Shown: positions 1 to 42,767 of the stretch, piece by piece
How the letters are laid out: each line of letters starts with the position of its first letter
Position numbering within the stretch: position 1 is the first letter of the stretch
DNA from: Eggerthellaceae bacterium
GTDB taxonomy: Bacteria > Actinomycetota > Coriobacteriia > Coriobacteriales > Eggerthellaceae
DNA: 42,767 nucleotides
NCBI GenBank assembly: GCA_017460365.1
Contig: JAFUBE010000786.1
Span: 1-42,767 of the forward strand
Direction of reading: 5' to 3'
Made by a program: the position numbers and the translations under genes
The notes under the pieces: generated by a model
The model's input: the letters and a program-made list of their open reading frames with translations, nothing else
What the model was told of the DNA's origin: nothing
Databases searched by the model: none

Positions 1-399
1 CGCCTTGACGGTCCTGATGGTGGCGTCCTCGACGTACTTCTTCCCGCACAGCTCGAGAAGGTAGACCTTGATACCCGTGTCGGTCTCCTCCCACTTGCCG
101 TTGAGGTAGAGATAGTGGAGGGTGTCGCCGAACTTCTCGCGAATATCATTCGCAATAGCTGGGATGGACACCGTTCGGGTGTCCTTGACGAGGCGACCGT
201 CACCGCGAAGAAGGATAAACTTGGTGAGGTCGTCGTTTGTCCGGACGATGACCCTCGTTCCGAAGAACCGGGTGGCCTCCTTCTGCAAGTCGCGGGAGAA
301 GTTGAGCGTGCAGTTCTTTCCGCTGATCCAGATGTACGTCTTGTTGGTGCGCCCACGGTTGCTGGCGCCAACCTCGTTGAAGTCGTCAAGCTTAATCAT
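1..399 (-). CDS. hypothetical protein (3' end runs off the window)
   Basis: Absent from the ORF track because it is open-ended. ATG at 399-397 is preceded by GGAGAAAGCGAA. Translates MIKLDDFNEVGASNRGRTNKTYIWISGK... with no stop down to position 1. Confidence 0.6.
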   Translation of the reverse strand, partial: MIKLDDFNEVGASNRGRTNKTYIWISGKNCTLNFSRDLQKEATRFFGTRVIVRTNDDLTKFILLRGDGRLVKDTRTVSIPAIANDIREKFGDTLHYLYLNGKWEETDTGIKVYLLELCGKKYVEDATIRTVKA

Positions 400-440
400 T
401 TCGCTTTCTCCTATTTGGAATCGTCAGAGCATCGAATATC

Positions 441-490
441 ACAAGACAAAGAGCAAGAGCCCTCGTTGCTTTCAGCGAGAACTCTTGCTC
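441..490 (-). terminator. intrinsic terminator after 506..769
   Basis: Minus strand GAGCAAGAG(TTCTCG)...(CGAGGG)CTCTTGCTC stem followed by TTTGTCTTGTG. Confidence 0.6.
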
Positions 491-505
491 ATGGTAGGTA
501 GTTGG

Positions 506-769
506 CTACGCCTCGGTGTCGGCGTTGTCCTTGCCCTTCGCCAGAAGGTTCAGCATCTCGTTGACAGACTCGTCGAGCTTCTTCTTGGCGGCGTCCACCC
601 GGATCGCGTCGCGGACCATAAGAGCCACGTAGACACCACACGCCACGATACCGGCGGCCGTGATGGTCCTAGTCATGCTCTTGTAGTCCTTGATGGACTC
701 CTCGGCGACTCGCTTCGCCTCCTCCTCAGTGAGCTGAACGATGTGCTGAGTCTGGTTGATGGTGATCAT
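506..769 (-). CDS. small single-pass membrane protein (MITIN paralog 1)
   Basis: 87 aa. AAAGGAGAAAGCA precedes the ATG. Hydrophobic core ITAAGIVACGVYVALMV. Has its own promoter and terminator. Confidence 0.7.
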   Translation of the reverse strand: MITINQTQHIVQLTEEEAKRVAEESIKDYKSMTRTITAAGIVACGVYVALMVRDAIRVDAAKKKLDESVNEMLNLLAKGKDNADTEA

Positions 770-795
770 TGCTTTCTCCTTTCTTAGTCACCTAC

Positions 796-824
796 CTCAT
801 AAGATGACCTGCAGTTTTTGCGAA
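796..824 (-). promoter_or_regulatory. promoter repeat copy 1: TTCGCA-N17-TATGAG(GTAGG)
   Basis: Minus strand TTCGCAAAAACTGCAGGTCATCTTATGAGGTAGG, 26 nt upstream of the ATG at 769. One of 8 copies with identical 17-nt spacing. Confidence 0.55.
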
Positions 825-869
825 CAAAGGGCAAGAGCCCCTGCCGAATATCACAGGAGCTCTTAGCCC
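823..869 (-). terminator. intrinsic terminator after 881..1108
   Basis: Minus strand GGGCTAAGAGCTCC-loop-GGGGCTCTTGCCC followed by TTTGTT. The U-tract overlaps the -35 box of the next promoter. Confidence 0.55.
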
Positions 870-880
870 TTGGGGGTCGT

Positions 881-1108
881 CTACTCTTCTGCTGGAGCGT
901 CCTTGACGCTCTCTTCCTTCTCACTCTTCATCTTCTTCCGGGTGGCGATGATTTCCATCGTCGAGATGGCGATGGCCGCGCCAAGGGAAACGACTGCGCT
1001 CGCGGCTTCAATCGCGAACAGAATCTTTCCCTGGCGGGCCGCGTCCTCGGCGAGCTTCTCAGCAGCCTCACCGGCAACCTGAAGGGTGTTGTTGTTGATA
1101 GTAATCAT
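881..1108 (-). CDS. small single-pass membrane protein (MITIN paralog 2)
   Basis: 75 aa. AAAGGAGGAACCA precedes the ATG. Shares the MITIN N-terminus with 506..769. Hydrophobic AIEAASAVVSLGAAIAI. Confidence 0.7.
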   Translation of the reverse strand: MITINNNTLQVAGEAAEKLAEDAARQGKILFAIEAASAVVSLGAAIAISTMEIIATRKKMKSEKEESVKDAPAEE

Positions 1109-1137
1109 TGGTTCCTCCTTTGAACGAGTTTCCTACC

Positions 1138-1166
1138 TCCATAAGAGGGGCTGCAGTTTTTGCGAA
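1138..1166 (-). promoter_or_regulatory. promoter repeat copy 2: TTCGCA-N17-TATGGA(GGTAGG)
   Basis: Minus strand GGATATTCGCAAAAACTGCAGCCCCTCTTATGGAGGTAGG, upstream of the ATG at 1108. Confidence 0.55.
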
Positions 1167-1174
1167 TATCCACG

Positions 1175-1495
1175 TCAAAGGGTGAAACCGACGCGCTTGC
1201 GCAGTACGTCAATGACCTCTTGGCCGTCGATCTCTTTGCTACACAGCGTTTGAAAATATCCACCTCGGAAGAATCGCTCGAGCTCGAGCCTCCTGCCGGT
1301 GGCGTAGTTGAGCTCTCTCGTTACGCTTTCACCGCCGCTGCATGCACGCTTCCTGAGCCTCATTATCTTGAGAAGCGTCGTGACGTAATCGTTCGTAGCC
1401 TTCTCAATGACTCGAGCCGCAAGTTCCTTGTACTGGCCGATAAGCCCATCGTCGCTCATGTTGCTCGTGCCGCGGTATCTTCCCCTGGAATCCAT
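1175..1495 (-). CDS. hypothetical protein
   Basis: 106 aa. AGGAG lies about 6 nt upstream of the ATG at 1495. Helical-looking; no motif recognised. Confidence 0.6.
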   Translation of the reverse strand: MDSRGRYRGTSNMSDDGLIGQYKELAARVIEKATNDYVTTLLKIMRLRKRACSGGESVTRELNYATGRRLELERFFRGGYFQTLCSKEIDGQEVIDVLRKRVGFTL

Positions 1496-1510
1496 CGTTC
1501 ATCTCCTAGT

Positions 1511-1549
1511 CAGAAAATATAAGGAGGGCCCGAATAACTCGAGCCCTCC
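1511..1549 (-). terminator. intrinsic terminator after 1576..2145
   Basis: Minus strand GGAGGGC-TCGAGTTATTCGG-GCCCTCC followed by TTATATTTTCTG. Confidence 0.65.
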
Positions 1550-1575
1550 ACCAACGCATCGCGTGCGAGGATGCC

Positions 1576-2145
1576 CTAGAAGGGGACCTCCTCATTGTCC
1601 CAAGCCTCCTGCTCGTCTTCCCACTCCCGGGCGAACGGGCTCTGACGCATGTAGAACCAGCCTTCGGCGAGATATGCCGTGATGGTCGGGTCGCCGGTCT
1701 CGGGGTCGGTCCTGACCCACGGGTGAATGACGAGGTTGACCTTGTCGAATGTGCGACCGTCAAGTGTGTCGGCAATATCCTCGGTGATCTGGGTACGCTT
1801 CCTGCCAGTCACGAGCCACATCTCGGGCGGGCGAACGTCAAAGCGAACCTTGACGGGGATGAAGCAGCTGGACGGGCCGTCCTGCTCGTCGCTGTTCCTG
1901 TGAATCTTCACCTTCCAGCCGTCGTTGATCATCGCTTCGCTGAGCGGAATATCATTGCCCTGATCGTCGGTAGCCATGGTATTGGGGATGTTGACACAGA
2001 ACGTCCTGTTGCCTGCGCCGTTCACGACGCGTCCGTTGTAGGACTTCTCGAGACCTGCGAAGTTGGTGGAGAAGATTCGCGCGTCCTCGATCACGAGGTC
2101 GTCGACGTACTTGCGGGCGGGGCGGGTGTTGATAGCGTTAGCCAT
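1576..2145 (-). CDS. putative ssDNA-binding protein (T7 gp2.5-like / DUF2815-like) with acidic C-terminal tail
   Basis: 189 aa. GAGAGGA RBS. Sits directly downstream of the polymerase gene. Tail is REWEDEQEAWDNEEVPF. Overall layout resembles phage gp2.5-type SSBs; this is from memory, not aligned. Confidence 0.4.
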   Translation of the reverse strand: MANAINTRPARKYVDDLVIEDARIFSTNFAGLEKSYNGRVVNGAGNRTFCVNIPNTMATDDQGNDIPLSEAMINDGWKVKIHRNSDEQDGPSSCFIPVKVRFDVRPPEMWLVTGRKRTQITEDIADTLDGRTFDKVNLVIHPWVRTDPETGDPTITAYLAEGWFYMRQSPFAREWEDEQEAWDNEEVPF

Positions 2146-2160
2146 TTCGTTCAGTCCTCT

Positions 2161-5100
2161 CTAGAATGGAAGATCGTCGTCTTCGTCTATAGTCACAAAT
2201 GCCTCGAAGTCTCCGTACTCTTCGATGGCTGTCTTGGCCTCGTTGACCAGGACGTCAAAATATCCACGGTTGACCGTGTCCTCCTTATGAAGCTGCCGGA
2301 CTATCTCACTCTCCTTCCAGCGATATCCCTTGGCGCCGGTTGCCGTGTAGTACTTGCCGTCCTTGCCTCGGTAGAGGTTTCCTCCACCGCTACCAGGAAG
2401 GACTGGCACGAACTCACCGACTCGTCCGATGAAGACGTACTTGTGTCCCTCGGCGACCTTGGCCTCGAGCTTCTCTCGCTCGCCGAAATATCCGTGGGCC
2501 TCGTCGTACATCTTCCGCTTGCGGCCAGTGAGCTTCTCCTGGTCCTTGTCCCAGATATCAAGCATCTGCTCGTAGACGGACACGTCGGGAAGCTCCTCGT
2601 CGAAGTCGAGATACAGGGCGTCCTTCGTCGACTGCGTCACGCACAGGTCGCTGAATATAATCGGCTCCTTGGAGAAGAGCGTCTTGAACACGTAGGGCAC
2701 TTGGAACTGCTTGCCCGTTGCCGTCCATTCGCCGGCATGCGTCGCGCTGAGCGGAGACCCGTGCGCGATGTACACGGCGTCGTTGACGAGGCATAACTTG
2801 TCGTACGTCGCCTCGTGCTCGAACGAATATCCGTACTTCTTGGCGAACTCCATGCAGAACGAGATGATGTCGCCCGTGGCGTCGGGAATCTTGATGGAGT
2901 CCGTCTTGATGTGGGCGACCGTGAAGCCGCGCTTGACGACCTCGTCTTGAAGCGTCTTCATAAACAAAGCGCCCCGAAGGGCGATGATGTTGTTGACGTT
3001 CCTCGGGTCCTTGAACGGATTGTCATACGACCCGTATGTTTGACCGTATACTGCATTGATGGCAATCTTTAGCGCTCCCGACAGTGCCTTCGCCTGCTTC
3101 TCGTCCGTGAGGTACTTGGCGAGCTTGCCGTCGAACAGGCCACGGGCGGAGTCGTAGTCGCCGTGCTTGATGAGGATTCGCGCGTCGAGAATATCCTTGT
3201 ACCGCTGCGTGTACTCACCGAAGTAGTTCATGTTGATGGCCGAGTTCGGGTGCATACTGGCGATATCAAGGAGCGCTACGTTGTGGTAGATGCCGGGCTC
3301 CGCGTATACGTACCCGCCGAAACCAAGGTCCGCCCCACGGTACATGTTGTGCATCTTGTGGTCGTCGCCGAGCTTGAACTCGTAGCCCGGGAACTCCTTG
3401 GAGAGGTCAGTGTACTCGAGCTTCGGGTGCCTCTCGTTGCCAAATATGATGCGCGTGGTGAGGCTGTTCGTCGTGTCGTTTACAGTGCCTCCGGCCAAGT
3501 CGGCCAGAATCTCCCTCGCGACGAAGTCCGCCTGGCGGGCATTGAAGACAGCCTCAGTGGCCGCCACATCGTTCTTGCAGTACTCGACAACGAGCTTCTT
3601 CTGCTCCTCCGTGATGGGTTTGTCCCAAGGAATTCCCATCTCCATGTGGTGAATGCCAAGCTCGATCTCCCACTTCTTCAGGCTCTGCTTCTTCGAGCAG
3701 AAGTCGTAAATATCCGTGTAGCTAATGTTGCGAGCCTCGTTGAAGCCCTTGCTGTTGTTGGCGATGATGTCTTGTGACAGCCTGTATAGCTGCTCGTTCG
3801 TATAGCCCATGATGCGGCCCCACAGAATATGGTTGTCATACCTGCGGTTGTTGAAGCCCACGAGCTTGAACCTCGTGATGCTCTCAACCCTCTCTGGCGA
3901 CGGATCGACCATCTCCAAATATCCGCCGTCCTCGCCGGGCTGCTTCAGGACAATGCAGAAGAAGTTCGGATACACCTCGCAGTCGAAGAACATGATTGTG
4001 TCGTCGGCTTCGAACGAAATATCTTCCGTCGCATCTTCTGACTTGAACTTCATCTGCCTGAACTGCTCGAGACAGTATTTGGCGTTGTTTGTGGAGTTGA
4101 GTGCGAAGACGTATACCGCGTCTGCCATGTCGCTGACATCATAGTGAAGGCCGCTGTCATAGGCCTCGTCAAGCAGCTTCTTGATGAAGTCGACGCTCGG
4201 CTTGGTTGCCGGGTGGTACTCCTTCGCCAAGTTCTTCCTGATGAGGGTTCTCAGGCCCTTCTCACTTTGAATCGTCTGCCCCTCTACCATCTTTACCCCC
4301 TTTCTCTCAACAGTCGGAAGCCCAGAGCCGATGTGCGAGATCGGTAGAGAGTTCGTCATGGCAGATATCCGCCTGAGCGAGCTCTTCCCGGAGAAGACCT
4401 TGATCTCGATTCCATCTGCGTAGCTTCTTGCTAGCTCGTCTACGTTTCCGTCAAATATGTAGTGAAGATGCAGCCCGTTTCCGGACTTGCTGACCTCGGC
4501 ATACGTCGGAGGCCATGACTCTGCGGCGGCCAGGTTCTTGGCAAGGTTCTTCTCTCCGTCGTCGCCCCTCAGGTCGAAGTCGATGACGATGTGCTCGTCG
4601 GGAAGAAGCACGTAATGGAGCCTCTTCGTGTCGATATCACGCAGCGTCGTCGTGGACTTGTCCCACGGGAGGCTCGGCACGCCATGGTCGTTCGCGTACT
4701 GGGCCTTGCAGTCCGCGCAGGCCTCGTCAAATATCCGCCCGTCGCCGTCGAGCACAATCCACGGCGCCTTAGCCGTCTGCTCTTCGGCGCTCTCCTCCTC
4801 GTTGACCGGAGGAGCGAATATCCGGTAGAGGTTCCTGACCCTTGTTCCGTCGGCAGTGACGCCTCTCGGTAGGAACTCCTTGAAGTAGTTCTTGAGTTCC
4901 TCCTTGAAGACGCGTTTCGGGTACGGGTAGGCGACCTTAGCTTCGTCGCAGTACACTTGGTAGAGCTTCCATGCGCTCGACAGCGTCGTCTCGCTTCCCT
5001 CGTCGAAAATATCCCACGAATCGAGGACGAAGTTGTAGAAGTCGTTCGTCCCCTCAAGCATCCTCAGCGGAATATAATTGTCGTAGTAGAGCGGGTCTTC

Positions 5101-6084
5101 GAGGTACACGTCGCGGCAATGGCTTGCGATTCCGCCAAGCTCGAACTTCACTTTCGCCATGTCCCTCGAATATCTTTCGAAAGGGAGCTTTTCACCGCTT
5201 GGCGAAACGTCGATAATTCGCCTGATGAGGCCTGACTTGGCATCCGTGATTCTGACCGGCTTGTTGGTACCCATGAACAGGAAGCTCCTGAAGCGCTGCG
5301 TATACACGGAACGGAACTTCTCGTTGACAGCCATCTCCTCATGGGATACGAGGCTGTTGATGCGCGTGTTCGTCTCGATGCGGGCTAGATTGCCGTCGTG
5401 CTGGATGGCTATGAGCGGATTCGACTTGAACGCCTCGAGAGCGAACGAGTTCGACGTCGAGCCAAGCGCCTCGCTGTCGAACGTCGCGTAATATCCATCG
5501 AACAGCTGCTGGATGATGTTGAGGACCGTGGACTTACCTGTTCCCGCGGCGCCGTACAGAACGAGGAACTTCTGAATCTTGACACTGTCACCGGTGACTA
5601 TCGCGCCTATGGCCCACTCGATCTTCCTTCGCTCCTCGTCAGAGTACAGAGTCGACATGAGCTCGTCGTATGCCGGGGTGGCGCATTCCACCAATGGGTA
5701 GCTAAGCCGCTTGGACGCGTAGCTCTCCTTCGTAATCTCCGTGTCGGAGAATATCACGCGGTCGTCAAGCGAATGGAACGAGTCGCGGAGCTGCCTCTGG
5801 CAATACTTGTGCCACCGGTCGATTACGCCGCTCTCCGCGTCCTGCATGAGGAGCTTCTTGGCGTCGCCATAGCCGTTCTCGTCGGCCCACTGCAGAATAT
5901 CCCTATCGATGAGAGCTACCGCGTCGTACTCATCTGTAGACCAGAGACCGCGGTCTTCGTTCCAAATGGCGTAGAAGTCTCCGCCACGTATCATGAGGTC
6001 CGTAGTCTTCTTAACCATGAACCGTGGATACACTTCGATGCCGGCCTTCGTATCTTTGACTCCGACACGCATAAAGTCCAGCAT
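2161..6084 (-). CDS. SF3 (P4/D5-type) helicase - AEP primase - family B DNA polymerase fusion protein
   Basis: 1307 aa. GAGAGGAGG RBS.
- Helicase, aa ~177-275: Walker A LVLYGAAGTGKST, Walker B IAIQHDG, FMGTNKP.
- AEP primase, aa ~499-542: VIDFDL and SGNGLHLHY.
- PolB, aa ~697-1307: Exo I FFDCEVY, Exo II NNRRYDNHIL, Exo III YCKNDV, motif A LDIASMHPNS, motif B KIAINAVYGQTYG, motif C IKTDSI. Confidence 0.8.
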   Translation of the reverse strand: MLDFMRVGVKDTKAGIEVYPRFMVKKTTDLMIRGGDFYAIWNEDRGLWSTDEYDAVALIDRDILQWADENGYGDAKKLLMQDAESGVIDRWHKYCQRQLRDSFHSLDDRVIFSDTEITKESYASKRLSYPLVECATPAYDELMSTLYSDEERRKIEWAIGAIVTGDSVKIQKFLVLYGAAGTGKSTVLNIIQQLFDGYYATFDSEALGSTSNSFALEAFKSNPLIAIQHDGNLARIETNTRINSLVSHEEMAVNEKFRSVYTQRFRSFLFMGTNKPVRITDAKSGLIRRIIDVSPSGEKLPFERYSRDMAKVKFELGGIASHCRDVYLEDPLYYDNYIPLRMLEGTNDFYNFVLDSWDIFDEGSETTLSSAWKLYQVYCDEAKVAYPYPKRVFKEELKNYFKEFLPRGVTADGTRVRNLYRIFAPPVNEEESAEEQTAKAPWIVLDGDGRIFDEACADCKAQYANDHGVPSLPWDKSTTTLRDIDTKRLHYVLLPDEHIVIDFDLRGDDGEKNLAKNLAAAESWPPTYAEVSKSGNGLHLHYIFDGNVDELARSYADGIEIKVFSGKSSLRRISAMTNSLPISHIGSGLPTVERKGVKMVEGQTIQSEKGLRTLIRKNLAKEYHPATKPSVDFIKKLLDEAYDSGLHYDVSDMADAVYVFALNSTNNAKYCLEQFRQMKFKSEDATEDISFEADDTIMFFDCEVYPNFFCIVLKQPGEDGGYLEMVDPSPERVESITRFKLVGFNNRRYDNHILWGRIMGYTNEQLYRLSQDIIANNSKGFNEARNISYTDIYDFCSKKQSLKKWEIELGIHHMEMGIPWDKPITEEQKKLVVEYCKNDVAATEAVFNARQADFVAREILADLAGGTVNDTTNSLTTRIIFGNERHPKLEYTDLSKEFPGYEFKLGDDHKMHNMYRGADLGFGGYVYAEPGIYHNVALLDIASMHPNSAINMNYFGEYTQRYKDILDARILIKHGDYDSARGLFDGKLAKYLTDEKQAKALSGALKIAINAVYGQTYGSYDNPFKDPRNVNNIIALRGALFMKTLQDEVVKRGFTVAHIKTDSIKIPDATGDIISFCMEFAKKYGYSFEHEATYDKLCLVNDAVYIAHGSPLSATHAGEWTATGKQFQVPYVFKTLFSKEPIIFSDLCVTQSTKDALYLDFDEELPDVSVYEQMLDIWDKDQEKLTGRKRKMYDEAHGYFGEREKLEAKVAEGHKYVFIGRVGEFVPVLPGSGGGNLYRGKDGKYYTATGAKGYRWKESEIVRQLHKEDTVNRGYFDVLVNEAKTAIEEYGDFEAFVTIDEDDDLPF

Positions 6085-6105
6085 CTATCGCCTCCTCTCA
6101 TGTGG

Positions 6106-6639
6106 TCATTCGAGTACTCCTTCGTCGCGGAGAACTTCGTTTAGGTACGTGGCGGCCTGACGCCAAATATCACGCTTGCGCATATCGATGTCCGGGTTCG
6201 CTGTCGTGAACAATCCTCCGTTGCCGTCTGGAGAATATCCGCCAGACAGAAAACGCCTGACTATGCTCGTCACGGCGTTCTTGTCATAGCGCTTGTTAGT
6301 CATGAACGTCAGACCTAGTGAGTCGACCATTTCCCAAAACCAATAGGCCGTCCTGTCCCAGTCGGCCGTTCCGCCCATGGTGTCCCGTTCAATCCTCTCG
6401 GCAAGACTCACCATCATCTCGAACATCCCAACGGGGCGGTCGATGTCCACACCAGTGACCTGCCTGCGGAATATCAGTGCGTCCTTGAGGCGGTTCTCGT
6501 CGAACCTGACTTTCGGAACGAACTCCGTGTTGTGCAGTTGCCAGAGAAGGAGCGTGTAGTCCCTAGGACTCGGGGTATGCTGGCTCACGACCATCTGGCA
6601 GAGCTGGTCAAAGTAGATGGCCCAATTATCAATACCCAT
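6106..6639 (-). CDS. hypothetical protein
   Basis: 177 aa. GGGAGGTGACGA precedes the ATG. Trp-rich and globular-looking. Confidence 0.6.
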   Translation of the reverse strand: MGIDNWAIYFDQLCQMVVSQHTPSPRDYTLLLWQLHNTEFVPKVRFDENRLKDALIFRRQVTGVDIDRPVGMFEMMVSLAERIERDTMGGTADWDRTAYWFWEMVDSLGLTFMTNKRYDKNAVTSIVRRFLSGGYSPDGNGGLFTTANPDIDMRKRDIWRQAATYLNEVLRDEGVLE

Positions 6640-6642
6640 TCG

Positions 6643-7233
6643 TCACCTCCCTGTCACCTCCTTGTACGGAAGGTCGTCATAAAGCACCTCATACTGTGTG
6701 AATGTGTTGTCGTTCTCAACGTAGAGCGGCTCGTCACTCGTCTCGAACCTCTCGCTTAGGTAGTCGGCAAGGCCGTACGGACCCATGGTTGACAAGGCGG
6801 TCGGCTCGTCGACAATATCATCCGTGACACTGTCGGCAAGGATTCCGTCGGCATAGAACGTTCGCGACTCGTGGTCGTAATATCCGTTGTATCCGCCCTC
6901 GAGATACTCGTCTTCCGTTATTAGGTGTATGCTTCCGTCTTTCTCTGGTGTCTCGATCTCGCCATGTCTGTCATGCTGACAGACGTCGGAATAGTTGAAA
7001 TATCCGAGACTTTCGACGAGGTTGTTGTATGTGGTCCACTGTCGTGGCTCGTCGAATTCAATCCTCATCTGTCCATCGTCCTCGACAATGGTCGGACACT
7101 CTGGAATATCCGTGCCTTCATCGGCGCCCTGCTCCGGCCTACCCTTCCTCAGAAGGAAGAGAAGGGCCGCAACGGCGATTCCCGTCACGGCCCCAGCGGA
7201 GAATATCAGGACGTCGCGCTCTTGCGGACTCAC
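6643..7233 (-). CDS. membrane-anchored acidic protein
   Basis: 196 aa. GTG start 8 nt after the upstream stop. N-terminal TM segment LIFSAGAVTGIAVAALLFLL followed by a D/E/Y-rich domain. Confidence 0.55.
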   Translation of the reverse strand: MSPQERDVLIFSAGAVTGIAVAALLFLLRKGRPEQGADEGTDIPECPTIVEDDGQMRIEFDEPRQWTTYNNLVESLGYFNYSDVCQHDRHGEIETPEKDGSIHLITEDEYLEGGYNGYYDHESRTFYADGILADSVTDDIVDEPTALSTMGPYGLADYLSERFETSDEPLYVENDNTFTQYEVLYDDLPYKEVTGR

Positions 7234-7241
7234 CTCGAGTC

Positions 7242-8177
7242 CTAGCGAGGAAGAACGTTGAGGATCTTGCCGTCAACGTTGAAGTCGAGGAGGACGTACG
7301 GCGTGCGCTCGTTGATGAAATCCCTGACACCCGGCCTGTCCACTCGGTCAAGTCCGAAGCTTACGCGGTTGTCGCCATATGGGTTGTTGCCGCTGCGGGA
7401 ATATGTCCACCCGACGACCTGCCCAGCCTCGGAACGCTCGAACCCGATCATGTCGTAAACGTCGTTCAGGAACAAATATCCCTGACGCTGAAGTCGAACA
7501 TTGGCCAGATGCTCAAGCTCAACGAGCCAGGTGTGATTGTGCTCGGGCATGTCCGTCCAGCGTGAAACTGTCTCATCGTAATATCTTGCATACGGCGAGT
7601 AGTAGTTCGGGTCGTTCCAGTCTCGCTTGGACACGGCCTTGTATTCGGTAATCTCTGAGCCGGTGTCTGGATCGATGCTCTTCTCCTCGACGACCTCGAT
7701 GCCGTGCGTGAGCTCCGCGTCGACGGCCTCTCCGTAGCGCTCGATGATTCGGTCGTGGAGCCCCTTGAGCTCTCCCGCGATGCCGGCGTAGGCAGCGGCG
7801 ATAGCGGCATTGTTCTCCTTCATCATGCCATGGCTCCCGATGAAGCAGCCGATAGAGACCGCCTCGAGGGCGATTGGTACGATATAAATGGAGCCGAGTT
7901 TGCCTGCGGTCTTGACCGTCTCCTCGATGACGTCCTTGCGGTACGTCTTGTCGTCATAGCTGACGGCGGAGTCCGGGTCCTTTGCGTCCTCATGAGCGCA
8001 GCGGATCTTCTCGATGTTCTCGCGGTACTTGTCGATGAACGGGATCGCCTTCCGAGATTGCCTGCAGAACCCGACGGCCGCAGCCACGCTCGCCGCGACA
8101 CCGGCGGCAACGAGAATGTCCGGGGTCGCCTGCTTGAGGTTGAACTTCAGCCGGTTGAATGCTGACTTGATTCCCAT
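7242..8177 (-). CDS. membrane protein, paralog family with shared C-terminal module (member 1)
   Basis: Start trimmed to ATG 8177 (MGIKSAFN...), with AAAGGA 8 nt upstream. The longer track ORF would overlap 8213..8869. Two hydrophobic segments, then ...FLNDVYDMIGFERSEAGQVVGW... Confidence 0.6.
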   Translation of the reverse strand: MGIKSAFNRLKFNLKQATPDILVAAGVAASVAAAVGFCRQSRKAIPFIDKYRENIEKIRCAHEDAKDPDSAVSYDDKTYRKDVIEETVKTAGKLGSIYIVPIALEAVSIGCFIGSHGMMKENNAAIAAAYAGIAGELKGLHDRIIERYGEAVDAELTHGIEVVEEKSIDPDTGSEITEYKAVSKRDWNDPNYYSPYARYYDETVSRWTDMPEHNHTWLVELEHLANVRLQRQGYLFLNDVYDMIGFERSEAGQVVGWTYSRSGNNPYGDNRVSFGLDRVDRPGVRDFINERTPYVLLDFNVDGKILNVLPR

Positions 8178-8212
8178 TCTTGTCATCCTTTCTCTGTGGT
8201 CGAATATCACGT

Positions 8213-8869
8213 CTATCGTCTCGAGTCGATTTGGACAGGTCGAGGCATAGCCAGTCGGTACCCGTCGAACGTCCTCTGTACGTAGGCCGTCTCGAGCGAT
8301 ATCCATCCGTAGTTGGAGTCCGTGGAGCGCGTCTGGATTCCGACAAGCTCGTTATAGTCGAGCATGGTGACGACTGAGTACTGCCGAATCATGTCTCTGA
8401 GGGTCCTCAGGTGCTGCTCGGCCTCCTCTCGGCTGCTGAATATCACTTCCTGGAAGTCAGCAGACCTGTATCTGTAGCCGTCATCGTCGTCAGAATATGA
8501 CCGGAACGTTGACGCATGCCTGTACGCCTTTTCGTACGACGTCCGTCCCGGCGCACTGTTTCTCTGAGACACGCCGCCCTTGAATATCAGGTCGCCTAGG
8601 CCCTGCCACCCGTTGTAGAGCATGTTCTGCATACCTGGAACAAGCAAGTCCCAGATGAAGTGATCCTTGATGCCACGTATTCCATCCGGAAACAGGGCCT
8701 TCATGACTGCCCCGAACGTCGACGGTGGCCTCGTGGTAACGACACCCTTGGGCTTTGCCGGCTTCTTTTCGGCCGCAGCCACGCTTGCATCATCAAGCGA
8801 CGTCCGTTCCCTGACGAGGCTGCTCTCCTTGGCCTTATAAGAGTTGCTTGGATACTCCTCCGAGGGCAT
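8213..8869 (-). CDS. hypothetical protein carrying the same C-terminal module (member 2)
   Basis: Start trimmed to ATG 8869 (AAGGAGGTTAAGC-ATG). C-terminus reads ...VTMLDYNELVGIQTRSTDSNYGW... Confidence 0.6.
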   Translation of the reverse strand: MPSEEYPSNSYKAKESSLVRERTSLDDASVAAAEKKPAKPKGVVTTRPPSTFGAVMKALFPDGIRGIKDHFIWDLLVPGMQNMLYNGWQGLGDLIFKGGVSQRNSAPGRTSYEKAYRHASTFRSYSDDDDGYRYRSADFQEVIFSSREEAEQHLRTLRDMIRQYSVVTMLDYNELVGIQTRSTDSNYGWISLETAYVQRTFDGYRLAMPRPVQIDSRR

Positions 8870-8891
8870 GCTTAACCTCCTTCGCAAATAT

Positions 8892-8929
8892 CAGAAAAGG
8901 GAAGAGCCCGTGTCAAACGGACTCATCCC
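8892..8929 (-). terminator. intrinsic terminator after 8937..9800
   Basis: Minus strand GGGATGAGTCCG-TTTGACA-CGGGCTCTTCCC followed by TTTTCTG. Shares the 11-mer CCGTGTCAAAC (+ strand) with the terminator at 12585..12629. Confidence 0.6.
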
Positions 8930-8936
8930 AAGTGAC

Positions 8937-9800
8937 TTACACGTCAAAGCGAGTGTGGTAGTCAGTCGTGCATTCGGGCTCGATGTTGTACCCGATGATA
9001 GTGCACGGCATACTCTCATCGCCGTGGTAGAAGCCAGACTTGAACCTTGGCTCAATCATCCCGCCGCGGTCGAGGTCGTTCTGCCAAACGAGCTGGTTGC
9101 CAATGGCAATCTGGTTCGTCTCGACGCCCCAGTCATCGAGCAGCTCGTTGAGGCTAACCGAGTTGTAGTGCTGCCTCTCGTGGTTCACGAAGTTGAAACC
9201 ATGATAGATAGTCTCGATGTTCGCATAGAATGCCGTTCCCGTGAGGAACTCGACAAACAGCGTCGGGTTCGAAGAACCGTCAACGTTCGGGATGGCGGTG
9301 CTCGGCACCGCAGGAAGGGCCTCAGCCCTCCTCGCGTAGACCCTGTCCTCAATCTCGGCAGCCTTCTCCTCGCCGAGAATATCAGTCTGAGCTGCGCTGA
9401 GCTCGTCAAACGCCTTCTTGCTCAGCTCATACGCACCGAGGATGGCCATGTACTTCTCGTGGCCAGCGCGGTTAGACGCAACGATGAATATCCCGGACGC
9501 CAGCGTGGCGATACCTGCCGGGATGAACTCCTTCCAGACAAGCTCGGCCTTGCGGGCGAACGTGAGCTCGGTCCCGTCGTACGCTGGGAGCGTCTCCTCA
9601 AGGCGCTTCTCCTCAGCCGCGAGAATATCATCGGCCTTGTGCATCCCGACCGCAGTCAGGTACACCGCTCCGCCGAGGCTTGCCACAGCGCCACAGGAGA
9701 AGATGTTGGGAAGGTTGTCGACGACGAACTTCTTCGCCTTGTCCTTGTTCTTCAGGACAACGGTGCGGACAGAGTCAAGGTTGATCTGCTTCATGTTCAT
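8937..9800 (-). CDS. membrane protein, paralog family (member 3)
   Basis: The track ORF begins at a TTG (9821). I prefer ATG 9800 (GAGGA about 9 nt upstream); the start is uncertain by up to 7 codons. Two hydrophobic segments, then ...VSLNELLDDWGVETNQIAIGNQLVW... Confidence 0.6.
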   Translation of the reverse strand: MNMKQINLDSVRTVVLKNKDKAKKFVVDNLPNIFSCGAVASLGGAVYLTAVGMHKADDILAAEEKRLEETLPAYDGTELTFARKAELVWKEFIPAGIATLASGIFIVASNRAGHEKYMAILGAYELSKKAFDELSAAQTDILGEEKAAEIEDRVYARRAEALPAVPSTAIPNVDGSSNPTLFVEFLTGTAFYANIETIYHGFNFVNHERQHYNSVSLNELLDDWGVETNQIAIGNQLVWQNDLDRGGMIEPRFKSGFYHGDESMPCTIIGYNIEPECTTDYHTRFDV

Positions 9801-10014
9801 TACACTCATTCCTCTCGTCAATTATCTAGATAGAATCTCTGCAACTTGACTGAACTCTTGTTTGCTTTCGATGTCTCCTTCCGACAACCAGTCGTTGAAT
9901 CGTGTGTCTTCCGATGCCGTTTCTTGACTGCGTCGCCTTGCGTCCTGGAATATCAGCCAGGCGCAAAGTCCGTTGGTCCTTCCATACGCTTCTCCTTTCG
10001 CGTTGGCGCATGCC

Positions 10015-10043
10015 CCCGTAATAGGGGTTGCAGGTGTTGCGAA
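10015..10043 (-). promoter_or_regulatory. promoter repeat copy 3: TTCGCA-N17-TACGGG
   Basis: Minus strand TTCGCAACACCTGCAACCCCTATTACGGGGG, about 215 nt upstream of the 8937..9800 start. Confidence 0.5.
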
Positions 10044-10053
10044 TTCGAAAGCG

Positions 10054-10416
10054 TCATATGGGGCTGTGGTCGAACACCGTCTCCCAGCGCTGCTTCCTCA
10101 TTGGTCTCATGCCGAGGGCGTTCATGACCTGGCGGACAGAATATGTCGGATACAGACCCTCGACGTCGGGCGCGGCGTGTTCGTCGAAGAACTCGCGGAA
10201 ACCGTCTGCGAGGTACAGCTCGTCGACGAGCCAAGGGTCGACCTCATTCCACCACGTACGTCGAGAATGAGGGTCAAATCGTTGCTGTATGACGACAAGA
10301 CCACGGAACCCGTCGGAGTATAAGGTTCCTCGGAGGTATAGCGGGTGCTCACAGTAGTAAGATCGCCCATGCTTCGGCCGCTCCCAAATATCCGGGCGTT
10401 CGTAGTATCTGCTCAT
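10054..10416 (-). CDS. hypothetical Trp/Tyr-rich protein
   Basis: Only the C-terminal 120 aa of the 240-aa track ORF looks like protein (MSRYYERPDIWERPKHG...). The N-terminal half is R/S-rich and overlaps 10472..10852. No clear SD. The start follows a terminator directly. Confidence 0.5.
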   Translation of the reverse strand: MSRYYERPDIWERPKHGRSYYCEHPLYLRGTLYSDGFRGLVVIQQRFDPHSRRTWWNEVDPWLVDELYLADGFREFFDEHAAPDVEGLYPTYSVRQVMNALGMRPMRKQRWETVFDHSPI

Positions 10417-10420
10417 CTGA

Positions 10421-10460
10421 GTAGAGGAAAGAGAAGAGCGCTTGCCTATCTTGCGCTCTC
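10421..10460 (-). terminator. intrinsic terminator after 10472..10852
   Basis: Minus strand GAGAGCGC-AAGATAGGCAA-GCGCTCT(T)C followed by TCTTTCCTCT. Confidence 0.5.
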
Positions 10461-10471
10461 CCCTTTGAGAC

Positions 10472-10852
10472 TTAGAGTGCCCGAATCTTCGGGAACGAGT
10501 TCTTGAGCCACTTGGACACCGAGGAGGTCTCGACGTTCTTCTCTTCGAACTTGCGAGTCTTGTGCATCTCGTACGCCATAAAGAAGGTCCAAACGATGTT
10601 TGTGATGGCTGTCGCGCAAATATCCGCGATGGCTTCACGTCGCCTGCTTTTGTCCTGTTGAGTCCGCTCAATGACCTCAAGGTCTTTGATGTCAGCCTCT
10701 TGAACCCGGCACAGGTCGTTGTCCCTCGCTCTCTCAAGCGTGTCCGCAATATCACTAAGTCGCTGGGCTTCCTCAAGCGCTAGAGAGTCCATGTCAAGCA
10801 TGTCGTCGTAGATACGCTCCAAGACTTTCTCTCTCTTATCCTCAACGCTCAT
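10472..10852 (-). CDS. coiled-coil protein with C-terminal TM segment
   Basis: Start trimmed to ATG 10852 (MSVEDKREKV...), with AAAGGGGTAAGG upstream. Hydrophobic IADICATAITNIVWTFFMAY. Confidence 0.6.
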   Translation of the reverse strand: MSVEDKREKVLERIYDDMLDMDSLALEEAQRLSDIADTLERARDNDLCRVQEADIKDLEVIERTQQDKSRRREAIADICATAITNIVWTFFMAYEMHKTRKFEEKNVETSSVSKWLKNSFPKIRAL

Positions 10853-11150
10853 TTGCCTTACCCCTTTCTTCCTGGTTGCTAAAGCCTCCGTAATACGAGC
10901 TGTCATTTCTGCGATTGCGCTCGTTGGGAAGAGAGAGGTCTGTCTTTTCCACTCGCATGATGATCCAGTGTCTGTTCCAAATATCCTCTGGCATACGCTC
11001 GAACTCGAACACTCCGTTGAACGAGGCCTTGCCGGAGTCATCGATGTGGAAAGTCCCCAATGTCATGCGGCTGATTTGCCTTTTCGCAAAGACGATCAGC
11101 ACGCAGACAAGAGCGACTACTGCCGCCACGATTAGAAGTACGTCGGTCAT
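10842..11150 (-). CDS. signal-anchor membrane protein
   Basis: 102 aa. N-terminus MTDVLLIVAAVVALVCVLIVF. Overlaps the next start by 11 nt. Confidence 0.6.
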   Translation of the reverse strand: MTDVLLIVAAVVALVCVLIVFAKRQISRMTLGTFHIDDSGKASFNGVFEFERMPEDIWNRHWIIMRVEKTDLSLPNERNRRNDSSYYGGFSNQEERGKANER

Positions 11151-11219
11151 CTCTTATCTCCAAATCTGTTGCGTTGTCGAATATCCAGGAGCCAGAAGAA
11201 CTTCCGGTATCGGTCGCGG

Positions 11220-11420
11220 TCATGCATCATCCTCCATGCTATCGCTGTACACAAGAATTGCCCCGATTGGATCTCGCTTCGCCTTGTCACAGTGAGATAT
11301 CAACGCGTCCATGAAATCGAGGGCGATATCCCGTCTCACGAGAAACGACGCAGTGAACTCCACGAAGGCGTCGCCGTAGTCTCTCGTGTCTACGTACTTA
11401 ACGTGCCCGTACTTGCTCAT
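11220..11420 (-). CDS. hypothetical small protein
   Basis: Start trimmed to ATG 11420 (MSKYGHVKYV...), with GAGGAAGGA upstream. ATGA overlap with the upstream stop. Confidence 0.55.
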   Translation of the reverse strand: MSKYGHVKYVDTRDYGDAFVEFTASFLVRRDIALDFMDALISHCDKAKRDPIGAILVYSDSMEDDA

Positions 11421-11605
11421 GCATCCTTCCTCTCTCCCCAAGCGCAGAAGCCATTCGGGTCGCTGATGGTCGAAATCGACTTCTTGCAATAGCTCCCGTG
11501 GATGTTCGTTACGAAATACTTGCAATCCCTGCACCGCACGACCTTCACCCACTCATGTTGAGAAAGCGGATTATGACAGTGCGGGCAGACCACGTACTCG
11601 CTCAT
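11417..11605 (-). CDS. Cys-rich zinc-ribbon-like small protein
   Basis: Start trimmed to ATG 11605 (GGAGGTGGACGC-ATG). MSEYVVCPHCHNPL...RCRDCKYF... contains two CxxC pairs plus two further Cys. Confidence 0.6.
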   Translation of the reverse strand: MSEYVVCPHCHNPLSQHEWVKVVRCRDCKYFVTNIHGSYCKKSISTISDPNGFCAWGERKDA

Positions 11606-11643
11606 GCGTCCACCTCCATGCCACGCTCGTCCATCGTTTACTC

Positions 11644-12384
11644 CTAGTATTCGTAGTAGCACCACTCCGGCATGAAGCTGTATTTGATCTTCCAACGGCC
11701 GTCAGCAAGCTTGGTGTTCGTGATTTCGAGTGGCGGAAGCGTGACGTCTGTCTGGTCCCCGTACCACGTTCCGTGAATATCTTCCATCGCGGCCTTTGAC
11801 CAACCGATTTCAGGACCGAGGTTGGAGTTATAGGTGTCACGGCTCCCCGTTGCAAGGAACAGCAAATCGCACCATGCCACTGGCTTGTCGTCGTTGTACC
11901 GTTCGACTAGCGTTTTCTCTGCTTCGAGAACCTTTTCGTAGGACGCCTCGAACGACATGCCGGTGTAGCTGTCGATAAACGTGGCAATATCATCAGCATG
12001 CTGATACGGCGTGGCGTTTAGAACGCGTTCGGCTCGATTGCGGGCGAACTTCTTGTCAATATCAGTCGCATACTCGCCACAGACTTCATGTTCGTCAACG
12101 GCGTCGCGATAATCGTTGAGCTTCGTGATGAGTCCAGCGCAAGCTGCCGTTAGAGCCGCGACCTCGGCAGACGAGACCTTGGCGTTTGCAATAACAAGCC
12201 CAATAGTCACGGTTCCGGACACGATTGCTGGTGCATAGTTTATGGCGCGCTGCTTTGTCGGTCTGGTGTCATCGTCCTTCTTTGCGCAATAAGCTGCAAG
12301 GACGCCAGTTGCTACAACACCAACGCCAGTAAGAATGGACAGAATCATGGACTTCTTTGTAAAATCGGACTTGTTCTTAGTCAT
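11644..12384 (-). CDS. membrane protein, paralog family (member 4)
   Basis: 246 aa. Two hydrophobic segments (ILSILTGVGVVATGVLAAY; IVSGTVTIGLVIANA), then ...VAWCDLLFLATGSRDTYNSNLGPEIGW... Confidence 0.65.
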   Translation of the reverse strand: MTKNKSDFTKKSMILSILTGVGVVATGVLAAYCAKKDDDTRPTKQRAINYAPAIVSGTVTIGLVIANAKVSSAEVAALTAACAGLITKLNDYRDAVDEHEVCGEYATDIDKKFARNRAERVLNATPYQHADDIATFIDSYTGMSFEASYEKVLEAEKTLVERYNDDKPVAWCDLLFLATGSRDTYNSNLGPEIGWSKAAMEDIHGTWYGDQTDVTLPPLEITNTKLADGRWKIKYSFMPEWCYYEY

Positions 12385-12566
12385 CGCTTTCCCTCTTTCA
12401 ACATCGACTCGACATCACTCACAACGGCATCAATTAAGCCGTCCCTAACCTCGTTCCACGCAAGACCGGTCATGCGGCAAATATCACCCACGAGCCCGGT
12501 AATGCGCGCGCCTACCGCGTTGTAGGCAACCAATCGCTCGGCCAGTTTCCTTTCCTCTGTTGCCAT
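12381..12566 (-). CDS. hypothetical small protein
   Basis: 61 aa. ATGA overlap with 11644..12384, which suggests translational coupling. Confidence 0.55.
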   Translation of the reverse strand: MATEERKLAERLVAYNAVGARITGLVGDICRMTGLAWNEVRDGLIDAVVSDVESMLKEGKR

Positions 12567-12584
12567 ACTTCCCCTTTCTCATTT

Positions 12585-12629
12585 GCAAACAAAAAGGAAG
12601 AGACCGTGTCAAACACAGTCCCCTCCTTC
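12585..12629 (-). terminator. intrinsic terminator after 12646..12840
   Basis: Minus strand GAAGGAGGGGAC-TGTGTTTGACACG-GTCTCTTCCTT followed by TTTGTTTG. Confidence 0.6.
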
Positions 12630-12645
12630 TTGGCCCCAATTCGCT

Positions 12646-12840
12646 TCAATCGACAAAGCGAATCTGTTCGGTCCGGTCCGCGCTGTTGCGGATGTAACGG
12701 CTCTTAATCCTCTTGATGGCCGACCTTGCCTTCTCGTACCCGGCACGCTCGCCGAGCCCGAAGCCAAATATCACGCCAATTCCGATTCCGAAGAACGACG
12801 CCACCATCCACACGCACCAAACGTATACCGCATCAAACAT
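12646..12840 (-). CDS. small membrane protein
   Basis: Start trimmed to ATG 12840 (AAAGGAGAAGTC-ATG). MFDAVYVWCVWMVASFFGIGIGVIFGFGLG... Confidence 0.6.
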   Translation of the reverse strand: MFDAVYVWCVWMVASFFGIGIGVIFGFGLGERAGYEKARSAIKRIKSRYIRNSADRTEQIRFVD

Positions 12841-12870
12841 GACTTCTCCTTTCGTTGTTTGCGGATTGTC

Positions 12871-12899
12871 TCCGTAATACGGCATGCGTAATTTGCGGA
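12871..12899 (-). promoter_or_regulatory. promoter repeat copy 4 (variant TCCGCA-N17-TACGGA)
   Basis: Minus strand TCCGCAAATTACGCATGCCGTATTACGGAG, immediately upstream of 12646..12840. Confidence 0.5.
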
Positions 12900-12949
12900 G
12901 AAAAAGAAGATGGATAGCGCCCGTCGCTGTTACGGAATCGAACCGTAAG
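12900..12949 (-). ncRNA. candidate short RNA / leader with tRNA T-arm-like hairpin
   Basis: Lies between promoter copy 5 and a U-tract. Contains TTACGG-TTCGATT-CCGTAA, then AGCG-ACGGG-CGCT, then TCCATCTTCTTTTTCT. No ORF or SD. Confidence 0.3.
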
Positions 12950-12955
12950 TCCGTC

Positions 12956-12984
12956 TCCATAATGCGACTTGCAAATTTTGCGAA
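12956..12984 (-). promoter_or_regulatory. promoter repeat copy 5: TTCGCA-N17-TATGGA
   Basis: Minus strand TTCGCAAAATTTGCAAGTCGCATTATGGAGAC. No ORF follows before the next terminator and promoter. Confidence 0.5.
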
Positions 12985-13160
12985 TGTAGGAGAATATCTA
13001 CACCGACAGGACCGTTGAATGGCTCGCCAAGGAACTTTCGAAGATTGGGTGATACGAGAACTGTTGAAAACTCGAAATATCCGGGTGTAGTAGTCCACCG
13101 CGACAATTTGCGGGCCTTAGAATGGCTTAGAACAAGCCGTTTACCTGCGGCTTTGTAAAC

Positions 13161-13204
13161 AAGAATAAGAAGAGGGTTTGCCGAAATATCCGTCGCGAAA
13201 ACCC
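13161..13204 (-). terminator. terminator-like hairpin after 13245..13430
   Basis: Minus strand GGGTTT...AAACCC stem followed by TCTTCTTATTCTTG. GCAAACCCTCTTCTT also occurs at about 13840-13860. Confidence 0.45.
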
Positions 13205-13244
13205 AAGAGGACCCGCTTTTCTTACTCAACGGGCCCTCGTAGGC

Positions 13245-13430
13245 TTATACCTGATACAGAACCCTAACCGCACAACGAATCGCCCTTCGCTCGAATCCAA
13301 TTCTGAGGGCATCCTGGATGAGTCGAGTCTGAACCTTGCGAGCTTCGATGTCGCTCGCGTATGGTCCATAGACCTCCTCGCCATTTGGCCAGCCCTTGAC
13401 AAAGATCGTCACGCAATACTGAGAACTCAT
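13245..13430 (-). CDS. hypothetical small protein
   Basis: Start trimmed to ATG 13430 (AAAGGAGCAGAA-ATG). 61 aa, MSSQYCVTIFVKGWPNGEEVYGPY... Confidence 0.6.
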   Translation of the reverse strand: MSSQYCVTIFVKGWPNGEEVYGPYASDIEARKVQTRLIQDALRIGFERRAIRCAVRVLYQV

Positions 13431-13457
13431 TTCTGCTCCTTTCGGTGTTCTACCTCC

Positions 13458-13486
13458 TGCCATAAAAGGAGCTGTAAAACCTGCGA
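13458..13486 (-). promoter_or_regulatory. promoter repeat copy 6: TTCGCA-N17-TATGGC
   Basis: Minus strand TTCGCAGGTTTTACAGCTCCTTTTATGGCAGGAGGTAG. 28 nt from the -10 box to the ATG at 13430, the same spacing as copy 7. Confidence 0.55.
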
Positions 13487-13520
13487 AAAGAAAGAAGACG
13501 CCACGCAAATAATCACGTGG
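13485..13520 (-). terminator. intrinsic terminator after 13540..13782
   Basis: Minus strand GCCACG-TGATTATTTG-CGTGGC followed by GTCTTCTTTCTTTT. Confidence 0.65.
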
Positions 13521-13539
13521 CATCTCCTCTTCGAACGGT

Positions 13540-13782
13540 CTACTGATTGTCGGCCTTCTTACGGTTCCGAAGCTTCTCCTCAACGATTGGCGTGATGGCA
13601 ACGACAACGCCGACAAAGACGCCCGCCAGGAAGAACTTGCCACAGTTGTCCGACCACCCGTCATGATACATCTGGGCGCCGAACCGCATGATGGAGTTCC
13701 TCTGCTCATCGGTTGCGTTCTTCAACAGTTCGTTGACCGTTTCCATTTCTACTTCGCTGATGATGCTCATCTTGTTTGCCAT
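13540..13782 (-). CDS. small protein with C-terminal TM segment
   Basis: Start trimmed to ATG 13782 (AAAGGAGACATC-ATG). 80 aa, ...GKFFLAGVFVGVVVAITPIV... Confidence 0.6.
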   Translation of the reverse strand: MANKMSIISEVEMETVNELLKNATDEQRNSIMRFGAQMYHDGWSDNCGKFFLAGVFVGVVVAITPIVEEKLRNRKKADNQ

Positions 13783-13810
13783 GATGTCTCCTTTCAAGTC
13801 GGCAAACCGT

Positions 13811-13839
13811 CCCGTAAAAGGAGTTGCAAAACCTGCGAA
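13811..13839 (-). promoter_or_regulatory. promoter repeat copy 7: TTCGCA-N17-TACGGG
   Basis: Minus strand TTCGCAGGTTTTGCAACTCCTTTTACGGGAC. Confidence 0.55.
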
Positions 13840-13916
13840 GAAAAAGAAGAGGGTTTGCGGAAATTGCAAAACTAATACTCCTTGCAATCCCTACCCAACC
13901 TCCGTATAAACTTGCT
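13838..13916 (-). ncRNA. candidate short RNA / attenuator leader
   Basis: Lies downstream of promoter copy 8. Long imperfect hairpin GGGTAGGGATTGCAA-loop-TTGCAATTTCCGCAAACCC followed by TCTTCTTTTTCTT. Has no ATG-initiated ORF, but an SD-preceded TTG at 13887 opens an in-frame N-terminal extension of 13540..13782 (the 115-aa track ORF). Confidence 0.3.
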
Positions 13917-13922
13917 TTCCTT

Positions 13923-13951
13923 CTCATAAGAGGACCGGCAAGTTTTGCGAA
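13923..13951 (-). promoter_or_regulatory. promoter repeat copy 8: TTCGCA-N17-TATGAG
   Basis: Minus strand TTCGCAAAACTTGCCGGTCCTCTTATGAGAAGG. Confidence 0.5.
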
Positions 13952-13995
13952 AAATCCCCGCCGGGAAAAATTTGAACTTCGAATCTTGAACTTTG

Positions 13996-14049
13996 TGTAG
14001 GAACGAGCGATGTAGGAATGATGTAGAAGTAATGCAAGAATATCCTACA
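13996..14049. repeat. cluster of TGTAGGA boxes (direct and inverted)
   Basis: TGTAGGA at 13996 and 14011, TGTAGAA at 14022, inverted TCCTACA at 14043. Further TGTAGGA copies at 14186 and 12985. Confidence 0.6.
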
Positions 14050-14087
14050 ATCGGCCGCTTTTACCGACGACTAATGGCTATTAAGTC

Positions 14088-14170
14088 CGCAGGTAGACAT
14101 ACATATGCCAAGGTGTGCGGAGCAGGCCTCAACTACTGGCGGTAATCATACAGACCATCGTCTACCTGCG
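14088..14170. repeat. 11-bp perfect inverted repeat with 61-nt spacer
   Basis: CGCAGGTAGAC at 14088-14098 pairs with GTCTACCTGCG at 14160-14170. Confidence 0.7.
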
Positions 14171-14234
14171 CAAATATCCGTCCGATGTAGGAGCGGTGTA
14201 TCAACCAACGACCATGGTTCACCACGAAGCGTAA

Positions 14235-14268
14235 CGCCCCTCCCCGATTTTTGAACCGAGGAGGGGCG
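14235..14268 (-). terminator. GC-rich hairpin ending the late/lysis transcription unit
   Basis: CGCCCCTCC-N16-GGAGGGGCG, about 95 nt downstream of the stop of 14363..14692. The U-tract is weak. Confidence 0.4.
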
Positions 14269-14362
14269 CGTCATTGCCGTGCGCATGCAAATATGACTGA
14301 GAAAGGAGGCGGAAAGGCAGTCAAGGAAGGAGAAGGGGAAGGCGCAGCGCACGACGGATGAC

Positions 14363-14692
14363 CTAAGACTTGAAGTCCTCGCTCGAAGAACGAATCGGCA
14401 AGCGGTCTACCTCAGCCATGATCTTCGTGGCCGAACCGTTACCGCCTGCGTCGTGGTATGGCTCGTAGAGATATGTTCTGAAGTTCTCGTATTCATCGGC
14501 AGTGATGCTGCCCTGGTGAATATACTGCATGCCAAGGGTCATGATTCTGTCGTGAGCGAGGCCAATTAGCAGTCTGTTTGTTGCGCTGTTCTTGTCTTGC
14601 CGGTGCATCCACCACGTCCAAAATCCGTTGGAGGCGATGACTGCGCAGACAACGGTTAGAACCATGTTGACAATGGGGTTGAGTTCGACCAT
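14363..14692 (-). CDS. membrane-anchored protein
   Basis: 109 aa. N-terminal TM IVNMVLTVVCAVIASNGFWTWW. Confidence 0.6.
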   Translation of the reverse strand: MVELNPIVNMVLTVVCAVIASNGFWTWWMHRQDKNSATNRLLIGLAHDRIMTLGMQYIHQGSITADEYENFRTYLYEPYHDAGGNGSATKIMAEVDRLPIRSSSEDFKS

Positions 14693-14707
14693 GCAGCATC
14701 ACCGACT

Positions 14708-15109
14708 CTAAGCCTGACGCCTGATGAACAGCGTTGGCGATTCCACGACGACTTCGGCCGTTCCAGTGTTCGTGACGGTCACCGTCTCCGGGCCGCAGCA
14801 GCACGTGCGAACGGCGGTGTTCTTGGCGACGTTGTTGAGGTCGCCAGAGGCCGCGGTGGTCGAGACCATGGTTGTCTCGATGAGCGGCGAGCCGTTGATA
14901 TCAATCGCAAGCTGCGCGGGTCCAGGCACCGAGGCGCCGATGTTCGCGCTGAAATGCACGTTGTAAATGGCCTGCTGCTGGCGAAGGATGACCGAGCCCG
15001 TGTTCGGGCGATGGCACTCGGCGCAACCGGTGTGGAGAAACACCGTGTTAAATGTAAGTGACTGACCAGGCGCAAGCGTCTGGCTAGCCGTGTTAGTCAG
15101 AATAATCAC
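14708..15109 (-). CDS. BclA C-terminal-domain-like (C1q/TNF-like jelly roll) protein, tentative
   Basis: 133 aa. GTG start with GGGGA 8 nt upstream. By eye the motif order matches the BclA CTD: LTFNTV ... IYNVHFSANIG ... LAIDINGSPL ... LFIRRQA. Contains a CCC cluster. Confidence 0.4.
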   Translation of the reverse strand: MIILTNTASQTLAPGQSLTFNTVFLHTGCAECHRPNTGSVILRQQQAIYNVHFSANIGASVPGPAQLAIDINGSPLIETTMVSTTAASGDLNNVAKNTAVRTCCCGPETVTVTNTGTAEVVVESPTLFIRRQA

Positions 15110-15121
15110 TTACATCATCCC

Positions 15122-15742
15122 CTACATGCCAAAGCTGTTGCAGTTGCAGAAGGGGTTATAGCCTGCGTTATACGAGGTCGACATCGGGTAGCGCACGACG
15201 CCAGCCATCTGAGCCTGAAGGTTGAGGTCGTTGACCTGCTGCTGAAGCGCCTCAATCTTGTTCTGCTGCATCATGGCTCGAGTCGCGTTGCCCTCTGCCT
15301 GGATGGCCTGCTTGATGTCGCAGCAACACTGCTGCTGATTGAAGTTGGTCTGCTGCTGCATCATTGCAACGCCAGAAATATCACGCTGGAGCTCGTTGTA
15401 CTTGTCAGTAAACATGCCCATCAGATACTGCGCGTTCTGGTTTGCGTTCTGCATGCCCTGCAGCGAGTTGCCGTTAATCGCCGCAAGAATATCACGCTGG
15501 TTCGCCATGGAGTTCTGGTTGTCGAAACCGCGCTGAACCTCGTTCGACGTGGCAAGATTCTCGTAGCCGATGGCATTCTGGAAGCCGTTGTTGCCCCAGT
15601 TGCCGCCCCACATCATCGCGAGGAACAGGATGACAATCCACCACGAATTGCCACCCCAGCCGTCGCCGTAACCGTTGCCACGCATGACGGCCGCAACGTC
15701 TGCCGGACCCATTCCGCCACCGCCAATAGCATTCTCTCCCAT
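15122..15742 (-). CDS. Gly/Trp-rich and Gln/Asn-rich membrane protein with Cys clusters
   Basis: 206 aa. GGAGGAGCATAA-ATG. TM segment WWIVILFLAMMWGG, a Q/N-rich predicted coiled coil, then CCCD and FCNCNSFGM. Confidence 0.6.
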   Translation of the reverse strand: MGENAIGGGGMGPADVAAVMRGNGYGDGWGGNSWWIVILFLAMMWGGNWGNNGFQNAIGYENLATSNEVQRGFDNQNSMANQRDILAAINGNSLQGMQNANQNAQYLMGMFTDKYNELQRDISGVAMMQQQTNFNQQQCCCDIKQAIQAEGNATRAMMQQNKIEALQQQVNDLNLQAQMAGVVRYPMSTSYNAGYNPFCNCNSFGM

Positions 15743-15756
15743 TTATGCTCCTCCAA

Positions 15757-15930
15757 TCAGAAGCCCAAGAGGTTTCTCACTTGGTTCGGGTTAATGTTTT
15801 GGAACTGCGCATAGTCCAGGCCCTGCTCCCGGAACGCATCCTCGGGAGAACGCCCTCGCATCGAATCAGCGAACTGCCTAAAGCGAGGGTTGGCCTGGTA
15901 TAGCTTGTTGAATATAAGTTGCTGCGCCAT
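15757..15930 (-). CDS. hypothetical small protein
   Basis: Start trimmed to ATG 15930, 1 nt after the upstream TAA. The longer 81-aa form would overlap 15932..17002 by 70 nt. Confidence 0.45.
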   Translation of the reverse strand: MAQQLIFNKLYQANPRFRQFADSMRGRSPEDAFREQGLDYAQFQNINPNQVRNLLGF

Positions 15931-15931
15931 G

Positions 15932-17002
15932 TTAACGGGACCGACCGGCGGTCGCTGTGGCGTTGGTTGCCCCAGATTCGGAGGCATTAGCGGACTTGCC
16001 ATGGAGCATCTCCTTCAGCTGCTCGAATTCTTCGCGGGTGATGAAGTCAGCCGTCTGCCCCATGTCACCGCCCATCGGCATCTGCTGACCCTGCATCAGC
16101 GGGGACAGGTGCTGAGGCATCTCCTCCGAGCACTCCTCGAAACGGAACACTCGGATGCCGTTGCAGTTCCCCTGCTGGTCGAAGCTGACGACGTACATCA
16201 GAGGCTTGTCCTCGTCGAAGAGCGCCTTCCTCGAGTTTGGATCGCCGCGGAAGTTCTTCGCTCCCTCGATGCCCATGACGAACGGCAGGTCGTTGGTCAT
16301 CCCCTGAGGATAGCCCGTGTTTGCCTGCGAATATCCGTTCATTTGACCGAGGTTGCCCTGAGGATAGCCCTGATACATCGGTCGACCCATGCCCTGCGAA
16401 TATCCGTTGTTCCAACCCTGCGGGTACATGTAGCCCTGAGGGACAGTGGTCTGCGGCCATCCGCTGTTTGGCGTGGTGTTGTACACTGGCACTTGCTTGT
16501 CACCTTCTTCCGTCTTTTCATCGTCGGCGGGAGGGCGGAGAATATAATCCCATTCCTTGTCGAAGGTCGTTACAGGGTGTCGTTCTATCTCGTGCCCGGT
16601 CTGGTCACCGGCCTTGCCGACGTAACCGCCTGTCTCACTGCCCGTGGCACCGACACTCTCTCCGCCCCCGACGTACACTTCTGCGTGCAACGCGAGGTTT
16701 AGGAGAATATCTCCGATCTCGAGGTCACTGATTCCAACGTTGGCAAAGGGAAGGATCTGGAAGCCAGCCTTTTCGAAGTCCTTGAGCATCGTTCCTGTGA
16801 ACCTCACTTTGTCACGCCCAGTCCCGACGGGGTAACCAGCGTCGTTCGCCGCCTGGTACAGCAGTGACGAGCAGTCGAAATCTGGTCCCCATCTGCCGGA
16901 CGGAGGCTTCTGTGAATATCCGTGAGAATCGTCATTTGCATAGTAAAGAGCTCTGTCGACAAACGCTTCGCGTCGACTTTTCACGGGAGGACCTCTCGCC
17001 AT
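15932..17002 (-). CDS. cell-wall hydrolase-like protein (Amidase_5 / NlpC-P60-like Cys-peptidase N-domain) with Q/G/Y/P low-complexity linker
   Basis: 356 aa. N-domain HGYSQKPPSGRWGPDFDCSSLLYQAANDAGY...LALHAEVYVG resembles the Cys/His peptidase of pneumococcal-phage Pal-type lysins (from memory). Linker has GYMYPQG / GYSQG / GYPQG repeats. Confidence 0.5.
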   Translation of the reverse strand: MARGPPVKSRREAFVDRALYYANDDSHGYSQKPPSGRWGPDFDCSSLLYQAANDAGYPVGTGRDKVRFTGTMLKDFEKAGFQILPFANVGISDLEIGDILLNLALHAEVYVGGGESVGATGSETGGYVGKAGDQTGHEIERHPVTTFDKEWDYILRPPADDEKTEEGDKQVPVYNTTPNSGWPQTTVPQGYMYPQGWNNGYSQGMGRPMYQGYPQGNLGQMNGYSQANTGYPQGMTNDLPFVMGIEGAKNFRGDPNSRKALFDEDKPLMYVVSFDQQGNCNGIRVFRFEECSEEMPQHLSPLMQGQQMPMGGDMGQTADFITREEFEQLKEMLHGKSANASESGATNATATAGRSR

Positions 17003-17020
17003 GCGGGATGAAATATCCTG

Positions 17021-17734
17021 CTAGTCACCGAGCAGCGTCGGCCACGTCTTGGCGCCGCAGATGCCGTCAGGATACAGCCCGACCTTGGTCTGCCACGCCT
17101 TAACACACTTCTCGGTGTAGCTTCCGAAATCGGCGTCAATCTTGATGCCAGCGCCGTTTCGCATGTTTAGGAGGCCTTGAAGGACCGCTACGGCGTTGCC
17201 CTTGCTGCCCTTCTTCACCTGACCGGGGTAGTACAACTTCTCCTCCTTCTTCTTGCCGGCCCACTTGGCCGCGAGGTAGACGTTGGCGCGTGCAATCTCC
17301 CACTGGTAGTCCATGTTCGCGGGACACGCGGTCGACGCGAACTCCCTGTGCAACCTGACGTTCGAGCCGAGGGTAAGCTTCTTCCACCCCATGCGGTAGG
17401 CAATATCAGCCATGAGCTGAGCGCCACGGTCGAGACACGCCTTCGACGGCGGGTTGGCGGTGGTGCCGACATGCTCGATGGAGATAGTCTTGCAGTTCCA
17501 CGGCCAATTGCCAACAGACCACGCGGTATCGGACTCGGAGACGTACTGGTGTGTTACGCTGTCAGAGACGGCGTAATGTGTGCTGACCTTGCGGGAGCTG
17601 TAGGGGCCGAAGGTGTTGTCGATTGCCCCGATGCTCGAGCAGCACGAGATGTGCGGCACGATTGCGACGATGGAATATCCAGAGCGTCCCTTGGTGTAGT
17701 TCTTAGTCCACATCCACATCGCCATCGGGATCAC
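17021..17734 (-). CDS. endolysin: N-acetylmuramoyl-L-alanine amidase (Amidase_2/PGRP) + PG_binding_1 domain
   Basis: 237 aa. STHYAVSD...AWSVGN...ISIEHVG...HREFASTACP. C-terminal GSKGNAVAVLQGLLN...DADFGSYTEKCVKAWQTKVGLYPDGICGAKTW. The start (GTG 17734 or ATG 17725) is uncertain. Confidence 0.8.
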   Translation of the reverse strand: MIPMAMWMWTKNYTKGRSGYSIVAIVPHISCCSSIGAIDNTFGPYSSRKVSTHYAVSDSVTHQYVSESDTAWSVGNWPWNCKTISIEHVGTTANPPSKACLDRGAQLMADIAYRMGWKKLTLGSNVRLHREFASTACPANMDYQWEIARANVYLAAKWAGKKKEEKLYYPGQVKKGSKGNAVAVLQGLLNMRNGAGIKIDADFGSYTEKCVKAWQTKVGLYPDGICGAKTWPTLLGD

Positions 17735-17788
17735 CTGCCCCCATGGCCTCGGTCTCCTCGTCGTCCATCTCGGGCATCTTGTCGTAGA

Positions 17789-18004
17789 TCACTCGACATC
17801 GACCCCCTTCGCCGTAATCTGCGAGACGCCGATAAGAGCACCGATGAGCACGCCGATAGCGTTGACGGTAAGGACCACGGCCTCAGTGTGAGGCCAGCCC
17901 CAAGCAGGAGCAACCGTACCGTAAAAGACAGCAATGGCTGGACACGCGACGAGTCCGGCCCACTTCAGAACCAGATAGAGCTTCTCCGGGAGAATATAAT
18001 TCAT
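17789..18004 (-). CDS. putative holin
   Basis: 71 aa. TTAGGAGCGAAC-ATG. Two hydrophobic segments and a charged C-terminus. Lies immediately upstream of the endolysin. Confidence 0.55.
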   Translation of the reverse strand: MNYILPEKLYLVLKWAGLVACPAIAVFYGTVAPAWGWPHTEAVVLTVNAIGVLIGALIGVSQITAKGVDVE

Positions 18005-18089
18005 GTTCGCTCCTAATCTTTTTTAAAGACCATGTCCGACAAACCAAACATGGCGGAGTTACCTACAGAATGATCAGTCAATGTGTTCT

Positions 18090-19502
18090 CTAAACGTAAT
18101 AACTATCGGAGAACGTAAACGTGCTGCCCGCAGAATATGACGCGCCTGTTCGGTTGCTGATGCGCACCTCGCCGCCTGCGGTTATGCGCGCCCAGAGGCC
18201 CGCCTTCTCGATGCAGCAGATGTATCGGTTGGCACGCGGGCGGAATCCTGCCGGGAGCGTCGCCACGACGACGTTTCCGCTTGACGCGAGCGCGTTCGCC
18301 AGCTTCGCGTCGATGAAGCTGACCGACGCCTCGACCCCGTTTGTGCCGAGCCAGGACGTGCCGAGAGACGAGCAGTTCGTCGTGTTCCGCTCGATGGTCC
18401 CGTCCCTCTTCGGAAGCGTGACGGGCATGCCGGAGCCGAAGACCACGCCATCCGCGTCCTCGCTCGCCACCGTGCCGACGCCGATGGAGTGGCCGTCCCT
18501 GCCGAAGTCGAGCGTGAAGAACGCTGGCGTGAGGACGGCGTACTTCGTGGTGAAATTGATCGTGTTGCTGCTCGTGTCCACCACGGTCAGCCGCACGTCG
18601 TAAGAGCCATCAACCGAGGAGCCCGAGCCGAGCGACACCGACACGCTTCCCGATGTTCCACTGATGGGCACCTCGGTGTCCGTGCCGAACGATGACACTT
18701 CCTTTGGCTTGACCGCCCAGAGGTACTTGCTTCCAGCGTTGCCCGAGATGGACGTGTCCACAGACCAGCCGAACGTCATGTGGGCGTATGTGCCCTCGTC
18801 GTCAGCGGTGCCATTTGCGTCAGACGCACGGTAGACCACGAGGTTTGAGATCGTCGGCGCCTTGTACGCGAGTTTCCATACGGCGTAGAGCGTGGCGTTT
18901 GCGTTGTTGCTAGCTGGGTAGGTGCCGCCAGGTTGGTACGTGGCGGTCGTTGCGGTAGAGCTTGTCCCCCACCCGAGGACGTTGTAGTTCGTCCTCGTCG
19001 GCTTCGTTCCCGAAAGCGTTAGCGTCTTTCCATACCACTTCGTCTGCGAGGATGGTGCGCCGCTTCCGCTGTTGGCGTTGTAGCTGATGGTATAGCTTGC
19101 AAGAGCGTTGAGGGTGTCGGTCGATTGCGTCGTTGCGACCGACCAGTAGGCGTTGTCTTTGCTGCGTACCTCGGTCTTGAAGTAGATGGTCTGTGCTGCC
19201 GTGGTGCGGTTGATCGTAACCGACCCGCTTACCGTGCCGACAGCCGAACCGTAGCCGTCAAGCACGCCAGACTTGGTGGTGCCTATCTGCGTCCACGAGC
19301 CTGAGCCGACCTTGTAGAAGATGGAGACATATGCGGTGTACAACGAAGCGTGGTAATACCCAGAGCCGTCGCCGTCCCTGGCCTGCCCCGTGACGGTGTA
19401 TACGCATTTGGTGCTGTCGCTCGACCAAGTGTATGCGTTGTACGACTGCACGCGCCGCGACGACGAGATTGAGCTGTAGCTTCCCCAGCCCGTTCCAGCC
19501 AT
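18090..19502 (-). CDS. tail fibre / receptor-binding protein with Listeria-Bacteroides-type repeat
   Basis: 470 aa. YTISYNANSGSGAPSSQTKWYGKTLTLSGTKPTRTNYNVLGWGTS...ATLYAVWKL fits the List-Bact repeat pattern. The N-terminal ~210 aa parallel those of 23516..25480. Confidence 0.55.
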   Translation of the reverse strand: MAGTGWGSYSSISSSRRVQSYNAYTWSSDSTKCVYTVTGQARDGDGSGYYHASLYTAYVSIFYKVGSGSWTQIGTTKSGVLDGYGSAVGTVSGSVTINRTTAAQTIYFKTEVRSKDNAYWSVATTQSTDTLNALASYTISYNANSGSGAPSSQTKWYGKTLTLSGTKPTRTNYNVLGWGTSSTATTATYQPGGTYPASNNANATLYAVWKLAYKAPTISNLVVYRASDANGTADDEGTYAHMTFGWSVDTSISGNAGSKYLWAVKPKEVSSFGTDTEVPISGTSGSVSVSLGSGSSVDGSYDVRLTVVDTSSNTINFTTKYAVLTPAFFTLDFGRDGHSIGVGTVASEDADGVVFGSGMPVTLPKRDGTIERNTTNCSSLGTSWLGTNGVEASVSFIDAKLANALASSGNVVVATLPAGFRPRANRYICCIEKAGLWARITAGGEVRISNRTGASYSAGSTFTFSDSYYV

Positions 19503-20095
19503 TACGCATCACCTCCGATGTACTTGAGCGTCAGGTGGCCGTTGCTTCGTCGCTCCCAAATCCAGTCGTTGAAGCTGACGCTCTCGTCAGTCGCGATGGT
19601 GGGGGCGTGGAGGCCGTCGATGCCTCCGAGCGTCGCAAGCTCGCGGTCGCCGCTCTTGAATACCAGGTTCTCGTTGTTGAACTCCGCGACGTACTCGGAG
19701 TTGGACGTGCCGAGCGAGAGGACTGGGCGGGCCTGCGCGTCCGTGGTGACATTGAGCCACGCCAGCCGCTCGTCGGTTGCGGAGACGAACGTGTTCTCCA
19801 ACGCCGCGAAGTCCTCGGCTGTCGGCATCCCGTCAACCGTGTCGCTCAGCTCTGCTAGCGCGGAGTCATACGTCGAGAACGTGAGCTCGAATGCACCGGT
19901 GGTTTGCGTTATTTCCGACGTAACGTAAGACTGGGTGGCATACGTCTCCGACACTTCTGAGCGAATGCCGTCGGCGCTCACCTGCAGGTCGCTCTTGGTG
20001 GCGTAGCTCTCGAGGTCGCTCGCCCACTCGGCCTGCGCCGTCAGGTGGACGGCATTCGTTACGCTGAGGTCGATGGAGCCGGTCTGGGTCGCCAC
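19502..20095 (-). CDS. tail fibre-associated protein
   Basis: 197 aa. Position in the fibre cluster. C-terminal NDWIWERRSNGHLTLKYIG motif as seen in Gram-positive phage fibre proteins (from memory). Confidence 0.4.
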   Translation of the reverse strand: MATQTGSIDLSVTNAVHLTAQAEWASDLESYATKSDLQVSADGIRSEVSETYATQSYVTSEITQTTGAFELTFSTYDSALAELSDTVDGMPTAEDFAALENTFVSATDERLAWLNVTTDAQARPVLSLGTSNSEYVAEFNNENLVFKSGDRELATLGGIDGLHAPTIATDESVSFNDWIWERRSNGHLTLKYIGGDA

Positions 20096-20096
20096 G

Positions 20097-22455
<2,359 letters not shown>

Positions 22456-23515
22456 GACGACAAGTCAAGGTCGGCGGACGAGATGAGCCATCGACGAGTC
22501 TCGCCGCCGTGCGTGAGCTTTTCGACGTCGCCATCCTTCAGCGGCCTATACAGAAGGGAGTGAGCCAAGGATTCTTCGATGTTGTCCTGCTGCTCCTTCA
22601 GATACTGGTTTGCGAGTTTTTGAGCCTGCGCTTGAGTGAATGGCTCCATGTCGGAAACGTTCCTGTAGTCGTCCAGTGTGTATCCTCGGACGGCATGCGT
22701 TGACCAGTGACCGCTCTTAGCCTTCGCGTCGGCGTAGAATGTCTTTTGCTCATCTTTGTACGTTCCGGTGCTCGACACGATAACCCTCTCGGGCACCGCC
22801 TGCCGAGCGACTCCGCCGTCGACAGGACCAACGAGAAGCGTCCTGGGGTCGGCGGAGTCGACGGTGAATGTGGCGCCGAGCTTTGACGGAGCTGTATACC
22901 GCTTTACCGTCGGCGTACCGAGCTCATTGACAGAAAGCCGGTCACCTGCTTTGTCGAGAATATCCATCAAGACTGACAACTCGCTGGTTCCGGCGTCGTA
23001 CTCGACAGCGCTAGAGAACCCGTAATCTTTCGCGTTTCCGTCGACGAACGGCGTTCGGCCGATGGGGCTCTTGAATCTGGACTTTACAGTACTCAAGGCC
23101 TTGCTTCCCTTGCCGAGGACGAGCGGACGAGTAAGCACTTGGGTCTTTATTCCGTATAGAATGCTTACGAGCTGGAACGTCCACGTCCTCATGTCGCCAT
23201 AGTCGCTCCACGACACGGCGTTTTCGTCTGGCTTTACGAAAAATGTCCCAAGAGGAGACTCATCGAGAATTCCCGTATAGTCATACGTCGTCCTGACCAG
23301 TCGCATGGCCGCCGTGCCGTCCCAAGGCTGCTCGCCGACCTTTGCTATTATGGAAATATCAGCAGATGCGCGAGTGTCCGAGTAGTAGTCGAGCGATAGC
23401 TCGCCGGAAGCGACCACGCCCTTTGCCTGCCCACGCACAGACAGGCTTGACGGGTCGAGCATGAAGACTGAAAGCCGATGAGAAATATCACCTCGCGACC
23501 AATCGACGGCCATCG

Positions 23516-25480
23516 TCACCACACCTCCTCGGACAGATTGACTTGCACCTCCTGCGATTCAGGAGAGGATATGTCCATTCGCACCGAGTCGACTGCGCAT
23601 TGCGCCCAGAACCCGTGCGGCCCTCGCACGTAGACGTGACTTGCGTGGGCAACCCAGTCGGCCTCATCCAGTCCTTCGCCGTCCACAAGGTCGGCAATTA
23701 GTGGGAGCTGCCCTCTCGTAACGTCCGAATAGGCGTAAACCGGACGCTCTCGCGAATATGTCTCGGTCTCGGACCTCGACCTCGTGTAGCTTGGGATGAA
23801 CGACACGCCGGGCTCGGTCTTCCGATACTTCATGACAAGGTCGTGGCGCCCATCCTGCGAAGTGACGTGATACGATGGCGGATCCTCGACGATTGCGTCA
23901 CGAATTGTGGAGTCGAACCCCCATCGGTTGGCTGCGTTTGCCGTCACAAGAACGCGCCATGGAACACCGAGCGGTGGCATGACGAGCCACGGCTGGCTTC
24001 CAGTTAGTTCGACGTACCGGTCGCCATGCCCTCTTGGCACGACGAGCCACGCGCCAGTGATGCTCATCCCGGTCGGCGCTGTGGCAGAAACGACGGCAAG
24101 CGTGCCGCTCACCGTGCATGTGACGGTCGGCGCCTCGCCGTAGAAGCCTCCGAGGTCGACAACGACGGTCCCTCCCCAAGTGCATGTGAAGCCGTCGGAA
24201 GTTGTCGCCGTAAGGAGGACGTCAATTTGGTCGCCGATGTCCGGGAGATAGGAGAACGATGCGTTGCCGACGAATATGTCGCACCCGCCGTCCGATGACG
24301 AACGAGTGAAGCTCTTGTCGAGGCTTTCAACGGTCGCAGAAGCAACCGAGGATTCTGGATACGTCGTGGTGAACGAGAAATGGACTCCTCTCTGCGTCTT
24401 GTTCGCAACGACCGAAACTATTTTGAATTCTCTAACAACGGCTGTTACGAATCCATACGGTCCACCAACGGCCGGCTGGGACGTGTCAATTGCGCGAACG
24501 CCCCATTCGATTTCGGTTCTGTCGATGGTTCCCGTGAGGTCGACAGGAACGCCGTTTCCGCTAACAGTGAAGACGTCACCGACGACGTTGAACGCCTCCG
24601 CCGTCTGCATTGTCGGGTCGGACCCCCACCCTTCGTTGGAACCGTCGCCGCCCCACGCGGTCCAAGACGACCAGTCGCCCATCGTCATGGATCCATAGGT
24701 CCTGTCACGCCGTCGCCACCTTACCTGATGCAGGCTAGTCTTGCTTGCCCACGTTGGCCACAACGCTCCCGTGTCATCTTTCAACATGATTGGCTTGACC
24801 GAGCTCTGTTGAGCCGGCTTTGATGGCTGTGGAACATCGGGCTCGGAAGACGTGAGCTTCCACTGGGCGTATAACGTGAGCGCTGCGTTTGACGTGTACG
24901 AAGCACCCGGGGAATACGACTTGCCAGACCCGTTGGCGCTTGTGTTCCATCCCTTGAACCCGTATGACGCAAGAGTCGGGACGGTCTTCGACAGTGCAAG
25001 GGTCGTGTCGTACCATTTGGTCTGGTTCGACGGTAGCCCAGACACTGACCCAGAAGCCTCAGACGGCTTGTTTGACGAATACTTGACAGAATATGACGGC
25101 CTTGCCGGAATTGTCACAACTCTGCTGGCAGTAGACGTTCCGTTTCTTACTCCGGTGCCGTCTCCGGTCATCTGGCAAACGGCCTTGCATGTAATCGATT
25201 GCGCTGACGTCGTCTTGTCATACTCGTATGAATATGTCTGGACGAGCTTGTCGATTGTTGGGTTCGACCTTGAGTCGAATACGGTGTTTGTCTTCGCCTT
25301 GGTGTGGGTCCCTATTTGCGCGTATCCGTTGCCGTAGTAGTCGTAATACCAAGAATATGCGTGCCAGTAGACGCTAACCGTGACAACCGACTTCGTGTTC
25401 GCAGAGCCAGACTTATCAGCGACCTTAACGTCAATTCCGGCAGCCCAGTGATGGACTGTGTTGCCATATGTGATGGCCAT
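23516..25480 (-). CDS. distal-tail-position protein with N-terminal adhesin module (List-Bact repeat)
   Basis: 654 aa. CGGAGGTTCAAA-ATG. YSVKYSSNKPSEASGSVSGLPSNQTKWYDTTLALSKTVPTLASYGFKGWNTS...LTLYAQWKL. The call rests mainly on gene order after the tape measure. Confidence 0.4.
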   Translation of the reverse strand: MAITYGNTVHHWAAGIDVKVADKSGSANTKSVVTVSVYWHAYSWYYDYYGNGYAQIGTHTKAKTNTVFDSRSNPTIDKLVQTYSYEYDKTTSAQSITCKAVCQMTGDGTGVRNGTSTASRVVTIPARPSYSVKYSSNKPSEASGSVSGLPSNQTKWYDTTLALSKTVPTLASYGFKGWNTSANGSGKSYSPGASYTSNAALTLYAQWKLTSSEPDVPQPSKPAQQSSVKPIMLKDDTGALWPTWASKTSLHQVRWRRRDRTYGSMTMGDWSSWTAWGGDGSNEGWGSDPTMQTAEAFNVVGDVFTVSGNGVPVDLTGTIDRTEIEWGVRAIDTSQPAVGGPYGFVTAVVREFKIVSVVANKTQRGVHFSFTTTYPESSVASATVESLDKSFTRSSSDGGCDIFVGNASFSYLPDIGDQIDVLLTATTSDGFTCTWGGTVVVDLGGFYGEAPTVTCTVSGTLAVVSATAPTGMSITGAWLVVPRGHGDRYVELTGSQPWLVMPPLGVPWRVLVTANAANRWGFDSTIRDAIVEDPPSYHVTSQDGRHDLVMKYRKTEPGVSFIPSYTRSRSETETYSRERPVYAYSDVTRGQLPLIADLVDGEGLDEADWVAHASHVYVRGPHGFWAQCAVDSVRMDISSPESQEVQVNLSEEVW

Positions 25481-25495
25481 TTTGAACCTCCGAAA

Positions 25496-26077
25496 CTATA
25501 CGCCCGGTTGCTCGGGTGACGCCGAGCCGAGATACGGCACCGGAAGATTTGGGTCGTGCGGGACCGCCGGGACGAAGGCCCATTGCTGATGCGGCGTCGT
25601 AGTTGTCGAAGACGTGGCGTCGAAGAACGCCTCGCAGGCGACGCAGCCGTGCGTGTCATGAAGAGCTTGGTCTGCAAGATAGAGGAGCTGGCCGTCTTCG
25701 TTTGCGGATCGTACAAAGTACGCCGGATAAGAAACACCGTTAACGAGAAGGCTCCCATCGCCGTTAACGATGACCCACCTCGACGCATCGGTCTGGTCCA
25801 GTGACTGGTAGTCCCCTGAAACGACGAAGAAACCGCTCCTTCCGTCGCTAAACGTCTGCTCTCTCCCTAGGCCGGCAACATAGCCGGAGTCTGCCGTGTG
25901 CGACGGAAGGAGGGTGGCGTACCCGCCCTCCGTCGACACGGCGAACACCTGGTCATTCCCTCCGGCATCCACACCGGTAACAAGAGCAGCCCCAGTTGCC
26001 GTGCTAGAGCCCTCGACGCCGAGGAATGCCCCGGTGGCAACGTTGCGGATGGTGTAGAAACCATTGGGAACAGTCAT
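25496..26077 (-). CDS. ricin-type beta-trefoil lectin-like protein
   Basis: 193 aa. ATG overlaps the tape-measure stop (ATGTGATGA). FYTIRNVATGAFLGVEGSSTATGAALV, ASRWVIV and HQQWAFV resemble the Q-x-W repeat pattern. Confidence 0.5.
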   Translation of the reverse strand: MTVPNGFYTIRNVATGAFLGVEGSSTATGAALVTGVDAGGNDQVFAVSTEGGYATLLPSHTADSGYVAGLGREQTFSDGRSGFFVVSGDYQSLDQTDASRWVIVNGDGSLLVNGVSYPAYFVRSANEDGQLLYLADQALHDTHGCVACEAFFDATSSTTTTPHQQWAFVPAVPHDPNLPVPYLGSASPEQPGV

Positions 26078-29000
26078 CACATGTCTCCGTATCGCTTGAG
26101 TGTCATCAGGAAGTCGTATGTCGCGTTTCTGATCTCTGGGACGTCGTTTACGCGCACCCCATTGAGATTGACGTTTATGCTCTGGCCAACCGAGTCAAGA
26201 GGCCGTCGGCCAGATATGTTCGACATGCTGTTGAATGCGTATGCTCCTGGAGTGATCCTAGCGGTCATTCCGTATGATCCGCTACCAATCATTCCGCCTA
26301 TGGCAGACGCGCCATTTTGAATTTCTGAAAGATCGAGCACGGGCCTGATCGTCGGCTCGAAGTCCATGTCGGCGCTTAGAATGTCTCCGACGTGCTTGAT
26401 GGACTCTCGGAGGCCATCCATGGCGCCGCCCCCAAGACGAGAGGCCTGGCTCTCGACATATGGAACCATCTGGCTCATTCCGATGCCGAGGCCCTCGCCT
26501 GCGAAGCGGCCGGACTTCATGGTGGCCTTTGACGGCGACGCGATTTGCATCGTACGGTTGATTGTAGCGAGCGCAGATGCTGCGAGATTCGCAGCCATTC
26601 GGTTCACGTATCCGCTCGCGCTGGACATTCCGTTACCGTATCCAACACCAGAGTAATATCCGCTGGTGTTGAACGAGGACCGCTTGGAGTCAGTACCAGA
26701 GACGCCAGACGACGCAACGCTAGAGCCGCTGGACGACGCGTTGCTCAAAGCGGTTTGGCTCCCGAGGGCACTGGTGTAAGCGCTTGCGCTTGCGTCGCCA
26801 GTCGACGAGAAATTGGAGTCGAACAAGCCGAGGATTCCGACGAGGTCCTCCGGAACTCCAGCAATCGGGAGCTCAGACGCATCGATGTTGAACTGCGAAA
26901 TATAAGAGTCGATTGTGCCGTCCGCTGCACCAGATAGGTCGACTGTTAACGTGTCGCTGAGCGAGCCTGTAAACGGAGAAAGGTCGACGCCGTCGAGGGA
27001 CAAGCTGCCGACGATCCCCTCCATGTACGGGCCGGTGACCTCAGAGCCGTCACCGAGGCTGTCAGAGATGGCGGTGTTGACTTCGGGGCCGATCTGCTTC
27101 GCCGCGTCCACGACAGCTCCACTGCCGTTCTCGACGCCCTGCTGCGCGCCGGCCATCGAATCCTGCATCGTCTGCTGCAAATCGCCAGCGGAGAAAGCCT
27201 CGCTGATTGCGCCTCTCGCGTTCTCAACCTGGTCACCGAGCATATCGCCAACGCCGGGGATCATTCTCAGAATCTCTTCGATTCCAAGAAGAACGAGATC
27301 GATGATCGACCCGATAATATTTCCAACCGCAGAAATAATCTCTGGCCCATGTGTTCTGATTCCATCGGCAACCGAATTAATGAGCGTAACTACAGCGGTA
27401 AGCAGAGCATCTGAGATTGATGGAATCCAAGTTACGAGAGCCTGAAGGAGCGCAATAATGAACGACCCAACAGTAGAGATGAACGTGGGAATCAACGACT
27501 GAAGAAGTGCGAACACGCCAATGGCCATGGTTCCGACCACACTAAGCACGTATGGAATGTTGGCTATGATGTGCTCGCCTATCGCATGTATCGCTACGTC
27601 GAGCGCAGCCAAAATATCAGTAACGCCATAGAGAAGAGCTTCGACACCTCGAGCTATTCCGGTGAACAGTCCGACAATAAGGGCAACGATCACCGACTGC
27701 AAACCGGTTGCCAGCACTCCAAGTCCTGCGACAATCCCGCCAGCGCCAGCCGCGAGGGATACGCCGAGCGCCGTTATGCCTGCCGACACGAGAAGAATTC
27801 CTGCACCGACAGCGGCGCAAGCAATCCCGAAAGCCGCAATAGCTGCACTCGCCAAGAATATCGACGGAGCTATCGCCGCAAGCAGTAGGCTTCCTGCGCC
27901 AACCACAGCAAGGGCAGCAACAAGACTTAGGATTCCGTGAATAACAGTCCCCGAGTCCGCAGACCCAAGAGCGATGATCGCCGGGACAACGGCGCGTATC
28001 GCTCCTGCCATGACCAGCATCGCCGCGGCTCCGACGAGCATCGAACCGGCGTTCTTGCCGACAAGAGCAAGCGGAACGACCAATCCGGCAACGGCGCCAG
28101 CCAAACCGATGAGCCCTCTATCCAGTGAGCCACCGCCCATTCGCCCAAGAGCTTGAACAACGTCCGAAAGAATTCGAACGGCTTGAGCAACTACAAATAT
28201 CCCGATCACGTCAGCGATCGACACCGGCGAGCGACTGATTACCGCTACGACGGCGCCCAGCGCAAGAATGACAAGACCGACGGACACGATGCCCTGCTCG
28301 AGTGAGCTGGTGTTCATTTCGGCGAACGCCTTGACGACGTCCGACAGGAGTCTAACGGCAGCGACGATCACCAGTATCGACGCGAGCGCGGTCACGGACA
28401 TAGAGGTCTTGTTCGCGATCCGCATGAACGCACCGATCGCGATGATCATCACGCCAACGCCGGTAAGCCCGCGAGCAAGACTCTCCCAATCCATTCCTGA
28501 GAAATCGTTGACCGTGTTGGCAAGGAGCCTGACGGCTATCGCGACGGCTATAACGCTCAAAGCGCTTTTCGCCGACACAGAGGCACCGTCTACGAGCTCC
28601 GAAAACACGACAACGCTGATGAGCAGCCCCGCCACGCCGGTCAAACCACGCCCGAGAGACCCCCAATCGAGGTCGGAGAGGTATTTGACGCTTGTTACGA
28701 GGATTCGCATGGCTATGCTCATGACGAGAATGCCGGTCGCGGTCTTCTTTATGTCGTTCTCAGCTACAGAAAGGAGCACCGCGACTCCGGCCATCGTGAA
28801 CAGCATTCCCGCGATTCCGACAAGGCCAACAGCCATCTGGTCCATGCTGAGTCCCGCGAGACTCTTCATCGCGAGGGACATGATACCGACGGCCACGGCC
28901 ATCTTAATCATTGCGGTTGCGGCCTGGCTCACGGCAACCGGGTTGGCGGTCGCGGTGACGCGCGTCATGAGCGCGAACGCGCCGACGAGCTCGCCGAGGA

Positions 29001-31611
29001 GCGTCGTGATTCCGCCAACGCCGTTCGCCATGCCGGTCGGGTCCACGCCTGAAAGCGCCACGAGGGAGCCAGCGAGGAGCGCGATGGCGATGCCGATCTT
29101 GAGGATGGCAGTCGAGTTGATCGCATTTTGAAGGTTCGTGAACGAGCCTGCTATGGAGTCGAGCGCGCCGGTGAACCTCTTCACGATGTCGTCGAACCCG
29201 ATGGACTCCTTGAGCGCGTCGACCGCGCCCGTAATCGTATCGGCGAGCGATTTCTTCTCTCCGCCGAACTTCTTGTTCTTGAAGGCGTCGACGAGGCCCT
29301 TGAGGGACCCGAGGAGTCCTCCGCCCATGATGGTCGTGAAGTTCTGCGCGAGCTGGCCGAACTCCTCGGAGGCGAGGTAGGAGAACATCGACCGGATGGC
29401 CGAGCCGATCTTCGGCCCGATGTCCGACACGACGCCGAAGAAGTTGGAGAACACCGCGCCGAGGGTGTCGAACACCGCGCCGATGGCGTCGAAGAACCCG
29501 AAGTCGACGGAAGTGTCGAAGGACCTCCCCCCGAACAGCTCGGCGAGCTTCTGGAACGGCGCCTTGACGAACGACATGAGCACGTCGAAGACGTGCGGCA
29601 CCACGTCCGCGAGCCCAGAGAGGACCGACTTGAGCCCCTCGAATATGTCGGTGACGGTCGGGAGCCTCTCGATGAGCCCGTCGAGGACGGACAGGTTCAG
29701 GTGCTCGCGGAGGAAGCTCGTCAGGGAGTTGAGGAAGTCGACGACTGGCGTCCCGGATATGTCGATGCCAAAGACGCCGAGAATCGAGGACAGCACGGAA
29801 TCGAGCGCGAAGCCGAGCTCGGTTAGGAACCTCGAGAACAGGCTCGACTGGGTCGTCCCGTCGATGAACATGTTCTTCAGGAACAGGAACTTGTCATTTG
29901 CCTCCATGAAGTACGTGATCAGTCTGCCAAAAGAGTCGGCAGCCGTGAACACGTGCCACGCGAATTCTGACACGCCGTCGATGAGCGGGTTCAGGTGGTT
30001 AAGAACCCTTCCGGCTATCGAACGAAGTCCCTTCGCTATGCTGAATACGCCGCCGAGCGCGCCCTGAAGCCTTGATGTGAACTCTTCTGACTCCAGGAAG
30101 CTCCTGAGCGATTTGGCAAAGTTAGAGAACCCGCGTGTCAGTTGCTTCAGCCTGCCTGCCGACTCCTCGATTGTCGGCGACCCAAAGAAGTCCTCAAACG
30201 CGTCCTTCGCCGCGAGCACCGCGGACTTGATTCCAAAATATACGTCGGCGATTGCCTGCAGGGCATCAACGCGCCCTCCGCTTCCGACCTCGTCAGAGTC
30301 ATGCCAAATCTTGAGGATTGCGTTTCTGGTCTCACCGGCGTTATTGATGATCGCGGACAGCTCATCGTTGACCGCCGTCCAGAGCTCCATCGCCTCCTTG
30401 AAGTCGCCGATGATGTACTGGATGGACTGCGTCCAGCCTGAACCGAGCGCCTCCTTCAGCGTGTCGATAAGCTGTGTGAAGGTCTTGACCTTGGTCGCGG
30501 CATCTTGGGCCAGGAACATCTGCTCGATGTAGCCCTTGGCCACGTCCTCGCTAATCTGCCCTGTCTCAGCGAGGGTCTTCGCCAGCTTCGCGATGGCGGC
30601 GTCCTGGTCATCAGACGCGTCGATGGCGTCGAACTGGGCCTTGACCCAGTCCTCCTCGACGCCGGTGACCCTCGCGAAGTAGTCCGCGAGGCCGACGTCG
30701 GTGAGCTTAGCGAGCGTCTCCAGGAGGACGTCGGAGGTGAGCCACCCCTTCTGGAGGGAGTTCCTGAAGCCTCCCTCCTGCGCGATGAGGTCCTCTACGC
30801 TAGCAGCGGTTATGCCCGTCGCATCACTGTAAGACACCATTTGACCGGCAGCGTTTTCGACCTGCCTGCCGGTCTCGATGAACTCGTCAGCCGTCTTCTG
30901 CAGCGCGTCCTGGAAGAACTGGCCGCCCATGCTCGCATTTTGAACAGAGTTCCAGTCCATGAGGCGGACCACGCCACTCGACAGTGCTTGGGAGAGCTGA
31001 TACATCGCGTTCGACGCCTGGTGCGCGTTCGCACCCGACACGGCCGCCAGGTTAGCGATACCCTGGATTGCCGCGACGGAGTCGTCGAGTCCAACGCCGG
31101 CAGCGGTGAAGGTGCCGATGTTCCGAGTCATCTCGGTGAAGTTGTAGATGGTCCGGTCGGCGTAGTGGTTAAGCTCGTTGAGCGCTCCGTTAATAGCGTC
31201 GAGCTGCGCATCCTCCGTTACGCCAGCGAACTCCTTCTTGGTGTTCGCCATGATCGTCTGGACGGCGTTCATCTGGGTTTCGTACTCCGCGAAGCCATCG
31301 CGAATCGGGGCGATGGTCAATGCGGACACGAGATTCCGGCCGAGGTCGATTGCACTGTTTGCGATTCGGTCGAACAGGACCCTTGTGAACTCTCTAAGCA
31401 TTGAGAAGTTCTGCTGGACCTGGTATATGCCATTGGAGATTGGTGAGAGGTTCAGCGAGTCTGCACTCTTCTGGACGTCGCTGAATGCACCGCTCTTGAA
31501 GTTTAGGCTCTCTTTGAGTTTCTCGAGCGACGACATCGTCGTGCGAACGCCGGCCTCGAACTTGTCGTTGTCGAACTCCATCCGGACGACACGTTCGTCA
31601 ATGCTGCTCAT
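26077..31611 (-). CDS. tail tape measure protein
   Basis: 1844 aa from ATG 31611 (ATGA overlap with the upstream stop). Lies downstream of the chaperones. Long helical N-part and a block of hydrophobic 59-aa repeats. Confidence 0.9.
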   Translation of the reverse strand: MSSIDERVVRMEFDNDKFEAGVRTTMSSLEKLKESLNFKSGAFSDVQKSADSLNLSPISNGIYQVQQNFSMLREFTRVLFDRIANSAIDLGRNLVSALTIAPIRDGFAEYETQMNAVQTIMANTKKEFAGVTEDAQLDAINGALNELNHYADRTIYNFTEMTRNIGTFTAAGVGLDDSVAAIQGIANLAAVSGANAHQASNAMYQLSQALSSGVVRLMDWNSVQNASMGGQFFQDALQKTADEFIETGRQVENAAGQMVSYSDATGITAASVEDLIAQEGGFRNSLQKGWLTSDVLLETLAKLTDVGLADYFARVTGVEEDWVKAQFDAIDASDDQDAAIAKLAKTLAETGQISEDVAKGYIEQMFLAQDAATKVKTFTQLIDTLKEALGSGWTQSIQYIIGDFKEAMELWTAVNDELSAIINNAGETRNAILKIWHDSDEVGSGGRVDALQAIADVYFGIKSAVLAAKDAFEDFFGSPTIEESAGRLKQLTRGFSNFAKSLRSFLESEEFTSRLQGALGGVFSIAKGLRSIAGRVLNHLNPLIDGVSEFAWHVFTAADSFGRLITYFMEANDKFLFLKNMFIDGTTQSSLFSRFLTELGFALDSVLSSILGVFGIDISGTPVVDFLNSLTSFLREHLNLSVLDGLIERLPTVTDIFEGLKSVLSGLADVVPHVFDVLMSFVKAPFQKLAELFGGRSFDTSVDFGFFDAIGAVFDTLGAVFSNFFGVVSDIGPKIGSAIRSMFSYLASEEFGQLAQNFTTIMGGGLLGSLKGLVDAFKNKKFGGEKKSLADTITGAVDALKESIGFDDIVKRFTGALDSIAGSFTNLQNAINSTAILKIGIAIALLAGSLVALSGVDPTGMANGVGGITTLLGELVGAFALMTRVTATANPVAVSQAATAMIKMAVAVGIMSLAMKSLAGLSMDQMAVGLVGIAGMLFTMAGVAVLLSVAENDIKKTATGILVMSIAMRILVTSVKYLSDLDWGSLGRGLTGVAGLLISVVVFSELVDGASVSAKSALSVIAVAIAVRLLANTVNDFSGMDWESLARGLTGVGVMIIAIGAFMRIANKTSMSVTALASILVIVAAVRLLSDVVKAFAEMNTSSLEQGIVSVGLVILALGAVVAVISRSPVSIADVIGIFVVAQAVRILSDVVQALGRMGGGSLDRGLIGLAGAVAGLVVPLALVGKNAGSMLVGAAAMLVMAGAIRAVVPAIIALGSADSGTVIHGILSLVAALAVVGAGSLLLAAIAPSIFLASAAIAAFGIACAAVGAGILLVSAGITALGVSLAAGAGGIVAGLGVLATGLQSVIVALIVGLFTGIARGVEALLYGVTDILAALDVAIHAIGEHIIANIPYVLSVVGTMAIGVFALLQSLIPTFISTVGSFIIALLQALVTWIPSISDALLTAVVTLINSVADGIRTHGPEIISAVGNIIGSIIDLVLLGIEEILRMIPGVGDMLGDQVENARGAISEAFSAGDLQQTMQDSMAGAQQGVENGSGAVVDAAKQIGPEVNTAISDSLGDGSEVTGPYMEGIVGSLSLDGVDLSPFTGSLSDTLTVDLSGAADGTIDSYISQFNIDASELPIAGVPEDLVGILGLFDSNFSSTGDASASAYTSALGSQTALSNASSSGSSVASSGVSGTDSKRSSFNTSGYYSGVGYGNGMSSASGYVNRMAANLAASALATINRTMQIASPSKATMKSGRFAGEGLGIGMSQMVPYVESQASRLGGGAMDGLRESIKHVGDILSADMDFEPTIRPVLDLSEIQNGASAIGGMIGSGSYGMTARITPGAYAFNSMSNISGRRPLDSVGQSINVNLNGVRVNDVPEIRNATYDFLMTLKRYGDM
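27930..29050 (-). repeat. tandem ~59-aa (177-nt) hydrophobic repeats within the tape measure
   Basis: Units anchored on DPTGMANG / SMDQMAVG / DWGSLGRG / DWESLARG / NTSSLEQG / GGGSLDRG. Four consecutive units are exactly 59 aa apart. Confidence 0.75.
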
Positions 31612-31985
31612 TCCCTGGTGACCTCCCTCCACACGCCGTCTGCTATGTCCTCGAAAATGGGGCGCATTGCCGGGTTGATGTAGTCAAGACCGCGAACATA
31701 CGTCTTTCCGCGCGTTCCATGCCCGTACTGGAGAAGCATGGCGACGCAGTAACCGTTCACGATGTTGCTGTTTGACCAGACAATCTCTATCTTTCCGCCG
31801 CGCATTTTGATTTCGTACGACCATGACGCAGCGGTCTTGCCGGTCTCGACGGGGGTTGCCTTGCTCAGCGCATCAACGCCGGTCTGGCACAGAGCGTCTA
31901 GGCGTTGATACATCTCCCCTCTTCGCATGCGCATCAGAAACTTCAGCGTCTTCGCGAGGTCGCCCTTGTGCGTAATGCGAATCAA
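31608..31985 (-). CDS. HK97 gp10-like tail/neck component
   Basis: 125 aa. TTG start after GGAGG. ...KATPVETGKTAASWSYEI...LLQYGHGTRGKTYVRGLDYINPA fits the gp10-family pattern (from memory). Confidence 0.45.
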   Translation of the reverse strand: MIRITHKGDLAKTLKFLMRMRRGEMYQRLDALCQTGVDALSKATPVETGKTAASWSYEIKMRGGKIEIVWSNSNIVNGYCVAMLLQYGHGTRGKTYVRGLDYINPAMRPIFEDIADGVWREVTRE

Positions 31986-32008
31986 GCAAGCCTCCAGTAC
32001 AACGTTTG

Positions 32009-32545
32009 CTACTTCTTGCTTTTCTTTCGACGAGCCGCGTTGACCGCCCGGTGGTGGGCGGCAAGCTCGGCCTTGCTCTTCTTTTTCTTCGGCTTTGTCT
32101 CCTCATAACAAACTCTGATGAGCGTTATGAGGCGGTTGAGATGCCACTTCTCGCACTCGATGGGGATGCCGTAGCTGAACATGTAGAAGTACAGGAGCTC
32201 CGACGTCATCACTCTCTTTTTGCCGTCGTCGTCCTTTGACTCCGAGAACCAGGTGGCCGTGTGCGGGTCATCGATGTATGCCTTTATGCGTCCTATACTC
32301 TCGTCACTAAGGCACCTGTACACGAGCGGGTCTATGCTCCGATTCACGGTCATGCACCTGATGTAGTCGAGCGTCTCCTCCGAAGTGAGCTCCTCGGAGG
32401 AGAAGAACGACTTGTGCCACTTCGCCTCCCATTTTGAAACAGAGACGAGGGAGTGCTCGAGAACCAGCGACACCGCGTTGACGGAAAGGAATCGTTCCGC
32501 TATCGGGTCCCACAACTCGGTTGGAGTGACGTCTATCTCGAGCAT
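32009..32545 (-). CDS. second tail-assembly-chaperone-position protein
   Basis: 178 aa. ...LEHSLVSVSKWEAKWHKSFF...CEKWHLNRLITLIRV... with a Lys-rich tail. Lies between the chaperone and the tape measure. Confidence 0.45.
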   Translation of the reverse strand: MLEIDVTPTELWDPIAERFLSVNAVSLVLEHSLVSVSKWEAKWHKSFFSSEELTSEETLDYIRCMTVNRSIDPLVYRCLSDESIGRIKAYIDDPHTATWFSESKDDDGKKRVMTSELLYFYMFSYGIPIECEKWHLNRLITLIRVCYEETKPKKKKSKAELAAHHRAVNAARRKKSKK

Positions 32546-32558
32546 GGGGAGGCCTACC

Positions 32559-32996
32559 CTACGAATTGATGGCGGCGATGCGTGCCTTCGCCTGCTCCGA
32601 CGCCCGCTGCATGCCGGCTTCAGATGATAGCTCCGCAGGAACGCATCCGTTGATGAAGTCTACAAGCTTGTCCGGGTTGAACATGAGCTCCATGAAGAAC
32701 TCGTCGAACGCTGCACTCTGCGCGAAGTCGTCGGACAGCTTGTGCCCATCCTTGTCCTTCTTGATGAAGCGTCCGTCGGGCGTCTTCTTTCCGTACGCGT
32801 CCAGAATGATGGTCTCGACGAGCTCCATGATGCGGGCCGTGTCGCTCGTGTTAATGATCTCCTGCAGCATAGCCTCAAGGCCACCAGCAGGACCGAGCGC
32901 AAGCTTCGCAAGCTCGGCCTTCGTCAGATTGAAGTGGAATGTCTCGGTCTTCTCAACACCGTTGAAATCGGTGTAGGTCTTGGTGAATCCGATCAT
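32559..32996 (-). CDS. tail assembly chaperone
   Basis: 145 aa. AAAGGGGACAGAGC-ATG. Lies immediately downstream of the major tail protein. Acidic and helical. Confidence 0.6.
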   Translation of the reverse strand: MIGFTKTYTDFNGVEKTETFHFNLTKAELAKLALGPAGGLEAMLQEIINTSDTARIMELVETIILDAYGKKTPDGRFIKKDKDGHKLSDDFAQSAAFDEFFMELMFNPDKLVDFINGCVPAELSSEAGMQRASEQAKARIAAINS

Positions 32997-33071
32997 GCTC
33001 TGTCCCCTTTCATACGAGGAGGGACCCGGCGAGCGAACCGAGCCCCTCCTGGTTCAGATGCTGAATATCAA

Positions 33072-33884
33072 CTAGTTGCCAGCGGTGCCACTCATGAGGG
33101 TGATGACCTCGGCCGGAAGCGGAAGGCGCGGACCAGCAGTGGCCGCCTCGTAATATGTCTTATCGGAAGAGAACGAAGTGCCCGTAAGCTCAGTGTACGT
33201 ATAACTTCCCTCAGCACCGCTACGGGTGTAATACGTCTTACCGCTCTGCTTAGTAGTGTCAGCGGTCTCGACATAAACAATTGCATCATCGCCGTAAAGA
33301 ATGGCCTCGAGCGCAGTGAGCTTAGCAGCATCGGCGGTGGTGGAGTTGATGACGAGGTGCGCCGACTGCTTGAAACCGGGCACGGGCACGGGAACAGTCG
33401 TGCACTCCCAGCTCAGCTCCTCCGCGTCGGGGGAGTCGTTGACGGAGGAGTGCTCCTTCTCGGACGGGGACGCCATGGCCCCGTAGACGAGGTGGATCTC
33501 GTAGCCGTAGTCGTTGCCGCTTACGTCGTTGCCGATGAGGGTGCGCCAGCTGAAGCCGAAGCGCTTGCGGGCCTGCTGGCCCGCGGTGACGCCGGTCGCA
33601 ATGGTCGCGGTACCGTCGCACTCGTCAAACTCCTCTGGCGACTGGTAGGCGTTGATGGTGAAGCCGTACTCCTCGGCGGAGTAGAGCGAGCCGTACTTGC
33701 CGTTGTCAGCCCAGAGCGCGGTCTCCTCGGCGCCGGACGGGGACTCGCTGACACCGGTCAGACCGTTCCACGCGTATCCCGCGGGATAGGTCGACGAGGT
33801 GGTGTCGATGGGATAGAGGACACCTCGGTCGGTGCCCGTCTTATAGATCTTGGAACCGATTTCGTCCCAAACGATGGCTGCCAT
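33072..33884 (-). CDS. major tail (tube) protein
   Basis: 270 aa. GAGGAGGTAGCAC-ATG. GTDRGVLYP...AWNGLTGVSESPSGAE...FGFSWRTLIGND...IHLVYGAMASPSEK matches Gram-positive siphovirus tube proteins (from memory). Confidence 0.7.
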   Translation of the reverse strand: MAAIVWDEIGSKIYKTGTDRGVLYPIDTTSSTYPAGYAWNGLTGVSESPSGAEETALWADNGKYGSLYSAEEYGFTINAYQSPEEFDECDGTATIATGVTAGQQARKRFGFSWRTLIGNDVSGNDYGYEIHLVYGAMASPSEKEHSSVNDSPDAEELSWECTTVPVPVPGFKQSAHLVINSTTADAAKLTALEAILYGDDAIVYVETADTTKQSGKTYYTRSGAEGSYTYTELTGTSFSSDKTYYEAATAGPRLPLPAEVITLMSGTAGN

Positions 33885-33896
33885 GTGCTACCTCCT

Positions 33897-34208
33897 CTAG
33901 AAGTAGATGTTCAGGATGGTGTGGTAGAGGTTGTCCGAGACGAAGGTGCGCTCCTCTCGGCACAACGGAAAGTGCTTGACCAGTCTCTCGGGGAGGTCGC
34001 AGTCGGCGTCCCTGGTGATGACTGTCAGCTGGTACTGCCTCATGAAGGCGTACGTCGCATTGTCCGCGCTCCTAGAGTAGGGACGGTCGCGTTCGTACAC
34101 GATGCACGGGTACTTCATCTCGACGTTGTGTGGCGGTTGGTAGTAAACGCGAAAGGAGGAGCCAGCAACCGCTGCCAGCTCCTCCTGAAGCTCGAGTCTA
34201 GTTCCCAT
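33897..34208 (-). CDS. head-tail joining / tail completion protein (by position)
   Basis: 103 aa. Overlaps the upstream gene by 11 nt. Confidence 0.4.
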   Translation of the reverse strand: MGTRLELQEELAAVAGSSFRVYYQPPHNVEMKYPCIVYERDRPYSRSADNATYAFMRQYQLTVITRDADCDLPERLVKHFPLCREERTFVSDNLYHTILNIYF

Positions 34209-34518
34209 GGTACACTTCCCCTATCGTGAGAATCAGGCGAGGAAACTGGACCTCGACGCTCGAAACCTTCCACTTGGAGTTCATCCAGGTTACGTATCGG
34301 ATGGCGTGGAAGTTCTGAAGTGCGTAGGGGTCCGAAACGATGCTAATCTGGTTGCTAACCGAAATATCATCGTTCACGTCATCGCCGGTCCTGAGGCTGC
34401 GCGTGTACCGGACAACGTCTCCGTAGTAGGGGCGCTCGACAATCTGCTCGTCCCACACCCCGGGCGTCGTCTCGACGTCTCCGCCGTAGAACCCGACGAG
34501 GCCGTAGTATCGTGCCAT
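34198..34518 (-). CDS. head-tail connector protein (by position)
   Basis: Start trimmed to ATG 34518 (GGAGTGACC-ATG). 106 aa. Confidence 0.4.
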   Translation of the reverse strand: MARYYGLVGFYGGDVETTPGVWDEQIVERPYYGDVVRYTRSLRTGDDVNDDISVSNQISIVSDPYALQNFHAIRYVTWMNSKWKVSSVEVQFPRLILTIGEVYHGN

Positions 34519-34542
34519 GGTCACTCCATTTTGAATTTCTGG

Positions 34543-36564
34543 CTACTCCGCGGCGTACGGGTTGTAGACGTACTTGACGGAGATGGCTGCGTCGCTGGCA
34601 GGGGCGGTGGTGAAGGTGACATTCTTCCCGGAGACCGCATAGGCGTCAGCACCGACGACCTCGCCTGCGACGGTCACGGAGTCGAGCTCGCCGTCAAGCG
34701 GGGCGTGCGAGAGGGCGAACTGCTTCTTGGAACCGGTGCCGGTGAAGTTCTCGATGACCGAGGTGCCGGTGCGGTGGTTGGTGTAGCCAAGCTCGCGGGC
34801 CTGGACGAACGCCTCGGTCATGGTGCCGACGGTCAGCGTGATGTTGGACGCGGTCTCAGACTCGACGTGCTCGATCGCGATCGCCGAGAAGGGGTTGCGG
34901 AGGGCGCCGGAGCAGCGGGTCTCGATGAGGTACTCATGCTTGTTGTAGTCGATGTTGAAGTCGTCGAACATGTTGACCGCGCCGCCCTTGTCGGCACCGA
35001 CGCCGTAGTCGGAGAGGTTGACGATGATGCCGTCAAGATAGCGGACGGTGCCGTTGACCTCGCGGCTCAGGCCCTCGAGGACGGGGACGGTCACAATCTT
35101 GCTGACACGAAGCGCGGTCGCAAGCTTGGACTCGGAGTCGTAGATGATGCGGCCGTTGAGGTCCTCGAGGAGGAGCAGGTCGGTCAGCATATCCTCGGTG
35201 GTAAACAGAGTCGGGTTGCCAGCGCCACGGTAGTCCTTGCGCGCCTTGACGCAGGAGCGGATGAACGCCTTGGCCTTCTGGTCCGCGGTGGTCGAGGAGG
35301 GCAGGGTCAGGAGCGCCTTGATGGTGAAGAGGTCGGCGTCGGTCCAGATGGGACGGATGTTGAGCTCGTCGATCTTGGCCTCGTCGGAAGCCTCGCGACC
35401 GTCGCCAACGAGAATGGCACGAGCAAGCTCCTCGTCAAGCTGGCCACGCATCTCGCCCTTGATCCAGGCGACGACGTCGAAGTCGGTAATATCAATGACG
35501 TCATCACGGTCGAGCTTCTGGACCTTGTAGATTGTCTTGGGGAGGGTCGAGCGACGCAGGAGCGAGAACACCTGCTCCTTCTTCAGGTTGCCCTTGATGT
35601 AGCCCCTGGCCCTTGCCTCGTCCTCGGTGAGGTTGGCGAACATCGACTTTACGCGGGAGAACGGGGTGTGGTGCACGCCGTTCATGACGGTCTTGACCCA
35701 CTCCTGCGGGCGAGTGATCCACGAGGGAGGGTTGTCAGCGCCCTTGGGCTCGGGGAACAGCCAGTCGATCTCCTCGATGCCGTGCTCGATGACGGCGTCC
35801 TTCAGGGAGCCGCCGCGCTTGGCGTCGGAGAAGATGGACTCCATCTCGGAGTGGGAGAGGTAGTCGTTCTGGTTGTCGTCCTGGTCGAACACGTTGTGCT
35901 TCACGCCGTCGTCCTCCTCGTTGTCGTCGGAACCGCCCTTCTTGGCGTCCTCAACTGCGTTTCCAATCAGAAAGTAAACAACCTGCTTCTGCTCGTCGGT
36001 GAGCTCGTTAAAGACGTCCTGAACGGTCTTCTCAGAGTTGTTAGGCATGGGTTTCTTGTCTCCTTCGGTATTGCTGGTCTCTTTGCTGTCGTCCTTCTCG
36101 TCGTTGTCAGCGTGCTCGAGGTCGAGGCTCTCGCCGGTGTAGATGACGGCCTCCTCCTCGGACATCTCGCCGTGACGGATCACGGACTCGATCATCGCCC
36201 CGGGGTTCGCGCCGGCCAGGACGAGCGACACCTCGCGGATGGCGCCGTGGAGCACGTCACTGCCCTTCTGGCTGAGCCTGTTGGCATAGATGCTCATCGA
36301 GACGATGTCGCCGTGCTCGACGAGCTGCTTGGCGTTCTGCCCGGCCGCGGTGTCGTTGAACGAGCCGTACGCGTAGACTCCCTCGTTTCGGTTCTCGAGA
36401 AGGACGTGCCCGAGAACTTGGTTGGGGTCGTTGTGGTCGTGGTTCCACACAAGAGGAACGACAGCCCCGTCGCAGTCCTTGAACGCGTCAGGACGGATGA
36501 TTCGCCCGTCGGAGCATCGAACGTTGTTCTTGGTGGCCCAGCCCTTGAAGTCGTAATTCTTCAT
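34543..36564 (-). CDS. prohead protease - acidic scaffold linker - HK97-fold major capsid - Ig-like domain fusion
   Basis: 673 aa. N-terminal S78/U35-like protease (VPLVWNHDHNDPNQVLGH..., EVSLVLAGANPGA). Acidic linker EHADNDEKDDSKETSNTEGD. Capsid region ...DVVAWIKGEMRGQLDEELARAILVGDGR... C-terminal ~100 aa are beta-rich. Confidence 0.75.
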   Translation of the reverse strand: MKNYDFKGWATKNNVRCSDGRIIRPDAFKDCDGAVVPLVWNHDHNDPNQVLGHVLLENRNEGVYAYGSFNDTAAGQNAKQLVEHGDIVSMSIYANRLSQKGSDVLHGAIREVSLVLAGANPGAMIESVIRHGEMSEEEAVIYTGESLDLEHADNDEKDDSKETSNTEGDKKPMPNNSEKTVQDVFNELTDEQKQVVYFLIGNAVEDAKKGGSDDNEEDDGVKHNVFDQDDNQNDYLSHSEMESIFSDAKRGGSLKDAVIEHGIEEIDWLFPEPKGADNPPSWITRPQEWVKTVMNGVHHTPFSRVKSMFANLTEDEARARGYIKGNLKKEQVFSLLRRSTLPKTIYKVQKLDRDDVIDITDFDVVAWIKGEMRGQLDEELARAILVGDGREASDEAKIDELNIRPIWTDADLFTIKALLTLPSSTTADQKAKAFIRSCVKARKDYRGAGNPTLFTTEDMLTDLLLLEDLNGRIIYDSESKLATALRVSKIVTVPVLEGLSREVNGTVRYLDGIIVNLSDYGVGADKGGAVNMFDDFNIDYNKHEYLIETRCSGALRNPFSAIAIEHVESETASNITLTVGTMTEAFVQARELGYTNHRTGTSVIENFTGTGSKKQFALSHAPLDGELDSVTVAGEVVGADAYAVSGKNVTFTTAPASDAAISVKYVYNPYAAE

Positions 36565-36571
36565 TTACTCG

Positions 36572-37804
36572 TTAAACCTCCTCTTGCGAAATATCCGGTC
36601 CATTCGCTTCGGCGTTCTGGGGCTGGTTCGGCTGGCTGAGGTTCGGGTTGTCGAGGACGTCCGCCTTGTCGCTCATGGACGGCTTCATGCCGATCTTCTG
36701 CCTGAGCTCATTGGAGGACATGATCTCGTTACGCCTCATCCTGTCAGCGATGTCGGCGAACTTGCTGACGGGGACGAGCCTGAACGGGTCCCTGAAATAT
36801 AGGATTGACTGTCGCTGAGAGATCGCGGTCTTGCTTAGGAACTTGCGCTTCATCTCATCGACGATTGCCGAAATGATTGGCTCGATGGTCCTTGAGTAGT
36901 AGTTGAGCATCGTCTCTTCGTTCGCGGTCCCGTCGAGGATGCTCTGCGTGATGCCAAGCTGGCTGTAGAGCATATTCGTCAGGTACTCGATCTGTGAGAG
37001 GATGTTGTTCTCAACCGAGCGGTTCAGCTGCGTGATGTGCTCCGTGGCGTCGGTGTAAGCGATTCCGTACTTCGAACCCGCAAGCTGATTCTCTATGTCT
37101 TTGCGTCGGTTCTCAGCCTGGACTCGTCGGGCCTCCGTCTTGATGGTGTACGGCAGCTGGATGATAAGGTCTAGCTTTCCCGAGCTCGTCTGCTCATCGA
37201 CGTTGTCTAGCAGCGCTAGTTTGTGCACAAGGCGCTGCATGGTCGATGACGGCTCGTTAATTACGGCGTAGAACGGATTCTCGACGATGGCAACCGATTG
37301 CTTAGGAAGGGTAATCTCTTCCTTCTTGCCAGTCCTGTCGTTATAGAGAAGGACTCGAACGTGCCTCGGCTGCCACCGGACGACCTTACCAGTCCTAAGC
37401 GTGACGATGTCGTATGACGTCGACACGGTCGGGTCGAGCGTGGTGTCTACGGGGACGATGGCGACATGCCCCTCGTCGAGCATCGACATTACGACGTCCT
37501 GAATGAATGCGCGGCTCGTCTGGTCGATGTTGGCTTCAAGGTTGAGACAGCGGTTCAGCCCGGACTTGATTGGTTCGAGGTATCTTCCATCCTCGTCGAG
37601 CCTTACGTGCTCGATTGAGATGGACGCCGCATCCGTGGCGATTCGGTTGTAGACCGCCGTGATGATGGACTTCTCGTTGCCCCTGGTGAACCTGACACGG
37701 TCCGGTCGGTAGCTGTCTATGCTTCCGCCATACGTCCACGCGGTCATCGGCTTTTCATCGATAAACGCGTTCCAGCCGTGCTTAAGGCGGTCTAGAAAAC
37801 CCAT
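36572..37804 (-). CDS. portal protein
   Basis: 410 aa. GGAGGAAATTCAAA-ATG. Size and position upstream of the protease-capsid gene. Confidence 0.65.
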   Translation of the reverse strand: MGFLDRLKHGWNAFIDEKPMTAWTYGGSIDSYRPDRVRFTRGNEKSIITAVYNRIATDAASISIEHVRLDEDGRYLEPIKSGLNRCLNLEANIDQTSRAFIQDVVMSMLDEGHVAIVPVDTTLDPTVSTSYDIVTLRTGKVVRWQPRHVRVLLYNDRTGKKEEITLPKQSVAIVENPFYAVINEPSSTMQRLVHKLALLDNVDEQTSSGKLDLIIQLPYTIKTEARRVQAENRRKDIENQLAGSKYGIAYTDATEHITQLNRSVENNILSQIEYLTNMLYSQLGITQSILDGTANEETMLNYYSRTIEPIISAIVDEMKRKFLSKTAISQRQSILYFRDPFRLVPVSKFADIADRMRRNEIMSSNELRQKIGMKPSMSDKADVLDNPNLSQPNQPQNAEANGPDISQEEV

Positions 37805-37863
37805 TTTGAATTTCCTCCATGGTTTATAAAGGGCAATCTGGGTTATACGCGCCCATTCATTGC

Positions 37864-38028
37864 CTATGTTTCATCTCTCCACAGGGGAAGAGGCAACACG
37901 TCCGGGACGCTTTCTCGAGCAGAGATGTCTCTGTCCACGCGTTTTAGCGCATCAGAAAATAGCGAACGAACAATACCGATGGCGGCCAATAAAACAGCAC
38001 ACCCATTAATGCGTCTGTTATTGTCCAT
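37864..38028 (-). CDS. possible small membrane protein
   Basis: 54 aa from ATG 38028 (GAGGA 5 nt upstream, inside the end of 38018..39193). Hydrophobic GCAVLLAAIGIV. Confidence 0.3.
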   Translation of the reverse strand: MDNNRRINGCAVLLAAIGIVRSLFSDALKRVDRDISARESVPDVLPLPLWRDET

Positions 38029-39193
38029 GTTGATCCTCATACAGTATTTTCCTAACGTAGTATGGAGAAACGCCAACCGTATCGGCAATCTTATCTATGC
38101 TATTGCCGGATGTAGCAGCTAGTGATCGTATTTGAGCATCTCGAGATGCATGCTGCGATTCAGACTCGCGCTTACGCTCTGCCGACTTCTGCTTTCTCAC
38201 AGGGTCGTTAACCCAGTCGCTGGCTGCACCAGCTGCGGATGCTATGCCGACGGCACCAAGTGCCCAACCATATATGCTATGTGATGCCCACCAACCCAAG
38301 TATCGAGCGCCCAATATAGCACGTTCGCGATGGTCGGCTTTAACCATCTCATCGACTGGAACAAGTCGATACGAAGCATTTTTAACAATGTCACGTCCGT
38401 TTTCAACTTGTCCGCCAAAGAAGATGGTCGGAGCTTTCGCTTTGAACCCACCCTTGATGTCGTTGATGTCAATGACGGCGTCATAACCCTTGTCGTGCAA
38501 ATGCTTATAGAATATGTCTTGAGCTCGTCTTGCATCTTTATCGTCAGCGATCAAGCCTTCGCGATTAAAACTCTCATAAGATCCACGAAACCGGTTAATT
38601 GCAAGCTTTCTAAATTCTGGATTCGTTTTTAACAGTTCGTGATAAGCTTTATCTCCACTAGCAATTGAAGCAACTTTTGCTCCCTTTGTCTTGATTGTAA
38701 TCTCATGCACAGGCTTCGAATCATTTGGATGAAACTGTGCTTGCTGTTGTCTTCTTAGATTACCGAGAAGACCAACATACTTTGCTTGATCACGCTTTTT
38801 TGTCGTCGCATAAAACGCTCTGTCGTGCAAATGCGTAGGGTCGTCATCAACGGTAATGCGTTTAATGGGCGTGTCCTCTGGTATGTACTGATCGAGAACA
38901 TACTTATTCGCATAGTGAACTGCCCCAGCAACAGCAACAGTCACAGCAACCGCGCCAAGCGCAATAGCGACCTTCTCACCGCGAATTCTAGACTCTGCAT
39001 GAGCACGTGCTTGTTCATCGGAATATCCTGAAGCTCTGTACTTTTCTTCCAATTTCTGACGGTGAGTCTTCTTCGTTCCGTCTTCATTGTAACGTCTTTT
39101 TCCGGCTTCGGTGAGCGTTCCATCCTTATTCTGGAAACGACGAACACCCCACTTCATGCCCTTGATACCATGGTGATACAAATAATCGGTCAT
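38018..39193 (-). CDS. GIKGMKWG-leader paralog 1 (two TM segments, C-terminal HTH-like motif)
   Basis: 391 aa. GGGAGG RBS. ATGA overlap with the terminase stop. N-terminus MTDYLYHHGIKGMKWGVRRFQNKDGTLTEAGKRRY. TM segments IALGAVAVTVAVAGAV and WALGAVGIASAAGAA. C-terminus GNSIDKIADTVGVSPYYVRKIL. G+C is locally about 40-45% (two 60-nt lines counted). Confidence 0.65.
   Translation of the reverse strand: MTDYLYHHGIKGMKWGVRRFQNKDGTLTEAGKRRYNEDGTKKTHRQKLEEKYRASGYSDEQARAHAESRIRGEKVAIALGAVAVTVAVAGAVHYANKYVLDQYIPEDTPIKRITVDDDPTHLHDRAFYATTKKRDQAKYVGLLGNLRRQQQAQFHPNDSKPVHEITIKTKGAKVASIASGDKAYHELLKTNPEFRKLAINRFRGSYESFNREGLIADDKDARRAQDIFYKHLHDKGYDAVIDINDIKGGFKAKAPTIFFGGQVENGRDIVKNASYRLVPVDEMVKADHRERAILGARYLGWWASHSIYGWALGAVGIASAAGAASDWVNDPVRKQKSAERKRESESQHASRDAQIRSLAATSGNSIDKIADTVGVSPYYVRKILYEDQHGQ
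39129..39193. repeat. direct repeat (5' end of paralog genes), copy A
   Basis: 61 of 65 nt identical to 42501..42565. Confidence 0.85.
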
Positions 39194-40926
39194 TCAAAAG
39201 CCTCCCGATTGAGCTTGTATGCGACGAAGGCGTCCATCATGGCAGCGACGGAGTCAATCTTCGCTTCGTATCGCTTCTTGAGGAGCTTCCTGTTTCCGTT
39301 GGTGTCCTCAATGGTTATGCAGTTGCCCATCGCGAATGTCATGAGTTCCTCGTCAAACAGGAGCATCCTCTCCTCGGCCAACTTCTTCAGCTCGCCTAGC
39401 GGGACAGACTCGGTCTTTGAGCCCTGGATGACCTTCTCGACGCCGTAGTTACCGTTCTCGGCGCACCATCGCTCGACGAACTCTCTCGCGTTGTACGGGT
39501 CGTATCCGAACGTCCTGACGTCGTAGCCGACGCGCTCGATGTACATGTCGAGGTCGTCGTAGACCTCCATCATGTCGAGGATCGTCCCGTTGAGCACGAT
39601 GAGGCTGCCCTCGTTCATGAACGACTCGTACTTGACGCGCATGGCGGCGGGCAACTTCGAGAAGGTGAGCTCGGAGATGTAGCATCTGGTCTTCACGCCG
39701 AACTCGCCGTTCCTCAGAGGGAACAGGAACGTGAACGCGCAGAAGTCGTTGCCCTGGGAGAGGTCCGCACCCATCGAGCACGAGAGTTGCCAGAAGTCGC
39801 GTCGACCATGGGGGAGTGTTTCCTCGTAGGTAAAGTAATAGGTGAATCCCTCGGTCGGGATTCCGAACCTCTTCGCGAGAATATCGTTCCTCGCGGCTGG
39901 CGCCTTCTCGGCACGCTCGACGTCTAGCTGGTATGTCTCGTACGTGACGGTATGGCCGAGGTTAGGGTTCGCCTTGACCCACATCTCCGGGTCGGCGACC
40001 TCCTTGACGTCGTCGAGACGGTACCACCAGATGGACACGTGTGGGTTGTCGTACTCGCCCTTGAGGATGTCCATCAGCTCCATTTTGATTGTGTCGCCAG
40101 CACCGTTTCGTACAGTACCCTCGGACGACGTCGCGACGATGAGGTAGTCGTCGACCTTGGATGCTCCCTGCTCGATTGCTCCGATTACGTCCTCACGAAT
40201 GTCCCCAGAGAGCCACTCGTCTACGGTCGCTATCTTGCAGCGAAGTCCCTGGAGCTTGTCGATAGACATCGGTCGAATCTCGAGAAGGGAGTTCGTCAGG
40301 AAGTTCTCGACGCCCTTCTTGGTAGACGAGAGCTTCTGACGATTGGCCCTTGAACCGGTGGTGTTCTGCAGCGAGCCCTCAGTCAGGAACTTGAACAGCG
40401 GGCCTCTTGCCCTGGCTATCGCCGTCCTGATAGGGCTCATGACCTCCTCCGACTGTTTCATTGTCGGGGCGGTCGTGATTTGATGAGTCGTCGAAGTGTC
40501 GACGTTGAGGGCGTACCCCTGAATCAGGGAGTCATACAAGGACTTGGCCGCCCCTCGCCCGATGATCAGGTACTGCTTGTTCGTGAGGCGCTTCTTGACC
40601 ATCTTGTTGACGTACCGCTTCTGTTTTGGGTCGAAGACAGTGCGCTCGACGAAGTAGTACCACCCAAACACCTGCTCTGCCCACACCTTGAAAGTGTCGA
40701 GCAGTCTGAGGTCTGACCCGTCGGTCAACGTCATCTCAGCTTCCGAGAACCGGACCCATCCCTCGACGGCATCTGGGTCGTAATAGACCCCAGGATTCGC
40801 GATGAGCCGGTCGATGCGGTTCATCTCCATCGAGATCTCGCGGTTGACGGGAATCTCGCCGACAAGAACCTTGTCACGGAAGCGCCCGTAATACTTAGGC
40901 GTGGCCGTGTTCGATAGTCTGCCCAC
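39190..40926 (-). CDS. terL: terminase large subunit
   Basis: 578 aa from GTG 40926 (GGAGGTGACC-GTG). N-terminal KYYGRFRDKVLVGEIPV. P-loop-like IIGRGAAKS. Typical size. Confidence 0.8.
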   Translation of the reverse strand: MGRLSNTATPKYYGRFRDKVLVGEIPVNREISMEMNRIDRLIANPGVYYDPDAVEGWVRFSEAEMTLTDGSDLRLLDTFKVWAEQVFGWYYFVERTVFDPKQKRYVNKMVKKRLTNKQYLIIGRGAAKSLYDSLIQGYALNVDTSTTHQITTAPTMKQSEEVMSPIRTAIARARGPLFKFLTEGSLQNTTGSRANRQKLSSTKKGVENFLTNSLLEIRPMSIDKLQGLRCKIATVDEWLSGDIREDVIGAIEQGASKVDDYLIVATSSEGTVRNGAGDTIKMELMDILKGEYDNPHVSIWWYRLDDVKEVADPEMWVKANPNLGHTVTYETYQLDVERAEKAPAARNDILAKRFGIPTEGFTYYFTYEETLPHGRRDFWQLSCSMGADLSQGNDFCAFTFLFPLRNGEFGVKTRCYISELTFSKLPAAMRVKYESFMNEGSLIVLNGTILDMMEVYDDLDMYIERVGYDVRTFGYDPYNAREFVERWCAENGNYGVEKVIQGSKTESVPLGELKKLAEERMLLFDEELMTFAMGNCITIEDTNGNRKLLKKRYEAKIDSVAAMMDAFVAYKLNREAFE

Positions 40927-40997
40927 GGTCACCTCCGCAAATATCGCAAGCCCTCTTACGGAGGGCTTTGGCCAACAACAAACAGAAAGGAACAAAG

Positions 40998-41354
40998 ATG
41001 AACAACTACGAGTTCGACCAGCTTCGCATCAACGCAAAGAGGAAGGTCATCGCTGTTCGCGACGAGATCGCCGCAGTGACCAGAAGAACCGTGGAGTGGG
41101 CAACCGAGAACCCTGATTTGGCAATGTCAGTCATCGGCGCAACCATCTTCTTCACCAACAAGGCGTGGAAGATCGGCAACGCCGTGGCGGATACGCGCCA
41201 CCAGAATTCGAAAATCTACGACCACTCGCTCGGCATGTACTGGGAGCTGAGGCATCCGCTCACGACCAACGAAAGGATCGCCATCGAGCGCAGACGGAAG
41301 AGCGGTGAGAGCTACGGGCAGATTCTCAGCGACATGAGGCTGTTGAAGCGCTAG
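40998..41354 (+). CDS. plus-strand small membrane protein (the only convincing + strand gene)
   Basis: 118 aa from ATG 40998 (GAAAGGAACAAAG-ATG). Hydrophobic LAMSVIGATIFFTNKAW. Followed by its own terminator. Confidence 0.6.
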   Translation: MNNYEFDQLRINAKRKVIAVRDEIAAVTRRTVEWATENPDLAMSVIGATIFFTNKAWKIGNAVADTRHQNSKIYDHSLGMYWELRHPLTTNERIAIERRRKSGESYGQILSDMRLLKR

Positions 41355-41376
41355 AAGATTTCCAGAAAGACGGGGT

Positions 41377-41409
41377 CTTGCGTAAACATCGCAAGGCCTC
41401 TTCTTTTTT
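41377..41409 (+). terminator. intrinsic terminator (possibly bidirectional)
   Basis: CTTGCG-TAAACAT-CGCAAG followed by GCCTCTTCTTTTTT. Confidence 0.7.
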
Positions 41410-41941
41410 ACTTGTCCTTCAGCACCGAGTAAATCGTGACCGCACTAACTGCAATAGAGGAAGCAGCAGCGACGTACTGAAGGCCTGTTGCGACACGCTC
41501 CATCGCCGTTGGCTCCTCGGTAAGCCTTGTGTAATTTGTCTCCATGTTGAGACGGTTGATGATCTGCTGGAGTTCCTTGTCAGAAGTACGCGCCATCTCC
41601 TCTTGAGTGAGGGTCTTGTGGTTGCCGGCGTAACGATTAGACGGCTTTCCGCTCTTCGCAATATCGGAAACCGTGTTTGCAATAGTGTGTGCGCTCTTAT
41701 CAATCTTGCTCATGCGCTTGACGTCTTTGTCATTGACAGAATTCAAACGCTGCTTGGCTCCGCGCACACGACTGTAAGTTTTTGGGGCAAGGGCATCAAA
41801 GTCAGACTGAGAATAGTATCGCTTCTTACCAGCCTCGGTCAAAGTTCCGTCGGTATTCCTGAACCGTCGGATGCCCCACTTCATGCCTTTGATGCCGAAG
41901 TGACACAAATGATTACCGTTAATCGCGTTTGGCGTAAACAT
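41408..41941 (-). CDS. GIKGMKWG-leader paralog 2 (C-terminal TM)
   Basis: 177 aa from ATG 41941 (AAGGGA 8 nt upstream). ...HLCHFGIKGMKWGIRRFRNTDGTLTEAGKKRYY... C-terminal hydrophobic LQYVAAASSIAVSAVTIYSVL. Confidence 0.6.
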   Translation of the reverse strand: MFTPNAINGNHLCHFGIKGMKWGIRRFRNTDGTLTEAGKKRYYSQSDFDALAPKTYSRVRGAKQRLNSVNDKDVKRMSKIDKSAHTIANTVSDIAKSGKPSNRYAGNHKTLTQEEMARTSDKELQQIINRLNMETNYTRLTEEPTAMERVATGLQYVAAASSIAVSAVTIYSVLKDK

Positions 41942-41953
41942 GGCAATCATCCC

Positions 41954-42565
41954 TTAATTGTCAAGTTCGGCTAGTGCTCTCATCGCACCCAATCCAGCAC
42001 TGGCAACAACGATAGCCCCGATTGAGACCATCGTGTCATGACGAGTAAGATCATCGATGATTTGATCACCGTACTTTTCACGCATAATTCTATCGGTTTC
42101 CCTGCCGGCGTCGATAAGTGGCTTGTTCATACCGAAGAATGAATATACATACTCGTCACTAACAAGTCTCTTGGGGAAAGTCTTTTTGGCCCATGCGATC
42201 TGATTGTTCTTGTATCGTTCTTTCCGGTCGCTAACGTAATCCTTACGAACAATCTGCTCGTCACGTCTACGTTCTAGCTTCTTAACAGCATCGTCGGACG
42301 CGCCAGAAGCCTTGGCAATGGCAAGCTTACGCTCAGAACGGTCAATCGCTCTATCCATTCTGCGATTATACCGTTCGTTATCTCGGTCAAGACTCTTGCC
42401 AATACGCTGCACTTGCCGGGTTCGGAATCCTCTAGCGAAGCCAGCGTCGGCTTCGCCATAGTATCGCTTCTTACCCGCAGGCGTAAGTGATCCGTCTGTG
42501 TTCTGGAACCGGCGAACACCCCACTTCATGCCCTTGATGCCGTGGTGATACAAATAATCGGTCAT
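41954..42565 (-). CDS. GIKGMKWG-leader paralog 3 (C-terminal TM)
   Basis: 203 aa. AAAGGAGAATCA-ATG. MTDYLYHHGIKGMKWGVRRFQNTDGSLTPAGKKRYY. C-terminal MVSIGAIVVASAGLGAM. Confidence 0.65.
   Translation of the reverse strand: MTDYLYHHGIKGMKWGVRRFQNTDGSLTPAGKKRYYGEADAGFARGFRTRQVQRIGKSLDRDNERYNRRMDRAIDRSERKLAIAKASGASDDAVKKLERRRDEQIVRKDYVSDRKERYKNNQIAWAKKTFPKRLVSDEYVYSFFGMNKPLIDAGRETDRIMREKYGDQIIDDLTRHDTMVSIGAIVVASAGLGAMRALAELDN
42501..42565. repeat. direct repeat (5' end of paralog genes), copy B
   Basis: 61 of 65 nt identical to 39129..39193. Confidence 0.85.
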
Positions 42566-42579
42566 TGATTCTCCTTTGA

Positions 42580-42767
42580 CTATCGGTACTTGTCGGGGCT
42601 GTATCCTCTGGAAAGCATGGTTGCTTCGCGTCCAACGTGACGACCCAACGTACTGCCGAGAGTTCCAACCGTGCTTGCCCCAATGCCTGCGATAATAGTG
42701 ACGGTGGAGTCATCAATACTCATGTCTCCGTGTTCACGAAGAATATCTCTTGTTATTTGACCAGCCC
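42580..42767 (-). CDS. possible 3' end of a gene entering from beyond the window (or a 47-aa ORF from ATG 42723)
   Basis: The frame is open from the window edge: ...AGQITRDILREHGDMSIDDSTVTIIAGIGASTVGTLGSTLGRHVGREATMLSRGYSPDKYR*. Confidence 0.3.
   Translation of the reverse strand, partial: AGQITRDILREHGDMSIDDSTVTIIAGIGASTVGTLGSTLGRHVGREATMLSRGYSPDKYR

Follow-up and report, generated by a model that had tools for sequence, protein, structure and literature searches.

The DNA analysed here is a stretch of 42,767 nucleotides from an Eggerthellaceae bacterium assembly, called the window below, and with one exception its genes lie on the minus strand. The features needed for the analysis are as follows.

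1..42767, minus strand: array of 82 GATATT copies and 113 ATATT cores, consensus K-G-ATATT-Y (other strand: 0 GATATT, 2 ATATT)
1..18100, minus strand: high-density zone of early, replication and lysis genes, with 63 GATATT and about 4 ATATT cores per kb
832..865, minus strand: intergenic 13-bp hairpin with GATATT in its loop
1576..2145, minus strand: phage ssDNA-binding / annealing-type protein (PF24083), adjoining the polymerase gene
2161..6084, minus strand: replication protein of 1307 aa, with SF3/D5-type helicase, AEP primase-like core and PolB-like polymerase
8887..8916, minus strand: TTGACA, 18 nt, GATATT and then AAGGAGG, the sole copy with a good upstream -35
18101..42767, minus strand: low-density zone of terminase, portal, capsid and tail genes, with 19 GATATT
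40968..41354, plus strand: sole opposite-strand gene, a 128-aa ORF (118 aa in the calls for the source contig)

An exact count gave 82 copies of AATATC and none of GATATT on the plus strand, with 44 up to position 11185, 63 up to 17674 and 19 further on, reproducing the hand counts of a preliminary description of this DNA. The variants mentioned there are also present (GATATC, given as about ten, 10 times; AATATG 17 and AATATA 13 times), as is its flank consensus KGATATTY, the base 5' of the hexamer being G in 40 and T in 30 of the 82 copies and the base 3' being C in 40 and T in 29. Its chance estimate of about 5 copies per strand agrees with the 4.8-7.1 expected under Markov models of order 0-2, and its G+C estimate of 57-60% was slightly high, the computed value of 56.9% falling just under that range. 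On the coding (minus) strand no hexamer is more frequent, or departs further from expectation (z about 35), than GATATT. The imbalance of the 5-mer core is even stronger, with 113 AATAT and 2 ATATT on the plus strand, and the true core of the word is B-ATATT-Y, wider than GATATT alone. The original observation is therefore confirmed, and is stronger than first stated.

Most of the sites (88%) are inside coding sequence. Four copies first listed as non-coding (435, 12993, 13076 and 14173) actually fall within small called ORFs, copies 142 and 435 belonging to a gene of 133 aa that the source-contig calls place at window positions about 97-498, and our gene calls add intergenic copies at 17012 and 33064. 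The copy in the hairpin loop at 832-865 and the one beside a -35-like box at 1165 are both real. Another copy, at 26655, is enclosed by a 12-bp stem, these hairpin-associated copies being exceptions. The opposite-strand gene has no copy in either orientation and is thus uninformative on whether the motif turns with the genes, and because almost all genes are co-directional the polarity of transcription and that of the genome (replication) are inseparable.

As had been proposed, the excess is not the effect of a single dipeptide or codon. All three reading frames are used (34 copies as GAT-ATT, 20 as xGA-TAT-T and 18 as xxG-ATA-TT, with 10 intergenic), and 500 synonymous-codon shuffles gave 12.1±3.0 in-gene copies against the 72 observed, with a maximum of 22 that does not approach 80 copies; codon or dipeptide bias is therefore rejected. 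Of the 69 Asp-Ile pairs 34 are written GATATT, against about 6% expected from codon usage, and in the context xxG-Ile-TTx the rare ATA codon was chosen in 18 of 19 cases. The reverse complement AATAT, in turn, is depleted on the coding strand relative to synonymous shuffles, with 2 observed versus 10.9±2.9 in the window, 2 versus 22±4 in Gordonia phage Secretariat and 35 versus 65±5.5 in locus L009. Individual sites are also retained: in an alignment with a relative about 80% identical, 18 of 22 sites were kept versus 33% for all hexamers, and in the replication gene, where AATAT is absent, many of the 19 ATATT cores recur at the homologous codon in as many as 13 of 20 relatives.

The pair correlation of sites in successive 20-nt bins was 0.02, 0.23, 0.49 and 0.81 and then about 1, which is a soft exclusion below about 60-80 nt; gaps shorter than 55 nt in the window or 78 nt in Secretariat were absent where about 12 were expected. 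No helical phasing or lattice was found among the sites. The regional description given earlier, with high density in the early, replication and lysis genes and low density in the tail genes, held. In the high-density zone the mean gap is 234 nt, none being below 55 nt, and the motif is written in 55 of 85 compatible peptide contexts (65%), versus 17 of 73 in the low-density zone, where the head genes are at chance level and the density climbs gradually across the tape-measure and tail genes. Sites are threefold enriched in short intergenic spacers, with a peak 21-35 nt 5' of start codons. This peak falls just upstream of the ribosome-binding site, and some sites lie between the ribosome-binding site and the ATG.

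Among related phages, a group defined by the shared helicase-primase-PolB fusion and a YonO-like RNA polymerase, the core B-ATATT-Y is enriched in about 30 loci with a G+C of 29-61%, including phages of Gordonia, Streptomyces and Faecalibacterium and many gut and environmental contigs. The word is a feature of the whole phage supercluster, and we found no published description of it. One lineage (L015) has CCAAAAT in its place, and Arthrobacter phage JEGGS and Lactococcus phage P092 are group members without the bias. The location of the zone varies by lineage: in HotFries it is limited to tail and lysis genes, and in Secretariat, which has site-free gaps of 6.7 kb and a right-most 3 kb without sites, it stops exactly where the RNA polymerase gene starts. 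In most of 36 diverse loci the RNA polymerase gene has about one third of the upstream word density.

These data establish selection for the word together with its polarity, spacing, zonal distribution and conservation in relatives. Host Chi and the host sigma-A -10 element, the consensus TATAAT of which is at chance level, were excluded as explanations of the array, as were hairpin signals, there being no general structural context around the copies. Because the word is kept in relatives whose hosts belong to different phyla, it points to an oriented signal whose reader is encoded by the phage. The preliminary description offered, with no choice among them, a binding, modifying or nicking site, an oriented replication, recombination or packaging signal, and an RNA-level signal. 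Among these roles an oriented signal with such a reader is favoured, and a purely RNA-level signal is disfavoured because the reverse complement is purged genome-wide, so that the earlier interpretation is partly supported.

The identity of the reader and the events at a site we infer from these patterns and from comparison with known systems. Most likely the word marks where a polymerase of the phage itself starts or enters. K-B-ATATT-Y would be the oriented recognition word of a phage-encoded nucleic-acid enzyme, with about one site per 230-280 bp in the early and middle genome, and we tentatively suggest that the group's HTH-bearing YonO/RdRP-like RNA polymerase, a single-subunit enzyme with sigma-region-4-like helix-turn-helix domains, uses it as its minimal site of recognition or initiation. 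Co-directional sites would load or start this polymerase in the sense direction, reverse-oriented copies would be purged because they would fire antisense transcription, and sites nearer than about one polymerase footprint (60-80 bp) would add nothing. Late genes, the polymerase's own gene included, would be served differently and so be left at chance-level density.

The HTH domains of the polymerase match Sigma70 region 4 models above cutoff. In L015, the one lineage in which helix and motif co-vary, the second HTH has a unique recognition helix, SPNTVKNYL, versus (N/P/G)ES(S/T)VRxLL in 19 others, and the polymerase has diverged further than the divergence of this lineage's replication protein would lead one to expect, whose AEP-like region is itself not unusually diverged. 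Very short oriented words suffice for minimal phage promoters such as the T4 late TATAAATA and the 4-nt template motif of the AR9/phiKZ non-virion RNA polymerase, and GATATT and CATATT are -10 hexamers of SPO1 gp33/34 (late) and of B. subtilis sigma-E. In the window, the copy 18 nt after a perfect TTGACA at 8887..8916 is plausibly a sigma-A-type promoter with GATATT as its -10 hexamer. A related phage polymerase, crAss-like gp66, gives early transcripts without an upstream promoter motif and prefers melted DNA (10.1101/2020.03.07.982082). The polymerase gene is absent from the contig of the window, the genome being incomplete, and consequently the polymerase link rests on relatives. Against this reading, about 80 initiation sites in 19 kb would be far denser than any promoter set known to us; minimal-promoter sets count tens per genome and lie upstream of genes, whereas GATATT sites are mostly intragenic, and transcripts from many of them would have no ribosome-binding site. 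Those systems differ also in that the window yielded no sigma-like gene. JEGGS and P092 are unbiased though members of the group, loci L161, L167 and L177 have the common helix yet are poor in ATATT over the 10 kb preceding the polymerase gene, and the early region of Secretariat has separate, well-conserved promoter-like ATTACA-N17-TATAAT elements that alone could explain initiation.

The main rival, which we consider unlikely, is lagging-strand priming, in which the AEP-like domain would begin RNA primers at copies of the word in the lagging-strand template, with forks moving with transcription. An AT-only pentamer is scarce by chance at high G+C, so selection would maintain the sites, and leading-strand-template copies would be purged because priming there would stall the fused helicase-polymerase. 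The AEP-like core (residues about 490-550, with the DxD- and SxH-type motifs VIDFD and SKSGxGIHLHY) does lie between the helicase (about 116-423) and PolB-like (about 676-1100) parts of the replication protein, but its AEP matches score under the Pfam cutoffs, and no solved structure was matched in a profile search. No other primase was identified among the scanned genes. The regular spacing, with its 60-80 nt exclusion and 230-280 nt mean, is comparable in size to the Okazaki fragments of archaea and eukaryotes, and the zone density of about 4 per kb equals what chance alone gives in AT-rich relatives like P092, which fits a fixed need visible only at high G+C. ATP would be the first nucleotide of a primer, as both word types have T as their last base. 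Known primase sites (5'-GTC-3' for T7 gp4, GTG for pRN1 ORF904) are likewise short template words setting the RNA start, and the phage AEP-like domain fused to helicase and polymerase adds to the likeness; however, their cores are trinucleotides, common by chance and in T7 neither enriched nor strand-biased, and we know of no primase site purged from the other strand. Priming also sits poorly with the chance-level head and RNA polymerase genes, the 6.7 kb gaps of Secretariat, a zone that differs among lineages (tail and lysis genes only in HotFries), and the change to CCAAAAT in L015 with no unusual change in the AEP region.

It is also doubtful that these are polar sites of another phage protein, whether a stoperator-like roadblock or silencer, a KOPS-like translocase guide, or a phage-specific Chi-like signal serving the group's own helicase-nuclease pair, with the permissive orientation accumulating and the non-permissive one purged. 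One orientation is indeed in excess and the opposite one purged, density increases along the genome as KOPS become denser and more skewed towards their target at dif, the exclusion zone could equal a protein footprint, and relatives have DEAD-box helicase, VRR-Nuc protein and RecB-like exonuclease genes just upstream of the polymerase gene. Chi, KOPS and SRS, words of bacterial chromosomes that direct a translocating enzyme, are also over-represented and strand-skewed, but they are host-specific G-rich 5-8-mers with about one site per 5-13 kb, incomplete skews and, to our knowledge, no short-range repulsion, whereas GATATT is AT-rich, at about 4 per kb, fully polar and specific to a phage lineage. 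The stoperators of cluster A mycobacteriophages (L5 gp71 sites) are tens of asymmetric sites across a phage genome, all oriented alike with respect to transcription; they differ in being 13-14 bp long, in about 25-35 copies, mostly intergenic, matched to the immunity-repressor operator and found in temperate phages, whereas the present word has a 5-bp core (7-8 bp with flanks), 82-113 copies and a mostly coding location, and is present in lytic relatives too. About 25 early proteins of the window, scanned with Pfam and PHROG, matched only families of undescribed function and thus offered no candidate reader, phasing or a lattice is absent, and the site-free right-most 3 kb of Secretariat would be an unprotected end if a threat enters there.

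An RNA-level role is improbable. GAUAUU in early and middle transcripts would be the cleavage or binding site of a phage ribonuclease or RNA-binding protein, much as T4 RegB cuts GGAG, and would time early-message decay or translation. Enrichment in early and middle rather than late genes, clustering around translation starts on both sides of the ribosome-binding site and the few copies in hairpin loops are consistent with it, but it leaves the purging of the reverse complement on the coding strand, late genes included, unexplained, one or two sites per message would be enough where 65% of possible contexts are used, copies have no general structural context, and no ribonuclease was identified.

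Least probable by far is a by-product of defence and composition, with one orientation lost in escape from a Type III-like restriction enzyme dependent on inversely oriented sites and the other inflated by codon and strand composition: co-oriented genes do sum compositional skews, and the EcoP15I sites of T7 (CAGCAG, recomputed as 0 versus 36) have the same strand exclusivity with co-directional genes, but their kept orientation is only about twice expectation and tied to one host enzyme, whereas GATATT is at 6-17 times expectation even after codon control, evenly spaced by mutual repulsion, conserved site by site with rare codons recruited, and common to phages of different phyla and unrelated hosts. 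The chance-level frequency of the host sigma-A consensus TATAAT also speaks against it. Shuffles, site conservation and spacing refute this as a sufficient explanation; at most, defence evasion could have helped to purge the reverse orientation.

If the word is indeed read by the group's RNA polymerase, this enzyme or its HTH domains would favour GGATATTC, as duplex or single strand, above the reverse complement and scrambled versions.

By hand count, the preliminary description had reported 82 copies of AATATC on the + strand and none of its reverse complement GATATT, and exact counting returned the same 82 and 0, together with the same regional split of 44, 63 and 19 copies. Read on the coding (-) strand the word is GATATT, and this is the commonest single hexamer of that strand in a sequence of 56.9% G+C, where 5-7 copies would be expected under Markov models of order 0-2. 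The bias is stronger still for the 5-mer core, AATAT being found 113 times on the + strand versus 2 for ATATT. The information is limited to about eight positions, K-G-ATATT-Y, the base before being almost never A; suitable test oligonucleotides would carry GGATATTC, its reverse complement, or CCAAAATG.

All three reading frames are used by the 72 of 82 copies that lie within genes (34, 20 and 18 copies), and the other 10 are intergenic. Synonymous codons were permuted inside each gene, which preserves the proteins and the codon usage, and 500 such shuffles gave 12.1±3.0 copies of GATATT (maximum 22) compared with the 72 observed in genes. Asp-Ile is spelled GATATT in 34 of 69 cases, Gly-Tyr before a T-initial codon is nearly always written GGA-TAT-T, and of 19 Ile codons that stand between a G-ending and a TT-initial codon, 18 are the rare ATA. 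Codon or dipeptide bias was rejected as an explanation from the synonymous and codon-order shuffles and from the usage of compatible peptide contexts. Neither similar numbers of the two orientations on one strand (82 versus 0) nor about 80 copies in codon-preserving shuffles (12.1±3.0) were found, and the observation therefore stands: the word is a real, strongly selected and widespread feature.

The opposite orientation is purged from the coding strand. AATAT occurs there twice in the window versus 10.9±2.9 times in synonymous shuffles, twice in the Gordonia phage Secretariat versus 22±4, and 35 times in the related locus L009 versus 65±5.5. Individual sites are under purifying selection, as seen in the 5.9-kb stretch that can be aligned with L007, the closest relative, at about 80% nucleotide identity: 18 of 22 word sites are intact there, compared with only 33% of all hexamers. 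Within the replication gene, sites are found at homologous codons in up to 13 of 20 relatives, at a protein identity of only about 50-60%. The sites also repel one another at short range. Gaps in the dense zone have a coefficient of variation of 0.58-0.77 versus 0.98 for random placement, none is shorter than 55 nt in the window or 78 nt in Secretariat (about 12 expected), and the pair correlation climbs from 0.02 to about 1 across the first 80 nt and is then flat. Helical phasing or a lattice of sites was rejected, as no robust periodicity was found, helical or longer, and only the short-range repulsion remained.

The window covers most of one siphophage genome, being 42,767 bases of a contig of 45,145 bp (ENA ERZ28654953 scaffold_471). 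Nearly all genes are on the (-) strand, and their order along it is as follows.

Main features of the window, in (-) strand order
Start of the gene order, (-) strand: small genes and DUF7211 paralogs
41408-42565 and 38018-39193, (-) strand: DUF7211 paralogs, with a further one beyond the window at L158:1966-3638 (L158 being the source contig)
39190-40995, (-) strand: terminase
36572-37804, (-) strand: portal
34543-36564, (-) strand: capsid-protease fusion
26077-31632, (-) strand: tape measure, 1851 aa, among the tail genes
Around 16-18 kb, (-) strand: lysis genes
1-15 kb, (-) strand: early/replication region, with three DUF6353 paralogs, the replication protein and an ssDNA-binding protein
11644-12384, 8937-9821 and 7242-8306, (-) strand: the three DUF6353 paralogs, upstream of the replication gene
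2161-6084, (-) strand: replication protein, 1307 aa

The genome is incomplete because the contig ends shortly past the replication genes. The source contig is without the helicase, nuclease and RNA polymerase block found in relatives, and the nearest IMG/VR relative (IMGVR_UViG_3300021399_000021, 54,972 bp) extends upstream by about another 14 kb. Several DUF7211 paralogs make up the islands of lower G+C that surround the terminase gene, one of them sitting between terminase and portal, and the Faecalibacterium phage FP_oengus likewise has three copies of DUF6353 in the same place. A DNA-level search of deposited phages found no close relative. At the protein level the kin form a group that comprises FP_oengus, Lactococcus phages of the P087/P092 type and several actinobacteriophage clusters (Gordonia DJ, Streptomyces BI, Arthrobacter AM/AU and Rhodococcus ReqiPepy6). 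This group has been described in a preprint (10.1101/842583), with a YonO/RdRP-like RNA polymerase bearing helix-turn-helix (HTH) domains as its signature gene, and the repeated word goes unmentioned there. A search of bacterial genomes for the host turned up only three metagenome-bin contigs, and lysogeny modules sought by way of the integrase yielded only near-identical copies of FP_oengus. The DNA beside the integrase was considered as host DNA and rejected, this flank being the other end of the phage.

In the head genes the word is no denser than chance predicts; from there its density climbs across the tape-measure and tail genes and levels off at about 4 cores per kb where the lysis, early and replication genes lie. 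Among the peptide contexts compatible with the word, 65% of those in the early part encode it, compared with 23% of those in the late part. In complete relatives the enriched zone stops at the RNA polymerase gene. The final site of Secretariat lies 20 nt inside this gene, with none in the remaining 3 kb, and among 36 diverse loci the gene usually has about one third of the upstream density, with exceptions. The zone comprises the early and replication genes only in FP_oengus, the tail through replication genes in Secretariat and in the window, and the tail and lysis genes only in the Streptomyces phage HotFries. In this last phage (L006:10000-24000, 61% G+C) ATATT stands at 25 versus 2, clustered in the tail and lysis genes, and the replication gene and early region are free of sites, so the enriched zone shifts between lineages.

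All copies of the word are sense-oriented and most are intragenic, with intergenic spacers being about three times denser in the word than coding sequence. Two peaks were seen, one just upstream of the ribosome-binding site (-21 to -35) and the other between the ribosome-binding site and the ATG. A few copies lie in hairpin loops or open the T-rich tail after a hairpin. At 1523-1549, 2265-2278 and 17018-17035 on the (-) strand, a hairpin is directly followed by (G)ATATTT, with the word starting the T-rich tail, and Secretariat intergenic regions have the same arrangement. Presentation of the word in hairpin loops was rejected, given that flanking stems are no commoner than at random positions and that the local folding energy is not lower. 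A flip test found no usable block of opposite-strand genes in the window and more than 200 related loci, scans for reverse-strand genes gave only spurious ORFs within forward genes and one real reverse gene without a site, and no relative with an inverted gene block was found among the loci scanned. Because all genes point one way, the polarity of transcription is inseparable from that of replication.

The synonymous-shuffle screen was applied to the window and 40 related loci, and a hexamer containing ATATT ranked first in about 30 of the 40, over a span of 29-61% G+C. Phages of Gordonia, Streptomyces and Faecalibacterium show enrichment of the core, and so do diverse metagenomic relatives. 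The base preceding it is G in the window, FP_oengus, L007, L019 and L040, C or T in Secretariat, L010, L160 and L184, and T in L008, L009 and L028. In the same screen the Arthrobacter phage JEGGS, the Lactococcus phage P092 and a few contigs had no such word. One metagenomic relative, L015 (L015:1-18200, IMGVR_UViG_3300031760_000074), has no ATATT bias and carries CCAAAAT(G) in its place. There CCAAAAT is present in 37 copies versus 4.6 expected from synonymous shuffles, in all frames and in spacers, at about 3 per kb and with regular spacing; the strand ratio of CCAAAA is 56:6, with copies often placed immediately ahead of the ATG. Together, this re-specification in L015 and the recurrence of the word across two bacterial phyla point to a reader encoded by the phage and argue against a host enzyme.

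Perhaps the word is an oriented site at which the phage RNA polymerase would initiate or be loaded. We put this forward tentatively. Among the mechanisms weighed, it is the one that accounts for most of the features at once, namely the sense orientation of the sites, the purging of antisense copies everywhere, an exclusion zone of footprint size, zones that leave out the late genes and the polymerase gene, the excess of sites ahead of ribosome-binding sites and, in one lineage, the co-variation in L015. It also fits a related enzyme, the gp66 polymerase of crAss-like phage, which prefers melted DNA and gives early transcripts without an upstream promoter motif (10.1101/2020.03.07.982082). However, the density of the sites and their mostly intragenic positions speak against initiation at the word, as does the presence of separate promoter-like elements in Secretariat. 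In that phage at least nine early intergenic regions (L003:30500-37800) have a conserved element of about 35 nt, ATTACAcGCCcTATAATGAGACCCCTAcGAAAGGA, just before the start codon, which may serve as a promoter, either of the host type or for the phage polymerase.

The YonO/RdRP-like RNA polymerase gene is present in relatives and absent from the incomplete contig of the window, and more than 500 contigs carry it among the matches listed. Three HTH motifs in the RNA polymerase of the group, two of them N-terminal and one C-terminal, match Sigma70 region 4 models above cutoff. The second HTH contains (N/P/G)ES(S/T)VRxLL, nearly invariant in 19 of 20 aligned lineages; L015 has SPNTVKNYL. When compared with its nearest relatives, the L015 RNA polymerase (L015:16477-19278) has an identity ratio to the replication protein of 0.68-0.77, versus 0.89±0.08 for other pairs, and on this comparison of sequences it has diverged further than would be expected from its replication protein. 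The co-variation of helix and word in L015 is a lead from one lineage, weakened by L161, L167 and L177, related loci that have the common HTH helix, yet few sites in the 10 kb examined.

Priming of the lagging strand at the word by the archaeo-eukaryotic primase (AEP)-like domain of the replication protein seems rather unlikely. Such priming would explain how dense the sites are, how they are spaced and why their absolute density stays about the same whatever the G+C content, and the spacing statistics are compatible with those of Okazaki fragments, but the zones and the gaps of several kb in the head genes are left unexplained. The replication protein is a three-part fusion of an SF3/D5-type helicase (residues ~116-423), an AEP-like core and a PolB-like polymerase. 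The core (~490-550) has conserved VIDFD and SKSGxGIHLHY; its Pfam Prim-Pol and AEP-TOTE matches are below cutoff (E-values 0.02-0.04), PHROG primase matches span residues 491-572 of the protein, and a profile-based search with the AEP-like region gave no match among the structures in the PDB. A further point against priming is that in L015 the word has changed, although conservation of its AEP region matches that of ATATT-type relatives (ratio 1.05-1.10). A swap of specificity inside the L015 replication protein was rejected, as no domain stands out. Phage T7 was likewise rejected as a precedent for strand-biased primase sites, its known sites GGGTC, TGGTC and GTGTC being without strand bias. 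In T7 (L240) GCTGGT occurs 44 times on the coding strand versus 2 on the other.

Sites for some other polar protein-binding activity, be they stoperator-like, KOPS-like or a phage-specific Chi, we consider doubtful, as these models have no candidate reader. The word resembles Chi-like hotspots in being an over-represented, strand-skewed oligomer; it is common to phages with hosts of two phyla, which argues against a host Chi word, and a phage-encoded helicase-nuclease is a possible reader of the Chi type. Stoperators are asymmetric sites of 13-14 bp that lie mainly in short intergenic gaps and are identical to the early-promoter operator, whereas the word of the window has about eight informative positions and most of its copies in genes. 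There is a small chance that the mechanism is none of those named here. A signal acting purely at the RNA level is improbable, since it leaves the purging of the reverse complement unexplained.

As a by-product of restriction evasion and composition, which reproduces only the absence of one orientation, the word is very hard to account for. CAGCAG in T7, a case of Type III evasion, is absent in one orientation (0 versus 36 by strand), and the window is likewise short of GATATT (0) and ATATT (2) on the + strand. In Type III evasion, however, the retained orientation stays near expectation and the word is tied to the enzyme of one host, while the word of the window exceeds its expectation (72 versus 12.1±3.0), is conserved and evenly spaced, and is common to phages of several hosts. 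A host sigma-A -10 element or sigma-dependent pause was rejected: GATATT and CAAAAT both match nAnnnT, and one copy in the window lies 18 nt after a perfect TTGACA, but TATAAT itself is no commoner than chance predicts (1 on the coding strand, 4 on the other strand), which makes this reading unlikely.

Broadly, the word falls among the polar words that are over-represented in genomes, and it departs from each specific family considered in the tests that define that family. The searchable literature on the word, FP_oengus, YonO promoters, actinobacteriophage RNA polymerases and biased primase sites does not describe the motif. Taking these results together, we suggest, a little short of an even chance, that a large group of siphophages of Actinobacteria and Firmicutes carries a polarity code, in which selection at synonymous sites would keep a word of 7-8 nt at intervals of about 250 bp on a single strand and clear it from the opposite one. 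Its reader would be a phage polymerase (the two-barrel RNA polymerase with its HTH domains, or else the helicase-primase-PolB fusion), so that RNA synthesis could be started almost anywhere in the early and middle genes and in one direction only, and the word could be re-specified by lineage (ATATT to CCAAAAT).

If a phage enzyme does read the word, it would represent a new class of dense, genome-wide signal held at synonymous sites, and the coding sequence of a widespread phage group would be constrained by that signal. Because the group includes cultivable phages of Gordonia, Streptomyces and Faecalibacterium, these ideas can be tested at the bench. The word offers a handle on helicase-AEP-PolB replicases and on single-subunit RNA polymerases of the YonO/RdRP type, for which few promoters have been described, and it is a simple computational marker of the phage group and of strand orientation in metagenomic contigs. 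It may also explain in part why the G+C content and codon usage of these phages are far from those of their hosts, and it cautions against assuming that such phages can be recoded synonymously without effect.

Follow-up and report, generated by a model that had tools for sequence, protein, structure and literature searches.

The CTS of T-even phages, present on IPI, IPII, IPIII, Alt and others, is a short conserved N-terminal leader on otherwise unrelated proteins, which are encoded in a hyperplastic locus. It is removed by the prohead protease. The cargo consists of diverse defence proteins that have nothing but the CTS in common; this sequence brings about their encapsidation into the scaffolding core (PMC3012670). 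In phiKZ/SPN3US-like phages and phage P1, many proteins of the head interior are substrates of the prohead protease and are delivered to the host (PMC7411985, PMC10052503, PMC9024508). Such cutting and delivery represent the same concept as the one discussed here, but these phage groups are unrelated and are not known to share a leader of the DUF7211 type. DUF7211 (PF23847) is a Pfam family of 25 residues for which no function is recorded; neither the family nor its motif was found mentioned in the literature searched.

The window analysed here, a stretch of 42,767 nucleotides from an Eggerthellaceae bacterium (contig JAFUBE010000786.1), is part of a phage of a lineage that includes Lactococcus phage 1706, Rhodococcus phage ReqiPepy6, Gordonia phage OhMyWard and Faecalibacterium phage FP_oengus. 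DUF7211 genes encode modular phage proteins with a strongly conserved N-terminal module of about 35 residues, (L)xHHGIKGMKWGVRRFQNxDG(T/S)LTxAGKKRY, and interchangeable cargo. By analogy with the T4 CTS, the leader may be a capsid-targeting, protease-processed tag on varied cargo, to which we assign a probability of about 0.5. There is no sequence similarity between the two, and the T4 CTS comprises about 10 residues. T4, a myovirus, has a separate scaffold core and the gp21 protease, whereas the genome described here is of the siphovirus type and encodes its S78 protease and capsid protein as one fusion. For T4, encapsidation and cleavage were demonstrated, while for the DUF7211 proteins we infer capsid localisation, processing and ejection from comparison. 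Polyprotein versions occur in DUF7211 relatives and are not a feature of T4.

A second likeness concerns the polyvalent proteins and MuF-toxin fusions of phages and conjugative elements, reportedly described by Iyer et al. 2017 in J Bacteriol and Jamet et al. 2017 in BMC Biol. Beside their head genes, relatives also encode giant proteins (up to 1569 aa) in which disparate modules are joined, GNAT and papain-fold deamidase domains among them, and the model of the 391-aa window protein gave weak fold matches to 'large polyvalent protein' entries (E 0.009-0.09). In contrast to MuF toxins, the leader proteins scanned contain no MuF (Phage_Mu_F) domain, and in the window the modules are separate genes. 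Polyvalent and MuF proteins are not known to carry a specific short leader before every module, as seen in DUF7211 proteins.

Leader module and proteins of the window

The initial annotation had described three ORFs on the - strand with the common N-terminal leader (H/F)GIKGMKWG(V/I)RRF(Q/R)N.DG(T/S)LT.AGK(K/R)RY. All three are present with this leader, and a fourth paralog straddles the window end (Table 1). The leaders of the 391-aa, 180-aa and 203-aa proteins match DUF7211 with 39.1 (E 4.8e-10), 28.6 and 40.0 bits. Since these scores exceed the gathering score of 27 bits, the similarity reflects homology and not chance. The window proteins belong to this sequence family; like them, 51 of 52 related leader proteins score above or near the gathering score. 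The Pfam model spans only the first ~22 residues (xHHGxKGMKWGVRR), whereas the window form runs to about 35 and includes FQNxDGTLTxAGKKRY.

Table 1. Coordinates of the leader genes and neighbouring head genes in the window
Feature	Position	Strand	Evidence or remark
Prohead protease (S78) fused to major capsid protein	34543..36564	-	Peptidase_S78, Phage_capsid; phrog_3270 E 2.5e-221
Acidic linker, protease to capsid domains	35779..36147	-	three near-invariant His sites
Portal protein	36572..37804	-	Phage_portal E 4.6e-20, phrog_12
391-aa DUF7211 protein	38018..39193	-	phrog_7502 family, common accessory family
Leader-coding segment of 391-aa gene (aa 1-35)	39089..39193	-	DUF7211 match
Large terminase terL, probably 578 aa	39190..40926	-	TerL_nuclease E 3e-33, phrog_9 E 1e-106
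Opposite-strand gene, 118-128 aa	40998..41354	+	between core leader gene and terL
180-aa DUF7211 protein, lineage core family	41408..41950	-	leader and family clustering
203-aa DUF7211 protein, orphan cargo	41954..42565	-	C-terminal hydrophobic segment aa 180-198
Fourth DUF7211 paralog (166 aa), 3' end, 62 codons	42580..42767	-	cut by window end

An exhaustive profile search with the leader, as proposed earlier, revealed 33,723 protein clusters with E<=1e-3, of which 22,911 reached E<=1e-10. The leader module is very widespread, yet unstudied. It is conserved much more strongly than the cargo: 9 residues are invariant among 30 diverse sequences, which implies a conserved partner. Past the leader, the three window proteins show only trivial alignment. 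Their described complete divergence holds among themselves, but the 180-aa and the 391-aa protein are each members of a large conserved family. The cargo of the 203-aa protein clusters solely with its own ortholog; this protein and the 166-aa protein are orphans.

The 391-aa protein, with homologs in 1144 clusters, consists of the leader (aa 3-35), a helix with a hydrophobic segment (aa 75-93), a conserved alpha/beta domain (aa ~100-280, the phrog_7502 part), a long helix and an HTH-like C-terminus (aa ~361-389). Its AF2 model (mean pLDDT 83) has no significant fold match in the PDB; matches in BFVD were found for OhMyWard, Qui, Rima and Kenosha. The HTH noted earlier is tentatively suggested by two confident terminal helices in the model, an HTH_AraC match with E 0.097 and short winged-helix fold matches. 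The ATG of this gene overlaps the terL stop codon (ATGA), which suggests that both genes are translated together. The terL ORF, as called mechanically, extends to 40995; relatives align from residue ~24-27, and 578 aa are called on an identical contig. In the 180-aa protein the leader (aa 13-45) is followed by a variable linker, a conserved 'SDKELxxxINRLNxExxYxxL' helix and a C-terminal hydrophobic helix, and AF2 models it, at low confidence (pLDDT 55), as entirely helical. On the identical contig, gene callers start it at 41941 (177 aa), as did the initial annotation. The + strand gene shows normal composition (GC3 0.81) and is conserved in close relatives (loci L005, L090 and L091), with no family match in scans of Pfam, PHROGs and NCBIfam.

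Leader genes in the slots beside terL

Related loci were collected in two samples. The first comprises 89 loci, of which 80 were found via TerL, in addition to phage records and contigs of close relatives. The second comprises 74 loci from bacterial genomes scanned with the leader pattern alone. In these 163 loci, 1-9 leader genes occur per locus, almost always on the same strand and in two hypervariable slots, one from the connector gene to terL and one from terL to the portal gene. In the first sample, 1-8 leader ORFs were found in 88 loci; with a single exception these lie on the terL strand, and most of them flank terL. In the second, with 1-9 leader genes, a TerL of the same lineage (67-80% identity) lies within the fetched locus in 65 cases. 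In ReqiPepy6 the leader was found in all eight of gp013 and gp015-021. Of the 70 unique proteins that the loci contribute to the core family of the 180-aa protein, 56 lie immediately upstream of terL. Family members comprise 110-200 aa and are predicted to be all-helical, and they share a conserved amphipathic helix. FP_oengus has its core member downstream of terL. Gp07 of phage 1706, directly upstream of TerL, contains two leader copies and is a structural protein by database annotation, and the leader-bearing family phrog_35934 is labelled as virion structural protein.

Two of the 74 genome loci have leader genes away from terL. In one (L122) they follow a lysozyme-type endolysin-like gene and in the other the leader gene adjoins a serine-recombinase-like gene, both recognised by eye from the N-terminal sequence only.

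In agreement with the initial annotation, no recognisable small terminase (TerS) was found in the window by Pfam and PHROGs scans. About 500 nt past the window end, preceding the leader module, are genes for a small phrog_4259 protein and an HNH endonuclease. The phrog_4259 protein is conserved (59 distinct sequences in the first 89 loci; 58 of the 74 genome loci). In kind this agrees with the refuting case named in the initial annotation, a canonical TerS just beyond the window; however, the protein is not a canonical, recognisable TerS and carries no TerS annotation.

The position of the near-universal core family is that of an essential packaging or assembly factor, and it may not be cargo at all. 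The core member could be a TerS or terminase accessory, its basic leader serving as DNA- or TerL-binding arm and the other leader genes being duplicated or decayed copies. Location upstream of terL, size and predicted helical structure are similar to small terminase subunits, the amphipathic helix could oligomerise, and the leader is rich in K/R and aromatic residues. However, Pfam, PHROGs and NCBIfam gave no TerS family match for any paralog, the core family has no N-terminal HTH, and the same leader is found on up to nine proteins per genome, including enzymes and multi-module polyproteins. The core member of FP_oengus on the other side of terL and the virion annotation of 1706 gp07, unlike a TerS, also argue against it, and phrog_4259 with the HNH gene offers an alternative TerS candidate. 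We consider a packaging role quite improbable, and the earlier suggestion that one paralog substitutes for TerS is not supported.

Each window protein contains one strongly hydrophobic 19-mer (Kyte-Doolittle means 2.18, 1.69 and 1.73 for the 391-aa, 180-aa and 203-aa proteins) and the 391-aa protein a weaker second one (1.27), in line with the one or two TM-like segments noted before. Such helices are awkward for soluble head-internal proteins. They could instead anchor accessory proteins in the membrane of the infected cell, for example for superinfection exclusion, lysis timing or membrane-associated assembly, with the leader as cytoplasmic interaction domain. ReqiPepy6 gp020 is annotated as membrane protein, holin and lysin genes are located just upstream of the module in 1706, ReqiPepy6 and OhMyWard, and the endolysin-like neighbour in L122 would also fit. 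But a strongly hydrophobic segment is present in just 31 of 158 related leader proteins, so that membrane activity of the cargo, as proposed, is not a general feature. Among the cargos are many soluble enzymes and long coiled-coil modules, polyproteins mixing hydrophobic and soluble modules argue against simple membrane insertion, and the tight lineage-wide linkage to terL and portal is left unexplained. Membrane anchoring as the common function appears unlikely.

Polyproteins, cargo domains and a possible route into the capsid

In the same slots of some relatives, 2-5 leader-cargo modules are fused in one polyprotein. P0243 is located between connector and TerL; P0241, found in three independent samples, lies between TerL and portal. 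A motif Phi-K/R-H-S-D-Phi occurs 5-27 aa before 55% of the internal leaders, compared with 5% in control windows. At the shortest boundaries, S-D-x-L-x-H-H-G after the motif His aligns with the start of stand-alone proteins, e.g., MTDYLYHHG. The linker of the protease-capsid fusion has near-invariant His sites at residues 151, 223 ('VKHNVFD') and 238 ('YLSHSE'), of the form Phi-x-H-(S/A/N) and located where maturation cuts are expected. Their resemblance to the boundary motif is suggestive only and not statistically significant (hhalign P 0.14). The prohead protease of phiKZ-like phages cleaves after Glu, a motif that differs from the DUF7211 boundaries.

Cargo domains found in relatives are a GNAT acetyltransferase, a papain-fold glutamine deamidase toxin and a 2H phosphoesterase. 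In most cargo no domain could be recognised; enzyme-family matches occur in only a few of the 52 and of the 71 proteins scanned.

A secretion-type signal, also proposed in the initial annotation, would use the RR pair or the W-G motif to route the proteins into the Tat or type VII pathway. 'VRRF' superficially resembles a twin-arginine motif, and the hosts of known members are Gram-positive. However, the RR pair is not followed by a hydrophobic h-region (the 391-aa protein has its first hydrophobic segment starting 55 residues later), internal copies of the leader occur, up to five per protein, and there is no signal-peptide-like cleavage context. Export by this route is extremely improbable.

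The capsid-targeting, processed signal fits the comparative evidence best. We infer it from a leader that marks 1-9 co-oriented genes beside terL and portal, together with the structural annotation of 1706 gp07, the boundary motif of the polyproteins and the effector-type enzyme cargo. The two loci with leader genes away from terL and the scarcity of recognisable domains in the cargo speak against it. The leader would act as an address tag recruiting proteins into the assembling procapsid, where its binding partner might be the portal, the inside of the shell or the scaffold-like linker in the protease-capsid fusion. This fusion is presumed to be both processing enzyme and assembly partner; its protease would trim the leader proteins in the procapsid or separate the polyprotein versions. 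The proteins would then be carried in the virion and delivered with the DNA, and their enzymes, HTH or hydrophobic helices could act early in infection.

Composition and repeats of the leader genes

The 61/65 identity reported for the 5' ends of the 391-aa and 203-aa genes (39129-39193 vs 42501-42565) is correct, and all 4 differences are synonymous third positions. The 166-aa gene, completed from an identical ENA contig, is identical to the 203-aa gene in 65 of its first 65 nt and shows the same 61/65 to the 391-aa gene. The AT-richness of the paralog DNA was also found by windowed calculation: G+C drops to 0.445-0.50 over 37.8-39.0 kb and 41.4-42.6 kb, with 0.55-0.63 nearby. GC3 is 0.40, 0.60, 0.50 and 0.52 for the 391-aa, 180-aa, 203-aa and 166-aa genes, and 0.67-0.88 in 18 of 19 other genes measured, the exception being a 246-aa gene (11644-12384) with 0.61. 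Near-identical 5' ends and low GC3 indicate that the leader was recently duplicated or underwent gene conversion, and that cargo was imported from relatives of lower G+C.

The conserved 5' segment might itself be a DNA-level handle for swapping cassettes between co-infecting relatives, the encoded peptide being of little function. The 61-65 identical nt across three paralogs, hypervariable slots with 35 cargo clusters among 158 proteins and the foreign composition of the cargo would agree with this. But conservation of the peptide extends over phages of different phyla, with varying codons, as in the four synonymous paralog differences, invariant G/W/H/R positions indicate selection at the protein level, and the module is conserved inside polyproteins too. 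Such a handle is very unlikely as an explanation; recombination is probably a consequence of the conservation and not its cause. The low number of AATATC motifs noted earlier is not distinctive, with 0.5-0.8 per kb in all structural genes and 0-1.8 per kb in the paralogs.

Leader genes of the window

The head module of the window was identified by terL, the portal gene and a gene fusing an S78 protease to the major capsid protein. The three minus-strand ORFs described around terL in the initial annotation were confirmed. The leader quoted there, a module of about 35 residues at the N-terminus, is common to all three, and the remaining parts of the proteins (the cargo) cannot be aligned. For the 391-, 180- and 203-aa proteins, the Pfam family DUF7211 (PF23847) scores 39.1, 28.6 and 40.0 bits. 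As these values lie above the membership cut-off, the Pfam gathering score of 27 bits, the resemblance reflects homology and not chance. A 45,145-nt ENA metagenome contig is identical to the window (0 mismatches in 10,814 nt) and runs 2.3 kb past its end. It places a fourth paralog of 166 aa, likewise flagged as PF23847 on the source contig, 5' of the 203-aa gene. The ATG of the 391-aa gene overlaps the terL stop codon (ATGA).

The identity of 61 out of 65 nt between the 5' ends of two paralogs, noted earlier, holds, and the 4 differences are all synonymous. The first 65 nt of the fourth paralog match the 203-aa gene completely (65/65). On comparison of the sequences, the three near-identical leader-coding 5' ends therefore indicate recent duplication or gene conversion. 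Such near-identity could also be read as a DNA-level recombination handle and nothing else; with every difference synonymous and the leader under strong protein-level constraint, we regard this as very improbable.

The compositional anomaly of the paralogs is real, and third codon positions show it most sharply: GC3 is 0.40, 0.60 and 0.50 in the 391-, 180- and 203-aa genes and 0.52 in the fourth paralog, compared to 0.67-0.88 in 18 of 19 other genes measured (the exception being a 246-aa gene at 11644-12384 with 0.61). The cargo is thus compositionally foreign. A 79-aa ORF past the window end, which adjoins the fourth paralog and has no family match, shows a GC3 of 0.51; the compositionally foreign patch therefore reaches beyond the leader genes.

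Features of the window and of related loci. L numbers denote related loci, P numbers multi-leader polyproteins.
Feature	Position	Strand	Description
391-aa leader gene	38018-39193	-	
180-aa leader gene	41408-41950	-	177 aa if started at 41941, as in the initial annotation
203-aa leader gene	41954-42565	-	
Fourth DUF7211 paralog	42580-42767	-	last 62 codons; remainder past window end
Acidic linker of protease-capsid fusion	35779-36147	-	residues ~140-262
Opposite-strand gene of head block	40998-41354	+	
1307-aa ORF	2161-6084	-	
Second paralog set	7242-8306, 8937-9821, 11644-12384	-	all phrog_2152 (unknown function)
High-G+C patch	20400-22200		G+C up to 0.65-0.67
79-aa ORF	L090:1712-1951		
phrog_4259	L090:1061-1303; L017:6050-6382; L003:1379-1729		basic N-terminus, 'GTASSQVITHxLKLGS' helix, coiled coil, acidic tail
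~918-aa protein	L017:2682-5438 and equivalents		'putative RNA polymerase' in FP_oengus; C-terminal HTH domains
P0243	slot connector-TerL		810 aa, four leaders
P0241	slot TerL-portal		1335 aa, five leaders; in three independent assemblies

Distribution and cargo of leader genes

The gene set of the lineage consists of phrog_4259, an HNH endonuclease, a Phage_connect_2 connector, TerL (phrog_9), portal (phrog_12) and the S78 protease-capsid fusion (phrog_3270). It is found in Lactococcus phage 1706, Rhodococcus phage ReqiPepy6, Gordonia phage OhMyWard and Faecalibacterium phage FP_oengus, and the order in annotated records is small protein, HNH, connector, X, TerL, (Y...), portal, protease-capsid fusion. 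The window matches this 1706-like/ReqiPepy6-like set in slightly different order, with connector, phrog_4259 and HNH just past its end. A search with the 391-aa protein matched ReqiPepy6 gp020, OhMyWard gp18, Microbacterium phage Count and FP_oengus. Those phages, together with Lactococcus 1706 and Streptomyces BI phages, form an inter-phylum supercluster with exactly this head block (bioRxiv 10.1101/842583). The nearest relatives were found in gut metagenome bins and Clostridia genomes. An actinobacterial host was rejected; the megablast matches of terL to Streptomyces phages (~73%) reflect common high G+C and lineage.

Scanning for the leader motif located it internally in ReqiPepy6 gp013 and N-terminally in gp015 to gp021, internally in OhMyWard gp16, and in two copies each in OhMyWard gp18 and 1706 gp07. 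In addition, 80 IMG/VR loci were gathered through TerL (76-81% identity), and a leader HMM found 1-8 leader ORFs in 88 of 89 loci, all but one ORF on the terL strand. They flank terL in most loci; typically one abuts the start of terL, with others in the terL-portal gap. The 158 distinct leader proteins range from 72 to 586 aa; in 146 the leader starts no later than residue 30.

Clustering of the post-leader parts of these 158 proteins resulted in 35 groups. A core group (n=70) holds the 180-aa protein of the window, the FP_oengus protein and, by their C-terminal parts, ReqiPepy6 gp013 and OhMyWard gp16; 56 of the 70 members lie immediately upstream of terL, and in the window a plus-strand gene intervenes. 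The group of the 391-aa protein (phrog_7502) has 17 members, 16 of them downstream of terL, and the only partner of the 203-aa cargo is its own ortholog. By group membership the three paralogs therefore differ: the 180-aa gene belongs to the core, the 391-aa gene is a common accessory and the 203-aa gene an orphan.

Conversely, the leader pattern alone was searched against 185,579 species genomes. This revealed 74 loci with 1-9 leader genes each, and in 65 of them TerL of the same lineage lies inside the fetched locus. That integrated forms exist is shown by loci within complete chromosomes of Clostridia. In two loci no terL lies near the leader genes: in one, these come after a lysozyme-type endolysin-like gene, and in the other a leader gene adjoins a serine-recombinase-like gene, both assigned by eye from N-terminal sequence only. 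The largest stand-alone set observed comprises nine separate leader genes around one terL (L100, MAG contig CAMVKW010000063.1). The profile search that had been proposed earlier was carried out exhaustively with HMMER and a 35-column leader profile; counted as 50% identity representatives, it returned 33,723 clusters at E<=1e-3, of which 22,911 reach E<=1e-10. The module is thus widespread, with its genes typically beside terL. Leader genes are modular and occupy two hypervariable slots, the connector-terL and the terL-portal gap.

Most cargo has no known domain. Exceptions are a GNAT domain in OhMyWard gp18 and in polyproteins, a papain-fold glutamine deamidase toxin domain, and an N-terminal 2H phosphoesterase in ReqiPepy6 gp013 and OhMyWard gp16, ahead of the internal leader. 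A Phage_Mu_F domain (MuF / SPP1 gp7-like) was not detected by Pfam in the window proteins or in 52 and 71 relatives. The model of the 391-aa protein (pLDDT 83) starts with the leader and a long helix that holds the hydrophobic stretch; an alpha/beta domain and another long helix follow, and the C-terminus is small and helical. Support for the HTH-like end proposed initially is weak. The model has no significant neighbour in the PDB (best, RES toxin NatT, E 0.15), and its matches in BFVD are limited to uncharacterised homologs and weak polyvalent-protein matches. The 180-aa core protein is modelled by AF2 as extended helices at low confidence (pLDDT 55); it carries a conserved 'SDKELxxxINRLNLExQYxxL' element, and its C-terminal helix is hydrophobic.

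The TM-like segments of the initial annotation were recovered as one strongly hydrophobic 19-mer in each of the three proteins, which would suit membrane proteins active in the infected cell. Among the 158 leader proteins of the related loci, however, such a segment occurs in just 31. A TM segment was therefore rejected as a family trait, membrane-active cargo was abandoned as the general reading, and we consider a membrane role of the leader proteins unlikely.

Polyproteins, boundary motif and a possible capsid tag

The top profile matches contain 2-5 leaders per polypeptide and reach 1569 aa; P0243 and P0241 show them to be genuine genes located in the two slots beside terL. Modules of these polyproteins include the core module of the window and the phrog_7502 domain; judged by such modules, four separate genes in the window are one polyprotein elsewhere. 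A Phi-(K/R)-H-S-D-Phi motif precedes 55% of 214 internal leaders compared to 5% of control windows (11-fold) and stands 5-27 residues before L-x-H-H-G. At the shortest boundaries (...KHSDELAHFG), the residues after His line up with stand-alone starts such as MTDYLYHHG.

The acidic linker of the protease-capsid fusion is where scaffold removal is expected. Among 61 such fusions it shows three near-invariant His sites: L-x-H-(S/A) follows the protease domain in 58/61, M-K-H-N-V-F-D occurs in 53/61 (its N and F in all 61) and V-L-S-H-(A/S)-(D/E) in 61/61. These motifs may be maturation cleavage sites, which would make the specificity of the S78 prohead protease unusual. Alignment by hhalign pairs the boundary 'lkHsd...L.H' with 'MKHNVFD...VLSH', as did inspection by eye, at P 0.14, which is not significant, and common processing by the prohead protease is therefore taken as a hypothesis and not as a result. 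The resemblance between leader boundary and capsid-linker junction is suggestive.

We give a probability of about 0.5 to the reading that the leader is a capsid-loading tag and its boundary a prohead-protease site, so that the proteins would be head-internal and delivered with the DNA. In T4, diverse defence proteins have only the targeting sequence (CTS) in common (PMC3012670). The window proteins are alike in carrying a short conserved N-terminal leader on otherwise unrelated proteins, but the leader has no sequence similarity to the T4 CTS and the comparison is an analogy only. In database annotation, 1706 gp07 is a 'structural protein' and phrog_35934 a 'virion structural protein'. Virion proteomics for the lineage was not found in our literature search.

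The initial annotation had also offered a secretion-type signal. The RR pair of the leader might recall a Tat signal, but no h-region follows it: VRRF is followed by a polar sequence (QNKDGTLTEAGKRRY), and the hydrophobic stretch of the 391-aa protein begins only at residue 75. An export signal is the least probable of the explanations considered here.

More tentatively, and in our view rather doubtfully, capsid loading can be extended to the whole lineage, with DUF7211 as the universal capsid tag of a very large lineage of siphophages of Gram-positive bacteria, found in the gut, the mouth and soil. Any bearer of the tag, as separate gene product or polyprotein module, would be packed into the procapsid. 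The S78 protease would cut at Phi-K-H|S-D, the same kind of site by which the capsid would be released from fused protease and scaffold, and the freed cargo would then be injected along with the DNA. The two terL slots would in that case hold a fast-exchanging arsenal of injected anti-defence enzymes, toxins, DNA-binding and membrane-active proteins.

DUF7211 is known as a catalogued DUF, with no function given in annotated phage records, and no work on it or on the leader motif was found in the literature searched. The system-level picture (tag, two terL slots, stand-alone and polyprotein forms, boundary motif possibly shared with the capsid linker) is apparently undescribed there. By analogy, it most resembles capsid-targeted internal proteins and polyvalent proteins. 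From the latter the window proteins differ as single modules, whereas the relatives P0241-P0249 match them with several effector domains per polypeptide. The leader is a tag without described function in at least 33,723 protein clusters; the feature is widespread, testable and potentially useful, and its mechanism a proposed one. As a capsid-loading and processing signal, it would be an equivalent of the T4 CTS for siphophages whose hosts are Gram-positive, those of gut Clostridia among them. It would provide a simple sequence rule to find injected effectors, with anti-defence proteins and toxins from thousands of phages not yet cultured among the candidates, and a portable handle to package foreign proteins in phage heads. 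Moreover, it would account for the hypervariable, compositionally foreign genes around terL, and would point to a prohead protease of HK97 type that cleaves, unusually, after His, and to tailed phages that express polyproteins.

Outside the window, an RNA-polymerase-like protein of ~918 aa (phrog_4291, 'RNA-dependent RNA polymerase') heads the block in at least 33 loci. Its invariant N-terminus ILMHYG(M/V)(P/K)RRSGRYPWGSG is vaguely leader-like, and the leader HMM scores it at <=6 bits, which is not significant. If the capsid-tag reading is true, this protein might be loaded in a related way, which would make virion-borne early transcription possible.

Small terminase and other regions of the window

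It had been proposed that one paralog replaces the small terminase (TerS). None of the paralogs matches a TerS family in Pfam, PHROGs or NCBIfam, and the proposal is not upheld. The refuting case named initially, a canonical TerS just past the window, was borne out as to a conserved small gene there, but not as to a TerS family match. This gene, phrog_4259 (~110 aa), lies ~500 nt past the window end, and an HNH endonuclease always accompanies it. Phages throughout the lineage carry it, among them 1706 (orf4) and OhMyWard (gp11); the first 89 loci gave 59 distinct sequences, and 58 of the 74 genome loci hold it. Annotation gives it no function, Pfam, NCBIfam and PDB sequences gave no match, and it is a TerS candidate by position only. 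The absence of TerS from the window is therefore largely an edge effect, and substitution by a paralog is not needed. The position of the core leader protein next to terL would also suit a terminase accessory; in the light of the missing TerS matches this appears slightly less probable even than a membrane role. Should the core member be a packaging factor instead, it would represent a terminase accessory of a new kind.

The sole opposite-strand gene of the head block separates the core leader gene from terL. Its GC3 is normal (0.81); it has a single hydrophobic stretch, matches no family and is conserved in the close relatives L005, L090 and L091. A second compositional outlier, opposite in direction to the paralogs, is the high-G+C patch, which covers a 570-aa ORF with collagen-like and tail-fibre matches. 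Apart from the leader genes, the window carries a second set of paralogs. The 1307-aa ORF matches phrog_4210 (DNA polymerase with primase region) from end to end and appears to be the counterpart of 1706 GP55, a 'four-in-one' helicase-AEP primase-PolB replicase (PMC12205980).

A low number of AATATC motifs, regarded at first as a property of the paralogs, is not specific to them, because all structural genes have few. On the plus strand of the window the motif occurs 82 times and its reverse complement GATATT 0 times. The replication/early region has 3-5 copies per kb compared to 0.5-0.8 per kb in structural genes, with the highest density at 1-18000. The motif shows no codon-frame preference and a weak preference for flanking G/C, and looks like a strand-specific DNA-level signal.
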